The position numbers were made by a program, and so were the translations under genes. A stretch of 64,000 nt of DNA, from positions 2,137-66,136 of the forward strand of contig JAAZBB010000039.1 in the NCBI GenBank assembly GCA_012514035.1, read 5' to 3'. Below the pieces are notes generated by a model, which made no database searches, had not been told where the DNA came from, and saw only the letters and a program-made list of their open reading frames with translations. Shown here one piece after another: positions 1 through 64,000 of this stretch. How positions within the stretch are numbered: position 1 is the stretch's first letter; each line of letters opens with the position of its first letter. The stretch is from Lentisphaerota bacterium. Lineage in GTDB: Bacteria > Verrucomicrobiota > Kiritimatiellia > CAIQIC01 > Lenti-01.

Positions 1-2045
1 TGCCCTTCGGGGCGCATGTGGTGGATCAGGGGGTGCATTTCAGCATTTTCAGCCGCCACGCCACCCGGGTCTGGCTGATGTTGTTCAACCAGGCCGACGA
101 CGAGACGCCGGTGGAGGAGTTCGAGCTGCGGCCGGACAGCAACCGCCTGGGCGACCTGTGGCATTTGCACGTGCCCACCGCCCGTCCCGGACAGTACTAC
201 CTGTACCGCATGGCTGGCCCGCGCCACGGCGCGGCTGGCCAGGCCTATGACCCGGATCAATGGCTGCTGGATCCCTACGCCCTGGCCGTGGTCGGCCAGA
301 AGAAGTGGGGGGACCGCGAGGGCATCGTCCCCGGGCGGAAAATCCTCAACGGTCGGCGGTTTCCCAAGGGCCTGATCCTGAAAGACGACTTCGCGTGGGA
401 AGGCGACCGCACGCTGCGGGTGCCGTTGAGCCAGACCGTGATCTACGAGGCCAGCGTGCGCGGCTATACCGCCCATGCCAGTGCGGGAGCCCGGTGGCCG
501 GGAACCTACCGCGGGCTGATCGAAAAGATCCCCCACCTGCAGGAACTGGGCATCACCACCCTGGAGCTGCTGCCCATCCAGGAATTCAACGAAATGGAAT
601 TGTACTGGGAGAACGGCCCTCGCCGGAACCTGCGGAATTTCTGGGGCTACAGCACGATGGCATTTTTTGCGCCCCACGGACGCTTCGCCTGTGCAAACCA
701 GCGCGGCGAACAGGTCCGCGAATTCAAGGAAATGGTCCTGGCCATGCACAAGGCCGGCATCGAGGTCATCCTGGATGTGGTCTTCAACCATACAGCCGAG
801 GGCGGCATGGGCGGCCAGACCTACTCGTTCCGCGGCATCGACAACCCGATCTACTACATGGTGGAGGAGGACGGGAAGACCTACAAGAACTTCACGGGCT
901 GCGGCAACACCGTCAACGGCAATCATCCGGTCGTGCGCGATTTCATCCTGCACTGCCTCCGCTACTGGGTGCTGCACATGCGCGTGGACGGCTTCCGGTT
1001 CGATCTTGCCACCATCCTGGCCCGCGGGCGTGACGGCGCCCTGCTGGCCAATCCGCCCGTCATCGAGCAGATCGCCGATGATCCCGTTCTGCGCGGGGTC
1101 AAGATCATCGCCGAGGCTTGGGACGCCGCCGGCGCCTACCAGGTCGGTTCGTTCCCCAGCAGGCGCTGGAGCGAATGGAACGGGCGCTACCGCGACGACA
1201 TCCGCGACTTCTGGCGCGGGGCCGCCACCTTGAGCACCTTCGCGACGCGGCTGTGCGGCAGCCCGGACCTCTATGATCGGCCCGGCCAGACGCCGCTGAA
1301 AAGCGTCAATTACATCGCCAGCCACGACGGTTTCACCCTGGCCGACATCGTCAGTTATGCCGAGAAGCATAACCTGGCCAACTGCGAGGACAACCGCGAC
1401 GGCGACAACCACAACCACAGCGACAACGGCGGCAAGGAGGGGCCCACCAACAACCCCGCCATCCTGGCCCGGCGTCATCGCCGGCAGAAGAATCTGCTGG
1501 CCACGCTGTTCCTCTCGCAGGGCGTGCCCATGTTGCTGGGCGGCGATGAGTTCGGCCGTACCCAGCAGGGCAACAACAATGCCTATTGCCAGGACAATGA
1601 AATCTCCTGGGTGGATTGGAACCTGCTGCAGAAGAACCGGGCCCTGTACGAGTTTGCCCTGCAGCTCATCGCCTTTCGCAAGAGCCATCCGGCGCTGTGG
1701 CGGGAACGGTTCTTCCAAGGCCATGACCGGGCGGGGGATTTCCCGGATATCCGCTGGTACGGGCCCGATGGCGCGCCCACGCCCGACTGGGAGAAAGGTT
1801 CCGCCCTGGCTTGCCGGATCGACGGACGCGCGGAACATACCGGTCTGGGCCGCGACGACGACAATTTGTTCCTGATTTTCAACGCCGGGGACAGCCCGCA
1901 GGCCTTTGAATTGCCACCCAATGACAACGGCGAGCCTTGGCGCCTGGCGTGGACCACGCAGGATCGGGGACCTGTCGTGCGCGCCAAAGGGCGGCCCGTC
2001 GTTCTCGTGGACGGCCAGAGCGTGACGGTGTTCACCACGCGCTGA
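1..2045 (+). CDS. glgX: Glycogen debranching enzyme GlgX (isoamylase, GH13), 5'-partial. The reading frame is open from base 1, so the gene continues upstream of the window.
   Basis: Seen in sequence: GH13 catalytic motifs (FRFDLA, GWDAAG, HDGFTL) and a CBM48-like N-terminus (VHFSIFS). The frame is open at the window edge. Confidence 0.85.
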   Translation, partial: PFGAHVVDQGVHFSIFSRHATRVWLMLFNQADDETPVEEFELRPDSNRLGDLWHLHVPTARPGQYYLYRMAGPRHGAAGQAYDPDQWLLDPYALAVVGQKKWGDREGIVPGRKILNGRRFPKGLILKDDFAWEGDRTLRVPLSQTVIYEASVRGYTAHASAGARWPGTYRGLIEKIPHLQELGITTLELLPIQEFNEMELYWENGPRRNLRNFWGYSTMAFFAPHGRFACANQRGEQVREFKEMVLAMHKAGIEVILDVVFNHTAEGGMGGQTYSFRGIDNPIYYMVEEDGKTYKNFTGCGNTVNGNHPVVRDFILHCLRYWVLHMRVDGFRFDLATILARGRDGALLANPPVIEQIADDPVLRGVKIIAEAWDAAGAYQVGSFPSRRWSEWNGRYRDDIRDFWRGAATLSTFATRLCGSPDLYDRPGQTPLKSVNYIASHDGFTLADIVSYAEKHNLANCEDNRDGDNHNHSDNGGKEGPTNNPAILARRHRRQKNLLATLFLSQGVPMLLGGDEFGRTQQGNNNAYCQDNEISWVDWNLLQKNRALYEFALQLIAFRKSHPALWRERFFQGHDRAGDFPDIRWYGPDGAPTPDWEKGSALACRIDGRAEHTGLGRDDDNLFLIFNAGDSPQAFELPPNDNGEPWRLAWTTQDRGPVVRAKGRPVVLVDGQSVTVFTTR

Positions 2046-2093
2046 ACCGCGGCGGGGCGCTCCGCGTCCAGGGCCGCCCGGCGCGCCCGGCTG

Positions 2094-2501
2094 TTACAGG
2101 CGGCCCAATGACAGATCTCCGTGGATCTTGTACACGTGGCCGTCAAGATCCACGTGCAGCTCGACCCCGGGGAATGCCTTGGGAAGTTTTTTCCTCAGGC
2201 GGCGGGCAACCTCGGCTTCGAACTTTTTCTGGGTCTCGACGGGTACGTGGTCCAGCGTGGCGATGCGGGCCTGGACCACATAACCGGGGCCGTGGCGGGA
2301 GCCAATGCCGACCGAAAAGGCCGCCCCGAGGTCAAACAGGCCGTCGTCTTCGCGGTTGGACGTGGCGCCCGCCGGCGGGCGGTTGGGATGGCGCTTGAAT
2401 TTCGTGCAGGCGCCCGCGGTTTCGAGTTCGGCGTCGATTTCGTCGAAGACCTTCTTCAGGCGGTCTTCCCAGCGTTCAAGTTTGGTTTTGGAGGCGGACA
2501 T
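2094..2501 (-). CDS. Conserved hypothetical cytoplasmic protein of 135 aa. It has a basic N-terminal helix and no signal peptide.
   Basis: Clean ORF with coding-like composition. No family could be recognised by eye. Confidence 0.45.
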   Translation of the reverse strand: MSASKTKLERWEDRLKKVFDEIDAELETAGACTKFKRHPNRPPAGATSNREDDGLFDLGAAFSVGIGSRHGPGYVVQARIATLDHVPVETQKKFEAEVARRLRKKLPKAFPGVELHVDLDGHVYKIHGDLSLGRL

Positions 2502-2639
2502 TTTTAGGCTGGATGACAGGAGTCACAAGATGAACAGGATGGAACAGCCGGCAGCATGGTTAGCCGGGAAACAGGAAACAGCAGGAAAACCGGAGGGGTG
2601 ATCGGAATCCTGTCCATTCTGTATAAAAACATGCATTTC

Positions 2640-4148
2640 TCAGCGCGATTCAAACAACGTGCCGGGGTTGAGAAGAAAAGCAGGGTCGAACAGTTTTTTC
2701 AAGTCGCGCATGCGCTGGATGGCCGCGTCGCCGGCCATTTGTCGAAAGAGGTCGCGCTTGAGCTTGCCGATGCCGTGCTCGGCGGAAATGCTGCCGCCCC
2801 ATGCGATGATTTGCGCGGCCCATCGGGCGTAGAGGGCTTTGCCCGTTTCGTAGTCGGCGGGATGGCGGGGCAGGATGTTGACGTGCAGGTGGTTGGCGCC
2901 GATATGGCCGAAAACCAGGTGTTCGAGGCCGGCGGCGGCGAGGTCGGATTCGTAGAGGGCGAGAACATCGCCCAAACGGGCGTCGGGCACGGACATGTCC
3001 GTGCCGAGCTTGACCAGGCCGGGGTGGATCTTGCGCCGATCGTCAATCGCGGAATTCACCAGCTCGGGCACGGCGTGGCGCAGCAGCTTGAGTTTTTCGA
3101 TTTCGCGGGGATGGTCGGCGAGAATGGCGGCGTCGGGGTCCGCGCCGCACTCGCCCAGGCGTTCGGCGGCGGCCAGCACGGCGGCTTCGGCGGCGTCTTC
3201 GTCGGGGGCATGCCATTCGGCGTAGAGGCAGGCGGTGCCGGCGGGCATGGCGGGTACGGAGATGTTCCGGGTCGCCAGCACGTCCGCGTGCGCCCGGAGG
3301 AAATCCAGGGCCCGGGAGTCGAAGTATTCGATGGCCGCCAGACGCGCCCGGGAAACAGGGTTTTCCGTTCCTGGCCTCGGACCTCTGGCCTCTGGCCTCT
3401 GTTCGGCCCGCAAGGCGTTGACAAAACCAACAACCCCGGCGGTGTCCGGCAAAAAAGCCATGAGGCCCCAGACGGCTGCGGGGGCGGGGAGGAGGCGCAC
3501 CGTGGCTTCGGTGACGACGCCGAGCGTGCCTTCCGCGCCGATGAACAGGTCCAGCAGGTCCATGTCGGGTTCGACGTAGTATCCGGCGGCGTTTTTGACG
3601 GCCGGGCGGGGCAGGACCGGCAGTTCGCCGGCGAGGGAACCGAGCCGGAAACTGTATCCGGCAGCCCGGTCGCGGCTGCGGCGCAGGTCGAGGAGTTCAC
3701 CCCCGATCGTGGCCACGCGCAGCCCGGCGATATGGTTGCGCGTCGGACCGTGAAGAAAAGACAAGGCGCCGGACGCATTGCAGGAAATCATGCCGCCGAT
3801 GCTGGCGGTGGTTTCGGTGGGGTCGGGGGCGAAGAAATGACCGGCAGGGACGGCGGCGCGGATGGCGGCGAGGGTGGCGCCGGGCTGGACAACCAGCGTG
3901 TCGCCGTCAGGCCGGATGGCCTCCATCTTCGACAGATTCAGGACCAGCCCGCCGTCCGGAACGGCCCCGCCGGTGATGCCGGTGCGCGCGCCCTGCACCG
4001 TCACCGGCATCCGGGCCGCGCGGGCTTTGGCCAGAACAGCCCGAACATCTTCCTCCGTGCGGGGGAAGGCCAGGAGGTCCGCGGTCCCGGTGCGCCGGGA
4101 CTCGTCACGCAGGTATTCCGCCTGGTCGGGTTGGAACGGTTCGATCAT
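2640..4148 (-). CDS. FAD-linked oxidase of the GlcD/D-lactate dehydrogenase-like family (PCMH FAD-binding domain plus FAD-oxidase C-terminal domain).
   Basis: Motifs GTLGVVTEATVRLLP and a C-terminal HGIGKLKRDL...FDPAFLLNPG. The start was chosen at MIEPF (ATG on the minus strand at 4148); the longer ORF upstream overlaps the neighbouring gene. Confidence 0.8.
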   Translation of the reverse strand: MIEPFQPDQAEYLRDESRRTGTADLLAFPRTEEDVRAVLAKARAARMPVTVQGARTGITGGAVPDGGLVLNLSKMEAIRPDGDTLVVQPGATLAAIRAAVPAGHFFAPDPTETTASIGGMISCNASGALSFLHGPTRNHIAGLRVATIGGELLDLRRSRDRAAGYSFRLGSLAGELPVLPRPAVKNAAGYYVEPDMDLLDLFIGAEGTLGVVTEATVRLLPAPAAVWGLMAFLPDTAGVVGFVNALRAEQRPEARGPRPGTENPVSRARLAAIEYFDSRALDFLRAHADVLATRNISVPAMPAGTACLYAEWHAPDEDAAEAAVLAAAERLGECGADPDAAILADHPREIEKLKLLRHAVPELVNSAIDDRRKIHPGLVKLGTDMSVPDARLGDVLALYESDLAAAGLEHLVFGHIGANHLHVNILPRHPADYETGKALYARWAAQIIAWGGSISAEHGIGKLKRDLFRQMAGDAAIQRMRDLKKLFDPAFLLNPGTLFESR

Positions 4149-4220
4149 GGGGGGCAATATAACTTGCCTCGGCCTTGCACGCACGGCTAAAGTGACTTGT
4201 TTCAATTCAAGGAGAACGGC

Positions 4221-5900
4221 ATGGCTAGTCGAATGGTCAAGGTGAAGTTCGCGCATGGACCGGAACTTCAGGTGGAGGCGGGGATCGCGTTGAGCCAGAT
4301 CTTCCAGCGGCATCCCGCCGTGATGCAGGGGATCGACTTCCCGCCGCTGGCCGCGCTGGTGAACAATGAATATGTCTCCGTGGAATACCGGATCGAAACG
4401 GACAGCCAGGTGCGCATCCTGGGCTACCGGGATTCATACGGGCAGCGGGTGTACCGCCATACCGTCGCGTTTCTGCTGGCCAAGGTGGCCCACGAACTTT
4501 ATCCCGGCTGCGATTTCGCCGTTGAACACTCGCTTTCGAAGGGACTCTATTGCAGCTTCCGCCTCGGCGAGGAGCCGGGCATCACCTCCGAACAACTGGC
4601 GAACCTGGAGGGGGGCCTGCGCCGCCTGTTCGCCGAACAGGCGCCGATCGACCGGATCAAGATCACCTACGACGAGGCCATTGCACACTTCGAGGCGGCC
4701 CAGGCGACGGACAAGCTCAATCTGCTGCGCTACAAGAACAGTTCCAAGGTGAGCGTCTACCGCTGCGGGGCTTACATGGACCTGGCGCACCAGCCGCTGG
4801 CGAGCAACGCCGGGGCCCTGGGCAACTGCCAGTTGATCGCCTACCAGCAGGGCTTTGTCATGATGGGCCCGGACCGCATGGATCCCACGCGCTTTCCGCC
4901 CTTCGATCCGGCCCACTACATCTACGACGTGTTCAAGGGCCACAAGGACTGGGGCCGCATCGTCCGGGTGCGCACGGTCGGCGACCTCAATGAACGTATC
5001 GCGAAGAAAAAAATTGACGATTTCATCGACGTGAACGAAGCCTATCAGGAGAAGCGCATCGCCCTGCTGGCCGAGCAGATCGTCCAGCGGCGCGGCCAGG
5101 TGAAGTGGATCCTGATTGCCGGGCCGTCGTCGTCGGGCAAGACGACCTTCTCCAAGCGGCTCTCCCTGCAGCTCAAAGCCAGCGGCATGAATGCCAAGCC
5201 GGTTTCCCTGGACAACTACTTCGTGGGCCGCGCCCAGACGCCCAAGGATGAAAACGGCGAGCCGGACTTCGAGCACATCGAGACGCTCGACCTGAAGCTG
5301 GTCCACGATCAGTTGGCCCGGTTGGACGCCGGCGAGCGGCTGGAACTGCCCTACTTCAACTTCAACACCGGCGCGCGCGAGTGGCGCGGCGACATGATGC
5401 ATATCGGCCCGGACGACGTGGTCGTGCTGGAGGGCATCCACGGGCTGAATCCCCGCCTGACGGCCACGATTCCGGCCGAGCACAAGTTCCGCATCTACAT
5501 CAGCGCCTTGACGCAATTGAACATCGACAGCAACAACCGGATTTCCACGACGGACAACCGCCTCATCCGCCGCATGGTACGCGACAACAATTTCCGCAGC
5601 CATGGCGCTCTCCAGACGCTGGCGATGTGGCCCAAGGTGCGCCGGGGCGAAAAAACCTGGATCTTTCCCTACCAGAAAGAAGCCGATGTGGCCTTTAATT
5701 CGGCCCTGGACTACGAACTGGCCGTCCTGCGCCCCTTCGCCGAACCTCTGCTGGCGGAAATCAAACCGTCCATGCCCCAGTACGCCGAAGCCATGCGCCT
5801 CCAACAGTTCCTGTCCCATTTCCTGGTGATTCCCCCGGACCGCGTGCCTCCGACCAGCGTGATCCGCGAGTTCATCGGCCAGAGCTTCTTCCAGTATTAA
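4221..5900 (+). CDS. Nucleoside kinase of the uridine-kinase/phosphoribulokinase family, fused to an N-terminal TGS/ThrRS-like domain.
   Basis: P-loop ILIAGPSSSGKTTF and conserved Udk/PRK blocks in the C-terminal half. An AAGGAGAA Shine-Dalgarno precedes the ATG at 4221. Confidence 0.7.
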   Translation: MASRMVKVKFAHGPELQVEAGIALSQIFQRHPAVMQGIDFPPLAALVNNEYVSVEYRIETDSQVRILGYRDSYGQRVYRHTVAFLLAKVAHELYPGCDFAVEHSLSKGLYCSFRLGEEPGITSEQLANLEGGLRRLFAEQAPIDRIKITYDEAIAHFEAAQATDKLNLLRYKNSSKVSVYRCGAYMDLAHQPLASNAGALGNCQLIAYQQGFVMMGPDRMDPTRFPPFDPAHYIYDVFKGHKDWGRIVRVRTVGDLNERIAKKKIDDFIDVNEAYQEKRIALLAEQIVQRRGQVKWILIAGPSSSGKTTFSKRLSLQLKASGMNAKPVSLDNYFVGRAQTPKDENGEPDFEHIETLDLKLVHDQLARLDAGERLELPYFNFNTGAREWRGDMMHIGPDDVVVLEGIHGLNPRLTATIPAEHKFRIYISALTQLNIDSNNRISTTDNRLIRRMVRDNNFRSHGALQTLAMWPKVRRGEKTWIFPYQKEADVAFNSALDYELAVLRPFAEPLLAEIKPSMPQYAEAMRLQQFLSHFLVIPPDRVPPTSVIREFIGQSFFQY

Positions 5901-5902
5901 GA

Positions 5903-6003
5903 GGATTCAATATCCAACGAATCAATATCCAACCGAACAAGTGAAGGCCCGGCCGGGATTTTCCTTGGACATTGGACATTGGATATTGGGTGTTGGATAT
6001 TGA
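5903..6003. repeat. Intergenic inverted and tandem repeat structure. Two direct TCAATATCCAAC units (5907-5918, 5922-5933) face their reverse complement GTTGGATATTGA (5992-6003), which is preceded by a 7-bp-period TGGAYAT array.
   Basis: Direct reading. Arms of about 27 nt flank a roughly 45-nt loop. The structure sits between the stop of the upstream kinase gene and the der start. Confidence 0.6.
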
Positions 6004-6013
6004 GATTTCCTGA

Positions 6014-7396
6014 ATGCGGCCTTCGATGAGCACAACACCTCCATCCGAACGCATCGTGGCGATCGTGGGCCGGCCCAATGTCGGCAAGTCCGCGCTGTTC
6101 AACCGCCTGGTCCGTCGGCGGCTGGCGATTGTGCACGCCGAAGAGGGTGTGACGCGCGACCGCTTGATGGCGCCGGCGGAATGGCTGGGCCAGCGGTTCC
6201 AGGTGGTGGATACCGGCGGACTCGCCTTGATGGACCGCGCGAAATCCCGCAACGAAATCCTGCAGGCCACCACCGCGCAGATTCAAACGGCCATCGAAGA
6301 TTCCTCCGCGGTGATCCTGGTGGTGGATCTCAAGGGCGGACTGCAGCCCATGGATATGGAAGTGGCGTGCCTGCTGCGCAAGGCCGGCCGGCCGGTGATT
6401 GCAGCGGCCAACAAGGCGGACCTGCCGGAATGGGATGAACGAACCGGGGAATTCGCCGCCCTGGGCTTTCCGGTCTATCCGGTTTCCGCCACGCACAACC
6501 GCGGCATCGAGGCGTTGCTGGAGGCTGTGTTGCCGCATCTGCCGCCGGAATCGGGCGTAGCGGAACCGGAGCGCCTCAAGGTCGCCGTCGTGGGACGGCC
6601 GAATGTCGGCAAGTCGTCGTACATCAACCGGTTGACCGGTCGCCAGCGAGTGATTGTCTCCGAAATACCCGGGACCACCCGGGACACGATATCCGTGCCT
6701 TTCACGGTCCAAGGGCCGGAGGGTACCGCGCGGCACTACCTGTTGGTGGATACCGCCGGCATGCGCCGGCAGGGCAAGGTGCATGAATCAGTGGAAAAAT
6801 TCAGCCTGTTCCGCGCGGAGGCCTGCATCGCCGAGGCCGATATCGTCGTGCTGATGCTCGCGGCGGAAGCGGGGCCGGGCGCGCAGGAGAAAAAGGTCGC
6901 CGCGCTGATCCGCCAGCACCACAAGGCCTGTGTTGTGCTGGTGAACAAGTGGGACCAGGCCCGGGGTTCCGGCGTGCCGGCGGCGGACTACGAAGCACGC
7001 ATGCGCCAGGAATTGTTTTTCTTGGAAGACACTCCCGTCCTCTTTGTGTCGGCGCTGAGCGGATACCAGATCCGGCACAGTTTCGAGGTGATCGACGCCG
7101 TCGCCGCCCGTTTGGAGACCCAGTTGCCCACGGGCGTGCTGAACCGGGTGGTGCGCGACGCTTTCGCCAAGTCACAGCCGCCCTTCTCCCGCGGCAAGCA
7201 GCTCAAGTTCTACTATGCCACGCAAACGGGCCGGAAGCCGCCCCGAGTCACCCTGTTCGTGAACGATCCCGCCCTGAGCACGCCCGGTCACCAGGCCTTC
7301 CTGACCGCGCGCCTCCGCGAGGCGTTCGACCTGGCCGGCGTACCCCTCATCCTGCGCTACCGGTCAAGCCACGACAAATCAAAACCAGACCGTTGA
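6014..7396 (+). CDS. der: Ribosome-biogenesis GTPase Der (EngA), with two tandem GTPase domains and a KH-like C-terminus.
   Basis: Two G1 motifs (GRPNVGKSALFN and GRPNVGKSSYIN), plus DTGG/DTAG and NKxD motifs. Confidence 0.9.
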   Translation: MRPSMSTTPPSERIVAIVGRPNVGKSALFNRLVRRRLAIVHAEEGVTRDRLMAPAEWLGQRFQVVDTGGLALMDRAKSRNEILQATTAQIQTAIEDSSAVILVVDLKGGLQPMDMEVACLLRKAGRPVIAAANKADLPEWDERTGEFAALGFPVYPVSATHNRGIEALLEAVLPHLPPESGVAEPERLKVAVVGRPNVGKSSYINRLTGRQRVIVSEIPGTTRDTISVPFTVQGPEGTARHYLLVDTAGMRRQGKVHESVEKFSLFRAEACIAEADIVVLMLAAEAGPGAQEKKVAALIRQHHKACVVLVNKWDQARGSGVPAADYEARMRQELFFLEDTPVLFVSALSGYQIRHSFEVIDAVAARLETQLPTGVLNRVVRDAFAKSQPPFSRGKQLKFYYATQTGRKPPRVTLFVNDPALSTPGHQAFLTARLREAFDLAGVPLILRYRSSHDKSKPDR

Positions 7397-7551
7397 ACGG
7401 ATTCCGCTCCGGTCCACAGTCCGGCCATCCGGCTGGATTCATGCACGCCATCGCCGTCATGCCCGTCTTCCCGGAGACGGCGGGAATTGGATGGGCGTGG
7501 AAAAAATAACACGATAGACTACTTGTCTTTGGAGAAAGCCGCATTTCATTC

Positions 7552-8961
7552 ATGGTGCGTAATTGGACCAGCCTGCAGTCGCCGCCCAGCCCCGGCGGCT
7601 ATCGCGAAGTGTGGAGAGTTTCCGCGCCCATCATCGTTTCGATGGCCTCGTTCACCCTGATGCAATTCTGCGACCGCGTTTTCCTGGCCCACGACAGTTC
7701 CGTTGCGCTGCGGGCAGCCTTGCCGGCCGGCATGCTGGCGATGACCCTGACGGCCTTCTTTCATGCCTTGTCCGGCTATGCCGGGACGTTTGTCGCCCAG
7801 TATCACGGGGCCGGCCGGCCGCGGGAATGCGGCCGCGCGACGTCCCAGGGATTGTGGCTGGGCCTGTTGACATGGCCCCTGGGCCTGGCCTTGATTCCGC
7901 TGGGATTCTGGATTCTCGCCGCCGCCGGCCATCCCGCCGATGTCCTGGAGGCGGAAAACACCTACATGGCCATTTTGATGGCCGGCAGCGGATTCTGGGC
8001 CATGCATCATGCCGTGGCGGGCTTTTTCTCGGGCCGCGGCGATACGCACACGCCGATGTGGGCCGGCGTGGTCGCCAATCTGGCGAACATCGGACTGGAT
8101 TATGCGCTGATCTTCGGCCGGTGGGGACTGCCGGAATGGGGCATTGCGGGCGCGGCGATCGCGACCGTTGCTTCTTCCGTGCTGGGAACCGGCATTTTAC
8201 TGGGGCTGTATTTCCGGCACCGTTTCCGGAAGACATATGCCACCTGGCCAATCGGCCGGCCCGATTGGCTTCGGCTGCGACCGCTGCTGCGCTTTGGCGT
8301 GCCGGCCGCCCTCAACAGCGTCCAGGATATCGGGGCCTTCGCCTTTTTCGTGGTCCTGCTGGGGCGCCTGCCGGAGGCCGACATGGCCGCCAGCAACATC
8401 GCGTTCAGCATCAATAATGTGGCCTTCATGCCCTTGATGGGCATGGGCATGGCGGCCACGATCCTGGTCGGGCAGTATCAGGGCGCGCGTGATTCAGTCA
8501 CGGCAGCAAAGGCGGGCTACACGGCCATGAAGTTGGCCTGGGCCTACATGGGGGGCGTGGCGCTGACCTTCCTGCTGCTGCCCGGGGTGTATTTTCTTCT
8601 GTTTGCCGGCGAGGGCGAAGGCATGCTGCCGTTGGCTACCCTGCTGGAAAAAGGCCGCTGGCTGCTGGTGATGATGGCGTTTTGGGGCATGCTCGACGCC
8701 ATTAATCTGGTCATCGGCGGCGCCTTGCGCGGCGCGGGCGATACCCGCTTCGTGCTGGCCTATACGCTGGCGGTCACCTGGCTGGTGTGGATTCCGGGAG
8801 AACTGGTCCTGCTCCTCCGGCTGGAAGCTGGTCTGATGGCCGCATGGATGTGGATGACGGTTTATGTCTTTTTACTCGCGGGCGGATTCTGGCTGCGGTT
8901 TGGGCGCGGGCGCTGGAAGACCATCGAAATGATCCGGGCCCCGGCCCGGCCCGGTTTTTAG
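7552..8961 (+). CDS. MATE-family multidrug/oligosaccharidyl-lipid efflux transporter.
   Basis: About 12 predicted transmembrane segments. The N-terminus is typical of NorM/DinF-type proteins. Confidence 0.8.
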   Translation: MVRNWTSLQSPPSPGGYREVWRVSAPIIVSMASFTLMQFCDRVFLAHDSSVALRAALPAGMLAMTLTAFFHALSGYAGTFVAQYHGAGRPRECGRATSQGLWLGLLTWPLGLALIPLGFWILAAAGHPADVLEAENTYMAILMAGSGFWAMHHAVAGFFSGRGDTHTPMWAGVVANLANIGLDYALIFGRWGLPEWGIAGAAIATVASSVLGTGILLGLYFRHRFRKTYATWPIGRPDWLRLRPLLRFGVPAALNSVQDIGAFAFFVVLLGRLPEADMAASNIAFSINNVAFMPLMGMGMAATILVGQYQGARDSVTAAKAGYTAMKLAWAYMGGVALTFLLLPGVYFLLFAGEGEGMLPLATLLEKGRWLLVMMAFWGMLDAINLVIGGALRGAGDTRFVLAYTLAVTWLVWIPGELVLLLRLEAGLMAAWMWMTVYVFLLAGGFWLRFGRGRWKTIEMIRAPARPGF

Positions 8962-8999
8962 TGTTGTCCCGGAGGGCGGGAAAACGGGATGATGCCGGC

Positions 9000-9419
9000 A
9001 TGAAACGCATCCTCTGCGGTCTGGTTGGGCTGGCCGTGCTCTGGGCTACGGCGGCGACAGCGGATTCCTACGTGTGCAAGGCGGCCACGGGCGAACGGTT
9101 CCTCAAGTGGGACGGGCAATATCTGATGAAGGCCGCCACGGGGGAACGACTCTATAAATGGGACGGGCAGTACCTGATGAAGGCGGCGACCGGCGAGCGG
9201 CTCTATAAGTGGGATGGCCAGTACCTGATGACGGCGGCGACCGGCGAGCGGCTGTTGAAATGGGATGGCGCCTACATCATGAAGGCGGCCACGGGCGAGC
9301 GTCTGTACAAATTCGATGGCACCTACCTCATGAAGGCCGCCACCGGCGAACGCCTGCTCAAGATCGACGGGGCTTTCGCCATCCCCATCCTGATCGCCCT
9401 GGCCACCGGTTTGATCTGA
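9000..9419 (+). CDS. Small exported tandem-repeat protein of 139 aa. It has a signal peptide, six copies of the 17-aa unit K-A-A-T-G-E-R-L-Y-K-W-D-G-Q-Y-L-M, and a hydrophobic C-terminal tail (AIPILIALATGLI).
   Basis: ATG at 9000 is in frame with the long ORF. The DNA repeat is 51 bp x 6 (9073-9378). Confidence 0.55.
   Translation: MKRILCGLVGLAVLWATAATADSYVCKAATGERFLKWDGQYLMKAATGERLYKWDGQYLMKAATGERLYKWDGQYLMTAATGERLLKWDGAYIMKAATGERLYKFDGTYLMKAATGERLLKIDGAFAIPILIALATGLI
9073..9378 (+). repeat. Six tandem 51-bp coding repeats inside the repeat-protein gene.
   Basis: Direct reading of near-identical 51-nt units. Confidence 0.8.
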
Positions 9420-9447
9420 ACGGATCCCGCCCCGCCGCCGGCCAGCC

Positions 9448-10236
9448 ATGAAGATCAGCATCCTCACGGTCAATCGCAACGGGGCGCGGTGGCTGGCGCG
9501 TTGCATGGATAGCGTCCTCGCGCAGGAACTTGCCCCCGGCGATGAACTTGAATATCTGTTTCTCGACGGCGGGAGCACCGACGGCTCGCTCTCCATCGCC
9601 GAAGTCCGCCGCGACCATTTGGCCGCCCTCGTGAGCGAACCGGACAACGGTCCCGCCGAAGCCCTCAACAAGGGATTCCGCCTGGTCACGGGCGACTTGA
9701 TCGGCTGGCTGAACGCCGATGACGTCTATGGTCCCGGCACCCTTGCCCGAGCCCTCACAGTCGCCAAGGCTCATCCTTCGGCCGGCTTCTTTTTCGGCCC
9801 ATGCCGCATTGTGAACGAGGCCGGTCGGGAAATCCGCCGCTTCCCGACCTTGGTGAAAAACAGTTGCTTCCCGTTTTCGAGCCGCTTCCTGCTCCAATGC
9901 ATCAACTATGTTTCCCAGCCAGCCTCCTGGTTTCGGCGTGCGGCGCTCGAAGCGGCCGGAGGCGGGCTGCGAACGGACCTGAAGGCGGCGTGGGACTATG
10001 ACCTGATGCTGCGTCTCTGGCGGCAGGGCGGGGGCGTGCGCATTCCCGGCGGGCCGCTGGCGGATTTCCAATGGCACCCCGCCTCGATCGGCGGCACCCA
10101 CTACGAGCGCCAGTTCGCGGAGGAATGGAAGCTCGCCGCCGCCGATGCCGGCCGCTTCTCCCCCCAGGCCGCGATCCACTGGGGCGTCTGGCGCGGCATT
10201 GTCGCCTGCTATCGCCTGATGAACCGCAGGGCATAA
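9448..10236 (+). CDS. Family 2 glycosyltransferase.
   Basis: N-terminal ISILTVNRNG...LDGGSTDGS motif, a DxD-type GT-A fold signature. Confidence 0.8.
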   Translation: MKISILTVNRNGARWLARCMDSVLAQELAPGDELEYLFLDGGSTDGSLSIAEVRRDHLAALVSEPDNGPAEALNKGFRLVTGDLIGWLNADDVYGPGTLARALTVAKAHPSAGFFFGPCRIVNEAGREIRRFPTLVKNSCFPFSSRFLLQCINYVSQPASWFRRAALEAAGGGLRTDLKAAWDYDLMLRLWRQGGGVRIPGGPLADFQWHPASIGGTHYERQFAEEWKLAAADAGRFSPQAAIHWGVWRGIVACYRLMNRRA

Positions 10237-10659
10237 AACCGGCGCAGAATGACCGTGGCGGCGCCGCCGTCACGCCTTGGCGAAAATCAAGGACGAGCGC
10301 AAGGTTGATCACGCCGCTATGTGCGGAACGGGCCTATTTGCGATTCACTGCATTTCTGGAACAAGAGGGGCACCCGCCGTGTTGCCCGCTTCGGAATCGG
10401 CGACCAGGTCAGAAACCGAACAGGTCGGCGCCTGCCTCTCCCGAACGGCCGCGTGGCGCGACGCACTGGTCGTCGAACATTTCTTCCATGGTGTGGTCCC
10501 GCAACGGCCGGTTCCGCGGCGTGGAACCGCCGACGCCGCAATCCGGCGACGGGCGAGATGCTCCGCACAATTTCGAAAAGAAGTCACCAGGCCTGCAAAG
10601 GCAAGCAAGCATCGCCAAACGTTCAGCACCCCCGCCATGTCGCTCCGCGGCACAGGTCA

Positions 10660-10760
10660 TGTTTAATTAAACATAGTCGCATGATACACTCAATTTGTAG
10701 TGGATTCAGTCATAATAGAGTTCATTATTAATTAACTGTGGGATATTATATCGGCCCCAA
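10660..10760. promoter_or_regulatory. AT-rich island of about 100 bp inside a 750-bp non-coding gap. It contains a perfect 16-bp palindrome ATGTTTAATTAAACAT and a second TTAATTAA core.
   Basis: Sharp local drop in GC within a 65%-GC background. Palindromes read directly from the sequence. Confidence 0.35.
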
Positions 10761-10985
10761 AGGCATTGATGTCCGACTTGTCCGGAAGGCGGCTTGCCGG
10801 GTGTCGGAGCCGTGAGTAGGGGGGGCGTGCCGTGCAAGGGCGGGCCGACGGCACCGGCTTATCTGGGCTGACTGATGAATGTTTTTGCTCTGCTGTGGCC
10901 GCCCCGCTGGCCGCGGACTGTCGGTTCCAGGGTAGGCTTCGTCGGGAGGGATTATGGAAAATCGCAATCCGCCGTGGCCGGTTCG

Positions 10986-13900
10986 TCAGGGTTCGGAGGC
11001 GGGCTGGTCCGGTTCCGGCAGGGGATAGTCCGCCGGGTTGGCGGGCGGGGTATAGATTCGGCACCAGGCGTCATGCAAGGAGAACAAAATGGCTTTTTCC
11101 TTTTCGGTCCATTGGGCGGTGTAGCGGCGGGCGTGATCGCGGCTGATCCAACAGCCAGGTACCCGCGCAACGGTCGCGTTGAAAATCTTCAGGGCTTGTT
11201 CCTTTTGGCCGGCGGCCCAGTAGGCGAGCGCCAAATGATGGTCTCCGTTCGGGGGGACGGCCTCGTCCAGTTCTCCCATGATTTCCCACTGACGTGCGGC
11301 CTGGTCGTATTCGCCCAGGTTCAAGAGGGCCCAGCCGTAGCTCCAACGGATGTTGGCGACGTCGGGGGCAAGCCGGATGGCTTTTTCGAAATCGCGCCGG
11401 CTGGCTTGGGCATCGCCCCGCATCGCGTAGAGAAAGCCGCGCCAGTGGAGCGCGTTGACGTCATTGGGATTCTTGTCCAGGCGCTCCGTGAAGAAGTCTA
11501 TCTTGGAACGGGGCCGCGGCTCAACGACGCGCGTCGATCGCAACTCCTCGCGTTTACGCGGTTGCTCCTTTGGCGCAGTTTCCGCATTGTTGGCCGCCCG
11601 TGCAAGCGCGCGTTGCCGGCGGCGTTCTGCATAGGACAATCGGGGCTCTGCGGTGGAGCCTTCCGTCGGGACAACCACTTCGTAGCAGGCAATGTCCTGG
11701 TCGATGACCAGCGCCTCGACGCCTTTCCCGGATGGGGCCGGCCGGAAAATCCAGGATCCGCGACAGGCCTGTTCCAGAAGAATGCGTCGTTCCGCATCCA
11801 TGATTTTGAATCCGCCCCGGGAAGCCGTCAGCAGCAGGTCGCGGTTGGGGCCAATGGGCAAAGCGTAGAAATCATCGCGGAATCCACCGCCGGGGTCTTT
11901 TTGGTCCCAGCGCAGTTCGCCGGCATCCGACAGGCAGAGCGATTGCTGCCCGGCAGATCTGAAACTGCGTCCACCGGTATCCGTCTTTGCCACCTCATAG
12001 AGGGATCGGGTGCCGATGGCGCAACCGTGACTGCCATCCTGCAAAAAGACAAAGGAAAACCGGCCGCTTCCCAGGCTTTCTTTGATATCCCTGGCCTCCG
12101 GCGGCAGCGGGATCGTGTGCAGGAGGGTGCCGTCGTCGGCTCGATGGATGAATAACGTGCGGTCGGACGTCAGTGCGAGATGGCGGGGCGGAATGCGCCA
12201 GTCGATTCTGCCCCGGATATAGGATTGGGCCATATGGTCATCGAGTTCCTGCTTCCATTTCAGGCGGAAGAAGCGCGTATCGGGTGGGATCGGGGTGCGG
12301 GTGAAGCCGCAGCGTACTGCCCGCCGCGGGGTCCGGTTGCTGGAGACATCGGCTGGCGCTGACAGCGAGGGGAAATCGCCGGGCATGGGAGCTGGTTTCG
12401 ACACGGCCTCCGTTTTCGCAGCGGCTTTCCACTTTTTCCGGGGGGCGTCGGCCAGTTGTTTTGCTGAGAAGCGCTGGATGCGGGCGAGATAGGGGCTGGT
12501 GGATTGGACGTTGCCGCCGACCACGAATATGTCCTCGCCCAATTGCGCCAGGGCCGCATGCCGGGCCGGCTTGTAGCCGAGGTCGATCCGCGCCCATTTC
12601 TTCTTTTCGAGATCGCAGACGACCGTGCGGTCCAATTCCTCGTAGTCGCCGAACAGATAAAGTTGGCCGTCCAGCACGCAGCCGTGGTACGCGCTGGTCT
12701 TGACGGGCAGCTTGGGCAGTTCGCTCCATTTGTCCTCGGCCGGATCGTAGACCTGGAAATCGCGGAGGGCGGTGGTGCCATCATAGCCGCCTGGGGCGTA
12801 AATTTTGCCGCCCGATTCAAAGACCTGGCCCTCGCGGGCCACAGGGAGATCGGCGCCGCGGGTCCAGGTTTCGGTTTCGATGTCATAGATTTGCACTATC
12901 TTGAAGCGCGGCTCTTCCTCACCTTGAGCGCCGCCGATGACAACCAGCCGGTTGCCCACGACCGCCGCGCCGGCCCGGGAGACTGCCACCGGCAAGTCCG
13001 GCAGCGCCCGAATCGTGCCCGTGGCCGGATCGTATTCCTCGCAGGAAGCGGTCATGATGATGTCGTCTTGGCTGTCGTCCAGCATCAGGCCTCCGACGAT
13101 ATAGATTTTTCCGCCGCCGGCCGCGCCCGCAAAGAAGCGGCGCGGGCGGATGGTGGCGGGCAACGTCTCGGTCGTGTGGGAGTCGGCCGAAAACCGCTCG
13201 ATGGTGCCGACCATGCCGCGGTCGGAATGCCCGCCCAGGACATAGATGGCGTCGTCCACCGCGGCGGCCAGCGATCCAAACCGCTCCGTGGCCAAAGCCA
13301 GCGGTGGCCCCTCCGGACGGGCCTGGTCGAGATAGCGTTCCAGCGTCACGGCCAATCCGCGGTCTGCTGGGTCCGTGGCGACGGCTTTCTTTTGGTATTC
13401 GATGGCCGCGGCGGTTTGGCCGGCGTCCCACAGCGCGCGCGCATAGGTATCGAGGATGTCCGCGCGCTTCTCTTGGGTGGCCTCCAGCACCTTCTTGGCG
13501 AGGTGCGTGGCCAGGGGAATGTCGCGTTCTTCGATCCCGGGGTGGGTCAGGATGGTCCAGGCGATGGCATTCAGATTGTCCGGGCTGTTTATGTCCATCT
13601 GTTCGATTTTCCGCGCCAGGTCAGCAGCCTTTTCGCGATCCCCGTTTGGGCCGACGGCCTCCAGGTAATCCTCGTAGGTTTCTGCGATCCGGCGGGATTC
13701 CGCGGCTTCCCGCCGTTTCATCGCCGCGCGTTCCCGGGCCCGGGCCGGATCAAAATCTCCATCCGCGATTTCCCGGAGGATTTCCTCCAACCCGCTCATC
13801 GGGTGGCCGATCCAGGCGATCGCGCCTTGGTGCACGACGAAGGCCGCGGGGATGCCGCGCTGGCCGGCCGCCTGCATCCACTGCTTCGCCATGAATCCAT

Positions 13901-14285
13901 CTTCGGTATCCATGGCGACGCGATAATCCATCTGGTCGCCCATTTTTTCCACGAAGTCGGCCACCTTGTCTGCCGGTTTCTCGCCGCGTTCCCACACGTT
14001 CATGCCGATGAACATCATGTTCGTGAACTTGTGCGCCAGTTCGGTCAGGCGGGGGATGGAGGCGCGGCACGGCGGGCACCACGTCGCCCAGAACTCGACC
14101 ACACAAGTTTGTTCCGGCTCGAAGCCGGACACGGCCTCGCCCTTGATCCATTTGGATGCCTTCAGTGCGGGTACGGAAGAACCAACGGACAGGTTCGCCG
14201 TCTGCTCGCCGACCTGGGGAATGGCCAGGACGAGCGAGGGCAGGAGCGCCAGCGGAATTCGCAGCAAAGATAAGGGTTTTTTCAT
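10986..14285 (-). CDS. Large secreted multidomain protein of 1100 aa. The domain order is signal peptide, TlpA-like thioredoxin (WATWCPPC), TPR repeats, a Kelch beta-propeller, a second propeller-like region, and C-terminal TPR repeats.
   Basis: CxxC thioredoxin motif and six Kelch-like blades (YVLGG, IYIVGG, LVVIGG, IYAPGG, LYLFG, IFVVGG). The start was placed at MKKPLSLL (14285), which gives a clean signal peptide. Confidence 0.75.
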   Translation of the reverse strand: MKKPLSLLRIPLALLPSLVLAIPQVGEQTANLSVGSSVPALKASKWIKGEAVSGFEPEQTCVVEFWATWCPPCRASIPRLTELAHKFTNMMFIGMNVWERGEKPADKVADFVEKMGDQMDYRVAMDTEDGFMAKQWMQAAGQRGIPAAFVVHQGAIAWIGHPMSGLEEILREIADGDFDPARARERAAMKRREAAESRRIAETYEDYLEAVGPNGDREKAADLARKIEQMDINSPDNLNAIAWTILTHPGIEERDIPLATHLAKKVLEATQEKRADILDTYARALWDAGQTAAAIEYQKKAVATDPADRGLAVTLERYLDQARPEGPPLALATERFGSLAAAVDDAIYVLGGHSDRGMVGTIERFSADSHTTETLPATIRPRRFFAGAAGGGKIYIVGGLMLDDSQDDIIMTASCEEYDPATGTIRALPDLPVAVSRAGAAVVGNRLVVIGGAQGEEEPRFKIVQIYDIETETWTRGADLPVAREGQVFESGGKIYAPGGYDGTTALRDFQVYDPAEDKWSELPKLPVKTSAYHGCVLDGQLYLFGDYEELDRTVVCDLEKKKWARIDLGYKPARHAALAQLGEDIFVVGGNVQSTSPYLARIQRFSAKQLADAPRKKWKAAAKTEAVSKPAPMPGDFPSLSAPADVSSNRTPRRAVRCGFTRTPIPPDTRFFRLKWKQELDDHMAQSYIRGRIDWRIPPRHLALTSDRTLFIHRADDGTLLHTIPLPPEARDIKESLGSGRFSFVFLQDGSHGCAIGTRSLYEVAKTDTGGRSFRSAGQQSLCLSDAGELRWDQKDPGGGFRDDFYALPIGPNRDLLLTASRGGFKIMDAERRILLEQACRGSWIFRPAPSGKGVEALVIDQDIACYEVVVPTEGSTAEPRLSYAERRRQRALARAANNAETAPKEQPRKREELRSTRVVEPRPRSKIDFFTERLDKNPNDVNALHWRGFLYAMRGDAQASRRDFEKAIRLAPDVANIRWSYGWALLNLGEYDQAARQWEIMGELDEAVPPNGDHHLALAYWAAGQKEQALKIFNATVARVPGCWISRDHARRYTAQWTEKEKAILFSLHDAWCRIYTPPANPADYPLPEPDQPASEP

Positions 14286-14571
14286 GGGGCGATTCCTTGC
14301 AGGGGGTGGCAGGATCTCGGACCGCTCCATTAAACTCGAAATCCGACCACGAATCAAGCCGATGCAGCCGGTTCCCTTGTCCGCCTTTTCCTGCGGGCTG
14401 AGGATTGAAGCTGCAACGGCCATACTGAAACACGCGGCACATCCGCACACCCCGTCGCAGAGGCGCCCGGCTGGCCGGCGGCGGGTTTTCCATCTTTACG
14501 GGGCCGGGTAGACGTGGGATTATACCGGCAATTCAGCGCGCCGCCGTGCTGGATGATCGAGGAGTGTATTC

Positions 14572-16791
14572 ATGAAACCCATGTTGTCGGAGCCGGAAAT
14601 CCATGCCATCATTTATGGCATGCACGGAGCCCCGTTCACGCTGCTGGGCATGCACGAGACAGGGGCGAAGAAGCCGGGCGTGGTGGTGCGGGTGTTCCGG
14701 CCCTATGCAACCAAGGCCGAGGTGATCCGCGCGGCAGACGGGACGGCCGTCGAAATGCCATGCATCCACGAGGACGGTCTCTACGAACTGTTTTTCCCGA
14801 ACGAACAGCCGTTTGCCTACCGGCTCCGGCTGACATGGTTCGACGGGACAACGTCCGAGCTGGAAGATCCGTATCGCTTTCCGCTGCAGTTGACGGACCT
14901 GGACATGTATCTGCTGGGGGAGGGGACGAATTTCAAGGCCTACAACAAGATGGGGGCGCATCCGTTGACGCTGGATGGCGTGGCGGGGGTGCACTTTGCG
15001 GTGTGGGCGCCCAATGCCATCCGCGTGAGCGTGGTGGGCTGGTTCAACAACTGGGACGGGCGCATCCATCCCATGCAGCAGCGGGGCAGTTCGGGCCTGT
15101 GGGAAATCTTCATGCCGCATCTGAAACCCGGCGATCTCTACAAATTCGAGGTCAAGGGCCACCAGGCGTTCCTGGCGCAGAAGGCGGATCCCTACGCGTT
15201 CGCCTCCGAACTGCGGCCGCGCTCGGCCTCGATGGTGTGGAACCATGAGGCCTACGAATGGAATGACGCCGCCTGGATGGCGCAACGCCGGCAGATCCAC
15301 TGGCTGGAGTCCCCAATCAGTGTGTACGAGGCGCATCTGGGGTCCTGGCGGCGCAATCCCGACGAGAATAACCGCATGCTGACCTACCGCGAGCTCGCGG
15401 ACACGCTGATTCCCTATGTCCAGAAAATGGGCTATACCCACATTGAACTGCTGCCGATCAGCGAACATCCGTTCGACGGCTCGTGGGGCTATCAGACCAT
15501 TGGCTACTACTCGCCGACCTCCCGGTTCGGCAATCCTGACGACTTCAAGCATTTCATCGACCGGTGTCACCAGGCGGGCCTCGGGGTGATCCTCGACTGG
15601 GTGCCGGCGCATTTCCCGAAGGACGGGCACGGATTGGCGTACTTCGACGGCACGCACCTCTACGAGCACGACGATCCGCGCCTGGGCGAACACAAGGACT
15701 GGGGCACCTACATCTTCAACTACGGCCGCAACGAGGTGCGTTCGTTCCTGCTCTCCAACGCGATCTTTCTGGCGGACGTCTATCACATTGACGGCCTGCG
15801 GGTGGATGCCGTGGCTTCCATGCTCTACCTCGACTATTCCCGGAAGGAAGGCGAGTGGATCCCCAATAAATACGGCGGCCGCGAAAACCTCGAGGCCGTG
15901 GATTTCCTTAAGAAATTCAACGAGCTGATCCATGTGGAGTATCCCGGCTTCTTGACGTTTGCGGAGGAATCCACGGCGTGGCCCATGGTGTCCCGCCCGG
16001 TCTACCTCGGCGGCCTGGGCTTTGACCTGAAGTGGAACATGGGCTGGATGCACGACACCCTCGATTACATTCACAAGGACCCCCTCTTCCGCAAATACCA
16101 CCACCAGGAAATGACCTTCTCGATGATCTATGCGTTCACCGAGAACTTCATTCTGCCCTTCTCGCACGACGAGGTCGTCCACGGCAAGGGGGCCATGCTC
16201 TCCAAGATGCCGGGCGACATGTGGCAGCAGTTCGCGAACCTGCGCCTGCTGTATGCCTATATGTACGCCCACCCCGGCAAGAAACTGACCTTCATGGGCA
16301 TGGAATTCGGCCAGTGGCGCGAATGGCAGCACAACGAAAGCCTCGACTGGCACCTTCTGCAGTACGACTCCCATGCCGGCCTGCAGCGCCTGGCGCGGGA
16401 TCTCAACGAGATGCTCAAGGGCTTCGGCTGCCTGCACCAGATCGATTTCTCCTGGGAGGGCTTCGAGTGGATCGACCTCAACGACTGGGAGAACAGCATG
16501 CTCTTCACCCTGCGCAAGGGCAAGGACCCGGACGACCTGATGGTCTGCGGATTCAACTTCACGCCGGTGCCCCGTGTCGGCTACCGGATGGGCGTGCCGC
16601 GCATGGGCGTTTACGAGGAGGTGCTCAACACCGATGCCACCATCTACGGCGGCAGCGGTATGGGCAATCCGCGCTTTGTCCGGGCCGAGCCGCAGGAGTG
16701 GCAGACCCGGGCCCAGTCCATTCCGGTGGTCGTGCCGCCGCTGGGCGCCGTCTATTTCCGCTACCGCCCCGAGATGAAGGGGCAGGTCTAG
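14572..16791 (+). CDS. glgB: 1,4-alpha-glucan branching enzyme GlgB.
   Basis: GH13 branching-enzyme blocks ([28 protein letters not shown]). A GAGGAG Shine-Dalgarno lies upstream. Confidence 0.9.
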
Positions 16792-16815
16792 AAGCGTGTT
16801 GACAAGGTTCCGAAC

Positions 16816-18186
16816 ATGAAGAAATTCACTGGGAGCATCAAATGGCTGCTGGTGGCGGCCGTGCTGGCCGTCAATCTGGCCGTCGGCGCTCGTCTCTATT
16901 CACAGGAGACCGCCGCGGCAGAGGCGGAAAAGGCCGGGACAGACTCGCCCTACGAGATGTACACGCTGTTCTCGAAGGTCGTGGAGCAGGTGCGCGCCAA
17001 CTATGTGGACGGCGAAAAAAGCACCTATCAGGAGCTGATCCACGGCGCCCTCAACGGCATGCTGCAAGCCCTGGACCCCCACAGCCAGTTCATGGACGAG
17101 GATGCCTTCAAGGCGATGAAGGAGGATACCGCCGGCAAATTCGGCGGTCTGGGCATCACCATCGGCATCAAGGACAGCGTCCTGACCGTCATCGCCCCGA
17201 TGGAGGACACCCCCGCCTTTCGTGCCGGTCTGCTCTCGGGCGACAAGATTCTCGAGATCAACGGCGAGAGCACCGAGGGCCTGTCCCTCGAGGATGCGGT
17301 CAAGAAGCTGCGCGGCGATCCCGGCACGACCGTCAAGGTGAAGATCTTCCGGCCCCGGACCCAGCTGGTGAAGGAATTCGAGCTGGAGCGTGCCATCATC
17401 AACGTGCCCAGCATCAAGGATACCCGCGTGCTCGACGGGGGCATTGGCTATGTCCGCATGCTTCAGTTCGGCGAAGATACCTCGGCCGACCTGCAGAAGG
17501 CCCTGGACGAACTCCAGTCGCAGAAGGTGCGGGCCCTGGTGCTCGATTTGCGCAGCAATCCCGGCGGGCTGCTGACCGCGGCCGTCGAGGTGGCCCAGAA
17601 GTTCCTCCGGCGGGGAAGCCTGATCGTTTTCACCCGCGGGCGGGACAACCGCCTGGAACGCGCCTACCGCGCGCGGGCGAGTAACACCTTTCCCAGCGTG
17701 CCCATGGCCGTGCTCATCAACGGCTACAGCGCCAGTGCTTCCGAGATCGTTGCCGGCGCCCTGCAGGACAACCAGCGCGCCATCCTCGTCGGCGAAAAGA
17801 GCTTCGGCAAGGGCTCGGTCCAGAGCGTCCTGCCGCAGGACGGCGGCACCGCCATCCGCCTGACCACCGCCAAGTACTACACGCCCAGCGAGCGGGTGAT
17901 CCATGACAACGGCATCGAGCCGGACATCGTCGTGCCCATGTCCGTGGAAAACTGGCGCAACATCATCCTGGCGCGCAACCGCGCGGAGGAAACCAACGGG
18001 GTCCATGCCGTGACGGCGGACAACGAGGGCTGGGTGGCGGAGGACGGCATGGAACCCCTGCCAGGTCTGGAATCCGACGCGCGGGTCAAGCAGGAGGAAG
18101 ACGTGGATTTGGACAACGTGGCCGACCCGCAGCTTGAACGCGCCTGCGACATGCTCCGCGGCGTCCTGGTGTTCCAGAAGCGCTGA
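16816..18186 (+). CDS. ctpA: Carboxyl-terminal processing protease (S41 family, PDZ-containing).
   Basis: Signal peptide, a PDZ domain and the S41 catalytic region (GYSASASEIVAGAL, FGKGSVQS). Confidence 0.85.
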   Translation: MKKFTGSIKWLLVAAVLAVNLAVGARLYSQETAAAEAEKAGTDSPYEMYTLFSKVVEQVRANYVDGEKSTYQELIHGALNGMLQALDPHSQFMDEDAFKAMKEDTAGKFGGLGITIGIKDSVLTVIAPMEDTPAFRAGLLSGDKILEINGESTEGLSLEDAVKKLRGDPGTTVKVKIFRPRTQLVKEFELERAIINVPSIKDTRVLDGGIGYVRMLQFGEDTSADLQKALDELQSQKVRALVLDLRSNPGGLLTAAVEVAQKFLRRGSLIVFTRGRDNRLERAYRARASNTFPSVPMAVLINGYSASASEIVAGALQDNQRAILVGEKSFGKGSVQSVLPQDGGTAIRLTTAKYYTPSERVIHDNGIEPDIVVPMSVENWRNIILARNRAEETNGVHAVTADNEGWVAEDGMEPLPGLESDARVKQEEDVDLDNVADPQLERACDMLRGVLVFQKR

Positions 18187-18215
18187 CACCCCGCCCCGGA
18201 TGGACGGGCGCGCCC

Positions 18216-19277
18216 ATGATCGTTCTCGGCATCGAAACCTCCTGCGATGAAACCGCCGCCGCCGTGGTCCGTGATGGCGTGGATGTGCTGTCGTCCGTGG
18301 TCAACAGCCAGATCGCAAGCCACCGGCCCTACGGGGGCGTAGTGCCCGAGATTGCCTCGCGCGAGCATGTGGGCAGTTTTCCGGTTGTCGTGGCCGAGGC
18401 CATCGCGCAAGCCGGCGTCGGCTGGAAGGAAATTGATGCCGTTGCCGTCACGCATGGCCCGGGGCTGGTCAGTTCGCTGCTGATCGGGCTTTCGGGCGCA
18501 CGCGCCCTGGGACAGGTGCTGGGCAAGCCTGTCTGGGGCGTGAACCATGTCGAGGCGCACATCGCCGGGATTTTCCTGGATCCCGACGCGCCCGCGCCCG
18601 CCGAGGCCTGCCCGTTGCTGGTCCTGATGGTCTCGGGCGGCCATTCCTGCCTCGTGGAAATGCGCGCCCTGGGCAAGTACCGCCTGCTGGGGCAGACGCT
18701 GGACGATGCTGCCGGCGAGTGCCTCGACAAGGGCGCGAACCTGCTCGGCCTCGGCTATCCCGGCGGACCCGTCATCGAACGCGCCGCACAGGGCGGCAAC
18801 CCGGCCTATGTGAAGTTTCCGCGTGGCCTGGAGCATGCCAAGAACCGCACGACGGAAAACGGGCTCGACATCGAAATGTGCTTCAGTTTCAGCGGCCTCA
18901 AGACGGCCCTGCTTTATCACCTCAAAAAACATCCCGGCGATCTGCCCGGGCATCTGGCGGATTTGGCGGCCAGCTATCAGGAAGCCGTGATGGATTCGCT
19001 GGCCCTCCGCGTCGAACGGGCGCTGGTGGCCACCGGGGCCCATACCCTGGCCTGCGTGGGGGGCGTGGCCCGGAACGCCGTCCTGCGCGCCAAGCTGGAG
19101 GCCATGGCCCGGCGGCACCGGGCGCGGCTGCTCCTGACCCCGCTGGCCTACTGCACGGACAACGCCGCCATGGTGGCTGCCATCGCCGGCCTGCGCCAAC
19201 TCGCCGGCATCGGCAACCCGCCTGCCCTCGAAGCCGACCCCAGCCTCCCGCTGGTGGAGGAGGAACAAAATTCCTAA
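18216..19277 (+). CDS. tsaD: tRNA N6-adenosine threonylcarbamoyltransferase TsaD.
   Basis: N-terminus MIVLGIETSCDETAAAVV and the Kae1/TsaD HxxxH region. Confidence 0.9.
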   Translation: MIVLGIETSCDETAAAVVRDGVDVLSSVVNSQIASHRPYGGVVPEIASREHVGSFPVVVAEAIAQAGVGWKEIDAVAVTHGPGLVSSLLIGLSGARALGQVLGKPVWGVNHVEAHIAGIFLDPDAPAPAEACPLLVLMVSGGHSCLVEMRALGKYRLLGQTLDDAAGECLDKGANLLGLGYPGGPVIERAAQGGNPAYVKFPRGLEHAKNRTTENGLDIEMCFSFSGLKTALLYHLKKHPGDLPGHLADLAASYQEAVMDSLALRVERALVATGAHTLACVGGVARNAVLRAKLEAMARRHRARLLLTPLAYCTDNAAMVAAIAGLRQLAGIGNPPALEADPSLPLVEEEQNS

Positions 19278-19366
19278 ACGCAAAAGATCCAAGCGACGCA
19301 GAAGTTTGCCATCGGAATGATGTTTCCGGCGCTTGCGTTTCCCTTGCGTCCTTTGCGCCGTTTGCG

Positions 19367-20143
19367 TTAATCGGTTCTGGGTTCGGATGCTTTCCACTCG
19401 ACGGGTTGGCCGTCGATTTCCCACTTCACGAGTGTGGCTCGCACCGGGCCGAAGCGGGAAACGATGTCGGCAAACAACACGGCCGGCCGGGCGGTCGCAA
19501 CCCAGACGGATTCCGGCCGGTTGCGTGAAAACAATGCCGGGGATTTGGAACGCGCCTCAACCGGCACCGCTTCCATCCGCCCGAACGGCGTGCGCAGGGT
19601 CTTGGCGGCTGCGGTCGTGATTTCCAGCCCATGGATGGCGCCGTCCATGACGAGCTGATAGTCGCCGCCGATCTGCATCGCGCCGTTGGCGGCAAATACC
19701 TCGCGCAGGTCGAAGAAAAAAGACACCAGGTCGCGCGAGCCCTTGGGAACCATCGTGTGGCGGACGGTTTTCCGCAGGGCGTTGCTCCAGACCGCCCGGC
19801 CCAGGTCCGGCCACAGCACCAGCGTGTCGTCCTGCCGGAATGTATGCTCCTGCACCTTCTTGTGGACGGTGTGGCGCGGGCCGTCCTCCGTGGCTTCGAT
19901 CCGGCAGGTGATCACCGTATCCACGGGATACACCAGCGCGATCCACGGCCGGTTCCACAGACGCAGCGTGCGCACCCGGTCTCCGGGTTCGTTCGTCTCG
20001 CCCGCGAGGGTCATCGTGCCCACGGAGATCCCCACCCAGGTGATGTTGTATTCCATGAACTCGGTGCCGGCCGCGGCGGCGGCGGAACCGCCCGCCAGGC
20101 ACGCAACGCATCCCAGGCCGCAGATGAAACGGATCAGGTTCAT
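19367..20143 (-). CDS. Hypothetical secreted protein, possibly DUF3108-like.
   Basis: Signal peptide followed by an EYNITWVGISVGTMTL block. The start is placed at MNLIRF. The family assignment is tentative. Confidence 0.45.
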   Translation of the reverse strand: MNLIRFICGLGCVACLAGGSAAAAAGTEFMEYNITWVGISVGTMTLAGETNEPGDRVRTLRLWNRPWIALVYPVDTVITCRIEATEDGPRHTVHKKVQEHTFRQDDTLVLWPDLGRAVWSNALRKTVRHTMVPKGSRDLVSFFFDLREVFAANGAMQIGGDYQLVMDGAIHGLEITTAAAKTLRTPFGRMEAVPVEARSKSPALFSRNRPESVWVATARPAVLFADIVSRFGPVRATLVKWEIDGQPVEWKASEPRTD

Positions 20144-20235
20144 GAATTGGCCCGCGATGATGCCGCAGCCATCCGCGGCTTGCAAGCACCGGGGCACCTG
20201 TGCAAATCTGCACCAGGATCAACAGGAGAGCAGCC

Positions 20236-20994
20236 ATGGGATTGAAGGTGATGGGGTGGGTGGCGATTGCGGCCCTGGCCACGACCGTTCACGCCGAGAC
20301 GGTGCTGGAGCGTGTGTTGGCGTCCTATGACGCCGTGCAGAACGTCAGTTGCGAGATCCGGCGCGATACGCCCCTGCCGGACGGCGGGACGCTCCGCATG
20401 CTCAGCCGCGTGTATTTTCAGCGGCCCGACCGGCTCCATGTCGAAAATTACAGCCCGGTCAAGCGCCGCATCGTGTGCGATGGCGCCGTGTTCCGCAGCT
20501 ACACCGAAGGCGCCTCCCAGGGCTTTTCCCGACCGGTGGAGGAATTGAACGAGGACATGCTGCGCAACCTGCGGATGGTGCCTGGTTCGGCCGCCAACCT
20601 GCTGGAGGTGCTGGCGGGCACCCCCGAGGTGCCCTTGGAGCCGACGGAGGAATTTCCCGTCCGCGCCGGCTACGACAACGGCAAGTCCTTTGCCGTGCTG
20701 TCATTGGATGCCCAAGGGCGTCTCGCCCGGTTCGAAATCTATGGCTCCGCGGCCATGACGGATCTGCAGACCCGCACGGAATTTTCCGCCTTCCAGGAAG
20801 TGGCTCCGGGCGCGTGGATCGCCTGCCGGCAACAGGCCACGATCACCATCCAAGGCATGGAACGCACCGAAACCACCCGCGTGGACAATATCGTTGCCAA
20901 TGGCGAAATTCCGGCCTCGTTATTCGAAGCCGGCCCGTTCTTTGCGGGTGTGGAGTTTGTGGATTCATTCGAAAAAATCGCCAACGGATTATAA
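20236..20994 (+). CDS. LolA-like (outer-membrane lipoprotein carrier fold) periplasmic protein.
   Basis: Signal peptide and a LolA-like N-terminal pattern (VYFQRPDRLHVENY...IVCDGAVFRSY). An AGGAGA Shine-Dalgarno lies upstream. Confidence 0.5.
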   Translation: MGLKVMGWVAIAALATTVHAETVLERVLASYDAVQNVSCEIRRDTPLPDGGTLRMLSRVYFQRPDRLHVENYSPVKRRIVCDGAVFRSYTEGASQGFSRPVEELNEDMLRNLRMVPGSAANLLEVLAGTPEVPLEPTEEFPVRAGYDNGKSFAVLSLDAQGRLARFEIYGSAAMTDLQTRTEFSAFQEVAPGAWIACRQQATITIQGMERTETTRVDNIVANGEIPASLFEAGPFFAGVEFVDSFEKIANGL

Positions 20995-21071
20995 CCACCT
21001 TTTCATTGACTTTTTTGCCGGGAGGCCCGATACTAAACCCCAAAAAAAATAACGCATCAACAGGAGAAAGC

Positions 21072-21371
21072 ATGAAGAAACTCATTGCAGGCTTGATGGT
21101 TGGGCTCATGGTGCTGGCGGTGACGGCACCGGCGGCGGATGCGGCGGCGAAGGGCGCCGGACGGGGCGGTTTCGTGGGCTTCATCGCCGGTTGCTGCTTC
21201 GGGATCCGGTCGGGTTCGGCCTTTAACGACGGCAAGGAAATCCACTTCCGCGAGTGGTGCCGGCTGATCCCCTACGTGAACATCGTATTTGCCATCTGGG
21301 ATGGCGTCGATGGTGCCAAGGGCACGACCACGGCCGACCTGGCTTCCCAGTACGGCGCGACCTACTACTAA
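21072..21371 (+). CDS. Small membrane or exported protein (99 aa), paralog A. It contains a GF(V/I)xGCCFGIRSGxA(F/Y)NDGK motif.
   Basis: ACAGGAGAA Shine-Dalgarno upstream. Signal peptide or transmembrane segment at the N-terminus. It is about 60% identical to the next gene. Confidence 0.5.
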   Translation: MKKLIAGLMVGLMVLAVTAPAADAAAKGAGRGGFVGFIAGCCFGIRSGSAFNDGKEIHFREWCRLIPYVNIVFAIWDGVDGAKGTTTADLASQYGATYY

Positions 21372-21396
21372 ACAATCTGAACAGGAGAAGATCCAC

Positions 21397-21687
21397 ATGA
21401 AGAAAATGGTTGCCGGTCTCTTGGTTGTGCTGTTCGTCCTGATGTCATTCGCCCCCGCGGTTTCCGCTGCCGGCGAACGGGGCGGTGTCCTGGGCTTCGT
21501 TTTTGGCTGCTGCTTCGGCATTCGTTCCGGGGCCGCCTACAACGACGGCAAGGATCTGCACTGGCGCGAATGGGTATTGGTGGTGCCGATCGCCGGCTGG
21601 GTCGTGGCGATCCTGAACGGCCTGGACGGCATGAATGGCTTGACCACGAAAGACATGGCCGCCCAATACGGCGCCAACTTCTACTAA
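21397..21687 (+). CDS. Small membrane or exported protein (96 aa), paralog B of the previous gene.
   Basis: Identical ACAGGAGAA Shine-Dalgarno. It shares the GCCFGIRSG and QYGAxxY blocks with paralog A. Confidence 0.5.
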   Translation: MKKMVAGLLVVLFVLMSFAPAVSAAGERGGVLGFVFGCCFGIRSGAAYNDGKDLHWREWVLVVPIAGWVVAILNGLDGMNGLTTKDMAAQYGANFY

Positions 21688-21692
21688 CCCGC

Positions 21693-22541
21693 ATGTCCGT
21701 CCCGCGGACAGCGGCGCACAAGATTCCGGGCCTGGCGCCCGGAATCTTTTTTTTCGGGCTGTCGCTGGCGGCGGCGGCCGCACCTCTTGACCTTGCCGTG
21801 GATCTGTTCGCGGAAGGCCAGTGGGCCGCGGCGCGCACGGAGGCCCGGCGCGTTCAAACGCATGCCGTCGCGGCCGAAGCCGACCGCGCCCGGCTGCTCG
21901 CGGCGATTTCCGCCTTGCGGCTGAATCCGGGGGACGAATCGGCCCGGGCTGACCTGGCCGCACTCTGGCAGGCTCCCGCGGCCGACCTGGAGACCCGCTG
22001 CATGGCGGCTTATGAGTTCGGCCTGGCCGACTGGGCCGCGGGCGGCGCGCAGGCTCCTGCGGCCCTCGAATTCGCTTTTTTGCAGACCCGCCAGGTGCCG
22101 CTGTTCTGGCGCGCGGGCTGCTCGTTGTATTTCTACTTGAAAGCCGACCGGCGGTTGCGCAAGGAGAAGGCGGCTGTCTGGCAATCGCTGCAGAGCTGCC
22201 GGGATGCCTGGCCGCTGGAGGTGTGGCGGGAATGCCGGCCGCGCCGTCCGGCGGGCCATTCGCTCGGTTCCCGGCCCGGCAAATGGATCGTCCAATTCTA
22301 CCGTGCGCAGATCGCCCCGGCCATCGGCGCCCGTTGCGACCTCGAGCCGAGCTGCTCGGAGTATTTTCAACAGGCCAGCCGCGCGCACGGCCTGCTCGGC
22401 ATTCCCCTCATGGCCGACCGCTTTGTCCGCGAGCCTTCCGTGGTAGCGGCGAAGGAAAAGCCGGTGGAAATGCCTGGCGGCGGCATCCGCTATGCCGATC
22501 CGGTCTCCGACCATGATTTCTGGCTGAAGGGGACGCCATGA
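21693..22541 (+). CDS. Fusion protein. An N-terminal exported domain is joined to a C-terminal YidD (membrane protein insertion efficiency factor) domain.
   Basis: C-terminal CDLEPSCSEYFQQASRAHGLLGIPLMADRFVRE plus GGIRYADPV matches the YidD signature. The N-terminal domain is paralogous to the next gene. Confidence 0.6.
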   Translation: MSVPRTAAHKIPGLAPGIFFFGLSLAAAAAPLDLAVDLFAEGQWAAARTEARRVQTHAVAAEADRARLLAAISALRLNPGDESARADLAALWQAPAADLETRCMAAYEFGLADWAAGGAQAPAALEFAFLQTRQVPLFWRAGCSLYFYLKADRRLRKEKAAVWQSLQSCRDAWPLEVWRECRPRRPAGHSLGSRPGKWIVQFYRAQIAPAIGARCDLEPSCSEYFQQASRAHGLLGIPLMADRFVREPSVVAAKEKPVEMPGGGIRYADPVSDHDFWLKGTP

Positions 22542-22560
22542 AAAAGAGGGCAGAGGTTAG

Positions 22561-22588
22561 AGGTCAGGGTTCAGGGTTCGGGGTTCAG
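22561..22588. repeat. Four tandem copies of the 7-bp unit GGTTCAG, with two variants (AGGTCAG, GGTTCGG), immediately upstream of the palindrome array.
   Basis: Direct reading. Confidence 0.6.
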
Positions 22589-22608
22589 GGGGGGCGGACC
22601 AGAAAAAG

Positions 22609-22712
22609 TTTTCCACACTGTGGAAAAATATTTTCCACACTGTGGAAAAAACACCCCCTATTTTTCCACACAATGGAAAAAATTTTCGGCGATTTTCCAC
22701 ACAATGGAAAAA
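22609..22712. repeat. Array A. Four palindromic 19-20-bp units: TTTTCCACACTGTGGAAAA (x2) and TTTTCCACACAATGGAAAA (x2), spaced 22, 31 and 31 bp apart. Each unit is a pair of DnaA-box-like half-sites (TTWTNCACA).
   Basis: Direct reading. The array is a reverse-complement copy of the one at 59748-59830. Confidence 0.75.
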
Positions 22713-22816
22713 TATTTCGTGAATCATGCGGGCCCGGCTTTTCTGTAGGCCGGGTCGGTGACCCGGCGGTTTTCTGGCCCGGTTGTTGCCGCGCCCGTTG
22801 GGCGCGGGGATTCGGG

Positions 22817-23650
22817 GTGGTGGCACTTTGCGCGGCTTCCGCATGGGGGGAAGGCCCCGCCCGGCTCGCGCTGGATTTGTCCGCCGAGGGGCGGCATGAG
22901 GCCGCGGCGATCGAATTCCGGCGCCTGGCGCTGGCGGATCCCGTCGCCACGAATGCCGCCGGTTGGTTCTGGCTGGCCGCCCACGAGTATGCACAGGAGG
23001 GGGCATGGGAGCAGTCCAACCGGATGCTCGACCGGGCGGAAGATGCTGCGCCGCTGGCGTTGCCCATCCCGGTGGCGTGGCGGCGCGCGGAAAACGCGCT
23101 GGGAGAGCGGGACTGGACCTCGGCCGCTTTCCACTTCGACAGCCTGCGGCTCAAGGCCGATGCCGACGACCTGCGCGAGTTTGCCGCCCGCGGGGCGGCG
23201 GCAGCCCGGCTGCGCGAAAAGAATCTAGCCGATGCGCGCCAGGCGCTGGCGGTTGCGCCCGGCGATGTGGCCGCCGCCCGGCAGGCGCTTGACCGTTATG
23301 CAACCGGACGCGACAAGCGGCCGTGGCTGGGCGGCGTCCTGGGCTTGGTGCCGGGGCTCGGCTATGTCTATTCCGGAGAATACGCCAACGCCGCGCGATC
23401 GCTCATTCTCAACAGCCTCTTCCTGTGGGGCATGGTCGAGACGGCCACCGATGACCAGTGGGGCGTGTTTGCCGTGCTGACCTTCGCGGAATTCACCTGG
23501 TATTCCGGCAGCATCTATGGGGGCATTGACGCCGCCCACCGCTTTAACCAGCGCCGGCTGGACGGAGCGGTCACCCATGTCCGAGGAGAGACCCGCCTGC
23601 TGCCGGATCCGATGCAGATTCCCGTCATCTGGCTGACGTTCGACTATTGA
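22817..23650 (+). CDS. Exported or membrane protein. Its N-domain is paralogous to the YidD-fusion gene and its C-terminal hydrophobic domain is distinct. The start is uncertain.
   Basis: Similarity to the upstream gene begins at GFGVVALCAASAWGEGPARLALDLSAEG. The longer ORF from 22538 would translate through the repeat array, which is implausible. A GTG at 22817 is proposed as the start. Confidence 0.45.
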   Translation: MVALCAASAWGEGPARLALDLSAEGRHEAAAIEFRRLALADPVATNAAGWFWLAAHEYAQEGAWEQSNRMLDRAEDAAPLALPIPVAWRRAENALGERDWTSAAFHFDSLRLKADADDLREFAARGAAAARLREKNLADARQALAVAPGDVAAARQALDRYATGRDKRPWLGGVLGLVPGLGYVYSGEYANAARSLILNSLFLWGMVETATDDQWGVFAVLTFAEFTWYSGSIYGGIDAAHRFNQRRLDGAVTHVRGETRLLPDPMQIPVIWLTFDY

Positions 23651-23883
23651 TCAAGCGCGTGAGCCCGCCGGGGTTCCAAGCCCCCCCCCACGATGAGGCT
23701 GTCACGTGCGCAATAGACTGCATCTGGCTGGGCGAAGTGGGGTTGGGCGCACATTACCGTTGTTTTGTCTTGTGCCGGAAATTCCAAAGGGTCTAAAATC
23801 AACAAAAATTGGTCTGACTGTCATTGCGATTTTAAAACAGCAAGGTTCGGCTGGCCTCAAGCCGGCAACGAAAGGACAGGCAC

Positions 23884-24570
23884 ATGAAGAGGATCGGGTT
23901 GGCGGGGTTGGTGTTCATGGGGTTGGTGCTCACGGCAAGCGCCCAGTACGGGCGGGGATCCCTGGAAGGCGATGAAGGGTTGGGCCGGGCGCCGTTGCCT
24001 AAGCCCAGCGATGACACCTTCTTCGGCGGCGGGACCTGGGGCGTGAAGGCCGGGCTGGGTTGGGCCTTCCTCGACTGGGAACTGGGGGCGGCGGAAGGGT
24101 CGGATAATCAATTCGTGCCGCAGGGCTCCGTGTTCTACAAGGCGACCGACAACCTTGATTTCAACCTCTCGGCGATGTTCGTGTCCGGCGAGGACGAGGA
24201 CGACGAGCTGGGCGACACCGATGCCGACCTCGCGCGGCTGGCGCTGGGCGTGCGCTACTGGTTCGACACGCAGTCGCGGTTCGTGCCGTACCTGGGCGCG
24301 GGCATCGGCTACTACATCGTGGACGGTTCGACGGACAACACCCGCGAAGACGGAGTGGTGGTTCCCGCCAGCGGCATTTCGGTGGATAACTGCCCCGGGG
24401 CGTTTGTGGAGGGCGGCGTCGCGTATCAGATTGCCGACAACTTCTTTGTCACTGCCGAGGCCACCTATGACTTCCTGCTGGGTTCGGCCGACGCCAAGAT
24501 CAACGGGGAAGACGAGGACTTCAAGGTGAGTTCCCTGGCCATCGGGCTGGGGGTGGCCTTCATGTTCTAG
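23884..24570 (+). CDS. Outer-membrane beta-barrel protein (OmpA/OmpW-like small barrel).
   Basis: Signal peptide, alternating amphipathic beta-strands and a C-terminal Phe (VAFMF). It is the first gene of the 13-gene exported-protein operon. Confidence 0.6.
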   Translation: MKRIGLAGLVFMGLVLTASAQYGRGSLEGDEGLGRAPLPKPSDDTFFGGGTWGVKAGLGWAFLDWELGAAEGSDNQFVPQGSVFYKATDNLDFNLSAMFVSGEDEDDELGDTDADLARLALGVRYWFDTQSRFVPYLGAGIGYYIVDGSTDNTREDGVVVPASGISVDNCPGAFVEGGVAYQIADNFFVTAEATYDFLLGSADAKINGEDEDFKVSSLAIGLGVAFMF

Positions 24571-24589
24571 AAAAAGCAGGAGCACCGGC

Positions 24590-25801
24590 ATGAAAAAGAA
24601 AATATTTGTCACGGTGGGATTGGGGGCCCTGCTTTTACTGGGGGCCTGCGTTCTGGCGCCCTTTGGCGGAGCCGAAACCCTCGCACAGGAGGATGAATCC
24701 GCACGCGACCACGTCAAGATCGAGATGCCGGGTCCTGGCGGCACGGAAATCACGGTCGTGGAAGGCACCGAGACCACCGAAGAAGAGGGTTACGTCGAAG
24801 CCACCAAGGTCACGACCAATACCGTCCGGGTGCCGGTCAAGACCGTGACCAAGGTGGTGGAAGTGCCCGTAGGGCTTTCCCAGCCCCACAAGGCGCGCCT
24901 GGCCGTCCTGCCGGCGATCTTCTCGGAGCATTTCCATCCGGTCTTCAAGTTCAGCGAACAACTGGAAATGTCCGGACAGATGGACCTCAAGATGGTCTTC
25001 ACCCGTGAGCAGGAATCGCGCATGGAGGCGCCGAGCTTCACGCTCTCGCTGAACGAGGCCTTCGTCAAGTCGCGCAAGTTCGACGTGCTGGAACGGGGCC
25101 GCCTGGCCGAAACGCTGCAGGAGATTGATTTCGGCGAGAGCGACTACGCGGATCCCTCCAAAGTCGTGCCGATGGGGCTGGCCCAGAACGCGGAATACGT
25201 GGTGCTGCCGGAAATCGAGGTCATTCATCTGGTGACGGAACTGAAGGAAATTCCCTACGTGGACACCGTGAAGCCCATCCTGAAGGGCAAGATGATTGCC
25301 CGCCTGCGCGTGGTGGACACCGCCACCACGAAGGTAGCCGCCGCCTGCCGCGAAGAGGTGGCGGTCGAACGGAAGCTCAAGGCCAACAATCCGTTCATCC
25401 AGTCGGAAGGCATGAACCTGATCATGGACTTATACGAGACCGCCAGCCTGCGGCTGCTGCACCGCACGCTGGAGGCCATCTATCCGGTCAAGCTCATGAA
25501 GGTGGAGGAGGGGCGGGCGTTCCTCAACCGGGGCGAGGGGGCCATTGCGGTGGGCGATGAATTCGAGATCTATACGCTGGGCCAGGAACTGGTGGACCCG
25601 GACACCAACGAGTCATTGGGCTCCAGCGAGACCCGCGTGGCCCTGCTGCGCGTGTCCCGCGTGGCGCCCAAGTTCGCCGAGGCCGAGATTGTCGAAGGGG
25701 CGGAAGCCATGACGGGCGATGTGCGGGCGTTCGTCTGCCGCGAATCCGCGCAATCCATCGCGGCCAAGACGACGGTTTCGCCCCGCTCGATGAACTGGTA
25801 G
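24590..25801 (+). CDS. Lipoprotein with a CsgG/LpoB-fold central domain.
   Basis: Lipobox LLGAC. The central block (FVKSRKFDVLERGRLAETLQEIDFGE...GLAQNAEYVVLPEI...ARLRVVDTATT) matches the CsgG/LpoB/TolB-N-like pattern. Confidence 0.55.
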   Translation: MKKKIFVTVGLGALLLLGACVLAPFGGAETLAQEDESARDHVKIEMPGPGGTEITVVEGTETTEEEGYVEATKVTTNTVRVPVKTVTKVVEVPVGLSQPHKARLAVLPAIFSEHFHPVFKFSEQLEMSGQMDLKMVFTREQESRMEAPSFTLSLNEAFVKSRKFDVLERGRLAETLQEIDFGESDYADPSKVVPMGLAQNAEYVVLPEIEVIHLVTELKEIPYVDTVKPILKGKMIARLRVVDTATTKVAAACREEVAVERKLKANNPFIQSEGMNLIMDLYETASLRLLHRTLEAIYPVKLMKVEEGRAFLNRGEGAIAVGDEFEIYTLGQELVDPDTNESLGSSETRVALLRVSRVAPKFAEAEIVEGAEAMTGDVRAFVCRESAQSIAAKTTVSPRSMNW

Positions 25802-25820
25802 CCGGAACGAGGAGAACAAG

Positions 25821-26240
25821 ATGAACATGCGCATGGTGTTGTTGGCGGCGGCCCTGGCGGGCGCCGTCCTGGCGGGGGGCTGCATTTCCTCGGCGCCCCA
25901 GGAGGTGGAATTCGACGACGGGATCTATACCGTCAAGTCGCACTCCCTGACGTTGCGGCAGCATGTCCGGCTGACCCGCCGGACGGTGGACTTCAACAAA
26001 AACGGCTTCCTGCAGGCGCAGATCGAGGCCGTCAACCTGGGCCGCAAGGATGTCCAGTTCCAATACCGGTTCCGCTGGCTGAACGAGCAGAAGATGCTCA
26101 TCCCTGCAGCGACGGCGATCTGGAAGCCGGTTTCCGTGGGGGCCCGTTCGACGGAGTACTTCACCTCGACGGCGCCGACGACCGACGCCCGGGACTTCTT
26201 CATGGAAGTCCGGTTCGTGCACGATTCCACCCGCTGGTAA
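25821..26240 (+). CDS. YcfL-like (DUF1425) small lipoprotein.
   Basis: Lipobox LAGGC. VQFQYRFRWLNEQKM aligns with E. coli YcfL (VHVHYRFYWYDAKG). Confidence 0.55.
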   Translation: MNMRMVLLAAALAGAVLAGGCISSAPQEVEFDDGIYTVKSHSLTLRQHVRLTRRTVDFNKNGFLQAQIEAVNLGRKDVQFQYRFRWLNEQKMLIPAATAIWKPVSVGARSTEYFTSTAPTTDARDFFMEVRFVHDSTRW

Positions 26241-26250
26241 GGAGAAGCCG

Positions 26251-26865
26251 ATGAAACAGCTACCCATGGGTTTGATTGCGGTTCTGTGCGTGCTGGCGCT
26301 GGCGGGATGCGTGACTCCCCCGCGCGGAGATTATGTTCCCACCAGCGAGCCGGGCATCTCCTCGACCGCCCCCCGGCCGCATGACGTGCGGCTGGCCGTG
26401 ACGGAGATCGTGGACTCGATGTTCAACGAGTGGGATTTTGCCTCGCAGGCGGCCGGCAAGATGCCGTACATCGCGTTTTCGGGGATCGAAAATCAAACCC
26501 CGTACAACTGGAACCAAGATGAAATCGTTGGCTGGATCGAGGAGTCCGTCGTGCGCACCGGGAAGGCGACCTTCTCGAACGCGACGGATCCGAACCGGCG
26601 CGGCGGTCGCTCGGGCCAGTTGTATCGGCAGATCGACTTCCAGGATCCGGACAACGAATACGTGGACCAGTCGACGGCCGTGAAGAAGGGCGGGATTCAA
26701 GGCGCGGACTACGAGCTCTTCGGGCGCATCTACACGTATGAGGAGCTGCGCTCCGGACGGATCACGGAGGCCAACTACGTGATCGAAATGACCCTGTCCA
26801 GCCTGCGGACGGGCGGGACGGTGTGGAAGAAGATGGTTCCGATCCGCAAGAACGTGCGGCGCTGA
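26251..26865 (+). CDS. LpoB-like lipoprotein (fold of the penicillin-binding-protein activator LpoB).
   Basis: Lipobox LAGC, a disordered Pro-rich linker, and a C-domain that aligns with E. coli LpoB (ENQTPYNW...GKATFSNAT; GADYELFGRIYTYEE...EMTLSSLRTGGTVWKK). Confidence 0.6.
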   Translation: MKQLPMGLIAVLCVLALAGCVTPPRGDYVPTSEPGISSTAPRPHDVRLAVTEIVDSMFNEWDFASQAAGKMPYIAFSGIENQTPYNWNQDEIVGWIEESVVRTGKATFSNATDPNRRGGRSGQLYRQIDFQDPDNEYVDQSTAVKKGGIQGADYELFGRIYTYEELRSGRITEANYVIEMTLSSLRTGGTVWKKMVPIRKNVRR

Positions 26866-26877
26866 TCCGGCGGATTC

Positions 26878-27537
26878 ATGTCGCCGGCCCAACGGCTTGT
26901 TCGCAACACCACTGGCACATGCCGGAAGGGCGGCGCCTTTCTTTGCCTGGGGCGCGGGCTGCTGGTCTGGGGGGGCGTGCTGCTGGCGGCCGGCTGCGCT
27001 TCGACCACGCTGAACCGGCCGCGCGATTTCGGCGCGGTGGTGGGGCGGGAGCCGGCATCCATCGCGCTGGGCGAGATCCGCGACAACGTCGCCTGCGACG
27101 ACGAAGCCTTCTATCTCCAGCGCTATCTGGAAGGCCAGCGGGTGTTCTACGATTGCGTGCTGGCGGACCGGTCGGATGTCCGGGCCTATCACGGGGCGGA
27201 CCTGATCGTCTCCGGCAAGATCGCCCCCGCCATCCAGACCCGGCGCCTGGGGTGGGGCGTCTTCGCGTCCTGGATCACGCTGGGCGGATACTACCTGCTC
27301 GGCGGGCCCACCCGGGAACAGGAAGTCCGGATCGCCTATGACTTCGAAGTGGAGTACGCCGATTCGGGCCAATCCCGAAACTACCGGTTCGAAGATGTGC
27401 GGCAGGCGACCTTCGGGCTCTACGGGCCGGGCATCAATCTGGATCAAAAGCCCGGGGTTTATATACCCGGCTGGGAACGGCTGCTCTACGAAATCTGCAA
27501 GGAAACGAAAGTCCAGCGGGCGGGGCGGGCACCATGA
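26878..27537 (+). CDS. Hypothetical lipoprotein.
   Basis: Lipobox LAAGC. The stop overlaps the next start (ATGA). Confidence 0.45.
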   Translation: MSPAQRLVRNTTGTCRKGGAFLCLGRGLLVWGGVLLAAGCASTTLNRPRDFGAVVGREPASIALGEIRDNVACDDEAFYLQRYLEGQRVFYDCVLADRSDVRAYHGADLIVSGKIAPAIQTRRLGWGVFASWITLGGYYLLGGPTREQEVRIAYDFEVEYADSGQSRNYRFEDVRQATFGLYGPGINLDQKPGVYIPGWERLLYEICKETKVQRAGRAP

Positions 27538-28859
27538 ACCGGGCTGTCCGGCACATCCTGCGGGTTCTGATCCTTCCCGGCCTGGCGCTGGGTTTTTCCG
27601 CCGGCTGCACCTCCCTGCCGGCCTCGGCCCGGCGCGATGCCTTGTACAACCAGCAACAATATCCGGAAATCCGCGAACTGGCGGTGGACGATCTCGCCAT
27701 CCTGGGTCAATACGACCGGGCGGGTTGTGTTGCGGGCACGGTGACGGCCGGGGGGCAGGTCTTTGATTCGCAATATTACGACATGGCCGAGGAGGTCCGC
27801 AGCCTGACGCCCCAGGCCTACTTCGACATGGCGCGCGTGTCGCTGGACATGGGACGTTACCTCGATGCCATCCGCGCCGCCCAGAACGCCATCGAATCGG
27901 GCGCCATGTTCCTCGGGGATGATGAATGGGTGTTCCAGCGGATGATGAGCCTGCGGGAGAACCACAACATCCTCTACAAAGCCTACCTGTATTGCGGGGA
28001 TCTCGACAAGGCGGCCGTCCACCATCGGCAATACCTGTTGATGAACGAGCTGGTGAACAGCCAGGCTTTCAAGAAAGTCATGGCCAATTCCCTGCGCATC
28101 CGCATGACTTCGATGCGGCTGCGGTCGGACTATCAGGCCCGGCGGGCCGGCGCCAACCGGAACCAGGTTCTGATTGCCGCTGCAACCGTGGCCGCCGCCG
28201 CCGCCGCGAGCCAGAACAACTCGTCGTTCAAACCCGCACAAGCCGCCCAACTGGCGCAAATCGGCGTGATGGCCGTGGCCCTGCTGGAGGAATACAAGCA
28301 GGCCTTGAAATTGGAGCACAACCTCGATTTGGCCAAGCTGATGCGTGAGGCGGCCGACCTCAACCGTCTGCCCCCGCCGACGGCGGAAGACCTGCGCCGC
28401 GCCAAGATGGCGTCCGACCTTTATCTTCTGGCGCGGGTTTCCGATCCCGGCAGCGCGCTGGACCAGGCCGAATTTGACGATCTCAAGCGGCTGGGAGCGG
28501 GTACGAGCGACCTGGTGACGTTGTCCATTGACGACAAGGGGCGCGTTCATGTGTCCGGCAACCTGGCCAAGCTGGTGGAGCTCTCGCGCAAGATCGACGA
28601 GGCGCCGCTGCGGCTGCCGCCGCCCCCCGAGGAAGGCGTGGACGCCTATCTCGACACCTATTTGACACCGGGACTCTACCGCATGGCCGGATTGCAGATG
28701 TCCACGGGCGAAATGCAGTTCTTCGACCGGCTCGTGCGCCGGGGCGGGGAGGAATTCGTGATCGACCCCGCGCAGGCCGAGGGCCAGATGGCCCTCCAGG
28801 GCCTCCACAAGATGATGCAGAAGACAACGGAATTCGAATCCTGGATCGCCTCGCTGTGA
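27534..28859 (+). CDS. Hypothetical lipoprotein of 441 aa with TPR-like helical regions.
   Basis: Lipobox FSAGC. Translationally coupled on both sides. Confidence 0.5.
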   Translation: MNRAVRHILRVLILPGLALGFSAGCTSLPASARRDALYNQQQYPEIRELAVDDLAILGQYDRAGCVAGTVTAGGQVFDSQYYDMAEEVRSLTPQAYFDMARVSLDMGRYLDAIRAAQNAIESGAMFLGDDEWVFQRMMSLRENHNILYKAYLYCGDLDKAAVHHRQYLLMNELVNSQAFKKVMANSLRIRMTSMRLRSDYQARRAGANRNQVLIAAATVAAAAAASQNNSSFKPAQAAQLAQIGVMAVALLEEYKQALKLEHNLDLAKLMREAADLNRLPPPTAEDLRRAKMASDLYLLARVSDPGSALDQAEFDDLKRLGAGTSDLVTLSIDDKGRVHVSGNLAKLVELSRKIDEAPLRLPPPPEEGVDAYLDTYLTPGLYRMAGLQMSTGEMQFFDRLVRRGGEEFVIDPAQAEGQMALQGLHKMMQKTTEFESWIASL

Positions 28860-29479
28860 AAACCAGACGGGACAACCAGACGCGGGCCGTGCAACCGGTG
28901 CAGACCGACCGTTGGCGGCGTGCCGCCCGGACGCTGGCGGCTCTGGTGCTGGGGTGGATCTGCGGCTGCGCCCATACCCAGCCGCTGGTGGAGCCGGCCA
29001 GGTTCCCGGATACTCCCAAGAACTACCGGGTCGGCATCGCCGGCCTCTTTGACGTGAATCATTTCGATTATGCCCCGGTCATGGTGGACGAAGTGCGGCG
29101 GCACCGGGTCTTCACGGGCGTGGAGCTGACCCCGGATCTCGCGGCCCCCGATTGCGACTATGTCATCCGCGGGCATTTCGGTTTTTACCAGGTCGAGACC
29201 AAGAATTCCTTCCACTTCACGTCGATCTATTTCTTCGGCCTGCCCCTGCTGACGGGGTTGCCCAATACGAACCACGACGGGGGCATCGACATCAATTTCG
29301 AAATCTACCACCGCGGCACGCTGCTGAAGACCTACGGCTACCGGGATGTGTTCCGGGATCAGCGGAGCTACCTGACCGTTTGGGATTCCACATCGCTGGA
29401 CCTCGAATTGCGCCGGATGGTCCGTCTGCTGCTCCGGGACGTCTGGAAGGATTTCTTCGGCCACAAGGGGGCGGCATGA
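28856..29479 (+). CDS. Hypothetical lipoprotein.
   Basis: Lipobox WICGC. GTG start that overlaps the upstream stop (GTGA). Confidence 0.45.
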   Translation: MKTRRDNQTRAVQPVQTDRWRRAARTLAALVLGWICGCAHTQPLVEPARFPDTPKNYRVGIAGLFDVNHFDYAPVMVDEVRRHRVFTGVELTPDLAAPDCDYVIRGHFGFYQVETKNSFHFTSIYFFGLPLLTGLPNTNHDGGIDINFEIYHRGTLLKTYGYRDVFRDQRSYLTVWDSTSLDLELRRMVRLLLRDVWKDFFGHKGAA

Positions 29480-30075
29480 TTTTCCGGCTGGCCGCCATCC
29501 TGATGCTTGTGCTGGCCGCAGGTTGCGCGACGAACCTGCAAAAAGGCGACAAAATGCTGGCGATGGGCCGCTATGCGGACGCCCGCCGGTTCTACCAGAC
29601 GGAACTGGACCTGCAGCGCGAAGCGGCTGAACTGCCCCGCTGGACCGGCCAGGAGTACCAGTATCAATTCAACGCCCGCGATGCCGCGCAGGCCATCCTG
29701 GGCGTGGGCCGTAGCTTCGAAAAACAGGATCAGCCGGGTCCGGCCCTCTATCACTATTCCTATTTCACCCAGTTTGCGCTGCGGCACGGGCTGGATGCCG
29801 GCCGGGAAATCAAGGCGATCGAACAATGGATCCGGGAATCCGGCCGCCCGCCCCCGAAAACGGAATCGGACGAGGTGGGGGTGCAGGCGCTGACGGAATC
29901 CAGGAAGCCGGCGGTGCGTTCGGCGCCGGTCGTGGCGCCCGCGCGGAAAGCCGGCAAGCCGACGGCCGCAAGACCGCCAGCCGCCCCGCGCGCGGCCTCC
30001 GTTCCGGCGGATGCACAGAAACCGGCAACGGCAACGGAAACAGACGGGAATGAATCAGATGTCATCTTTTGGTAA
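29476..30075 (+). CDS. Hypothetical lipoprotein with a Pro/Ala-rich C-terminal tail.
   Basis: Lipobox LAAGC. ATGA overlap with the upstream gene. Confidence 0.45.
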   Translation: MIFRLAAILMLVLAAGCATNLQKGDKMLAMGRYADARRFYQTELDLQREAAELPRWTGQEYQYQFNARDAAQAILGVGRSFEKQDQPGPALYHYSYFTQFALRHGLDAGREIKAIEQWIRESGRPPPKTESDEVGVQALTESRKPAVRSAPVVAPARKAGKPTAARPPAAPRAASVPADAQKPATATETDGNESDVIFW

Positions 30076-30913
30076 AGACGGGACACTGCTGCTGCTGGTG
30101 ATCGCCTTGTGCGGGTGCGCGACGCCCCGCGCCTCGGTGCAGCCGGGACTGGATTGCCAGGAACGCGGTGAATATCAAAAGGCTTACGAGTATTTCCAGA
30201 ACCTGGCCCGCCAGCATCCGCGCCAGCTCGAGTTGCAGACCTATGTGGACACGGCCCGCGGCCTGGCGTTCCGGCAGGCGGCCGGGCAGGCCCAGAAGGC
30301 CCTGCAGCGGGGCGATCTGGAGGGCTTCCTGCAGGGGATGAAGCAGGCCAATGCCATCCAACCCGGTGAAAAAGTGCAAGCGGTCATCCAACTGGTGGAG
30401 GCGGCGCGCCTGAAGGGCAATACGGATGCCGAAATCCGCGAGGAACTGTCCCGATCCATGCGCGCCGGCGAACGGCAGAGCCTGCAGCAGGCGCTGCAGG
30501 AGACCGCGGAAATCATCGGCCGGCAGATGCTCGATGGTCGCATCGGCAGTCCCATGGCGGTGCTGAACTTCACCCTCGAAGGTGCTGCCGCCCGGGAATC
30601 CGCCGCCGCTTATTTCGAGAATGCCCTGTCCGAGGCGCTGCTCGGCAACCGCATTGCGATCGTCGAACGGAAAAGAATGGGCGAGGTGATGAAGGAGATT
30701 GCCCTGGCGGGGACGGGTCTGGGGGAGTCCGGCCAGATGGTGCAGGCCGGCCAGCTGACCGGGGCGCTGTCCGTCGCCGCCGGCAACGTTTACCTGTCTG
30801 AATCGGGCGGGAAATACCAGGTCCGGGTGATTGACGTCGAAACGGGGCAGGTCGTCTGGCAGGAGTCACGCGATTTCATGCCTGGAAAGGACATGCTATG
30901 GCTGGGCAGATGA
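30050..30913 (+). CDS. Lipoprotein with a C-terminal CsgG/LpoB-fold domain.
   Basis: Lipobox LCGC. SPMAVLNFT...IAIVERKRMGEVMKEIALAGTGL...GALSVAAGNVYL...QVRVIDVETGQVVW matches the CsgG/LpoB/FlgO-type signature. Confidence 0.55.
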   Translation: MNQMSSFGKDGTLLLLVIALCGCATPRASVQPGLDCQERGEYQKAYEYFQNLARQHPRQLELQTYVDTARGLAFRQAAGQAQKALQRGDLEGFLQGMKQANAIQPGEKVQAVIQLVEAARLKGNTDAEIREELSRSMRAGERQSLQQALQETAEIIGRQMLDGRIGSPMAVLNFTLEGAAARESAAAYFENALSEALLGNRIAIVERKRMGEVMKEIALAGTGLGESGQMVQAGQLTGALSVAAGNVYLSESGGKYQVRVIDVETGQVVWQESRDFMPGKDMLWLGR

Positions 30914-31818
30914 ATAAGTTGTCACGACTTTGCGGGTTCCGGCCCGCCGTATTCCGGGCGGCGGCCTCTCTGGCCCTGGCGCTGGCCGCTGCCGCGGGTG
31001 CCGTTGAACCGCCGGCCTGGTGGAACAATCCCAATCCCGGAACGGCCGAACTGATTTATGAAAGAGGATCCGCAAGCGGATGCCGAACAGAACAGGAAGC
31101 GTGGCACAGGGCATATGACGCCGGATTGGCAATGATCCGGAAGCGAATCACCGATGATACCAATCTCTGGTCCCGGCTCCATCTGGTCGGGACGGACTTT
31201 GCCTTTGACAAGGTGGATCAGGATGCCCTCGGCCGTTGGCATGCCTGGGCGCTGGTTTCCTATCCCAGATCACAATTCGAAACGGCTTTGGCCCGGGCGC
31301 AGGCGGCGGCGGATAAAGGTGCCGAACGTACCCCGATCTATGTGGCTCCGGTTTCATTCGGTCCGGACTCGGAGGAACAGTTTCCCGAGGTTGTGGCGAA
31401 ATACAAGGCCCTGGGCTATGGAAATGCCATTTGGCAGACGGTGGAGGATCTGCTGTATGACCACGGATACGAAATCGTGACCGCTCCCGCGTCCCAAACC
31501 AAAAGCATGCTGGAGCAGATTCTCGGCCAGTTCTCCGCAGATACCGGCGGCCGCGACATCAAACTTCCGGAACTGCTGCTGCTTTGCAACATGAACTTCT
31601 TTGAGGTGAAGACCGAACGCCTTTCCCTGGGAACCCTGGCGCGGAATCAGGAGTATCATGCCGAACTGCTTCTGGAGTTGTACGAGGTCACGGCCCCGCA
31701 CACCAACGTGAAGATTCCCGCCAAAGGCGAGGCCCGGGACAAGGATTTGCTTGCCGCGATTCAGCAGGCGGCGAAGCAGGCCGTGGAGAAACTAGTGGAG
31801 CGCGTTCGAACCAAATGA
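30910..31818 (+). CDS. Secreted protein with an N-terminal EPPAWWNNP motif (LPP20/FlgP-like start).
   Basis: Signal peptide. Paralogous N-terminus to the gene at 33727. ATGA overlap with the previous gene. Confidence 0.45.
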   Translation: MNKLSRLCGFRPAVFRAAASLALALAAAAGAVEPPAWWNNPNPGTAELIYERGSASGCRTEQEAWHRAYDAGLAMIRKRITDDTNLWSRLHLVGTDFAFDKVDQDALGRWHAWALVSYPRSQFETALARAQAAADKGAERTPIYVAPVSFGPDSEEQFPEVVAKYKALGYGNAIWQTVEDLLYDHGYEIVTAPASQTKSMLEQILGQFSADTGGRDIKLPELLLLCNMNFFEVKTERLSLGTLARNQEYHAELLLELYEVTAPHTNVKIPAKGEARDKDLLAAIQQAAKQAVEKLVERVRTK

Positions 31819-32558
31819 ACACATTACGGACAAGCCGGACTCGAGCCGGCATGGCTGGCATCCTGGCGCTTTTCGCGTGCGGATGCGGCGGAATGCAGCA
31901 GCCTCGCCTGGCGGAGCAACTATCCCCGGCCCGGACGCCGGGGGCTCCAGCGGAGAGCATGCCCGTCGTGGTGGGCACTGTCACGGCCCATGTTGAACAA
32001 CCGGCGGATCTGCAGGACGCTGTCTGCCGCTATCTCCGCGACCAGACGGCCGCGGCCATCGCTCGCCATGACGCGTTTGTCCTGGTGCAGACAAACGCGC
32101 CGACGGACTTGCTGTCCGGGTTTGGCGTTGTCACAGCCTCGGCGACGGAGTCGGCCGTTTCCCCGGTGGCCGCCTTTGACGTCGAGGTGCTCCGGATCGA
32201 AGAGAAACTCGGAGCCACGGTCAAGGTCGGGCTGGCCTCCAAACAGCAGAAGCAGGCCGTATGCGAGGTCAAGATCATCATGCGCAGCCTGACCGGGGAC
32301 AGGAATCTGGAAAGCCGTCAAATCGGCAAAGCCGCGAAAGGGGCATGGGGAATCATCGCCGCAGTGGATCGGGACGCCATGAAAGGCGGGGCAGGGGCCT
32401 GGGATATGGACGGCAGCATGATCGGCCTGGCCTGTGCCGACGCCGTGCAAGCCGGGATCAAAAGTATAGAGAAACAAATCCGCCTGCGGTCCATAAAACA
32501 TGGGCAGGGAGTTGAACAGCGGTTGCTAAAGCCGCGCACCGTGATACCAAACAGATAA
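31815..32558 (+). CDS. Hypothetical lipoprotein.
   Basis: Lipobox LFACGC. ATGA overlap with the previous gene. Confidence 0.45.
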   Translation: MNTLRTSRTRAGMAGILALFACGCGGMQQPRLAEQLSPARTPGAPAESMPVVVGTVTAHVEQPADLQDAVCRYLRDQTAAAIARHDAFVLVQTNAPTDLLSGFGVVTASATESAVSPVAAFDVEVLRIEEKLGATVKVGLASKQQKQAVCEVKIIMRSLTGDRNLESRQIGKAAKGAWGIIAAVDRDAMKGGAGAWDMDGSMIGLACADAVQAGIKSIEKQIRLRSIKHGQGVEQRLLKPRTVIPNR

Positions 32559-32576
32559 AACAAGGAGTATGAGATT

Positions 32577-33611
32577 ATGCAGAGAAAAACAAAGGCACAG
32601 TGGACACTCGGGATTGCCATTGGAGTATTCAGTCTTGTTTCCATGGGATGGGCCGCGCCCATTGGTTATGTGGATCCCGATGGATATGAATGTGTCGCCC
32701 CCTGTCCTTATGCGGATCATACACAATGTCCAGAGCCTGCTGAGGACTGGCGCTACGTTGGACGAACGAGCGAGACAAGTACCACGGCTGCAGGAGGTGG
32801 GCAACCGGCGGCCAGTTCAAGCATTGCCGTCAACCAAGTGATCCGCAAGAATATTCTGGTTACAGCCCAGCCAGCGGCCAAGCCGCGGAAACAGGCTCCG
32901 GCGGCGCAACCCGCAGCGGCCCCGGAGGCGGAGACCAAACCGGCCCCGTTCTACGAACAGATGCCGGGGATGGGACGGCTGAGTTCCGGTTCAGCGGATA
33001 TGTTTTACAACAAATGGGAAGTGGGTGAAAGCGACGGTTCCACCATCGGGTTCAATCCTTCGATCACGTGGGGAGAGGAAGCGGAATTGACCTTGACAGC
33101 CCCCCTGCATCTGATTCTTCCTGACGAAGGCGATAACATTTTCGCGGTGGGACTGGACGGGGCATACAAACGGCCGCTGACCGGAAAACTGGATAAATTT
33201 GCCGCCGGCGTGCACGCCTACGGGATGGGATATTTCGGCGGGGATGATACGGCCAGCAACTTTGGCGGTGGTCCGTTTCTGTCTTGGACCTATCGGATCG
33301 ATCCCAAGTGGCTGGCGTCGGCGGGCGGTTTGCTGGAGATCACCAAGCCGGATGAAGGGGATACGTTCGTGGAAATCGTACCGGCCGTGAATCTGGGCTA
33401 CAACGTTTCCGACGACCTGGCCTTGAACGCCTATGTCATCTATTACAAGAATCTGGACAGCGACGTGGACGATGATGCCTATGCCGACCTCGGCCTCGAT
33501 GTCCAATGGATCAAAGGCGGCTGGGCGCTGGCAGGTGGCATCAAGACATCGGCCGGGCTGGACAATGTGGATTCCACCGAAATCCATTTGGGCTCCAGTT
33601 GGATCTTTTAA
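32577..33611 (+). CDS. Outer-membrane beta-barrel protein, the second barrel of the operon.
   Basis: Signal peptide, a Gly/aromatic-rich beta-strand pattern and a C-terminal SSWIF. Confidence 0.5.
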   Translation: MQRKTKAQWTLGIAIGVFSLVSMGWAAPIGYVDPDGYECVAPCPYADHTQCPEPAEDWRYVGRTSETSTTAAGGGQPAASSSIAVNQVIRKNILVTAQPAAKPRKQAPAAQPAAAPEAETKPAPFYEQMPGMGRLSSGSADMFYNKWEVGESDGSTIGFNPSITWGEEAELTLTAPLHLILPDEGDNIFAVGLDGAYKRPLTGKLDKFAAGVHAYGMGYFGGDDTASNFGGGPFLSWTYRIDPKWLASAGGLLEITKPDEGDTFVEIVPAVNLGYNVSDDLALNAYVIYYKNLDSDVDDDAYADLGLDVQWIKGGWALAGGIKTSAGLDNVDSTEIHLGSSWIF

Positions 33612-33726
33612 GGCCGGTCTGGCTTGCGGATTCCGGGCATGCGGTTGATCTCCCGGGGATGAGGCCCCGGGAGATGTGGAGGTGTTGACCAACCCGGTGG
33701 GATGTGAAGCCGCCCAAGGAAGACAG

Positions 33727-34896
33727 ATGATGGACTCTACGATCCGGAATGCCACCGGGAAATGGCTGATTCTGGCCGTGGCCCTTTTCCTGCGATGGGC
33801 GGGAGGGGCCGCGGCCGAACCGCCGGGCTGGTGGAGCAATCCCCGCCGGCATGACGAGGAACATTTGTATTTCAAGGCCAAGGGGGAGAGCGCGGTGTCC
33901 GAGCAGGCGGCGCGCATGGACGCGCTGGAAGGGGTGAAGCGGCTGGTGGAGGAATACCTCGAGGCATCGGGGCCGGTCTCGGCCGGCACGAAGCTGCATG
34001 GCGTCGAAGTCTATGCCGAAACCGCCGAACGAGAGCCCGGGGGGAAGTGGGCGGTCTATATGCTGGGCCGCTATCCCGTGGCGGAATACGAGAAGATCCG
34101 GGGGCGGATCGAATCCGCCGAAGCACTGCGGGAGAATTGGGCCCTGGTCCAGTCGGAACTGGCCCGCAACGAATATTCCAAGGCCGAAGCGCGCCTCAAG
34201 GCGATCATTCGCAGCTATGACCAGTCGCTGTCCCCCGGATTTGCATTGGAAGGCGTGAAACTGGCTTTGGCGGGCCTGTACCGCAAGCTGGATCCTCCGG
34301 CCATACTGGAAGCGCGGAAGTGGATTCAAGATGTGCGGCACACCACGCCCGAGCCCGGTTGGCGCCGACAGGCGGAGGACATGGAACGAGCGTTGCCCGC
34401 AATTTCCCTGCGCGATGCCTTCGGCCCCCGCAAGGTGGGGCTGTTTTGCGTGATCCGCAATGCGGAACCCGTTCGGGTTGCGCCGGAGCTGATGACCGAA
34501 GCGGTCGCGCGGCTGGCCCGCGATGGCGTGGAGGCGGTCCGCCTGGAGCCTGCGGATTTGGCCGCCGCCGCGGCGTTATTCGAAGGGGGCGGTGCCGTAC
34601 CTCTGCTGGCCGCCGCCCGGGCGGTCGGGGCGGATGCCGTCCTGGCCATTCTGGTGGCGATCGATCCCGCCAAAACGGGAAAAACGGAGGTGCATTTCGA
34701 CGTGCCAACGCCCGTTCTGGATGCCACGACCTTTTATCAGGTTATCCGCGCGTCGGATGGGAAGGTGCTCTGTTCGGACAAGACCCAGGGGCTGTCCGGT
34801 TCCGGGATCGGCAAACTCCTCAGCCCGGTTTTCGCCCACCGCAACCATTTGCCCAAACATGCGGCAGCCATCGCCGAGGCCTGGTCCGGGCCTTGA
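33727..34896 (+). CDS. Secreted protein with an N-terminal EPPGWWSNP motif, paralogous to the gene at 30910. It is the last gene of the operon.
   Basis: Signal peptide plus the shared motif. A hairpin follows the gene. Confidence 0.45.
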   Translation: MMDSTIRNATGKWLILAVALFLRWAGGAAAEPPGWWSNPRRHDEEHLYFKAKGESAVSEQAARMDALEGVKRLVEEYLEASGPVSAGTKLHGVEVYAETAEREPGGKWAVYMLGRYPVAEYEKIRGRIESAEALRENWALVQSELARNEYSKAEARLKAIIRSYDQSLSPGFALEGVKLALAGLYRKLDPPAILEARKWIQDVRHTTPEPGWRRQAEDMERALPAISLRDAFGPRKVGLFCVIRNAEPVRVAPELMTEAVARLARDGVEAVRLEPADLAAAAALFEGGGAVPLLAAARAVGADAVLAILVAIDPAKTGKTEVHFDVPTPVLDATTFYQVIRASDGKVLCSDKTQGLSGSGIGKLLSPVFAHRNHLPKHAAAIAEAWSGP

Positions 34897-34925
34897 CGTC
34901 TAGAGCGCATTCAGGTTTTCTGTAG

Positions 34926-34944
34926 CCGGGGGCGTTGACCCCGG
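34926..34944 (+). terminator. Possible hairpin terminator (CCGGGG-gcgttga-CCCCGG) after the operon. There is no U-tract.
   Basis: Direct reading. It lies in a convergent intergenic region of lower GC. Confidence 0.2.
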
Positions 34945-35248
34945 TCGCTAAATCAACAGCCGCCGGCCTCACCGCGGCCAGCTACAACAAATCCGAAAAC
35001 GCCCTATTGTAGGTACAATCAGCATAGCCAGGAATTATCTGTTCGTCACAAAGCGATTTCTCAACTGCATGCTGTGGAAAGCTTGTGGCAGATGTATCAT
35101 GGAATGGCAAGGATGGGCGAATGTACAAGCAAGCCCTGCTCAAAGGCATTGCCGCTGCGCTCAAAGACGGGATGGTCAAGCCGTAGTTCGGACAGCCCTT
35201 GGGCACCAAACCCCGCGCCGGGCGGGCGCCGGGGTATTGGAAATTTCC

Positions 35249-36319
35249 TCAGGGCACAGACCGCGTCAGGTCCACATAGACGAGGTGGTGGTCGGAGACG
35301 TGGCCGTTGACGCCGGGGGGGGTGAGGTTGTTGGTGGTGTCGGTACCGCGTTGGATGGCCTGGGGCGGGGAAACGCGCCAGGGTCCGGCGCCGGTCAGGT
35401 TCCGGGAGGCGAAAATCCGGTCGAAGGCGGAGGGGGGAAAGACGAGGAGCGGATCGCCGGCGTCGCCGGCCTGTCGCGTGGGGATGGTAGTGCGTTCCCC
35501 GATGGGGCGGCCGAGCCAGAGGTCGGCGAAAGCGCCGGCCAGGGGTTCAAGGGAAGGATCGGTGGCGAAAGCCGCGGTTTCCGGGTCCACGTTGGTATCG
35601 CCCAGGATGAGGGTGAAGGTATTGTTGGTGGCGAAGGCATTCTGGCAGGTTTCGGCGATGGCATCGGCGGCGATATGGTGCAGGGCGATGCCGCGCTGGG
35701 CCTGGTTGCGCGGGGCTTCGCCGAAGTTGGATTTGAGATGGATGTTGTAGGTCAGGAGCCGGGAACCGCCGCCGAGGTCGAATTCGGCGGCGAGGGTTCC
35801 GCGGGCGGGGCGGGCAGAGCCGGCAAGGCGATGGAATCCCAACTGCCGGACGTGAACGGGACGCAGGCGGGAGAGCAGGGCGAGGTTCAATTTGTCTTTT
35901 GCGCCGGAGGATTGGTGCAGCTTGGTGAGGTAGATGCAGGCGTAGGGGGACTCGAACTGTTCGTTGAGGAATTCCAGGACGCGCCCGTTTTCGACTTCCT
36001 GCAGCAGCAGGATGTCGGGATCGGCCTCGGCAATGATTTCGGCGGCGGCCTGAGCATGGGCGATGAAGACATCGGGGGTGCGCTCGGGCCCGTCGCGGCG
36101 GCCGTCGGTGAAGTGTTCAAGGTTGTAGGTGGCGATGCGGAGGCGGCCGGGCACGGCGGGGACCGGCGAATCCGCTTCGGGGGCCAGGATGGGTTTGAGC
36201 CGGAGGATGCGCACGCCGGGCCGGGGTTGGGCGAGGAGCCAGAGCAGCAGGACGACGGCGGCCAGCAGGAGGGCATAGAGGGGACGGGCCGGCGAGGAAA
36301 CGGATTTGGTTTTCTTCAT
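35249..36319 (-). CDS. Endonuclease/exonuclease/phosphatase (EEP) family secreted protein.
   Basis: RIATYNLEHF, ILLLQEV, LLTYNIHL and HVSDHHLVYVDL blocks with the catalytic residues. The start is at MKKTKSV, ahead of a transmembrane or signal segment. Confidence 0.7.
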   Translation of the reverse strand: MKKTKSVSSPARPLYALLLAAVVLLLWLLAQPRPGVRILRLKPILAPEADSPVPAVPGRLRIATYNLEHFTDGRRDGPERTPDVFIAHAQAAAEIIAEADPDILLLQEVENGRVLEFLNEQFESPYACIYLTKLHQSSGAKDKLNLALLSRLRPVHVRQLGFHRLAGSARPARGTLAAEFDLGGGSRLLTYNIHLKSNFGEAPRNQAQRGIALHHIAADAIAETCQNAFATNNTFTLILGDTNVDPETAAFATDPSLEPLAGAFADLWLGRPIGERTTIPTRQAGDAGDPLLVFPPSAFDRIFASRNLTGAGPWRVSPPQAIQRGTDTTNNLTPPGVNGHVSDHHLVYVDLTRSVP

Positions 36320-36485
36320 GGCGCCTGTTATCGCGCAAAACCGGGACGGGATGCCAGTCGAAAGCGCACGCATGGTCGGGCGGGGGGCGCCGGTGTCGCC
36401 AGCCGGCCATGGGTGGAGATGGATTGCTGCCGCGGGGGGGCTGTGTTATGGTCTGTCCACTGGGATTCGGGAAGGTGGAAACAGC

Positions 36486-36821
36486 ATGAACAGATGGCGA
36501 TGGGTGGCGGCCTGGGTGGCCTTGGGTACCGGCGTGGCGCAGGCGGATTGGCAGGTGGTGGGGGAATTGACGGCGGGGGGGGCACCCACGGAAGTGGCGC
36601 TGGAGCGTGAGGTCCGGGTCATACAGATCGAATGCACCGCGGGGACAGTCCAGGTGGAGACGCTCTGGGTGCTGGAAGGCGAGGCGGAAAACCCGATTCC
36701 GGTGGCCCGTACCCTGCAGACAGGGGAAGTCCAGGCCATTGATCTGGGCGGTGACCGGGCGCTGACCGGAATCCGGATCCGTGCCGGGGGCGAGGGGGCC
36801 TGCCGCCTCAGCGTGAAATAG
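36486..36821 (+). CDS. Small secreted protein of 111 aa.
   Basis: Signal peptide MNRWRWVAAWVALGTGVAQA. Divergent from the EEP gene. Confidence 0.4.
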   Translation: MNRWRWVAAWVALGTGVAQADWQVVGELTAGGAPTEVALEREVRVIQIECTAGTVQVETLWVLEGEAENPIPVARTLQTGEVQAIDLGGDRALTGIRIRAGGEGACRLSVK

Positions 36822-36852
36822 ACGCCGGGAAACGAAAAATTTTCAAAAACAG

Positions 36853-36880
36853 TTGACAGGGCATCGCGGACGGGTATGAT
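36853..36880 (+). promoter_or_regulatory. Near-consensus sigma70-type promoter, TTGACA-N16-TATGAT, about 160 nt upstream of tRNA-Thr and tuf.
   Basis: Direct reading. The -35 and -10 hexamers match 6/6 and 5/6. Confidence 0.5.
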
Positions 36881-37040
36881 GCCGCGGACATTCGGAAACC
36901 GGCGGTAAGCGGTTCCGGGTGTGAAAATCAGCGTCAGACATAGGATTTAGCGCTTTCCGAGCCTCTCCGGGAAACCTAAGGCACGGTGCGCTTTGTCTTG
37001 TGCCCGTCTGCATATTTGGCGGCGGGATTTGGAGCGGCGA

Positions 37041-37115
37041 GCCTGTGTAGCTCAGTTGGCAGAGCACGTCCTTGGTAAGGACGAGGTCAGCGGTTCAATC
37101 CCGCTCGCAGGCTCC
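37041..37115 (+). tRNA. tRNA-Thr (anticodon GGT).
   Basis: Cloverleaf: 7-bp acceptor stem GCCTGTG/CGCAGGC, anticodon loop TTGGTAA, T-loop GGTTCAATCC and a 3' CCA. Confidence 0.85.
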
Positions 37116-37194
37116 AAGTACAGGATGGACGAAAAGCGGAAGGGCGCCGGCGACGGCGCGGAAATTTAAAAAGGAAACAACAGGGAGACGCCCC

Positions 37195-38403
<1,209 letters not shown>

Positions 38404-38473
38404 AACGGACCGGGGACCCCGGGGGGCGGTGCATCCAGGCCGCCTCCGGTCACCCGCCGCGGGAGTTTGAGCC

Positions 38474-38626
38474 ATGCCAAGGGAAGCGATCACGCTGGCG
38501 TGCACGGAGTGCAAACGACGCAACTACGTGAACAGCCGGAACAAGAAAACGAAAACGGAGCGCCTGGAACTGAAGAAATACTGCCCGGCGGAGCGGAAAC
38601 ACACGCTGCACCGCGAGGCGAAGTAG
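38474..38626 (+). CDS. rpmG: 50S ribosomal protein L33 (50 aa). It is absent from the ORF track because it is short.
   Basis: [50 protein letters not shown] matches the L33 consensus. Confidence 0.8.
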
Positions 38627-38656
38627 GGCGCAGCCCGTTTTGGCAGGACAGCCCAC

Positions 38657-38733
38657 AGGCCAGTAGCTCAATTTGGCAGAGCACCGGTCTCCAAAACCGG
38701 TTGTTGGGGGTTCAAGTCCCTCCTGGCCTGCCA
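38657..38733 (+). tRNA. tRNA-Trp (anticodon CCA).
   Basis: Acceptor stem AGGCCAG/CTGGCCT, anticodon loop CTCCAAA, T-loop GGTTCAAGTCC and CCA. It is in the classical position between rpmG and secE. Confidence 0.85.
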
Positions 38734-38787
38734 CCTCGCGCGAACGACAGGCCGACCGGGACACCCGAGACGAAAAGGCGGACAAGG

Positions 38788-38988
38788 ATGAGCAAGATTT
38801 CAGAAAGCATCGGCGGCCTGCGCGGATTCTTCGGCGAGGTGAGCGCCGAGCTGAAGAAGTGTGCATGGCCGACGCGCCCCGAACTGTTTGATTCCACGGT
38901 GGTGGTGATCCTGTCGGTGGGGCTGCTGGCGGGCTTCGTGGCGGCCTGCGACGTGGTGCTGCGCGAGCTCATCCGGCTGGCGATCTAG
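38788..38988 (+). CDS. secE: Preprotein translocase subunit SecE.
   Basis: 66 aa with a single transmembrane helix. It lies between tRNA-Trp and nusG. Confidence 0.8.
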   Translation: MSKISESIGGLRGFFGEVSAELKKCAWPTRPELFDSTVVVILSVGLLAGFVAACDVVLRELIRLAI

Positions 38989-39006
38989 GCGAAGGGCGGC
39001 CGCGTC

Positions 39007-39558
39007 ATGGAACAAAAGTGGTACGTGCTGCATGTCCTCTCCGGGCAGGAGGGAAAGGTGCGGGAAAATCTCGAGAAGCGCAAGCAGATCGAGGAGATGC
39101 AGGACTACGTCGGCGAGGTGCTGATTCCGACGGAGAAGGTTTCGGAGGTCAAGCAGGGCAAGCGGACCACCCAGACCCGGAAGTTCTTTCCGGGCTACGT
39201 GCTGATCCAGATGGCCCTGTACGATGAGGACAAGAAGCTGATGGAGAAGCCCTGGGCGTTCATCCAGGCGACACCGGGGGTGATCGGATTCATCGGCGGC
39301 GACCATCCCGTGCCCCTGCGCCCCGACGAGGTGGAGAAGATTTTGCAGCAGATCGAGGAGAAGAAGGAGCGGGTGAAGCCCAAGGTGGTGTTCGAACCCG
39401 GCGAGTCGGTGAAGATCACCGACGGCCCGTTCCTGAGTTTCAGCGGTCTGGTGGAGGAAGTGGATCCCGAGCGCGGGAAACTGAAGGTCTCGGTTTCGAT
39501 CTTCGGGCGGACGGCGCCGGTCGAACTGGAATATTGGCAGGTGGAAAGGGGCGAATAG
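39007..39558 (+). CDS. nusG: Transcription termination/antitermination factor NusG.
   Basis: NGN domain ([11 protein letters not shown]) and a KOW domain. Confidence 0.9.
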
Positions 39559-39574
39559 GCCCGGGCGGACAGAT

Positions 39575-39997
39575 ATGGCAAAGAAAGTCACAGGCATCAT
39601 TAAACTGCAGATTCCGGCCGGCCAGGCGAATCCGGCTCCGCCGGTGGGCCCGGCTCTGGGCCAGCAGGGCGTCAATATCATGGCGTTCTGCAAGGAGTTC
39701 AACGCGGCCACCCAGAAGGAGGCCGGCATGGTCATCCCGGTGGTGATCACGGTCTACCAGGACAAGAGCTTCACGTTCATCACCAAGACGCCGCCGGCGG
39801 CCGCGCTGCTGAAAAAGGCGGCGGGCATCGCCAAGGGATCGGGCACGCCCAATCGCGACAAGGTCGGCAAGGTGACGCGGAGCCAGGTGACGGAGATCGC
39901 CAAACTGAAGATGAAGGATTTGAACGCGAACGACGAGGAGCAGGCGACTCGCATGGTCGTCGGCACGGCGCGTAGCATGGGCATTGAAGTGGAGTAA
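39575..39997 (+). CDS. rplK: 50S ribosomal protein L11.
   Basis: [36 protein letters not shown]. Confidence 0.95.
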
Positions 39998-40006
39998 GGC
40001 GCAGCC

Positions 40007-40699
40007 ATGGCATTTCACGGGAAAAAGTACAAGCAGGCGGCGTCCAAGGTGGATCGCGAGACCCTCTATACGATCGAGGGCGCGCTGAAATTCCTCAAGG
40101 ACAACCCGACGACGAAGTTCGACGCGACGGCGGAAATCGCTTTTCGGCTGGGGGTGGATCCCACCAAAAGCGACCAGGCGGTGCGCGGCACGGTTACGCT
40201 GCCCCACGGCACGGGCAAGACCGTGCGCGTGCTGGTGTTTGCCAACGGGCCGGCGGCCGACGCGGCCCGCGCGGCCGGCGCGGATTACGTGGGCTTCGAG
40301 GACATGATCGCCAAGGTGTCGGGCGGGTTCACCGACTTTGACGTGGCGGTGGCGACGCCGGACGCAATGAAGGAAGTGCGCAAGCTGGGCAAGGTGCTCG
40401 GGCCGCGAGGCCTGATGCCCAATCCCAAGACGGGGACGGTCAGCGACGACACGGCGGCAGCGGTGAAGGCCTGCAAGGCCGGCCGCGTCGAGTTCCGGAT
40501 GGACCGCAACGGCAACGTCATGGTGCCGTTCGGCAAGATGTCGTTTGACGTGGCAGCCCTGCAGGGCAACTGCAAAGCCGTGATCGACGCCTTGAACGCG
40601 GCCCGGCCGGCCGCGACCAAGGGCGTGTTCCTCAAGCGCGCAACGATCACCTCGACCATGGGGCCCGGGCTGCGGCTCGATCCCCGCGAGACAGCATAG
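40007..40699 (+). CDS. rplA: 50S ribosomal protein L1.
   Basis: Conserved L1 blocks. Its position follows rplK. Confidence 0.95.
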   Translation: MAFHGKKYKQAASKVDRETLYTIEGALKFLKDNPTTKFDATAEIAFRLGVDPTKSDQAVRGTVTLPHGTGKTVRVLVFANGPAADAARAAGADYVGFEDMIAKVSGGFTDFDVAVATPDAMKEVRKLGKVLGPRGLMPNPKTGTVSDDTAAAVKACKAGRVEFRMDRNGNVMVPFGKMSFDVAALQGNCKAVIDALNAARPAATKGVFLKRATITSTMGPGLRLDPRETA

Positions 40700-40722
40700 G
40701 CGGATTTCAGGGAGAGCAGACA

Positions 40723-41244
40723 ATGAGACCGGAAAAAGAGGCGATTGTCAGGGATATCAAGGCCCTGGTGGCGGGTGCGAATTATGCCATCCTGACCGAT
40801 TTCACGCGGATGGACACGGTGAAAACCGCGACGCTGCGCCGAATACTGCGCGAGACGGGCGCCCGGTTCCAGGTGGTGCCCAACCGCCTGTTCCGCGTGG
40901 TGGCCCGGGAATTGAAGTACGAAGGACTCGAGCCGGCCCTGAAGGGGCCAACCGCCCTGGTCCTGGGTGCGGAAGACATCGCGGCAACGGCCAAGGTCCT
41001 GCGCGAGTTCGTGCGGGCCAACGACAAAATCCCGGTGGTCAAGCTGGGCTACATGGAGGGCAAGGTGCTGACGGCGGTCGACATCGAGGCGCTGGCCTCG
41101 CTGCCCTCGAAGAAAATCATGCAGGGTGTGCTGGTCGGAACGATCGCGGCCCCGATGTCGAATTTGGTTGGCGTGATGAACCAAAAGCTGGCGAGTCTGG
41201 TCTATGTGCTGAAGGCCGCGGCGGACAAGCGGAACGCCGCCTAG
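40723..41244 (+). CDS. rplJ: 50S ribosomal protein L10.
   Basis: L10 N-terminal pattern. It lies between rplA and rplL. Confidence 0.9.
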   Translation: MRPEKEAIVRDIKALVAGANYAILTDFTRMDTVKTATLRRILRETGARFQVVPNRLFRVVARELKYEGLEPALKGPTALVLGAEDIAATAKVLREFVRANDKIPVVKLGYMEGKVLTAVDIEALASLPSKKIMQGVLVGTIAAPMSNLVGVMNQKLASLVYVLKAAADKRNAA

Positions 41245-41307
41245 GCCCGGCGCCGGCGGACAAGCGGATCACGGATGTAAAAAACAAGGATTAGGAGATC
41301 AAAACCC

Positions 41308-41706
41308 ATGAGCGATGAAGTGAAGTTGGAAGGCAAGATGAAGGAGTTTGTGGACTGGATCGAGACGATTTCGGTCCTGGAGCTCTCGCAGCTGGTGAAG
41401 GCCTTGGAAGACCGGCTGGGCGTCTCCGCCGCCGCCCCCGTGGCGGTAGCGGCCGCCCCGGCCGCCGGTGGCGCCGCCGCCGCCGCGGAAGAGAAGACGG
41501 AGTTCACCGTGGAACTGACGGATGCCGGCGGGCAGAAGATCGCCGTCATCAAGGAAGTCCGCGCCATCACAGGCCTGGGGCTGAAGGAAGCCAAGGACCT
41601 GGTGGAAGGGGCCCCGAAGCCGGTGAAGGAAAACATTGCCAAGGACGAAGCCGAGAAGATCAAGAAGCAGCTCGAAGCGGCTGGCGCCAAAGTCACCATC
41701 AAGTAG
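41308..41706 (+). CDS. rplL: 50S ribosomal protein L7/L12.
   Basis: Ala-rich hinge and C-terminal domain ([23 protein letters not shown]). Confidence 0.95.
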
Positions 41707-41716
41707 CCGCACCGGT

Positions 41717-41745
41717 TGTGCGACGGCCGCCCCGGGGCGTTTTGC
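41717..41745 (+). terminator. Candidate rplL-rpoB intergenic attenuator. A GC-rich palindrome CGCCCCGGGGCG is followed by TTTT.
   Basis: Direct reading. It occupies the classical position of the partial terminator between rplL and rpoB. Confidence 0.3.
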
Positions 41746-41801
41746 GCCTCCGGGGTGGGCCTGTCTTATTGGTATGCGCGGATTCCACCCTTGAAGAATA
41801 G

Positions 41802-45563
<3,762 letters not shown>

Positions 45564-45622
45564 ACCGCGCCCCCGGGTGCGGCCTGGAATGATGAACTTG
45601 TGAAGCCATAGAGGAGTCCACG

Positions 45623-49789
<4,167 letters not shown>

Positions 49790-50107
49790 TTCCGGAGCGG
49801 AAGTCCCGCCTTTTCTCCGCGGATGAAGTGCCGGCGGGGAAGGCGCGTCCCCCGCCCGGCCGGTGACCTTCCTGCTGCCGGGGAAGGCCAGTCGGCTGCG
49901 CCGGTGTGGCGCGCACCGGGAACCAAATGCGCGGCACGGGAGCCGGTCCCCCGCTGGGCAGTAAAGCGTTTCGAGCCTGGGTTTTTGGCGAAGCCGGCTT
50001 GACAAATCCCGGGGGCGGGGGGATGATGCGCGAAATTTTTCCACGCCCCTGGCGTGGCGATGATTTCAAAACAACCTGGGTTTGCGAACCCACACACGGA
50101 GACGAAC

Positions 50108-52855
50108 ATGGCCAAGAAAAAATATGTCTATTTTTATGGTTTCGGGAAAGAGAACACCGAAGGCGATGCCACGATGAAGGCGATCCTCGGCGGCAAGGGC
50201 GCCAACCTCGCCGAAATGGCGAACGCGGGCCTGCCGGTGCCGGCGGGCTTCACGGTCTCGACCGAAGCGTGCGCCTATTACGCCTCGCACAAAGGCAAAT
50301 ATCCCGAGGGGATGTTGGAGCAGCTCAAGACCCAGCTCAAGAAGCTCGAAACCAAGATGAAGAAGAAGCTGGGCGATCCCAAGAACCCCCTGCTGGTGTC
50401 GGTGCGTTCGGGCGCCGCGATTTCCATGCCGGGCATGATGGATACCGTTCTCAATCTCGGCCTGAACGACAAGTCGGTGCTGGGCTTCATCGAGAGCACC
50501 GGCAACGCGCGCACAGGCTGGGACTGCTACCGCCGCTTCATCGACATGTTCGGCGACGTGGTCATGGGACCGACGACCGGCCTGACGCACCACGACTTCG
50601 AAGTCGCAATGACCGAATTGAAGAAGAAGTACGGCGCGCAGGAAGACACCGACCTGACGGCCGAACAGCTCCAGGAACTGTGCGAGATCTATAAGAAGGT
50701 CTACGTGCAGAAGGTGAAAAAGCCCTTCCCGCAGGATCCCTTCGAGCAGCTCCTTGCCAGCGTCAACGCGGTGTTTGGCAGCTGGAACAGCGACCGCGCG
50801 CAGAAATACCGCCAGATCAACAAGGTGACGGGCCTGCTCGGGACGGCCGTCAACGTCTGCTCGATGGTTTACGGCAACATGGGCGACGAGTCCGGCACGG
50901 GCGTGGCCTTCACACGCGACGGCGCCACCGGCGACGAGGCCCCGATGGGCGAGTACCTGATCAACGCGCAGGGCGAAGACGTCGTAGCCGGCATCCGCAC
51001 GCCGAAGCACATTGACGAGATGCCCAAGGAGAAAAGCCCCGTCTGGAAGAAGGCCCACGCCCAGCTCATGGCCATCATGAAGAAGCTGGAGAAGCACTAC
51101 AAGTATCCCCAGGACGTGGAATTCACGGTCGAGCAGGGCACGCTGTGGATGCTGCAGACCCGCAACGCCAAGCGCACCGGCCTGGCCGGCGTCCGCTGGG
51201 CGGTGGAAATGGCCACCGGCAAGGATTTCTTCACCGGCAAGGCGCAGGACAAAATCCTCAAGCCGGACGAGGCGATTGCCACGCTGTCGGGTTCGGATCT
51301 CGAACAGCTGCTGTTCCCGATCTTCGACATCGCGGCCGAGAAAAAGGCCGTCGTTCTGACCAAGGGCCTGCCGGCCGGTCCGGGCGCGGGCGTCGGCCAG
51401 ATCGTGTTCGACGCGCATACCGCGGAAGCCATCGTCAAGGAAGATCCGTCCGCGAAGCTGATTCTCGTGCGCCACGAGACGAGCCCCGAGGATGTCGGCG
51501 GCATGTGGGCGGCGCAGGGCATCCTGACGAGCACGGGCGGCATGACCTCGCACGCGGCCGTCGTGGCGCGCGGCTGGGGCAAATGCTGCATCGCCGGCGC
51601 GGGCGAACTGGCCATCGACTACAAGGCCAAGACGATTTTCGCCGGCGGCCAGACGCTGAAGGAAGGCGACTGGATCAGCCTGAACGGCTCGACCGGCATC
51701 GTCTACGTCGGGCAGATCCCGACCGAGGCCAGCCCCGTCGTCAGCGGCGTGGTCGGCGGCAAGAAAGAGGCGCAGAAGCACCCCATCTACAAGATGTACA
51801 AGCAGGTCAGCGACTGGGCAGACAAGTACCGCAAGATCTACGTCCGCACGAATGCAGACAGTCCCAAGGACGCTGCCGCAGCCCGGGCATTCGGCGCGCA
51901 GGGCATCGGCCTGTGCCGCACTGAGCACATGTTCTTCGAGGGCGAGCGCATCTGGGCCATCCGCGAGTTCATCCTCGCGCAGGATTTGCCGACCCGCGAA
52001 AAGGCGCTCGAAAAGCTGCTGCCGCTGCAGCGCGGCGACTTCGAAGGCATCTTCAAGGCCATGGACGGCTACGGTGTGACGATCCGCCTGATCGATCCGC
52101 CGCTGCATGAGTTCGTGCCGCAGGACGCCGCCGGCCAGATCGAGATGGCCAAGCGCATGAACACGACCCCCGAGTTCGTCGCCGCGCGCGTGAAGAAGCT
52201 GCACGAGATGAATCCCATGCTGGGGCATCGCGGCTGCCGCCTCTCGATCACCTATCCGGAACTGTGCGCCATGCAGACCCGCGCGATCATCGAGGCGGCC
52301 TGCAACATCGCCAAGACCGGCCGCAAGGTCCTGCCCGAAATCATGGTCCCGCTTATCGGCACCAAGGCCGAGTTCGACTACTGCGCCGACGTCATCCGCC
52401 GGACGGCCGATGCCATCATCAAGGAAAAGAAATCCCGGGTGAAGTACTTGGTCGGCACGATGATCGAAATCCCGCGCGCCGCCCTCACGGCCGACGCGAT
52501 CGCCGAAAGCGCCGAGTTCTTCAGCTTCGGCACCAACGACCTGACCCAGATGACGTTCGGTTTCAGCCGGGACGACATCGGCTCCTTCCTGCCCGACTAC
52601 CTGGACAAGAAGGTCCTGCCGGTGGACCCGTTCCTGACGCTGGATACGGCAGGTGTCGGCCAGCTGGTGGAGATGGGGGTCAAGAAGGGGCGCGCCAGCC
52701 GGCCGGACCTCAAGTGCGGCATCTGCGGCGAGCACGGCGGCGATCCCGCATCCGTCAAGTTCTGCTGCAAGGCCGGCCTGAACTACGTGAGCTGCTCTCC
52801 GTACCGCGTGCCGATTGCCCGGCTGGCGGCGGCCCAGGCCGCCCTCGGCAAGTAA
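50108..52855 (+). CDS. ppdK: Pyruvate, phosphate dikinase.
   Basis: PEP-utilising enzyme blocks: GGMTSHAAVVARGWGK (catalytic His) and a C-terminal TIM-barrel domain. Confidence 0.9.
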   Translation: MAKKKYVYFYGFGKENTEGDATMKAILGGKGANLAEMANAGLPVPAGFTVSTEACAYYASHKGKYPEGMLEQLKTQLKKLETKMKKKLGDPKNPLLVSVRSGAAISMPGMMDTVLNLGLNDKSVLGFIESTGNARTGWDCYRRFIDMFGDVVMGPTTGLTHHDFEVAMTELKKKYGAQEDTDLTAEQLQELCEIYKKVYVQKVKKPFPQDPFEQLLASVNAVFGSWNSDRAQKYRQINKVTGLLGTAVNVCSMVYGNMGDESGTGVAFTRDGATGDEAPMGEYLINAQGEDVVAGIRTPKHIDEMPKEKSPVWKKAHAQLMAIMKKLEKHYKYPQDVEFTVEQGTLWMLQTRNAKRTGLAGVRWAVEMATGKDFFTGKAQDKILKPDEAIATLSGSDLEQLLFPIFDIAAEKKAVVLTKGLPAGPGAGVGQIVFDAHTAEAIVKEDPSAKLILVRHETSPEDVGGMWAAQGILTSTGGMTSHAAVVARGWGKCCIAGAGELAIDYKAKTIFAGGQTLKEGDWISLNGSTGIVYVGQIPTEASPVVSGVVGGKKEAQKHPIYKMYKQVSDWADKYRKIYVRTNADSPKDAAAARAFGAQGIGLCRTEHMFFEGERIWAIREFILAQDLPTREKALEKLLPLQRGDFEGIFKAMDGYGVTIRLIDPPLHEFVPQDAAGQIEMAKRMNTTPEFVAARVKKLHEMNPMLGHRGCRLSITYPELCAMQTRAIIEAACNIAKTGRKVLPEIMVPLIGTKAEFDYCADVIRRTADAIIKEKKSRVKYLVGTMIEIPRAALTADAIAESAEFFSFGTNDLTQMTFGFSRDDIGSFLPDYLDKKVLPVDPFLTLDTAGVGQLVEMGVKKGRASRPDLKCGICGEHGGDPASVKFCCKAGLNYVSCSPYRVPIARLAAAQAALGK

Positions 52856-52889
52856 GTGAACGGCCGTTTTCGCCAGGCCATGCCTGCTC

Positions 52890-52921
52890 CCGCCCCCGGA
52901 TTTCCGGGGGCGGATTTTTTT
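52890..52921 (+). terminator. Rho-independent terminator. The stem is CGCCCCCGGA-ttt-CCGGGGGCG and a U-tract follows.
   Basis: Direct reading. A 10/9-bp GC stem is followed by GATTTTTTT, directly after the ppdK stop. Confidence 0.65.
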
Positions 52922-52979
52922 GCCGCGGGGCGGGGGAAGGTTGTTTGATTTCAGCGCTGAATCTGCTACGGTGCCGGGC

Positions 52980-53687
52980 ATGAAAGCAGGGCGCATCGCA
53001 ATCGGAATGGGCGCGAGTCTCGCGGCGCTGGTCGTCGTGCTGTCCGCGGGCTGCGGTTCCGGCTCCGCCGAGCGCCGCGAAGCGCGCGACCGTTATCTGC
53101 GTCGCGCGTCCGCCGCGCAGGAGGCGCAGGATATCGACCGCGCGATCCGGTTGTGTCAGCAGGCCCTCGCTCGCCGGCCCAGCCTGGCGCTGGCCCACCG
53201 CGAACTTGGCCTCATGCTCGACAACTACCGGCAGGATTACGCGGCGGCGCTCTATCATTACAGTCGCTATCTGGAACTGCGGCCGGACTCGCCGAATCGC
53301 GCGGATGTCGAAAATCTCATCCGTCACTGTCGGGTCTCCCTGGCTGCCCAGGTCCTGGAATCCCCCGATGAATTGCGCCGCGATCTGCAGGTCCGCAACG
53401 AACGCATCGCCGCCCTGGAACTGGAAGTCGCCGGCCTGCGCGAACAGTTGGCGATGCCCCGCCCGGCGGCTCCGGAACCGCTTGCTCCGCCCGCGGCCGC
53501 CGTTCCGCCGCCGCCCGCCCCGCCCCGGGTGCATGTTGTGCAGGCCGGGGAAACCCTGGCCACCATCTCGGTCCGCCACTTCGGTACGCCCGCCCGATGG
53601 CAGGACATTTTCAACGCCAACCGCGACAAGCTTTCCAATGCCAACAACGTGCGTGTCGGCACCGCGCTGGCCATCCCCCCGGAATGA
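52980..53687 (+). CDS. Lipoprotein with a TPR-like N-domain, a coiled coil, a Pro-rich linker and a C-terminal LysM peptidoglycan-binding domain.
   Basis: Lipobox LSAGC. The LysM motif is HVVQAGETLATIS...NNVRVGTALAIP. Confidence 0.65.
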   Translation: MKAGRIAIGMGASLAALVVVLSAGCGSGSAERREARDRYLRRASAAQEAQDIDRAIRLCQQALARRPSLALAHRELGLMLDNYRQDYAAALYHYSRYLELRPDSPNRADVENLIRHCRVSLAAQVLESPDELRRDLQVRNERIAALELEVAGLREQLAMPRPAAPEPLAPPAAAVPPPPAPPRVHVVQAGETLATISVRHFGTPARWQDIFNANRDKLSNANNVRVGTALAIPPE

Positions 53688-53702
53688 ACAGGAGCAGTCA
53701 AC

Positions 53703-54452
53703 ATGGGTACGGATTTCTTTGATGACGATCTGGTGCGCGAGAGGGAAGCCGCGCTGAAAATCAAGCTCGACGGGGAAGGCAGCGCTGCACCACGGGACGG
53801 GCATATTCCCTCCTCGCGCGAATTTTCCGCCCGGCCGGTCTCTGATCTGACCCTGACCCATTTGGCGCGTCACAAGCAGGAAGTGACCGAACAGATCGTG
53901 GACAAGGCCCAGGAACTTGACCGTCTGCGCGCCCGCCAGGAGGAACTGGAGAAAGAACGCCGGCTGCTCGATGAAATGCGTCGGAAACAGGAGGCCTTCG
54001 ATTCCGGCCGGCGGGAACTGAAGGATCGGCTCAACGAAAGCCTCGTCCGGATGGAACAGGAACGCCTTCAGGCCGAGCGTCTCGCGCAACTGCTCGAGGA
54101 AACCCGCCGGCTGTTTCGCGATCGCCTCGGTGAAGTGTCCGCCTTGAACGAGGAAGACTGGACGGACGACAACCTGCTGGAGGAGCTGAACAAGGCGCTG
54201 GTGCTGCTGGAAAACATCCGGTCGGACTACAACAAAGCCTTGGCAAAGATTGAAGCCGTTCACCCCGTGTCCGGTGCCGTCGCCGGAACGGCCCCCCGCG
54301 TGTTGAGTTTCGAAGAGGCTCCGGCCGGGGTCCCGAACCGTTGGCCGGGATTCCGGGGCTGGTTATGGGCTGGCCTGGCCTTTACGCTGCCGTTGATGGC
54401 GTGGCTCGTGGTCATGCTGCTGGTCTGGTTAGGGTTCTATTTCTGGATGTAG
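53703..54452 (+). CDS. Coiled-coil protein with a C-terminal transmembrane anchor.
   Basis: Heptad-rich ERLQAERLAQLLEE segments and C-terminal hydrophobic helices. Confidence 0.4.
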   Translation: MGTDFFDDDLVREREAALKIKLDGEGSAAPRDGHIPSSREFSARPVSDLTLTHLARHKQEVTEQIVDKAQELDRLRARQEELEKERRLLDEMRRKQEAFDSGRRELKDRLNESLVRMEQERLQAERLAQLLEETRRLFRDRLGEVSALNEEDWTDDNLLEELNKALVLLENIRSDYNKALAKIEAVHPVSGAVAGTAPRVLSFEEAPAGVPNRWPGFRGWLWAGLAFTLPLMAWLVVMLLVWLGFYFWM

Positions 54453-54455
54453 GCG

Positions 54456-54956
54456 ATGGCGGCCACGCGGAGACGATCCACCTGGGAACGGCGCTTGCGC
54501 GAAATCGAGCGCGAAAAAGCCCAGGTGCGCGAACAGATCGAAACTGTCCGGCGCTGGGTCGATGACATTCCGGAGGAGGACCGCCGCGCCCTAGAGCCCC
54601 GGCTCCGGCCGTCCGCCGGCAGAATCATCTCCGTCGCGGAGGATCCCTCAGACACTTCGCCCACACCCGGATCCTCCCTGGATTTTGCTCCGGGCCCGGA
54701 GGGCCTGGACATCAAGCGGGTGGTGATGCCCCGTCTGCAAAGGACCGATTTGTTGCGACCGGCCATTGGCGGCGGACCGGCTACCGCCCGGTTGACGGAG
54801 CCGGAACACGACCGGTTCCGCAGTTATCTGGGAACGGGCGGACTCAAGCGGGTACGGGAAAACCGGCGGGATCAGGGCAGTCCGCGTTTGCGCACCTTGT
54901 TCATGCTGTTGATGGTGCTGACCCTGGGCTTCATCTTGTTCAAGATGATCACATGA
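54456..54956 (+). CDS. Hypothetical protein with a coiled-coil N-terminus and a C-terminal transmembrane helix.
   Basis: ORF is translationally coupled to the next gene (ATGA). The C-terminus is LFMLLMVLTLGFILF. Confidence 0.4.
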   Translation: MAATRRRSTWERRLREIEREKAQVREQIETVRRWVDDIPEEDRRALEPRLRPSAGRIISVAEDPSDTSPTPGSSLDFAPGPEGLDIKRVVMPRLQRTDLLRPAIGGGPATARLTEPEHDRFRSYLGTGGLKRVRENRRDQGSPRLRTLFMLLMVLTLGFILFKMIT

Positions 54957-55480
54957 AAGCCGCTCCGAACGGTCTCCAACGGGCCGTGTTGGAAACGACG
55001 TGGGGGGCTGTCTCCATTCATGCCGGTCGGCAAGGCGTGTGGTCGTGCGACCTGCCCCCCGCGCCGCGGCAGAGAGCCATGCCGCGTTTGCGCGTGCTGA
55101 GCGTGAAATGGCCGCTCGATCCGGATCCCGTTTTAAGACGCGCAGTAGCCTATGCACGTGCCGTGCTGGCAGGGCGTACGCCGCCCTCGCTCCCCCCGGT
55201 GCATCCGGCGGTCTTTGAATCGGCCGCTCCGTTTTATCGATCCGCGTGGCGCGCCCTGCGCGGCATTCCGCGCGGTGCACGAACAACCTACGCCCGACTG
55301 GCGGCCCGCGCCGGCCGGCCGGCCGCGGCTCGCGCGGCGGGGGGTGCCTGCCGCGCCAACCCGGTGCCTTTGTTCCTGCCTTGTCACCGGGTGATGGCCG
55401 CGAATGGCCAGTGGGGCGGCTTTTCGGCCGGGCTGCCCTGGAAAATCCATCTGCTGCGGTTGGAAGGAGTTGGCTCATGA
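54953..55480 (+). CDS. ogt: Methylated-DNA-protein-cysteine methyltransferase (Ogt/MGMT).
   Basis: PCHRV active-site motif in the helix-turn-helix domain (TTYARLAARAG...NPVPLFLPCHRVMAANG). ATGA overlaps on both sides. Confidence 0.75.
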   Translation: MKAAPNGLQRAVLETTWGAVSIHAGRQGVWSCDLPPAPRQRAMPRLRVLSVKWPLDPDPVLRRAVAYARAVLAGRTPPSLPPVHPAVFESAAPFYRSAWRALRGIPRGARTTYARLAARAGRPAAARAAGGACRANPVPLFLPCHRVMAANGQWGGFSAGLPWKIHLLRLEGVGS

Positions 55481-56565
55481 TCATCGCCGTTGCCTGCGGG
55501 GGAACCGGCGGTCACGTGTTTCCCGGCCTGGCCACCGCGCGCGAACTTCTGCGCCGCGGCCACGATGTAACGCTGTGGTTGACGGGGCGCGACACCGAGC
55601 AGGCCGCACGCAAGGAATGGGATGGGCCCGTTGTCGAAGTGCCGGCGCGGGGTTTTCCTTCCGGCTTTTCCCTGGAATCCCTGCGGCGTGGCTGGAACTT
55701 GGTGCGGGCAGTCGCCCGCAGCCGTGCAATCATGCGCCTGAACCGGCCCGACGTGCTGCTGGCGATGGGCTCCTACGCTTCTGTGGGGCCTTGCGGCGCG
55801 GCGCGCGGACTCGGCGTGCCGACTGTGTTGCACGAGGCCAACGTGATTCCTGGCCGCGCCGTGCGCCTGTTCGCGCCCGGCGCCGCGGCGGTCGCCTGCG
55901 GCTTCGAGGAAACCCGCTACCACCTGCGTCGCGCCAAGCTGACCGTTGTGGGCATTCCGCTGCGCGAGGAATTGACCGCCGCCGCGCACAGCATGCCGCC
56001 GCGCGAATCCGCCGGCCAAGCGCCCTTCCGCCTGTTGGTCATGGGCGGCAGCATGGGAGCGCATCGGCTCAACGAAATCACGGCGGATGCCTTGGCGCGG
56101 CTGCAACAGGCCGGAGTCGATTTTTCCGTCGTCCATCTGACCGGGCGCTCCGACGAAACGGCCATCCGCGCAGCCTACGCGGCGGCCGGCGTGCAGGCCG
56201 AGGTCATCGCGTTCACGACCTACATGGCGCCGCTGTACCACGCCGCCGATCTGGCGATCTGCCGCGCCGGCGCGGCCACCTGCGCCGAACTGGCCTACTT
56301 CGGCGTGCCGGCGCTGCTGGTGCCGTATGCGCTGGCGGCCATGGATCACCAGACCGCCAATGCGCACGCCCTGGAAAAACGCGGCGCGGCGGATGTTGTG
56401 GCGGAATCCGCGCTGACGCCCGAATGGCTCGAAGCCTATCTGGCGCAGACCCTGCGTCAGCCTGAACGCCTGGCGCGCTTGCGCGAATCCGCCCGCAAGG
56501 AAGGTGTGCGGGACGGCACCGCCGCCTTGGCCGATCTGGTGGAGCGCAGTGCGCGGCAGCCATGA
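55477..56565 (+). CDS. murG: UDP-N-acetylglucosamine-(N-acetylmuramyl-pentapeptide) pyrophosphoryl-undecaprenol N-acetylglucosamine transferase MurG.
   Basis: MIIAVACGGTGGHVFPGLA N-terminus and a GT28 C-domain. Confidence 0.9.
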   Translation: MIIAVACGGTGGHVFPGLATARELLRRGHDVTLWLTGRDTEQAARKEWDGPVVEVPARGFPSGFSLESLRRGWNLVRAVARSRAIMRLNRPDVLLAMGSYASVGPCGAARGLGVPTVLHEANVIPGRAVRLFAPGAAAVACGFEETRYHLRRAKLTVVGIPLREELTAAAHSMPPRESAGQAPFRLLVMGGSMGAHRLNEITADALARLQQAGVDFSVVHLTGRSDETAIRAAYAAAGVQAEVIAFTTYMAPLYHAADLAICRAGAATCAELAYFGVPALLVPYALAAMDHQTANAHALEKRGAADVVAESALTPEWLEAYLAQTLRQPERLARLRESARKEGVRDGTAALADLVERSARQP

Positions 56566-57971
56566 CGGCGCAAGACGGCAACTGGCGCGACGAAGTCCGG
56601 CGCTGGATCCAGACGCCCGGCGCGCGCGTGCACTTGATGGGCGTAGGCGGCATCGGCATGGCCGGCGTGGCGCGGCTGCTCGCGGCGAAGGGCATGCGCG
56701 TGACCGGCTGCGACGCCGGCGCCCCGCGTACGCTGGCATGGTTGCGTTCCTGCGGCATCCCGGCGACGATGGGCCACGATCCGGCGCATCTGGACGGCAT
56801 CGACTGGGCCGTGTTCAGCCCCGCGCTGCAACCGGGGCATCCGGAACGCGCCGCGGCAGAGGAAAAGGGAATTCCGCTCTATCGCCGCGGCCAAGTACTG
56901 CCCGTGCTGGCCGAAAGCTGGAAAACCGTTGCGGTATCCGGTTCCCATGGCAAGACGACCACCTCGGCGATGATCGCACACATCCTGCGCGCTTGCGGAG
57001 CGGATCCTTCGTGGTGCATTGGCGGCGAATTGCCGCCGGACGGCGCCCCCGCCGGCATCGGGCAGTCGGACTGGCTGGTGATTGAGGCCGACGAAAGCGA
57101 TGGCACCCTGGCGCACTACGCGCCGGAAATCGCCGTCATCACAAACGTGGAATTCGACCACATGGAACATTTCGATTCGAAAGCGGACATGGTGGCCTGC
57201 TTCCGGTCCTTTGCGCGGCAGGCGCGGACCGTGATTTTCTGCGCCGATGATCCCGAGGCGGCGGCAATCGGGGCGGAAGCAGGCGGCACGTCCTACGGCT
57301 TTGCGCCGGGCGCGGATTTCCGGGGCGAGATTCTGGAGGCGGGTCCGGCCGGCACGCGGTTCATGGTCCACGGCCACGCGGTGGCGCTGCCGTTGTCCGG
57401 ACGCCACAACGTGCGGAACGCCTTGGGAGCTCTGGCGGCGGCCGTGCGCGGCGGAATCGCACTGGATGCGGCCTGCGCGGCGCTAGGCAGTTTTGCGCTG
57501 CCCAGGCGGCGTTTCGAACAAGTGGCGGAGGCGCAGGGCATCCGGATCGTGGCCGACTATGCGCATCATCCCTCGGAAATCCGAGCGCTGATCGATGCCG
57601 CGCAACAGGCGGGCGCCGGGCGCATCTGGGCCGTGTTCCAGCCGCACCGCTACACGCGGACGCGCGCGCTGGGCGCGGAATTTCCGCCGGCTTTCGCCGG
57701 CGTGGCCGGCGTAATCCTCGCGCCCGTCTATGCCGCCAGCGAACCGCCGCTGGCCGGCGGCACGTCGGAAGATCTGCTCAAGCACTTCTGGAACCACCGC
57801 GGCGCACCTGCCGAACTGGCAAAAAATCTGGAACAGGCCGCCGATCTCGTCGCCGCGCGCTGGAAATCCGGCGACTGGGTCCTGGTGATCGGCGCGGGCG
57901 ACGTCGAAGACGTCGGACCGATGCTGAAACGGAAACTCGAAAACGACTATTCGCGCCGCGCGCGGCAATAG
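56562..57971 (+). CDS. murC: UDP-N-acetylmuramate-L-alanine ligase MurC.
   Basis: Mur ligase motifs (VSGSHGKTTT; DESDG). Confidence 0.9.
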   Translation: MTAQDGNWRDEVRRWIQTPGARVHLMGVGGIGMAGVARLLAAKGMRVTGCDAGAPRTLAWLRSCGIPATMGHDPAHLDGIDWAVFSPALQPGHPERAAAEEKGIPLYRRGQVLPVLAESWKTVAVSGSHGKTTTSAMIAHILRACGADPSWCIGGELPPDGAPAGIGQSDWLVIEADESDGTLAHYAPEIAVITNVEFDHMEHFDSKADMVACFRSFARQARTVIFCADDPEAAAIGAEAGGTSYGFAPGADFRGEILEAGPAGTRFMVHGHAVALPLSGRHNVRNALGALAAAVRGGIALDAACAALGSFALPRRRFEQVAEAQGIRIVADYAHHPSEIRALIDAAQQAGAGRIWAVFQPHRYTRTRALGAEFPPAFAGVAGVILAPVYAASEPPLAGGTSEDLLKHFWNHRGAPAELAKNLEQAADLVAARWKSGDWVLVIGAGDVEDVGPMLKRKLENDYSRRARQ

Positions 57972-58570
57972 ACGTCCCACAGTTCGTCGCGCGCCGATTG
58001 GGGATCGGGGCCGTAGGCGAAGATGCCGTCTTCATGGCCGGCCATGACCAGGACCGCGACGGAGGAGAGGGCGGCGGCGAGCCGGCCGATGGCGCGGGCC
58101 ATCGCGGGGGTTCCGAACGCGGCGTCGGCAGGGGTTTGAGGCGCGCCTTCCCGCAGCAGGAGCCGGAACATGAGCGGATCGTGGACGTGGATCACGGCGT
58201 TCGTGTCGGGCCGCGCGGCATAGATGGCGCCGTGGCTCATGGATTCCGACGAGGCCGGCAGCGGCCCGCGGCAAACGACGGCGTTTTTCGCGACGTCGAT
58301 CGAGACGACTTCGCAGAAGTGGGCGGCTTCAATCGGGAATTTCAGGCCGGTGCCGCTGCCGGTGACGATGAACCGGTTCGTGCCGGCGATGCGCGCGCTG
58401 ACGTTGCCGTAGCCAATGCCATCGGGCAGGACGCCGATCAGCTCCCACTCGTGGAGATCGTCGCGGATGCGCATGAGGTCGTGCAGGCGGGGATGCGCAG
58501 GCGGCGGCGCCACCTCGTGCGCGAAGGAAAACTTGATGTAGCCTTCGTCCCTATGGATGGAGGTCGGCAT
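57947..58570 (-). CDS. Class II aldolase/adducin-family protein, probably methylthioribulose-1-phosphate dehydratase (MtnB) given the adjacent mtnA.
   Basis: Class-II aldolase metal-binding His pattern (HVHD). It is coupled to mtnA on the minus strand. Confidence 0.6.
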   Translation of the reverse strand: MPTSIHRDEGYIKFSFAHEVAPPPAHPRLHDLMRIRDDLHEWELIGVLPDGIGYGNVSARIAGTNRFIVTGSGTGLKFPIEAAHFCEVVSIDVAKNAVVCRGPLPASSESMSHGAIYAARPDTNAVIHVHDPLMFRLLLREGAPQTPADAAFGTPAMARAIGRLAAALSSVAVLVMAGHEDGIFAYGPDPQSARDELWDVYCRARRE

Positions 58571-59636
58571 AGAGGGCGCGCAGTCCTTCGGGCGTGGCGG
58601 GGGCCAGGCCTCGCTCGGTGAGGATGCCCGTAACGAGGCGGGCGGGGGTGACGTCGAAACCGTAGTTCGCGGCGGGGGTGCCTTCGGGACAGATGCGCAC
58701 CGTTGCCACTTTTCCAGCGGCGTCGTTCCAGCCCGTCACGGTACGTACTTCCTCGGCGCCGCGCTCCTCGATCACGATTTCGCGCACGCCGTCCTCGATG
58801 GACCAATCGATGGTGGAGGAGGGCAGGACCGCATAGAAAGGCACACCGTTGTCGCGCGCGGCGAGGGCCTTGAGATAGGTGCCGATCTTGTTGGCGACAT
58901 CGCCCGCGGCAGTGCAGCGGTCGCAGCCGACGAACACGATGTCCACGAGCCCGTGCTGCATCAGATGGCCGCCGGCGTTGTCGGGGATCAGCGTATGCGG
59001 TACCCTGTGGTGGCCCAGTTCCCACGCGGTGAGCGCGGCGCCCTGGTTGCGCGGGCGGGTTTCGTCCACCCAGACATGGACGGGGATCCCGGCGTCAAAA
59101 GCGGCATATACGGGGGCGAGGGCGGTGCCATAGTCCACAAACGCCAGCCAGCCGGCGTTGCAATGAGTCAGGACGTTGACGGGCTGGCCGGACTTGCGCA
59201 CGGCGATTTCGCGAATCAATTCGAGTCCGTGCTGGCCCATGCGTCGGCTGAAATCGGCATCCTCGTCGGTGATGGCCTGGGCCTCGCGCCGGGCGGTTTC
59301 CACGCGGTTGGCCGGGGTGCAGGTGGCTAGCGCCTTTTGCATTCGTTCGAGGGCCCATTCAAGGTTTTTGGCGGTAGGGCGGGTGGCCTGGATCCTGGCC
59401 GCGGCGGCAGGCAGATCGGTGTCCTCGACGGCAGCCAGATACATTCCCCAGGCAGCAGCGCACCCGATCAAGCCGGCCCCGCGCAGGTTCATATTCCGGA
59501 TGGCGGCGGCCATCTCGTCCGGTGTGCGCAGGTCCAGAAGCGCGAATTCGTGCGGCAGCCGGGCCTGGTCGATGATCCGCACGCAGCCGGGGCTGTCCAG
59601 CCAGATCGTCCGGTAATGCTTCCCATCCACGTTCAT
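58551..59636 (-). CDS. mtnA: S-methyl-5-thioribose-1-phosphate isomerase (MtnA, eIF2B-like family).
   Basis: NVDGKHYRTIWL...RIIDQARLPHE N-terminus and eIF2B-family blocks. Confidence 0.8.
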   Translation of the reverse strand: MNVDGKHYRTIWLDSPGCVRIIDQARLPHEFALLDLRTPDEMAAAIRNMNLRGAGLIGCAAAWGMYLAAVEDTDLPAAAARIQATRPTAKNLEWALERMQKALATCTPANRVETARREAQAITDEDADFSRRMGQHGLELIREIAVRKSGQPVNVLTHCNAGWLAFVDYGTALAPVYAAFDAGIPVHVWVDETRPRNQGAALTAWELGHHRVPHTLIPDNAGGHLMQHGLVDIVFVGCDRCTAAGDVANKIGTYLKALAARDNGVPFYAVLPSSTIDWSIEDGVREIVIEERGAEEVRTVTGWNDAAGKVATVRICPEGTPAANYGFDVTPARLVTGILTERGLAPATPEGLRALYADLHP

Positions 59637-59747
59637 GGGCCAGTTTTTCGCCGAAATCGGGGCTTGGGTCAAGCCGGGGCGGAATCGGCGTTGAAAGGCC
59701 GGGGGCGGGGGCGTAGAGTGGGCGGCAGTTTTTCACACGGTGCAAAC

Positions 59748-59830
59748 ATTTTTCCATTGTGTGGAAAAACGGCGAAAACTTTTTCCATTGTGTGGAAAAA
59801 AAGGCCGATTTTTTCCACAGTGTGGAAAAC
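59748..59830. repeat. Array B. Three palindromic units: TTTTTCCATTGTGTGGAAAAA (x2) and TTTTCCACAGTGTGGAAAA, spaced 31 and 30 bp apart. It is the reverse complement of array A, and the spacers are conserved as well.
   Basis: Direct reading. It lies in the divergent intergenic region between mtnA (minus strand) and ddl (plus strand). Confidence 0.75.
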
Positions 59831-59947
59831 CGGGATTTCGAGACCCCCACGGCCTTGCGCCGGGGGTGAATGCGATTGGTTGCCAGCCGGGCGCCGGCAA
59901 CCGACCTGATTCACCTGCCACGCAAGGTGGCAGGAGCCTTTCAGACA

Positions 59948-60844
59948 ATGAACTTGAGCAAAAAGCGATTTCAGAAGGTGGCGGTGCTGATGGGGGGGCC
60001 GTCGTCGGAGCGGGAGGTGTCGCTGCGGTCGGGGGCGGCGGTGGCTAATGGCCTGCGAGAGCGGGGCTACGTGGTATTTGAAGTCATCGTGGGCACGGAC
60101 TGCTGCTTCGAGGTGCCAGCGGGGACGGAGGTGGCGTTCGTGGCGCTGCACGGTCGGTTCGGGGAGGACGGCACGATCCAGACGCTGCTGCACCAGCAGG
60201 GCATTCCCCACACGGGCTCGAGTCCGGAGGCCTGCGCGCGGTCGTTCGACAAGTCGCGCAGCAAGCCGGTGCTGGCGGCGGCGGGGATTCCGACGCCGGG
60301 ATTCGAGTTCCTGCGGAAAGGCCAGGCGCGCACGCTGGCCTTGCCGGTGGTGGTGAAGCCGGTGCGGCAGGGATCGAGCGTGGGCGTGTCGCGGGTGTTC
60401 GCCGAGGAGGAGTGGCCGGCGGCGCTGGAACTGGCGCTGGGCTATGACGACATCGCACTGGTGGAGGAGTTTGTTCCGGGGCGCGAACTGACGGTGGGGG
60501 TGGTGGGCGGGATGGTGCTACCGCTGCTCGAAATTGTGGCGCCCGACGGATTTTTCGACTACCGCGCGAAATACACCGACGGAGTGTCGCGGCATGTGTA
60601 TCCGAATGACATTCCGCCGGAGACGGTCCGGGCGTGCCAGGCGGCGGCGCGGGCGACGTTTCAGGCGCTGGGATGCGCCGGCATGGCCCGGGTGGATATC
60701 CGCCTGCGGCCGGATGGAAAGTTCTTCGTCCTGGAATTGAACAACATTCCGGGCATGACGCCAATCAGCCTCCTGCCGGACGCGGCGCGGGCGCACGGGT
60801 GGAGTTTTTCGGAGCTTTGCGAAATCATTTTGAATCTGGTATGA
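59948..60844 (+). CDS. ddl: D-alanine-D-alanine ligase.
   Basis: ATP-grasp blocks (VAVLMGGPSSEREVSLRSG; ELTVGV; LELNNIPGMT). Confidence 0.9.
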   Translation: MNLSKKRFQKVAVLMGGPSSEREVSLRSGAAVANGLRERGYVVFEVIVGTDCCFEVPAGTEVAFVALHGRFGEDGTIQTLLHQQGIPHTGSSPEACARSFDKSRSKPVLAAAGIPTPGFEFLRKGQARTLALPVVVKPVRQGSSVGVSRVFAEEEWPAALELALGYDDIALVEEFVPGRELTVGVVGGMVLPLLEIVAPDGFFDYRAKYTDGVSRHVYPNDIPPETVRACQAAARATFQALGCAGMARVDIRLRPDGKFFVLELNNIPGMTPISLLPDAARAHGWSFSELCEIILNLV

Positions 60845-60868
60845 TGCCGCGAAAAATCAGGAGAAACA

Positions 60869-61480
60869 ATGAACGTACTGAGAGTTCTGGCGAATCCGAA
60901 ACCGGTCGAGAAGTCAGCCAGCCTGAAGATTGAGCAGGCGTTCATGGAAGCCTTGCGGGCCCGGCATCCGGATGCGCAGGTCGAGACGATCGACCTTTAC
61001 CGGGACGAAGTGCCGCTGATTGACGAGAAGGTGCTGCCGGCGCATTTCGGCGCACCGCCGGCCGACGAGGAAACCGCGCGCAAAATGGCCCGGCGCGGAG
61101 CGATCCTACAGCAATTCATGGGGGCCGACCTGGTGGTGATCGCGACGCCGATGTGGAATTTCAACGCGCCGCCGATGCTGAAGGCCTGGATCGACACCGT
61201 GCTGGTGGCGGGCAAGACGTTCCGCTACACGGCGGCCGGGCCCGAAGGCCTGGCCAAGGGCAAGAAGGTGGTGTTGTGCATCGCCAGCGGCGGCGTTTAC
61301 GAAGGCGCCACGGCGGCGCTGGATACCTTGACGCCCATGCTAAAAACGCAACTGGGTTTCATCGGAATCACTGATGTGGCGGAATTGCGCGCACCGGGTC
61401 AGGGCTCGGGCGGGGACAAGGCCAAGGCCAGCACCGCCGCCGCCGTGGCCCAGGCCCGGACGGCCGCGGCCGCCTTTTGA
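60869..61480 (+). CDS. azoR: FMN-dependent NADH-azoreductase/quinone reductase (flavodoxin-like fold).
   Basis: N-terminal MNVLRVLANPKPVEKSASLKIEQAF...DLYRDEVPLIDEKVL pattern of the AzoR family. Confidence 0.7.
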   Translation: MNVLRVLANPKPVEKSASLKIEQAFMEALRARHPDAQVETIDLYRDEVPLIDEKVLPAHFGAPPADEETARKMARRGAILQQFMGADLVVIATPMWNFNAPPMLKAWIDTVLVAGKTFRYTAAGPEGLAKGKKVVLCIASGGVYEGATAALDTLTPMLKTQLGFIGITDVAELRAPGQGSGGDKAKASTAAAVAQARTAAAAF

Positions 61481-61583
61481 AATCGGGCGGGGCTTGGTTC
61501 TCCGCGCCACGCCTGCTGGCCGTCGCGCGGCTGGCGGGAAATAATGTTTTGCACGGGGGGCGGCTGTGGCATAGTGCGCCCCG

Positions 61584-62480
61584 GTGCTTTTTCACACCGG
61601 GAAAGGGCGATACGTGGCATCTTCTGGACCAAAACGGCGCGGCAACCACCGGCGGGATGCCCGGCTGGCGGCGGCCATGCCGGCCGCGGCCCGTCGGCGC
61701 GCGGCGGGACGCCGCCTGGCCGGAGTGCTGATGCTGTTGGTCGGAATCCCTGCGCTGGCGGCCGGCGCCTACTGGGGGGGGCGCAAGGCCTGGCGCGCGA
61801 TGTTTTCCGAAAACGACTTTTTTCTGATCCGACGGATCGAAGTGACCACCGACGGCAGTCTGGGGGCGGATCACATCCGGGAATACGCCCGGGTGCGGGA
61901 AGGGATGAATCTTTTTGGCATCCGCCCCGGTGAGGCCCGCGCGATGCTGCTGTCGGTGCCGGTCATTGCTCAGGCGCAGGTGGGCCGGCGTCTGCCGGAT
62001 ACGGTGGTGATCGAAGTGGCCGAGCGAACGGCGGTGGCCCGGCTGGGCCGTCCGGGATCGGGCACGCCGCTGGCCGTGGATAATACGGGGCATGTGCTGG
62101 GGCCCAGCTCGGTGCGGGCCAGCCTCCCGGTCATTCTCGGCGTCCGCGACAAAGGACTGCGTCCGGGCGACGTGGTTCAGGATCCCTTGCTGCCGACCGC
62201 GCTGTCGGTGCTGGAAATTTGTAATCATGCGACGATTCGCGAGGAACTCGGAGTGGAAACGATCGATGTCGGTCCGGCGGATTATATGGAAGTGGGCTTG
62301 ACGACCGGCGAGAGGGTGTTACTGTCGCACGACCAGGTGCGGGAGAAGCTGGACCGGTTGCACGCGATGCGCCGCGAGGCGCGCAAGCGGGGCCTGAACC
62401 TGGCGGTATACGACATGACGGTGGACCGCAACTTCGTGGGCCGACCGGCCGCCGGGGCGGGCCCGGCGGAGGGAAATTGA
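61584..62480 (+). CDS. ftsQ: Cell division protein FtsQ (POTRA-containing).
   Basis: Basic cytoplasmic tail, a transmembrane helix, then a POTRA block (FFLIRRIEVTTDG...VVIEVAERTAVARL). Confidence 0.75.
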   Translation: MLFHTGKGRYVASSGPKRRGNHRRDARLAAAMPAAARRRAAGRRLAGVLMLLVGIPALAAGAYWGGRKAWRAMFSENDFFLIRRIEVTTDGSLGADHIREYARVREGMNLFGIRPGEARAMLLSVPVIAQAQVGRRLPDTVVIEVAERTAVARLGRPGSGTPLAVDNTGHVLGPSSVRASLPVILGVRDKGLRPGDVVQDPLLPTALSVLEICNHATIREELGVETIDVGPADYMEVGLTTGERVLLSHDQVREKLDRLHAMRREARKRGLNLAVYDMTVDRNFVGRPAAGAGPAEGN

Positions 62481-62499
62481 CGCGCATGGCGGGTCGCGG

Positions 62500-63732
62500 A
62501 TGTCGGGAACCCTGCAGGCAAAGAAGGACAGGATGATGAATATGGAGCCAATCGTGGCGCTGGAAATCGGCACCAGCCGGGTGCGCGTGTTCGTGGGGGA
62601 GGCGCGGGAAGATGGGGGCCTGATGATCACCGCCGTGGGCGACAGCGCCAGCAGCGGCATGCGCAAGGGGGAGATGTTTCATTTCGACAGCGTCTGTTCC
62701 TGTGTGGAGACGGCCCTGCACCAGGCGGAGGAGGCGGCCAACCTCACCATCAACGAAGTCTATCTGGCCATGTCCGGATCGCAGATCGAGGGCATGCCGA
62801 ACCGCGGGGAGATTCCGGTGGACGGGGAAATCACGCCGGACCATGTCGAGCATGTGTTGCGCGTGGCCCGGGAGGTGACGCTGCCGGCGGACCGCCAGAT
62901 TCTCCACAGCATCGTGGGACAGTATTCCGTGGACGGGCTGGCCGGGGTGCGGCCCGTGGGCATGACCGGCAAGACGCTGGCCGCCGATGTGCTGATCGTG
63001 CACGGGCTCTATTCCCGCATGCTCAACCTGGTGCGAGTGGCCAAAAGCCAGAAACTGGAGGTGGCCGAACTGCTCTTCAGCGGTTTGTGCTCCGCGATGT
63101 CCGCGCTATCGGCGGAACAGAAACTGCAGGGTGTCCTGCTGATCGATGTGGGCGGGGGTACGACGGATTACGTGGCCTATGCCCAGGCGCGGATTGCGGA
63201 CGCCGGCGTCATCAGCGTGGGCGGCGATCACGTGACCAATGACATTGCCCGGGCCTTTCGGCTGCCCACCACCGAGGCCGAGGCGTTGAAAATCCAGTTT
63301 GGCGATGCCATGGTCAGCGCGGCCGGTCGCACGCGGCGGCTGGCCCTACCCGCCGGCGCGGGCGAGACGCCCCGCACCGCAAAGTTGTCGGACCTGCAGA
63401 CCATCGTGCATTTGCGTATGGAGGAGACCCTGGGCCTGATCCGGGCGCGGCTGCAGCAGCAGAAGCTGTTGCATCTGCTGGGCAGCGGCGTGGTGCTGAC
63501 CGGCGGGGGAGCCTACCTGCGGAACGTCGCCCCGCTGGCCGAAAAAGTGTTTGGCTTGCCCTGTGAGATTGGGGCGCCCCGCAACGTGAGCGGACTGACG
63601 GCGAACCTGGCCGTGCCCGAATATGCCACGGGTGTAGGTGCGGTGCTGTGCGGATACAAGAGTGTGCGAACGCGAGCGGAGCAGACCCGTAGCGTCTGGC
63701 AGAAGCTCGGACATTGGTTTGGCATCGGGTGA
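62500..63732 (+). CDS. ftsA: Cell division protein FtsA. The true start may lie at the MMNMEP Met codons near 62536-62542.
   Basis: Actin-like ATPase motifs (ALEIGTSRVRVFVG; DVGGGTTD). Confidence 0.85.
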   Translation: MSGTLQAKKDRMMNMEPIVALEIGTSRVRVFVGEAREDGGLMITAVGDSASSGMRKGEMFHFDSVCSCVETALHQAEEAANLTINEVYLAMSGSQIEGMPNRGEIPVDGEITPDHVEHVLRVAREVTLPADRQILHSIVGQYSVDGLAGVRPVGMTGKTLAADVLIVHGLYSRMLNLVRVAKSQKLEVAELLFSGLCSAMSALSAEQKLQGVLLIDVGGGTTDYVAYAQARIADAGVISVGGDHVTNDIARAFRLPTTEAEALKIQFGDAMVSAAGRTRRLALPAGAGETPRTAKLSDLQTIVHLRMEETLGLIRARLQQQKLLHLLGSGVVLTGGGAYLRNVAPLAEKVFGLPCEIGAPRNVSGLTANLAVPEYATGVGAVLCGYKSVRTRAEQTRSVWQKLGHWFGIG

Positions 63733-63744
63733 GCGAAGGAGCGG

Positions 63745-64000
63745 ATGATGGCGTCAACCTGGGACAATCCATCGGATGAGGGCGGAGACCTGCGCTGCCG
63801 CGTGCTGGTCGCGGCGGTCGGAGGGGGGGGCGGCAGCGTACTGGGCCATGCACTGGCGGACTGGCCCGAACCGCCGCCCGTGGCAGCGGTCAACACGGAT
63901 GCCCGGGCCCTCGCGGGGACGGGCATCGCTTTGAAAGTCATGATTGGTCGCACGGTGGCCAAGGGCATGGGTACGGGCGGCGATGCGGAACTGGGCCGGT
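63745..64000 (+). CDS. ftsZ: Cell division protein FtsZ, 3'-partial at the window edge.
   Basis: N-terminal tubulin-like region (VAAVGGGGG...NTDA...GMGTGGDAELG). Confidence 0.8.
   Translation, partial: MMASTWDNPSDEGGDLRCRVLVAAVGGGGGSVLGHALADWPEPPPVAAVNTDARALAGTGIALKVMIGRTVAKGMGTGGDAELGR

Follow-up and report, generated by a model that had tools for sequence, protein, structure and literature searches.

Two inverted palindrome arrays around tuf-rpoBC appear to belong to a genome-wide family of intergenic arrays in Kiritimatiellia

Two arrays of short palindromes, inverted relative to each other, bracket about 37 kb of core genes (tuf, nusG, rpoBC and murC) in the 64-kb stretch of DNA analysed here (the window), which comes from a metagenomic Kiritimatiellia contig. 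A sequence-only reading of this DNA had asked whether they are DnaA-box clusters, sites for a different dimeric regulator, or substrates for inversion of the segment between them. Array A (22609-22711) comprises four dyad-symmetric 19-bp units with centre-to-centre spacings of 22, 31 and 31 bp, namely two P units (22609-22627 and 22631-22649; TTTTCCACACTGTGGAAAA) followed by two Q units (22662-22680 and 22693-22711; TTTTCCACACAATGGAAAA), separated by linkers of 3, 12 and 12 nt, of which the Q-Q linker reads aattttcggcga. Array B (59729-59829) runs in the opposite orientation, with two reversed Q units (59750-59768 and 59781-59799; TTTTCCATTGTGTGGAAAA) and one P unit (59811-59829; TTTTCCACAGTGTGGAAAA) spaced by 31 and 30 bp. 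These are the three units that had been noticed before; a fourth, degenerate one (59729-59747; TTTTTCACACGGTGCAAAC), 21 bp upstream of the next unit, had been overlooked. The existence, position and inverted orientation of both arrays hold up, and they stand far above chance: 0.46 copies of TTTTCCACA are expected in the window but 10 are present, a count reached in 0 of 100 shuffles, and 7 copies of the 19-mer with up to 3 mismatches are found against 0.01 expected. The 64 kb contain no further unit, even at 2 mismatches to TTTTCCA-N5-TGGAAAA. As had been claimed, the two copies also share part of their spacers: when B3-B1 is reverse-complemented, it aligns with units A2-A4 across 83 bp, of which 90.4 % are identical, and no exact run exceeds 21 bp.

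The flanking genes are those described previously. Array A lies between a gene for an exported TPR-like protein with a C-terminal YidD domain (21693..22541, + strand; 282 aa as called in public assemblies) and a paralogue of it without that domain (22896..23650, + strand), the true start of which is uncertain: public gene callers choose 22673, which falls within the array, and the naive ORF begins at 22538. The units have no stop codon in any frame, so gene callers extend or invent ORFs through the arrays, as with the start at 22673 and a 36-aa ORF at 59759-59869, and the FPHCGKIF reading frame through array A is indeed spurious. After array A comes a GC-rich terminator-like hairpin followed by GGTTTTCTGG (22749..22767, + strand), which is a pattern match only. 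Array B occupies the 233-bp spacer between mtnA (58551..59636, - strand), encoding an IF-2B family methylthioribose-1-phosphate isomerase-like protein, and the divergent ddl (59870..60844, + strand), which lies downstream of the array and is the first gene of ddl-azoR-ftsQ-ftsA-ftsZ. A promoter-like TTGAAA-17-TAGAGT (59691..59719, + strand), suggested by its match to consensus and its conservation in locus L203, faces ddl-azoR-ftsQAZ and stops about 9 bp before array B. If this is a real promoter, array B would cover about +1 to +100 of the transcript.

Searches for the motif recovered at least 119 loci in a metagenome scan and at least 117 in a genome scan, together more than 230 loci besides A and B. 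All matches to named genomes were in MAGs labelled Kiritimatiellia, Verrucomicrobiota or "Lentisphaerae", with 3-7 loci per MAG, and a scan of 2.9 million viral contigs returned only 1 match. DNA retrieved through its proteins, independently of the motif, contained 10-12 arrays in about 204 kb, or roughly one per 17-20 kb, the nearest next array lying between 1 and more than 37 kb away. Nearly all arrays are intergenic, many of them 1-50 bp past a stop codon, and they occur in every gene-orientation context, with a slight excess at 3' ends and between convergent genes. Their neighbours are unrelated (FtsH, a pseudopilin, PheS, kinases, ABC ATPases and others), and no DNA-binding gene recurs among the array neighbours examined. 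With respect to genes, the asymmetric Q units lack strand polarity (43:32 and 44:34). Arrays A and B thus appear to be ordinary members of a previously undescribed, Kiritimatiellia-specific family of intergenic arrays that is distributed genome-wide, and the similarity between the two is best read as family consensus and nothing more.

Some sites are shared between species. Three species (the two others being L124 and L203), with MtnA and Ddl proteins 68-77 % identical in amino acids, have an array between mtnA and ddl; a site 3' of ftsH carries one in 5 loci (L004, L049, L057, L101 and L136), and a site 3' of a pseudopilin gene in 4 loci, in both dialects. Such conserved sites would speak for selection on array position. 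At the array A site, some relatives have an array and two lack one, their flanking genes overlapping; individual arrays are therefore dispensable, and array A itself looks like an expansion of 130-350 bp between two ancestrally overlapping genes. In locus L250, a conserved reading frame contains two of the units without any indel; these arose in situ, through substitutions that altered the amino acids.

The family unit is a 19-bp dyad, TTTTCCA-N5-TGGAAAA, usually symmetric to 8-9 nt per arm; the search patterns demanded these arms, and their "invariance" is partly a matter of ascertainment. Half-site positions 8-9 follow genome-specific dialects (CA, AG, AT and TA/CG) that are consistent within a genome and in both arms. 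Centre-to-centre distances fall into discrete classes of 22, 31, 41-42 and about 52 bp, all whole helical turns. The metagenome set, which is unbiased for spacing, gave 22 bp in 76 cases, 30-32 in 125 and 41-43 in 14, with almost nothing between, and the de-duplicated total over all loci was 150 at 22 bp, 321 at 30-32, 24 at 40-43 and 5 at 51-53, it being understood that spacing classes 53 and 62 may be sums of 22 and 31. The linkers recur as well: those of 3 nt are mostly AAG or its complement CTT, those of 12 nt have the consensus AYTTTTCGCGAT (121 cases) with a pattern A-Y-TTTT-CGCG-AT that holds a weak half-site, TTTTCG, and those of 22-23 nt have a common tcccgc..gcggga hairpin. Linker types are found again across loci and genomes, QQP is the commonest module, and the number of units differs between close relatives. 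As DNA, the units can form hairpins of 7-8 bp at -4.6 to -5.6 kcal/mol, which are weak, though more stable than those of shuffles (z = -2.4 to -3.2).

That A and B mark the two ends, in inverted orientation, of a single 37-kb unit, whether an invertible segment or a transposon with multiple transposase sites at its ends as in Tn7 or Mu, is suggested by their orientation and their 90 % identity over 83 bp, but this is scarcely credible for arrays that are solitary and ubiquitous, that enclose core genes and share an exact repeat of at most 21 bp. The two sites also have separate histories, site A being empty in relatives and site B conserved independently, and the junctions have the same arrangement, with none inverted, in every assembly listed (best 3 of 8 at B; best 3 of 23 at A). 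The mtnA-array-ddl junction is likewise the same in two other species. The bracket is coincidental, A and B being independent sites rather than ends of one element; the notion of a duplicated composite element is not supported, given the hundreds of unrelated loci, and the earlier judgement against a mobile element with the core genes as cargo stands. Plasmid-type iterons, which are direct repeats of about 22 bp beside rep, found at a single locus in each replicon, were also considered and rejected in view of the hundreds of loci, the lack of a rep gene and the dyad symmetry of the units. A role for DnaA, with the arrays titrating or regulating it as datA, DARS or DBC do, or with DnaA controlling the adjacent ddl-ftsQAZ genes, had more to recommend it: 10 of the 14 half-sites in the window fit TTWTNCACA exactly, TTTTCCACA is present once in the dnaA-dnaN spacer of relatives, array B adjoins the promoter-like site of the ftsZ operon, and, in vitro, DnaA would probably recognise the P units found in this lineage. 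Over 15 genomes, however, the share of half-sites fitting TTWTNCACA ranges from 0 to 58 %, being 0 in 7 of them, and conservation is reversed, in that arrays hold TTTTCCA and vary at positions 8-9 whereas the boxes at dnaA hold CACA and vary at positions 3 and 5. CACA is fixed in the dnaA/dnaN boxes of both dialect lineages (TTGTTCACA, TTATCCACA, TTATTCACA, TTGTCCACA and TTTTCCACA); TTGTCCACA and TTGTTCACA persist at dnaA in JAFXQI01, a MAG of the AT dialect, and the DnaA domain IV stretch FPRQVAMYLCREMT.QSLPAIGNAFGRNHATVLHAHR is identical between CA-dialect (P0019, P0025, L039) and AT-dialect (P0097) sequences, leaving the recognition helix unchanged. Locus L241 has no array within 10 kb on either side of dnaA. 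The identity of P-type half-sites with the DnaA box would then reflect the dialect of this lineage and not a property of the family, and the DnaA reading, quite improbable for these arrays, is largely refuted already at the family level. Locating dnaA and the GC-skew minimum relative to the locus had also been proposed; the DnaA signature motif is absent from the six-frame translation of the window, and cumulative GC skew climbs monotonically through both arrays with no turn in the window. An origin of replication was rejected on the same observations (no dnaA in the window, no sign change in GC skew) and on the different appearance of the dnaA-dnaN loci of relatives.

A more serious competitor, though still an unlikely one, is that the arrays are REP/BIME-like extragenic palindromes, multiplied or kept uniform by an enzyme of their own (a RAYT-like HUH transposase) or by gene conversion, in which a mosaic of units and linkers spreads and is tolerated only between genes, and any host function (gyrase or IHF binding, mRNA 3'-end protection) is secondary. 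Like REP/BIME, the arrays are short extragenic palindromes in many copies per genome, forming mosaic clusters from a small set of linkers. The placement after stop codons and at 3' ends and convergent pairs, the recurrence of linker types and of the QQP module, the variable unit number, the filled and empty sites and the apparent expansion at array A all agree with this origin, as do genome-specific dialects even at orthologous sites, enterobacterial REPs having species-specific variants at such sites too. Against it stand arms that stay the same throughout a class whose genomes have 46-71 % GC, known REPs being, to our knowledge, species- or genus-specific; stems that are short, AT-rich and weak; a helical-turn spacing that a single-strand hairpin substrate does not need; the lack of a conserved GTAG-like flank, none being apparent in the units inspected; and the L250 units, which came from substitutions in a reading frame rather than from insertion. 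We regard it as very unlikely that the arrays act at the RNA level, as transcribed hairpins serving as terminators, mRNA stabilisers or protein-binding motifs. Many arrays do lie just past stop codons or within operons, array A falls between a stop codon and the terminator-like hairpin, array B is just downstream of the promoter-like site, and P units that precede the T-run of a neighbouring unit are flagged in a simple scan for terminators; yet the asymmetric Q units have no consistent strand relative to flanking genes, the weak stems have A-U pairs at their base, the arms are constant with no covariation, and helical-turn spacing is meaningless for RNA. Canonical terminator-like hairpins occur at 44 of 190 arrays versus 22 of 149 controls, which is no notable association, and Rfam has no match to the arrays: at gathering score only two tRNAs are found in the window, with sub-threshold chance matches alone around array A. 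Less probable again is accumulation in situ in the manner of DUS and USS, short motifs that build up through biased DNA uptake and recombination. Lineage-specific dialects, units arising by substitution even inside a gene, inverted pairs at 3' ends and a pilin-like gene among the recurrent neighbours would suit it, but a bias in uptake would not be expected to give strict helical phasing or arrays of several units, and the arrays, unlike USS or DUS, are near-absent from coding DNA. Among the three options offered at the outset, a different dimeric regulator comes closest to the data, and the DnaA-box and inversion readings are unsupported.

The reading that we prefer, with a probability of roughly 55 %, is that the arrays are cooperative platforms for a putative clade-specific dimeric DNA-binding protein, with a genomic distribution like that of REP/BIME. 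Each unit would be bound by a dimer of this sequence-specific protein, and adjacent dimers, lying on one face of the duplex, would assemble into a cooperative higher-order complex on double-stranded DNA. Because arrays are intergenic in all orientations beside unrelated housekeeping genes, such a complex would most likely be architectural or insulating, for instance a boundary between domains or supercoils or a block to transcription, and not an operator serving one particular regulon; this role is suggested by position only. Specificity at half-site positions 8-9 would have drifted between lineages, with the sites of each genome following. Recurring linkers and varying unit number, it should be said, fit copy-and-spread or slippage at least as well as they fit binding sites selected independently, and count against a platform, as do the lack of a DNA-binding gene recurring beside arrays and the dispensability of individual arrays.

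We would go further only tentatively, to a proposal that we think more apt to fail than to hold: Kiritimatiellia may have an abundant chromosome-architecture protein, perhaps a diverged ParB/Noc-like or other dimeric HTH protein, that sits on an estimated 150-250 phased arrays per genome and sets transcriptional or topological domains, its specificity having switched several times (CA, AG, AT, TA/CG) while the sites co-evolved in place. If the arrays are protein-binding platforms, they would reveal a major, hitherto undescribed DNA-binding factor and a new way of organising chromosomes or transcription units in a poorly studied class that is environmentally widespread (anaerobic digesters, rumen, sediments), and the dialects would be a natural experiment in the co-evolution of a protein with its genome-wide binding sites. 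In practice, oriC predictors will take CA-dialect arrays for DnaA-box clusters or origins.

The closest known systems each resemble the arrays in part. The datA and DARS loci of E. coli and the DBCs of B. subtilis share with them clustered 9-mers matching TTWTNCACA in this lineage, an intergenic location away from oriC and, for some boxes, a head-to-head arrangement, but the arrays lack a conserved CACA, their dialect shifts are unmatched in DnaA or the dnaA boxes, and one array per 17-20 kb would amount to hundreds per genome, far more sites than in any described set of DnaA-box clusters that we know of. The operators of ArgR (ARG boxes at 21 bp), NrdR (boxes at about 31 bp) and Lrp/FFRP proteins (sites at about 31 bp) are likewise dimer palindromes of about 16-19 bp, two or three helical turns apart and contacted on one face; theirs, however, stand at the promoters of defined regulons, whereas the arrays occur in all intergenic contexts at the density just given. 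ParB/Noc-like proteins come to mind because the array arm TTTTCCAC is one base from the half-site of the clade's own parS, TGTTCCAC|GTGGAACA, found as TGTTCCACGTGGAACA inside gidA near dnaA; this is a resemblance only, array half-sites being arranged 8-3-8 in dispersed arrays and those of parS abutting as 8-0-8. A parS centromere was rejected on the 3-bp gap between the arms and the dispersal of the sites, and no ParB-like gene was found near arrays. Noc is a ParB paralogue of shifted specificity with many sites dispersed round the chromosome. Finally, the REP/BIME elements of Enterobacteria and Pseudomonas are similarly intergenic, clustered short palindromes with recurrent linkers, a 3'-end and convergent bias, variable unit number and sequence variants at orthologous sites. 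The array units differ from them in being shorter (19 bp), AT-rich in a 63 % GC genome and weak as hairpins, and in having arms that are class-wide, a spacing set by helical turns and one array made by substitutions within a gene.

The sequence-only reading had placed two oppositely oriented arrays of palindromic units in the window, one between two paralogous exported-protein genes and the other in the divergent spacer between mtnA and ddl-azoR-ftsQAZ. Both arrays and their gene context were found as described, the first of the two paralogues carrying a YidD domain; the signal is true but was wrongly attributed. In array A (22609-22711), four units of 19 bp begin at 22609, 22631, 22662 and 22693 (spacing 22, 31 and 31 bp). 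Array B (59729-59829) consists of three well-formed units, beginning at 59750, 59781 and 59811 (spacing 31 and 30 bp), and a degenerate fourth unit, TTTTTCACACGGTGCAAAC, at 59729, 21 bp upstream of these. The window holds 10 copies of TTTTCCACA where 0.46 would be expected, a count reached in 0 of 100 shuffles, and 7 copies of the 19-mer at up to three mismatches, where 0.01 would be expected. A search for TTTTCCA-N5-TGGAAAA allowing two mismatches revealed no extra unit within the 64 kb. When reverse-complemented, B3-B1 matches units A2-A4 at 90.4% identity across 83 bp, with a longest unbroken identity of 21 bp. An 89-kb JGI metagenome contig, Ga0118672_1000062, is identical to the window, and array A is unchanged in many other assemblies of the same strain (99.97% identity). 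Homologues of the window's proteins and of a related DnaA come with source names like “Kiritimatiellia bacterium.” Directly upstream of array A, at 22564-22590 in the lineage-specific spacer, a G-rich 7-nt tandem repeat (TCAGGGT, 3.9 copies) runs into seven Gs and might form a G-quadruplex. Downstream of it, an OmpW-like porin gene is followed by about 12 co-directional genes (24590-34896), mostly without Pfam matches, the run opening with a weak CsgG-like match, DUF1425 and LpoB.

The two arrays belong to a family found across the clade. The single-unit pattern was present in at least 119 metagenome loci, and the two-unit pattern, which required only the arms TTTTCCA/TGGAAAA, in at least 117 loci of species-representative genomes. 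By their titles, the genome matches listed are all MAGs, assigned to Kiritimatiellae, Kiritimatiellales, Tichowtungia, Verrucomicrobiota, “Lentisphaerae,” “Opitutia” and “Spartobacteria,” with two “uncultured bacterium,” and among these matches each MAG has three to seven separate array-bearing contigs. Just one of 2.9 million viral contigs carries the two-unit pattern (IMGVR_UViG_3300035698_006241); its three AT-dialect units (3427-3507 of the locus) lie upstream of a lipoprotein-like ORF, and the contig may come from a phage or prophage of Kiritimatiellia or be host DNA misclassified as viral. In DNA fetched by protein rather than by motif (the window together with loci L241-L243 and L247-L250, about 204 kb), we counted 10-12 arrays, a density of roughly one every 17-20 kb, which by extrapolation would give roughly 150-250 arrays in a genome of a few Mb. 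Because literature searches on TTTTCCACA, on TTGGAAAA/TTTTCCAA as an operator and on Kiritimatiell* repeat, intergenic or palindromic elements found nothing relevant, the family has apparently not been described previously.

The constant part of the units is TTTTCCA-N5-TGGAAAA around a variable centre, a constancy of the arms that the search patterns in part impose. The units of the window's lineage are either symmetric (P, TTTTCCAC-NNN-GTGGAAAA) or have one arm altered by a transition (Q, TTTTCCAC-NNN-ATGGAAAA), Q-31-Q-22-P being the most frequent module. In other genomes the units read TTTTCCAAT-S-ATTGGAAAA or TTTTCCAAG-S-CTTGGAAAA, and this dialect, set by half-site positions 8-9, is uniform within one genome, across its separate loci and on both arms. 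Centre-to-centre spacing is quantized: in the metagenome set, collected with no selection on spacing, 22 bp (76 cases), 30-32 bp (125) and 41-43 bp (14) stand out, other values below 50 bp being single cases only, and all loci, de-duplicated, give 22 (150), 30-32 (321), 40-43 (24), 51-53 (5) and 61-64 bp (7). Such steps of about 10.4 bp would put consecutive units on the same face of B-DNA. The 12-nt linkers of the 31-bp repeats have the consensus A-Y-T-T-T-T/C-C-G-C-G-A-T (121 non-identical cases) and hold a half-site-like TTTTCG about 21 bp past the start of the preceding unit, and some linkers of 22-23 nt contain a tcccgc...gcggga hairpin common to several loci. With so few recurring types of unit and linker, the arrays are mosaics of these. 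The palindrome TTTTCGCCGAAAT (59645-59657), which lies a few bases before the start codon of mtnA and is kept in two other species, L124 (CAZNGD01) and L203 (CALMBO01), is related to the TTTTCG(S)CG sequence at the core of the 12-nt linkers.

Arrays are nearly always intergenic and occur in every gene-orientation context, the flanking genes being convergent in 19 pairs, tandem in 25 and divergent in 6, by GC3-based ORF calls. When oriented by their asymmetric Q units, they show no strand preference relative to their neighbours (43:32 on the left, 44:34 on the right). Many start 1-50 bp past a stop codon, and some occupy short intra-operon spacers. All six frames of the units are free of stop codons, so ORF-finding programs and the gene callers behind public assemblies read through the arrays. 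The results include a naive 370-aa ORF that begins at 22538, a gene start placed at 22673 within array A and a 36-aa ORF called across array B (59759-59869). At the corresponding site of a relative (L248), a GTG in the last unit would let the downstream gene start with a plausible signal peptide.

The sites have evolved differently. The mtnA-ddl site is conserved: an array of different unit composition is also present there in L124 and L203, which share 68-77% identity with the window in MtnA and Ddl. A promoter-like TTGAAA-17-TAGAGT on the + strand (59691-59719), directed toward ddl and common to the window and L203, ends about 9 bp before array B. Arrays likewise recur at the 3′ end of ftsH (five loci) and of a pseudopilin gene (four loci, with both dialects represented). 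The site of array A is variable: L247 (75% identity) and L249 (63-64%) lack an array, the YidD-domain gene and its paralogue overlapping or abutting there, L248 (70-71%) has a Q-Q-P array, and in the window the spacer is expanded to about 130-350 bp and also contains the G-rich heptad repeat as well as GC-rich hairpins. Near dnaA, the site between two convergent genes is empty in L241 and holds 2 units in L243 and 4-5 in L039; between filled and empty sites, the flanks have diverged beyond reading for insertion signatures. In L250 (AT dialect), two units 32 bp apart (10402-10452) lie in frame within the YidD-domain protein gene, the only truly coding array among those compared with a protein alignment. 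As they align to the window's protein with no indel (DFPIIGKIDPAVFQSLET versus DRRLRKEKAAVWQSLQSC), they arose through protein-altering substitutions and not by insertion. The gene itself fuses the YidD domain to an exported TPR-like N-terminal region and is followed by a paralogue lacking YidD (21693-23650; about 10001-11900 in L247-L250) with two small membrane proteins, paralogous to each other, encoded ahead of it (about 21073-21371 and 21397-21687); this operon is kept across Kiritimatiellia, and in relatives its two large genes overlap (ATGA).

The DnaA reading, the first attribution proposed for the arrays, was not supported by comparison with true dnaA loci. At four Kiritimatiellia dnaA-dnaN loci, the CACA of the clustered boxes is constant, variation falling at positions 3 and 5 (TTGTTCACA, TTATCCACA and TTATTCACA upstream of dnaA; TTGTCCACA, twice, and TTTTCCACA in the dnaA-dnaN spacer), whereas the arrays show the opposite pattern of conservation. 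In the AT-dialect MAG JAFXQI01, 0 of 50 array half-sites fit TTWTNCACA, yet its dnaA locus (L242) still has TTGTTCACA and TTGTCCACA, and the recognition stretch in domain IV of its DnaA does not differ from that of CA-dialect lineages (the E. coli sequence in this alignment was approximate, serving as a landmark only). In L241, no array lies within 10 kb of dnaA on either side. Together, these results indicate that DnaA is not what shapes the arrays, although in CA-dialect genomes the P units also match a DnaA box, so that incidental DnaA binding could occur there. An oriC was rejected as well, given that the six-frame translation of the window lacks the DnaA signature motif, cumulative GC skew rises monotonically across it with no turn, and real dnaA loci look different. 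About eight metagenome matches (GC 0.57), each carrying one TTTTCCACAC..TGGAAAA unit some 0.9 kb upstream of a DnaA Walker-A motif, are ordinary dnaA-promoter boxes of another organism, outside the array family. The suggestion that the arrays are substrates for inversion of the intervening 37 kb, or transposon ends, fails because they are solitary and ubiquitous, the arrangement is identical in all assemblies inspected at each junction, and sites A and B have independent histories; CRISPR, iterons and Tn7/Mu ends were rejected on anatomy. Past the 3′ end of the window, on the same contig (15952-18247 of L001), a tRNA-Ser (CGA) gene lies downstream of ftsZ; beyond it, on the other strand, come a long ORF reading like a large serine recombinase and a small MazE/AbrB-like gene before the contig ends, probably an element integrated at the tRNA.

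Operators of a regulon were rejected, as the clusters of all ORFs within 600 bp of arrays, whose representatives were scanned against Pfam, share no functional theme (FtsH, pseudopilin, PheS, Ser/Thr kinases, ABC ATPases, epimerases and others). Small ORFs with 5′ ends facing arrays, listed in search of an autoregulated binding-protein gene, included nothing recurrent or HTH-like; many are artefacts reading through arrays. Association with canonical terminators is weak, terminator-like hairpins lying within 120 bp of 44 of 190 arrays versus 22 of 149 control positions (23% versus 15%), and Rfam returned no family matches. A perfect palindrome, TGTTCCACGTGGAACA, present twice inside gidA (mnmG) about 6 kb from dnaA in both L241 (3609-3624, 3667-3682) and L243 (3456-3471, 3514-3529), is probably the parS variant of this clade. 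Its half-site is one base off the array arm, and its halves abut; this likeness is a lead toward a ParB/Noc-like reader, and is not evidence for one. In the Kiritimatiellia DNA examined, tblastn with an approximate B. subtilis Spo0J query found no ParB-like gene, and a ParB gene near the arrays was dropped as a candidate, the only match being in an unrelated organism.

We consider it somewhat better than even (about 0.55) that the arrays are bound cooperatively, as double-stranded DNA, by a putative clade-specific dimeric protein with an architectural or insulating role, the identity and function of this protein being our inference. Single units fold only weakly as single strands (-4.6 to -5.6 kcal/mol). 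The main rival, that the arrays are a REP-like repeat propagated by an enzyme, appears unlikely. The family is akin to REP/BIME elements in distribution, and in design it resembles phased operator arrays.

Follow-up and report, generated by a model that had tools for sequence, protein, structure and literature searches.

Related outer-membrane lipoprotein systems

The known proteins with the CsgG/LpoB/PelC/LptE fold form ring- or plug-like structures beneath the outer membrane. A single α/β core is common to PqiC-, LptE-, PelC-, and CsgG-like outer-membrane lipoproteins (PMC13631591). One fold is also common to Lpp20, FlgP, and FlgT, and domain 1 of HP1454 resembles Lpp20 (PMC11756786). FlgT and FlgP form 26-mer rings each under the outer membrane, and the C-terminal tail of FlgP docks into FlgT (bioRxiv 10.64898/2025.12.04.692373). 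Cj0089-Cj0090-Cj0091 constitute a lipoprotein operon, and HP1457 and Cj0091 are homologs of LpoB. In E. coli K-12, ycfL lies directly upstream of lpoB.

The same gene order is found for g3 and g4 of a gene cluster from a Lentisphaerota bacterium (Kiritimatiellia, PVC), located in a window of 64,000 nucleotides, which is the whole stretch of DNA analyzed. With its additional genes, this cluster resembles an enlarged version of three related systems: ycfL-lpoB, Cj0089-91, and the lpp20 operon of H. pylori. The ycfL-lpoB gene pair, which the original prediction for this locus had missed, is the strongest functional lead.

Organization of the gene cluster

The cluster consists of 13 ORFs, g1-g13, which all lie on the + strand between positions 23884 and 34896 (Table 1). 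The predicted set of 13 co-directional ORFs was confirmed, as the identical genes are called in independent metagenome assemblies with 100% identity. The codon-position GC of all 13 ORFs is typical of real genes (GC3 0.63-0.90, GC2 0.39-0.51). The genes had been described as separated by at most 19 bp or joined by ATGA/GTGA overlaps. This holds for five 4-nt start/stop overlaps (27534, 28856, 29476, 30910, and 31815) and for the spacings of 10-19 nt at g1/g2, g2/g3, g3/g4, g4/g5, and g11/g12, but not for g8/g9, which overlap by 26 nt (17 nt if g9 starts at ATG 30059), or for g12-g13, which are separated by 115 nt (64 nt if g13 starts at GTG 33676). The hairpin within this gap may be an internal terminator or processing site. 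GC3 falls after g7. This drop, the hairpin, and the 115 nt that precede g13 leave room for two or more transcription units and for genes of different origin.

The view that exclusively exported envelope proteins are encoded is supported. A signal-like hydrophobic stretch lies within residues ~1-40 of all 13 products, where the highest Kyte-Doolittle average over 10 residues is 2.2-3.4; this is the result of a heuristic and not of SignalP. The nine lipoboxes listed in the original prediction are present in the products, and those of g3-g9 and g11 are kept in orthologs; the one of g2 is not (see below). A peptidoglycan enzyme is not encoded among the 13 genes.

Table 1. Genes and sequence features of the cluster (positions refer to the window)
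Feature	Position	Strand	Length	Description
g1	23884..24570	+	228 aa	OmpW/OmpA-type small outer-membrane β-barrel; first core gene
g2	24590..25801	+	403 aa	FlgT-like two-domain protein, probably periplasmic
g3	25821..26240	+	139 aa	DUF1425/YcfL-family lipoprotein; conserved lipobox; C-terminal ...RW
g4	26251..26865	+	204 aa	LpoB-family lipoprotein; conserved lipobox
g5	26878..27537	+	219 aa	Orphan lipoprotein; g7 paralog
g6	27534..28859	+	441 aa	Orphan lipoprotein; weak TPR hints
g7	28856..29479	+	207 aa	Orphan lipoprotein; g5 paralog; conserved G-C-x-H-T N-terminus
g8	29476..30075	+	199 aa	Lipoprotein; helical N-terminal part, Pro/Ala-rich tail
g9	30050..30913	+	287 aa	Lipoprotein; C-terminal CsgG/LpoB-type domain (~residues 186-275)
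g10	30910..31818	+	302 aa	Exported protein; signal-peptidase-I signal; N-terminal EPPAWW domain; variable region
g11	31815..32558	+	247 aa	Lipoprotein; variable region
g12	32577..33611	+	344 aa	Predicted outer-membrane β-barrel; variable region
Hairpin	33648..33675	+	11-bp stem	Perfect, GC-rich; inside g12-g13 gap
g13	33727..34896	+	389 aa	Three-domain protein; conserved partner of the core

The conserved core

The first core protein, g1, matches the Pfam families OMP_b-brl (8e-13, above cut-off) and OmpW (6.7e-9), and it has a signal-peptidase-I signal and the C-terminal end ...AFMF. Thus, one of the two β-barrels with a C-terminal Phe in the original prediction is well founded; the other one, g12, is discussed below.

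Among the 13 products, g2 is conserved best. It has a conserved acidic hairpin motif at the N-terminus, followed by a variable linker of ~60 aa, a CsgG/FlgT_M-type α/β domain, a FlgT_C/TsaP-type β domain, and an invariant C-terminal Trp. In comparison with Pfam CsgG, g2 reaches 20.3 bits vs a cut-off of 20.8 and covers 53 of the 210 profile positions (44-96); the match to FlgT_C is weak. The AF2 model of g2 (pLDDT 59) is good over residues 200-395 and poor over residues 20-197. In Foldseek searches, this model matches the LPHT ring (8z5n, 1.9e-11) and FlgT (3w1e, 3.2e-11), then CsgG (~1e-3), while GNA1162, LptE, and PelC also match, more weakly than FlgT and the LPHT ring. The C-terminal domain matches TsaP (6ve2) at 1e-5 in a PDB profile search. 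Because the lipobox LGAC of g2 has no aligned cysteine in 28 of 28 aligned orthologs and these end their signals in the signal-peptidase-I manner (A-x-A, then an acidic EDDE motif; 28 of 28), g2 is probably a soluble periplasmic protein.

For g3, the family assignment is based on Pfam DUF1425 (9.5e-12, above cut-off), and PDB 3o0l matches at 0.014. The product of g4 clearly exceeds the cut-off of Pfam LpoB (4.3e-16; 59.6 bits vs 22.3) and stays under the equivalog cut-off of NCBIfam TIGR02722 (78.5 vs 110.55 bits); its identity to LpoB of E. coli is only ~20%. Neither of these two family identities had been recognized in the original prediction.

The g5-g9 module and the downstream genes

The paralogy of g5 and g7 was detected by hhalign of the two families (87%, E 4e-6, 146 columns). 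Matches in Pfam or NCBIfam were not found for g5, whose orthologs were found only in loci L020-L022. For g7, a search of 1.84 billion representatives yielded only 11 matching clusters, and there was no meaningful PDB match. Similarly, g6 has only 9 relatives among 5.8 billion proteins, with a lipobox that is invariant in 8 of 8 aligned members, and no PDB or Pfam match. In the family search with g8, TPR and PorE matched at chance level only; its lipobox is kept in L021 and L023. The domain of g9, scanned alone, matches LpoB (7e-4) and CsgG (1e-3), and g9 aligns with g2 in hhalign (86%, E 5e-6). The g9 ortholog of L023 (55% identical) scores 33.2 bits with Pfam CsgG, which is above the cut-off of 20.8. 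Taken together, the Pfam, Foldseek, and hhalign results bear out the predicted CsgG/LpoB-type signature in g2 and g9.

Further downstream, g10 and g13 are paralogous over ~115 N-terminal residues including the EPPxWW motif (BLASTP 7.6e-9, hhalign 97%), as had been proposed. L005 has an ortholog of g10 and L021 a truncated one, whereas L023 lacks the gene. Profile searches with g11 gave no family matches, and its sole ortholog was found in L005, where the lipobox is conserved. The product of g12 has a Cys-rich low-complexity N-terminal part, ~10 amphipathic strands, and the C-terminal end ...SSWIF; the match to Pfam DUF481 (E 0.062) is no better than chance. It is only from the strand pattern and the terminal Phe that g12 is regarded as a probable outer-membrane β-barrel. 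A g12 ortholog was aligned from L005, and the gene is absent from L021 and L023. Of the three domains of g13, the N-domain is LPP20/HP1454-like and starts with EPPGWW, the middle one is of the TPR type, and the C-domain is α/β of the PelC/GNA1162/LpoB type. Its model (pLDDT 83) matches HP1454, GNA1162, FlgT, PelC, CsgG, and LpoB. The signal of g13 is of the signal-peptidase-I type here, and many orthologs are lipoproteins. No recognizable fold or family was found for g5, g6, g7, g8, and g11; therefore, 5 of the 13 products add nothing to an argument for a scaffold.

Conservation in related genomes

In eight PVC loci (L004-L010 and L021), g1-g2-g3-g4 are contiguous and in the same order, with g2 identities of 57-91%. 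The intact core is found in genomes of Kiritimatiellia, Verrucomicrobiota, and Victivallales. The 13-gene order, whose conservation in relatives had been suggested as a check, is partly broken up, which counts against the original prediction. In seven PVC relatives, g1-g4 are the only genes that remain adjacent, and a g13-like gene is usually close by (0-5 kb from the core in L004-L006 and L008-L010). These loci lack g5-g9, and relatives differ in whether they have g10-g12, have other genes in their place, or lack them. Locus L021 keeps the order of core and g5-g9 seen in the window, and in another relative (g6 47% identical) g5-g9 are located upstream of a core-like set with a different gene order. 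Thus, g5-g9 adjoin a core-like set with CsgG-family and DUF1425 genes in both sufficiently long contexts. On the short contigs L022 and L023, g5-g9 have genes for CsgG/DUF3280-like lipoproteins and a g13-like gene as neighbors. The genes 3' of the core in other PVC loci again encode lipoproteins of the CsgG/LpoB/DUF3280 type. The g5-g9 genes are a lineage-restricted five-gene lipoprotein module joined to the core in this lineage. Because only g1-g4 are syntenic, g5-g9 are relocated, and g10-g12 are variable, the cluster is a composite of modules and not one fixed 13-part machine.

Possible functions of the cluster

As only a four-gene core related to ycfL-lpoB is conserved in relatives, the cluster most likely encodes an uncharacterized scaffold that lies beneath the outer membrane, rather than a machine for secretion. 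More specifically, with confidence that is about evenly balanced, the products of this composite cluster are proposed to form an outer-membrane-anchored periplasmic scaffold for envelope maintenance that is not a CsgG-type pore. A CsgG/LpoB/PelC/LptE-type α/β fold shared by g2, g4, g9, and the C-domain of g13 is supported. The products would assemble into an oligomeric scaffold on the periplasmic side of the outer membrane, with the lipoproteins, and perhaps the g1 barrel as well, serving as its anchors. In this assembly, g2 may be the ring- or lattice-forming element, like FlgT in the H ring of Vibrio or the FlgT-like TsaP domains around secretins, while g3, g4, and g13 would bind to g2 and extend towards the peptidoglycan. 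The scaffold would be likely to position or regulate peptidoglycan synthases or hydrolases and couple the outer membrane to the wall, which would parallel the role of E. coli LpoB and the proposals for Cj0089-91 and HP0018/HP1457. Folds and gene neighborhood are the only indications from which envelope or peptidoglycan maintenance is suggested as the function.

The original prediction of an outer-membrane-anchored lipoprotein scaffold or secretion-like assembly is consistent with envelope export and with the ring- and plug-type folds only in its first part. A single 13-component machine for secretion, or a channel, in which g2 and g9 form nonameric CsgG-like pores is very improbable. Both proteins are similar to Pfam CsgG, PF03783 matches are precomputed on g2 orthologs, CsgG is among the structural matches of the g2 and g13 models, and there are two barrel proteins in the cluster. 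However, the CsgG match of g2 is partial and below cut-off, the top structural match class of g2 is FlgT, a ring protein and not a channel, and the lipid anchor of g2 is not conserved, so that a CsgG-type channel is unsupported. In addition, family profile searches found neither a gene resembling csgE, csgF, csgA, or csgB nor any other gene that might encode a substrate, and the 13-gene set is not conserved in relatives. It also seems improbable that the products form an accessory ring of a trans-envelope machine encoded elsewhere in the genome, for example the H ring or basal disk of a flagellum, or a collar resembling TsaP on the secretin of a type IV pilus or type II secretion system. The matches of g2 to FlgT, the LPHT ring, and TsaP fit such a ring, as does the resemblance of the N-domain of g13 and g10 to Lpp20 and HP1454, which have the FlgP fold. 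Yet no flagellar, pilus, or secretin gene lies within 10 kb in any locus examined; for the cluster itself, the predicted lack of a curli or flagellar context was borne out over ~10 kb on either side. Furthermore, g2 has no FlgT_N domain, its partners belong to the YcfL and LpoB families and not to MotX/Y or FlgO/P, and the neighbors of g2 homologs in Lentisphaera are of housekeeping type.

Less unlikely, although still clearly a minority reading, is a lipoprotein island, in which a common Sec/Lol destination and common expression conditions would be the sole reason why the genes are packed and perhaps co-transcribed. There would then be no single assembly but several small systems independent of each other, namely the ycfL-lpoB-like core, g5-g9 as a unit of their own, and accessory genes. 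This would agree with the synteny of g1-g4 only, the changing position of g5-g9 relative to the core, the replacement or absence of g10-g12 in L021 and L023, the GC3 drop and interrupted spacing described above, and the tiny or orphan families of g5, g6, g7, g8, and g11. The scaffold is preferred over an island because g5-g9 are found beside core-like sets in two gene orders and next to CsgG/DUF3280-like lipoproteins and a g13-like gene in L022 and L023. Moreover, the variable slots of other genomes are again occupied by members of this fold superfamily, which argues for a functional and not an accidental linkage.

Gene structure and export signals

The cluster comprises 13 ORFs (g1-g13), which are grouped here into a core (g1-g4), a module (g5-g9), a variable trio (g10-g12) and the conserved partner of the core (g13). 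All of them are real genes, with GC contents of 0.63-0.90 at the third (GC3) and 0.39-0.51 at the second codon position (GC2), while long antisense ORFs have the inverse pattern. All 13 genes were also called on independent metagenome contigs with 100% identity. The organism is common in anaerobic digesters, with 199 blocks of a metagenome collection containing the g2 protein sequence, and a fragment 100% identical to g6 carries the NCBI label 'Kiritimatiellia bacterium'.

The original prediction described these genes as a single, translationally coupled operon. The five ATGA/GTGA overlaps on which it relied are all found in the sequence. The short gaps that were also claimed are present around g1-g5 and at g11/g12 (10-19 nt), but g12 and g13 lie 115 nt apart. 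Between g8 and g9, the overlap is 26 nt, or 17 nt if the alternative ATG (see table) is the start. The gap between g12 and g13 contains a GC-rich hairpin that may terminate transcription internally, attenuate it or affect RNA stability. Neither a sigma-70-like promoter nor a convincing terminator was found in a scan whose models do not extend to PVC promoter types. GC3 is 0.82-0.90 in g1-g7 vs 0.63-0.78 in g8-g13, with the lowest values in g12 (0.63) and g10 (0.67); this drop fits a mixed history, a later acquisition or a lower expression of the variable part.

Coordinates of the gene cluster and of associated sequence features in the window
Feature	Position	Strand	Remark
Upstream neighbor genes	19367-23650		DUF3108 (- strand), LolA-like, two small paralogous membrane proteins, YidD fusion, 325-aa protein
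Palindromic motif array	22609-22712	+	four tandem copies, upstream of the 325-aa membrane-protein gene
325-aa membrane-protein gene	22673-23650		
Cluster g1-g13	23884-34896	+	
N-terminal acidic beta-hairpin of g2	24650-24760	+	mature N-terminus, residues ~33-58
C-terminal Trp of g2	25796-25798	+	
C-terminal Trp of g3	26235-26237	+	
Genes with lower GC3 (g8-g13)	29476-34896	+	
Alternative ATG start, g8/g9 overlap	30059	+	
Hairpin in g12-g13 gap	33648-33675		perfect, 11 bp, without U-tract
Palindromic motif array	59749-59829	-	three copies, between divergent mtnA-like gene and ddl

A signal peptide had been predicted for every product, and a heuristic prediction indeed places a signal-like hydrophobic segment at all 13 N-termini. 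The nine lipoboxes proposed alongside are likewise present in the sequence, and eight of them (g3-g9 and g11) are kept in orthologs. The lipobox of g2 is not: all 28 aligned orthologs have a signal-peptidase-I-type A-x-A that directly precedes a conserved acidic motif, and all lack a cysteine at the position aligned with that of g2. The signal of g13 is of the signal-peptidase-I type in the window, and g13 is a lipoprotein in several relatives.

Gene order in related genomes

A scan with the g2 family alignment, which covered one genome per species, recovered 16 loci. The proposed check for conservation of the 13-gene order gave a divided result. Seven PVC genomes (Verrucomicrobiota, Kiritimatiellia, Victivallales) have g1-g2-g3-g4 side by side without a change in order, and six of them have a g13-like gene at a distance of 0-5 kb from the core, but g5-g9 are absent from all seven. 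The slot after g4 is directly occupied by g10-g11-g12-g13 in one locus (L005) and, in other loci, by CsgG/LpoB/DUF3280-type lipoproteins, a PEGA-domain protein, a papain-like peptidase or an AhpC-like lipoprotein.

The module g5-g9 is lineage-restricted and stays beside core-type genes, in variable order. In a close relative (L021, g6 71% identical), the order g1-g10 is kept and g11-g12 are replaced. In a more distant relative (g6 47% identical), the upstream part consists of a g13-like gene, g5, g6, g7, a 141-aa gene and a CsgG-family gene, followed downstream by a 198-aa gene, a CsgG-family (g2-like) gene, a DUF1425 gene and a 200-aa gene. In another locus (L023), g6-g7-g8-g9 are followed directly by g13. 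Based on the synteny in the seven genomes and on these contexts of g5-g9, the cluster is therefore very probably modular and consists of an old core g1-g4, usually with a g13-like gene nearby, the module g5-g9 and the variable trio g10-g12. More distant homologs agree with this view. In Lentisphaera, the g2-like gene stands alone, and in a Moraxellaceae MAG (L017) and a Victivallales MAG, a CsgG/FlgT_M-like protein, a TPR lipoprotein of ~460-510 aa and a DUF1425 lipoprotein are encoded as a triad.

About 2 kb downstream of the core in locus L007, a run of three lipoprotein genes is located (L007 positions 13989-16013), which from their N-terminal sequences look like the known CsgG/DUF4810/DUF799 (GNA1162-type) triad. 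The upstream neighbors of the cluster in the window are also found near the core in L005, L006, L008 and L010, with shuffled order and orientation. This hints at a larger envelope-biogenesis neighborhood.

Products of the core

The first gene of the core, g1, encodes a small OmpW/OmpA-type barrel, for which the profile (OMP_b-brl, 8e-13, 49.3 bits vs a cut-off of 28.7), the signal peptide and the C-terminal aromatic beta-signal (...AFMF) are all present. NCBIfam PorG reached a chance-level score with g1 and was not used. The g3 protein belongs to the DUF1425/YcfL family (PF07233, 9.5e-12, 45.1 bits vs a cut-off of 28.3), has a weak match to the DUF1425 structure 3o0l and a conserved lipobox. 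The g4 protein is a member of the LpoB family (PF13036, Pfam 4e-16, 59.6 bits vs a cut-off of 22.3) with a lipobox, LAGC, conserved in orthologs; it scores 78.5 bits with the NCBIfam equivalog TIGR02722, which is under the cut-off of 110.55, and has no match in the PDB by sequence.

The remaining core protein, g2, had been read as a lipoprotein with the CsgG/LpoB/FlgO-type fold. Its match to Pfam CsgG (PF03783) covers only profile positions 44-96 of 210 and, with 20.3 bits, is under the cut-off of 20.8. The AF2 model has a pLDDT of 59 overall and is good over residues 200-395 and poor over 20-197. With this model, poor at 20-197, Foldseek finds Vibrio FlgT (3w1e) and the LPHT ring solved by cryo-EM (8z5n) at ~1e-11 over ~215 columns and, more weakly, CsgG at ~1e-3 as well as GNA1162, LptE and PelC. 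The g2 family profile matches the FlgT-like domains of secretin-associated TsaP (1e-5), and a distant g2 homolog in L017 matches FlgT_M (6e-4). Thus, g2 is probably a periplasmic protein with two domains that resembles FlgT, rather than a CsgG pore, because the FlgT and LPHT matches rank ahead of CsgG, TsaP is matched and the CsgG profile match is partial and under the cut-off.

As in Vibrio FlgT and the FlgT-like domains of TsaP, a FlgT_M-type alpha/beta domain is probably followed in g2 by a FlgT_C-type beta domain, and most g2 orthologs are, like Vibrio FlgT, non-lipidated periplasmic proteins. In contrast to Vibrio FlgT, no match to FlgT_N is found in g2, its FlgT_C match of 15.7 bits is under the Pfam cut-off of 27 and a flagellar context is missing. 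Two further features are specific to the g2 family. The conserved acidic beta-hairpin motif at the mature N-terminus, (E/D)DDExxRDH(V/I)KIEKxTxGGAKVTVVEG, is followed by a variable low-complexity linker of ~40-60 aa, and the C-terminal Trp is invariant, including in the distant Lentisphaera homologs (...PGW). An invariant C-terminal Trp is also present in the PVC g3 family (...S/TRW) and is found neither in E. coli YcfL nor in the DUF1425 proteins of L017 and L018. The C-terminal Trp of the g2 and PVC g3 families may be a docking motif, and the N-terminal hairpin of g2 could be a docking element.

Products of the remaining genes

For g13, the AF2 model (pLDDT 83) has Helicobacter pylori HP1454 (LPP20 family, 4kzs) as top Foldseek match (1.8e-5), followed by GNA1162, FlgT, PelC, HpaA, CT253, CsgG and LpoB. 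A link to LPP20 at sequence level is no more than suggestive, as the g13 family matches Pfam LPP20 (PF02169) at 0.031 in only one of 11 members and 4kzs by PDB profile at 0.54. The N-terminal domain of g13 recurs in g10, and hhalign relates the C-terminal domain of g9 to g2 (86%, E 5e-6). The proteins g5 and g7 are paralogs (87%, E 4e-6) with no further relative among the cluster families, Pfam or PDB. The families of g6 and g7 are tiny, with nine matches among 5.8 billion proteins and 11 clusters among 1.84 billion representatives, respectively, and only two short loci were recovered when metagenomes were scanned with the g6 alignment.

No family match was found for g6, g8 and g11, and the barrel likeness of g12 consists of strand pattern and terminal Phe only, with no profile match. 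A hidden CsgG/LpoB-type fold had been suspected in g11 from its sequence pattern and was rejected (hhalign against all family alignments at most 4.4%); in Pfam, neither g11 nor its ortholog has a match. The same applies to g6 as a counterpart of the TPR lipoproteins of the Cj0089/HP0018 type (see below), with hhalign values of 1-7% against the TPR lipoproteins of L017 and L018, no PDB profile match and no detectable likeness. Matches of g8 to NCBIfam PorE and of g7 to LIC12231 were at chance level and were not used.

Relation to known systems

LpoB is the outer-membrane lipoprotein activator of PBP1b in Escherichia coli. In E. coli K-12, ycfL is located directly upstream of lpoB, and g3 and g4 belong to the same two families, are encoded in the same order and with the same spacing, ~10 nt apart, and are both lipoproteins. 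However, pairwise identity is only ~20%, and the linker from the lipidated Cys to the domain comprises ~25 aa in g4 vs roughly 50 in E. coli LpoB. While the E. coli context is hinT-ycfL-lpoB-thiK-nagZ, g3-g4 are located between the pair of barrel and FlgT-like protein and further lipoproteins.

In Campylobacter jejuni, the TPR lipoprotein Cj0089, Cj0090 and the LpoB homolog Cj0091 are encoded in a lipoprotein operon, and in Helicobacter the Cj0089 homolog HP0018 often adjoins the LpoB homolog HP1457; a role in envelope or peptidoglycan maintenance has been proposed for these proteins (PMC11394524). This is likewise an operon solely of envelope lipoproteins with an LpoB homolog, and a related triad occurs in L017. 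The PVC cluster differs in its barrel, its FlgT-like protein and many extra lipoproteins. In H. pylori, HP1454, Lpp20 (HP1456) and HP1457 are encoded in one operon, Lpp20 having a FlgP/FlgT fold and domain 1 of HP1454 resembling Lpp20 (PMC11756786). This operon shares with the cluster an LpoB homolog and, in HP1454, the best structural match of the g13 model. The likeness is at fold level only, and the domain order of g13 (TPR, PelC-like) is not that of HP1454.

The building blocks and a pairing of the ycfL-lpoB type are already known. The PVC-wide core of barrel, FlgT-like protein, YcfL and LpoB with its expansion of orphan lipoproteins was not found in the literature searched, and the search found no functional study of DUF1425/YcfL. 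To our knowledge, operons of the ycfL-lpoB, Cj0089-91 and lpp20 types are widespread, and it is only for E. coli LpoB that a mechanism is known. The cluster extends conservation of the YcfL-LpoB pair as far as the PVC superphylum, where it is firmly linked with a small barrel and a FlgT-like protein, and thus provides a defined, testable set of partners for YcfL and for non-enterobacterial LpoB homologs. It also offers a probable example of ring-building folds of the FlgT/FlgP type that are not part of any motor. At present, its practical value is limited, as most of the hosts are uncultured and no fold can be assigned to five of the 13 products.

Possible function and alternative explanations

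The most plausible reading is that the products build a scaffold in the periplasm that is anchored to the outer membrane. In this scaffold, g2 would be the oligomerizing element. Lipoproteins would bind to it, namely g3, g4 and g13 as well as g5-g9 in this lineage, and g1 may be a membrane anchor. The scaffold would serve envelope maintenance by positioning or regulating peptidoglycan enzymes and by coupling the outer membrane to the wall. Taken as a whole, this explanation, a modular cluster encoding an outer membrane-anchored periplasmic scaffold for envelope maintenance, has about an even chance of being correct; its weakest part is the scaffold and its function, which we infer entirely.

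The cluster could instead be a functionally heterogeneous lipoprotein island, a possible but rather doubtful explanation. It is clearly improbable that the cluster encodes an accessory ring for a motor or secretin whose genes lie elsewhere. The likeness of g2 to FlgT and TsaP is consistent with such a ring, and a flagellar context (flgO/flgP, motX/motY, LP-ring genes) was found neither in the flanks within the window nor in related loci. Even slightly less probable is a CsgG-type secretion machine. One alpha/beta core is common to PqiC-, LptE-, PelC- and CsgG-like outer-membrane lipoproteins, which act as rings, plugs or pores (PMC13631591), and this core fold is found in g2, g4, g9 and the C-terminal domain of g13. 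The g9 protein of the window reaches 13.8-18.7 bits with Pfam CsgG (cut-off 20.8), and its ortholog in L023, 55% identical, is above the cut-off with 33.2 bits, at profile positions 39-106 only. The lipid anchor of CsgG has a counterpart in g9 and none in the g2 orthologs. However, there is no full-length CsgG match, no curli, Pel, MCE or LptD partner genes are present in the cluster, and csgE/csgF and the curlin genes csgA/csgB are absent among the 13 products and the flanking genes.

A more specific, speculative reading, which is unlikely, is a non-flagellar ring or disk of PVC bacteria under the outer membrane, made of parts of the proteobacterial flagellar H ring and basal disk. The H ring of the Vibrio motor, located under the outer membrane, consists of 26 FlgT and 26 FlgP subunits, with the C-terminal tail of FlgP docked in a groove of FlgT (bioRxiv 10.64898/2025.12.04.692373). 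The corresponding parts would be the FlgT-like g2, g10 and g13 with the Lpp20/FlgP fold and the lipoproteins g4, g9 and g13 with the LpoB/PelC fold, held by the barrel g1, and the invariant Trp tails of g2 and g3 would be docking pegs comparable to the FlgP tail. If true, such a stand-alone envelope organelle would possibly represent the ancestral housekeeping use of the fold set, before its recruitment to motors and secretins.

A palindromic motif array

A 20-nt palindromic motif, TTTTCCACAC(TG|AA)TGGAAAAA, is present in two arrays in the window (see table), with no matches expected in shuffled sequence. Reverse-strand tblastn matches suggest that L005 and L006 carry the array at the homologous place as well. 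The repeats may serve as binding sites for a regulator or as a promoter element.

Follow-up and report, generated by a model that had tools for sequence, protein, structure and literature searches.

The neighbouring YcfL-family and LpoB-family lipoprotein genes described here are, on balance, best explained as a divergent YcfL+LpoB cassette within a conserved gene core that would encode an outer-membrane-anchored envelope lipoprotein complex, and we lean towards the view that the LpoB-like protein is not an activator of the E. coli type. Judged by profile searches, the two proteins are genuine, distant members of the YcfL (DUF1425) and LpoB (PF13036) families, and together they make up an ancient cassette of two genes that is found with most members of the LpoB family.

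The genes are located in a 64,000-nt stretch of DNA (the window, referring to the whole stretch that was analysed) from an uncultured Kiritimatiellia bacterium of the PVC group. This host is free-living, its source being anaerobic digesters, and with about 64% GC it is indeed the phylogenetically distant, high-GC organism that the initial annotation had supposed.

The YcfL- and LpoB-family genes

Both open reading frames are on the plus strand and are separated by 10 nt, and an AGGAG Shine–Dalgarno-like sequence is present for the 25821 gene as well as for the 26251 gene. Since the exact proteins recur on more than 100 contigs and relatives at 55–89% identity keep the synteny of the pair, we regard both as real genes. 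Word-indexed searches for homologs gave only 16 close relatives. The reverse-strand open reading frames 25524-26267 and 26260-27447, which lie over the pair, are most likely high-GC artefacts. The features of the cluster are listed in Table 1.

Table 1. Features of the gene cluster around the YcfL/LpoB-family pair (positions within the window)
Feature	Position	Strand	Basis or remark
Small outer-membrane beta-barrel protein, OmpW/OMP_b-brl-like, 228 aa	23884..24570	+	Pfam OMP_b-brl 49.3 bits, OmpW 36.4 bits
FlgT/CsgG-like lipoprotein (tentative), 403 aa, lipobox LLGAC	24590..25801	+	Pfam and Foldseek
YcfL/DUF1425-family lipoprotein, 139 aa	25821..26240	+	Pfam PF07233, lipobox LAGGC
LpoB-family lipoprotein, 204 aa	26251..26865	+	PF13036, TIGR02722-like, lipobox LAGC
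Eight tightly packed secreted-protein genes	26878..33611	+	219, 441, 207, 199, 284, 306, 235 and 344 aa; at least six with lipobox
Secreted protein, 389 aa	33727..34896	+	also follows the core in relatives (tblastn)

The 139-aa protein starts with MNMRMVLLAAALAGAVLAGGC, which includes the lipobox, and scores 45.1 bits (E 9.5e-12) against Pfam PF07233 (DUF1425), the cutoff being 28.3. A phmmer search matched it to the solved DUF1425 structure 3o0l with an E-value of 0.014. In 54 aligned sequences Y82, F84, and W86 of its YxFxW motif are nearly invariant; the motif reads YRFRWLN here, with N in place of the D found in most DUF1425 members. Profile score, lipobox, YxFxW motif, and the place directly upstream of an LpoB-family gene thus all identify it as a YcfL/DUF1425 protein, and the identical protein is named 'YcfL family protein [Kiritimatiellia bacterium]' at NCBI. 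The initial annotation had made the same assignment by aligning VQFQYRFRWLNEQK, which is present in the protein, with a supposed E. coli YcfL motif, VHVHYRFYWYDAKG; this quotation was wrong, as the actual E. coli motif is VTVHYRFYWYDARG.

The 204-aa protein, whose N-terminus MKQLPMGLIAVLCVLALAGC again carries a lipobox, consists of a 24-aa N-terminal segment followed by an alpha/beta domain of about 160 aa. Residues 45-195 match Pfam PF13036 (LpoB) with 59.6 bits (E 4.3e-16, cutoff 22.3). The NCBI LpoB equivalog cutoff of 110.55 bits (TIGR02722) was missed with 78.5 bits; for comparison, E. coli LpoB reaches 218 bits and the short-linker relatives P0026, P0022, and P0024 reach 195, 138, and 136 bits, respectively. 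No match was obtained when PDB sequences were searched with the protein by phmmer. An AF2 model (pLDDT 70) gave the C-domains of LpoB as best Foldseek matches in the PDB (4q6l, E 1e-7; 4q6z, E 7e-7; TM 0.58), followed by GNA1162, FlgT, PelC, CsgG, and TolB-N, the first four with E-values of 1e-6 to 1e-4. Threshold score, lipobox, and the predicted LpoB-type alpha/beta fold place the protein in the broad LpoB family, which agrees with the LpoB-like C-domain proposed initially.

Direct comparison of the pair with E. coli YcfL and LpoB by BLASTP gave only marginal E-values (0.037 and 0.048), and the homology to the E. coli proteins therefore rests on the profile searches. Chance similarity to the two families was considered and rejected on account of the Pfam E-values of about 1e-11 and 4e-16 and the conserved synteny.

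In E. coli, ycfL-lpoB (b1104-b1105) shows the gene order that had been claimed for the pair, with a gap of 13 nt, and consists of the same two Pfam families with both products being lipoproteins; LpoB is there the outer-membrane activator of PBP1b. Compared with E. coli LpoB, whose C-domain is the best structural match of the predicted model, the 204-aa protein has a longer beta-hairpin and, as a feature specific to its subfamily, an insertion that contains GGRSG. The surroundings differ as well: the E. coli pair is neighboured by hinT, thiK, and nagZ, whereas here genes for a barrel protein, the FlgT/CsgG-like lipoprotein, and numerous further lipoproteins surround the pair. As to the E. coli gene itself, and its Klebsiella counterpart, Tn-seq on ycfL leaves polar effects inseparable from a real function.

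The conserved core and its neighbours

Open reading frames and lipoboxes support the initial description of the pair as part of a long, tightly packed lipoprotein operon. The order of the core is OmpW-like barrel, FlgT/CsgG-like lipoprotein, DUF1425, LpoB-like, and then the 389-aa secreted protein, and this core is kept in the relatives L006 and L005 and in the contig carrying P0015. The barrel gene is the first of the core, and L006 has a homolog in the same position (56% identity by tblastn). By comparison with L005 and L006, eight lineage-specific genes are inserted into the core between the LpoB-like and the 389-aa genes. In tblastn searches the eight inserted proteins had no match in L005 and L006, and in both the homolog of the 389-aa gene is situated directly after the LpoB-like gene. 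Among the inserted proteins, the 284-aa protein has a weakly LpoB-like C-terminus (Pfam E 0.007; hhalign 86%), and the 306-aa protein (30898-31818) has an N-terminal EPPxWWxNP domain of about 90 aa in common with the 389-aa protein (BLASTP E 2e-8).

The 403-aa lipoprotein encoded upstream of the pair reaches 20.3 bits against Pfam CsgG PF03783 (cutoff 20.8), the match being limited to positions 44-96 of the 210 in the profile; weak Pfam FlgT_C and LpoB matches were obtained as well. Some relatives have a precomputed PF03783 match, and NCBI gives relatives the name 'CsgG/HfaB family protein'. Its AF2 model (pLDDT 58.6) is of low confidence in the N-terminal half. With this low-confidence model Foldseek found FlgT (3w1e) and the LPHT ring (8z5n) at E about 4e-13, and further CsgG and HpaA at about 1e-5. 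The match to Vibrio FlgT extends over about 313 aligned columns with a low TM of about 0.25, and because of the low confidence of the model we consider the FlgT-like call tentative. According to the models, Vibrio FlgT (H-ring, 3w1e/8z5n), CsgG, PelC, and GNA1162 would have the same LpoB/TolB-N/CsgG-type alpha/beta fold as the proteins found here, whereas the flagellar context of FlgT is absent at the Kiritimatiellia cluster. The 403-aa protein is also homologous (phmmer E 1e-9 to 1e-13) to CsgG/FlgT_M-positive genes of about 421 aa, which are situated directly downstream of the LpoB-family gene in seven metagenome loci and upstream of it in locus L056. A TPR-type third partner among the window proteins was searched for and rejected, as hhalign gave probabilities of at most 32% and only signal peptides aligned.

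Linker and PBP1b-contact residues

The initial annotation had described the LpoB-like domain as following a Pro-rich disordered linker. A Pro-rich linker is present, VTPPRGDYVPTSEPGISSTAPRPH, but it is short: 24 aa with 6 Pro separate the lipid-anchor Cys20 from the conserved D45, compared with 58 aa and 16 Pro in E. coli LpoB. Moreover, the segment is not merely a spacer, because subfamily-invariant residues (P24, E33-P34-G35, D45, and R47) lie in or at it. The short distance is typical of the LpoB family: among 112 representatives, picked by similarity to the subfamily of the window, the Cys-to-Asp distance has a median of 24 aa, and 110 of them fall within 15-31 aa. E. coli LpoB is about 145 Å long and reaches the UB2H domain through the wall (PMC9593243), and in LpoP, the activator of Pseudomonas, about 127 residues are disordered (PMC7267771). 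A long disordered linker of this kind, reaching from the outer membrane to the synthase, is absent from the 204-aa protein.

Residues S157, A164, Y178, S180, and E201 of E. coli LpoB have been linked to PBP1b binding or activation (PMC12279963). In the 204-aa protein S157, S180, and E201 are replaced by E136, R159, and G189, the last at a position that is variable within its subfamily; Y178 is conservatively replaced by F157, and A164 is kept as A143. D106, R111, and M195, which we take to be further contact residues of E. coli LpoB and which were reportedly described as such by Egan et al. in 2014, correspond to S77, Q82, and S183. Among the compared residues only N110, T112, and A164 are kept, and all three are conserved across the whole LpoB family. 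The E. coli PBP1b-contact residues are thus mostly replaced in the 204-aa protein, although the replaced residues could still suit a co-evolved divergent PBP partner. A family-wide loop, V-D/N-x-x-T-A-x-x-x-G (residues 138-147), corresponds to the PBP1b-contacting loop 2 of E. coli LpoB, which makes a conserved PBP-directed role conceivable.

Family context and possible functions

To our knowledge, PBP1b activation is the sole biochemically defined function of the LpoB family. An exhaustive profile search for this family yielded 304 representative clusters, mostly lipoproteins of about 200 aa. TIGR02722 matched all 134 family representatives tested, a sample biased by its selection for similarity to the subfamily of the window. 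With a profile built from these representatives, and with the same bias, E. coli LpoB came last (86 bits) and the 204-aa protein was 85th of 134 (172 bits). E. coli LpoB was not detected (1.1 bits) by a profile of the 204-aa protein's own subfamily.

The pairing was surveyed in 64 analysable metagenomic LpoB-family loci, a biased sample since it derives from a five-sequence alignment of one P0100-like subfamily. A small open reading frame lies directly upstream of the LpoB-family gene in 52 of these 64 loci and was assigned to DUF1425 by Pfam in 49-50; further upstream, about 50 of the 64 have a lipoprotein of about 470 aa. Pfam TPR models match 22 of the 55 scanned lipoproteins of the latter type. 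Among 45 loci, the gene downstream of the LpoB-family gene encodes a glycine-zipper lipoprotein in 23 and a CsgG/FlgT_M/LpoB-like protein of about 421 aa in 7. No PBP gene adjoins the LpoB-family locus among the loci examined.

A similar arrangement is known from C. jejuni, where the operon cj0089-cj0090-cj0091 encodes lipoproteins of 453, 122, and 207 aa, the last one belonging to the LpoB family (PMC3100323). From its size and position Cj0090 probably belongs to DUF1425. The order large, small, LpoB is that seen here (403, 139, and 204 aa) and in about 50 of the metagenome loci, although the large partner in C. jejuni and H. pylori is a TPR protein and here is FlgT/CsgG-like. Loss of HP0018, the H. 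pylori homolog of Cj0089, leads to hypervesiculation, and in other Helicobacter species its gene is syntenic with that of the LpoB homolog HP1457 (PMC11394524). The DUF1425-LpoB pairing is therefore the normal context of the LpoB family, common across bacteria and not special to the Kiritimatiellia genome, and its presence here is no surprising relic.

We considered several explanations for the function of the pair. The 204-aa protein could be a true functional LpoB which reaches a Kiritimatiellia class A PBP from the outer membrane and stimulates the glycosyltransferase and transpeptidase of this PBP, with YcfL as an accessory. The score above the Pfam threshold, the best structural match, and the conserved loop 2 would fit this explanation, as would the JGI auto-annotation of close relatives ('PBP1b-binding outer membrane lipoprotein LpoB'). 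In addition, murG, murC, ddl, ftsQ, and ftsA are present inside the window, and the organism therefore makes peptidoglycan. In Klebsiella, transposon mutants of ycfL, lpoB, and mrcB were less fit under cefiderocol, the ycfL effect being maybe polar (PMC13436387). The score is nevertheless below the equivalog cutoff, the identical protein is labelled 'hypothetical' at NCBI, and the subfamily profile is blind to E. coli LpoB. The N-terminal segment is far shorter than in the proven activators LpoB and LpoP, and the contact residues are mostly not kept. Under stringent cutoffs Typas et al. found LpoB and the UB2H docking domain restricted to enterobacteria, and both were reported as enterobacterial innovations (PMC3060616). 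A class A PBP was not found within the 64-kb window, and the literature on UB2H in Verrucomicrobia or on PBPs in Kiritimatiellia provided nothing usable. We regard a functional LpoB as unlikely, and the step from LpoB-family membership to a peptidoglycan-synthase-regulating module, taken in the initial annotation, is unsupported given the low TIGR02722 score, the short linker, and the replaced contact residues.

Alternatively, the core could encode an outer-membrane channel for export or anchoring that resembles CsgG, HfaB, or PelC, in which the 403-aa protein forms the ring, the LpoB-like and DUF1425 proteins act as periplasmic adaptors, and the eight inserted lipoproteins are cargo or accessory. 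An at least marginal match to Pfam CsgG is seen for the 403-aa protein and for several relatives, the ring-forming CsgG, PelC, and FlgT are among the structural neighbours of both models, and the downstream genes encode mostly lipoproteins or other secreted proteins. On the other hand, the CsgG match is partial and just under the cutoff, and the best fold match, FlgT, is a scaffold and no channel; curli, holdfast, or Pel-type substrate and synthesis genes were not found in the cluster, and the eight-gene block is missing from relatives that keep the core. We consider a channel quite improbable. A surface adhesin, as proposed for Cj0091, is very improbable for the LpoB-like protein. Cj0091 is indeed outer-membrane associated, but its surface exposure could not be shown (PMC3100323). 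An indirect defect of the envelope might account for its phenotype, the idea stems from a mis-named COG ('SpaP adhesin'), and the Kiritimatiellia host is free-living.

The explanation we prefer is the envelope lipoprotein complex. The pair would be co-transcribed within the core, with the cassette at its centre, and the proteins would be lipid-anchored, most likely at the inner face of the outer membrane. The LpoB-like and DUF1425 proteins may join with the small barrel and the FlgT/CsgG-like lipoprotein in a periplasmic complex close to the outer membrane, which would help to keep the envelope intact or organised. In this explanation the LpoB-like protein would not be a periplasm-spanning activator docking on the UB2H domain of PBP1b, and such docking would be a specialised trait that was derived in the enterobacterial branch with its long linkers.

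More tentatively, and with clearly less confidence, we suggest that the general or ancestral role of the LpoB family might be to act with YcfL in an outer-membrane lipoprotein complex rather than to activate PBP1b. Other parts of such a complex might be TPR (HP0018/Cj0089 type), FlgT/CsgG-like, and glycine-zipper lipoproteins. The long-linker LpoB of E. coli might then be a late exaptation, and the Kiritimatiellia cluster might be an expanded version building an undescribed outer-membrane-proximal periplasmic scaffold.

Automated pipelines already label these genes 'YcfL family protein' and 'LpoB / TIGR02722 family', so that the locus alone changes little. Outside enterobacteria, however, the label 'LpoB' should not be taken to mean 'PBP1b activator'. 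The regular association of LpoB-family genes with YcfL and a few further lipoproteins provides a testable partner for the uncharacterised YcfL, and it hints at an older envelope module from which E. coli LpoB would be an atypical side branch.

The DUF1425–LpoB gene pair and its surroundings

The initial annotation had described a YcfL-like and an LpoB-like lipoprotein gene in the order of E. coli ycfL–lpoB, and this description was borne out. The 139-aa product scores 45.1 bits against Pfam DUF1425 (E 9.5e-12, cutoff 28.3) and the 204-aa product 59.6 bits against Pfam LpoB (E 4.3e-16, cutoff 22.3). In both products a lipobox closes the signal peptide (…VLAGG-C and …LALAG-C). Each gene is preceded by an AGGAG-type ribosome-binding sequence, and the intergenic gap is 10 nt, compared with 13 nt between ycfL and lpoB in E. 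coli K-12. Pairwise comparison with E. coli YcfL and LpoB was marginal (E 0.037 and 0.048), so that the homology is seen by profiles and not by BLAST. The window peptide quoted earlier was exact; the E. coli YcfL peptide set against it was slightly wrong and correctly reads VTVHYRFYWYDARG.

Identical proteins occur on >100 public contigs, the NCBI source being Kiritimatiellia MAGs, chiefly from anaerobic digesters; the closest species-level genome is labelled uncultured Verrucomicrobiota. On the NCBI LpoB equivalog model (TIGR02722) the LpoB-like protein reaches 78.5 bits, and because this lies under the cutoff of 110.55 it is named 'hypothetical' there; JGI pipelines name its relatives 'LpoB' or 'TIGR02722 family'. 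Each of the two proteins adds a new and divergent member to a family already described; their gene arrangement is likewise a known one, and both already carry labels from public pipelines.

Features of the window (positions in nt)
Feature	Position	Strand	Remarks
1154-aa ORF	10986-14450	-	thioredoxin/AhpC-like domain, Kelch beta-propeller, TPR repeats
Small paralogous genes (99, 96 aa)	21072-21371, 21397-21687		each with signal peptide and conserved GFxxGCCFGIRSG…REW motif
YidD-fusion gene (282 aa)	21693-22541		YidD domain (membrane-protein insertion efficiency factor) at the C-terminus, fused to ~190-aa N-terminal region
Terminator-like hairpin	21720-21748		strongest of the region, after the 99-/96-aa paralogs; 12-bp stem, T-run
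Palindromic boxes	22609-22719		four copies, ~19 nt, TTTTCCACA(CTG/CAA)TGGAAAA(A); start-to-start 22, 31, 31 nt
FlgT/CsgG-like lipoprotein, 403 aa	24590-25801		just upstream of pair
YcfL/DUF1425-family lipoprotein, 139 aa	25821-26240	+	complete ORF, Pfam DUF1425 match
LpoB-family lipoprotein, 204 aa	26251-26865	+	complete ORF, Pfam LpoB match
Eight tightly packed secreted-protein genes	26878-33611		mostly lipoproteins; between LpoB-like and 389-aa genes
Secreted protein, 306 aa	30898-31818		EPPxWWxNP domain
Secreted protein, 389 aa	33727-34896		EPPxWWxNP domain
Housekeeping context	37072-63732		EF-Tu, rpoB, rpoC, pyruvate phosphate dikinase, Ogt-like methyltransferase, partial dcw cluster (murG, murC, ddl, ftsQ, ftsA)

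The genes from 23884 to 33611 overlap or are separated by gaps of ≤32 nt, the following gene lies 115 nt further on, and no convincing internal terminator was found; a single operon fits these data. Two relatives' loci keep the core of this module. The order in L006 (55% identity) is OMP barrel, CsgG-like, DUF1425 and LpoB-like, and in L005 (80% identity), whose sequence ends just upstream, CsgG-like, DUF1425 and LpoB-like. In both, the LpoB-like gene directly adjoins the homolog of the 389-aa gene, which marks the eight genes lying between them in the window as a lineage-specific insertion (or expansion). One of the eight products, of 284 aa, weakly resembles LpoB at its C-terminus (Pfam E 0.007; hhalign 86%). 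The 306-aa and 389-aa proteins share a ~90-aa N-terminal domain starting from EPPxWWxNP (BLASTP E 2e-8), for which Pfam gave no match and which presumably resembles LPP20/FlgP-type domains.

Further observations concern the flanks. The four boxes lie in an AT-rich gap between the YidD-fusion gene and a 325-aa gene and look like an operator array for a dimeric regulator. Homologs of the YidD-fusion gene and its next gene are found downstream of the core in L005, whereas in the window they are upstream. In a MAG with an identical pair (GCA_040770285.1; L003, 6303-8320) the upstream OMP barrel gene is split by a DDE_Tnp_1 transposase (191 aa, transposase, 78 aa).

The pair and the LpoB family at large

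Eighty metagenomic loci (L007-L086) around mainstream LpoB-family genes were collected, and the upstream region could be analysed in 64. An ORF of 128-179 aa is situated directly upstream of the LpoB-family gene in 52 of these. Pfam DUF1425 matched 51 of 54 sequences (the 52 upstream ORFs, with the proteins of the window and of E. coli added), corresponding to 49-50 of the 64 loci; the DUF1425 gene is absent from 12 loci. One gene further upstream, about 50 of the 64 loci encode a ~470-aa lipoprotein (of 55 such sequences scanned, 22 gave hits to Pfam TPR models); no protein resembling this TPR-type partner was found among the window proteins. Downstream, glycine-zipper (Rick_17kDa_Anti) lipoproteins are encoded in 23/45 loci, and ~421-aa proteins matching the CsgG, FlgT_M and LpoB models in 7/45. 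What recurs is a module of four to five genes: the ~470-aa TPR lipoprotein, DUF1425, LpoB-family, then the glycine-zipper lipoprotein or the ~421-aa CsgG/FlgT_M-like protein. The C. jejuni operon cj0089 (453 aa, TPR), cj0090 (122 aa) and cj0091 (207 aa, LpoB-family) (PMC3100323) resembles these loci in sizes and order. In Helicobacter, synteny links HP0018, the homolog of Cj0089, to the LpoB homolog HP1457, and cells that lose HP0018 hypervesiculate (PMC11394524). DUF1425–LpoB pairing is the normal context of the LpoB family.

An exhaustive profile search over 1.84 billion representatives (E ≤ 1e-3) recovered 304 LpoB-family clusters, nearly all ~200-aa lipoproteins matching end to end. All 134 members tested matched TIGR02722, their scores running continuously between 34 and 218 bits. 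Between the lipid-anchor Cys and the near-invariant Asp that opens helix 1, 110 of 112 representatives have a distance of 15-31 aa (median 24; window protein 24). The two exceptions with a long segment are E. coli LpoB, at 58 aa, and a further sequence, at 68 aa. Against a family-representative profile E. coli LpoB obtained the bottom score (86 bits) and the window protein 172 bits (rank 85/134), in a sample centred on the window subfamily. For a sample so drawn, this shows the window protein as an ordinary family member and E. coli LpoB as the outlier (alignment A2; L001, 2639-3280). E. coli LpoB looks derived, and short N-terminal segments are the family rule.

The window subfamily itself is narrow, comprising 16 clusters; among the features that do not vary within it are E33-P34-G35, F157 and a GGRSG insertion (118-122), and its profile missed E. 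coli LpoB (1.1 bits). An AF2 model of the LpoB-like protein (12 close homologs as input, pLDDT 70) has the LpoB C-domain crystal structures as its closest matches (4q6l, E 1e-7; 4q6z, E 7e-7; TM 0.58 on target). GNA1162, FlgT, PelC, CT253, CsgG, HpaA and TolB-N, grouped as ring-forming or outer-membrane-proximal lipoproteins, follow 1-3 orders of magnitude behind.

Possible roles of the pair

The best-supported reading, which we hold with modest confidence, places the pair within an outer-membrane-proximal envelope complex. The two products would be lipid-anchored periplasmic proteins, the small barrel protein and the FlgT/CsgG-like lipoprotein would be their partners, and together these may form a physical complex for envelope integrity or organisation. 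Established are the family assignments, the coupling of the genes and the recurrence of their partners; the cellular location, the association of the proteins and their physiological role are inferred. The 403-aa protein is homologous to the ~421-aa metagenome proteins (phmmer E 1e-9 to 1e-13) and to the protein encoded upstream of the pair in the metagenome locus L056. Its AF2 model, of low confidence (pLDDT 58.6), matches Vibrio FlgT (3w1e and 8z5n, E ~4e-13) far ahead of CsgG and HpaA. Against Pfam CsgG it reaches 20.3 bits, just under the cutoff of 20.8, and 'CsgG/HfaB family' is the name given to relatives. An export or anchoring channel of the CsgG/HfaB/PelC type, with adaptors, is improbable, somewhat more so than the activator role considered below. 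The adhesin role claimed for Cj0091 we consider very improbable for the LpoB-like protein.

The initial annotation had also proposed a peptidoglycan-synthase-regulating module, which was not established. That the LpoB-like protein is a genuine PBP activator is unlikely, and the evidence leans against an E. coli-like way of working. E. coli LpoB is ~145 Å long and crosses the periplasm through the wall to the UB2H domain of PBP1b (PMC9593243; PMC3060616), and LpoP, an unrelated activator in Pseudomonas, is likewise tethered by a long disordered stretch (residues 20-146; PMC7267771). The N-terminal segment of the window protein, in contrast, has 24 aa, under half of the E. coli length; being short and partly invariant, it looks functional rather than a spacer. 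Binding or activation of PBP1b is reported to be affected by S157, A164, Y178, S180 and E201 of E. coli LpoB, loop 1 being 110-117 (PMC12279963). In the alignment the window protein has E136, A143, F157, R159 and G189 at these five positions. Egan et al. in 2014 reportedly described D106, R111 and M195 as further such residues; they align with S77, Q82 and S183. The confinement of LpoB and UB2H to enterobacteria under stringent cutoffs, reported by Typas et al. (PMC3060616), also counts against an activator. In its favour, a loop conserved across the family (window 138-147) is the counterpart of E. coli contact loop 2, and murG, murC, ddl, ftsQ and ftsA at 55.2-63.7 kb show that the organism makes peptidoglycan. 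The 64-kb window contains no gene for a class A PBP, and no PBP was found among the downstream genes of the 45 loci.

The family-level pattern is more interesting than the locus itself. YcfL is a constant partner of LpoB-family proteins, and this pattern, the short segments and the apparently derived E. coli LpoB lead to a testable hypothesis on YcfL and the origin of LpoB.
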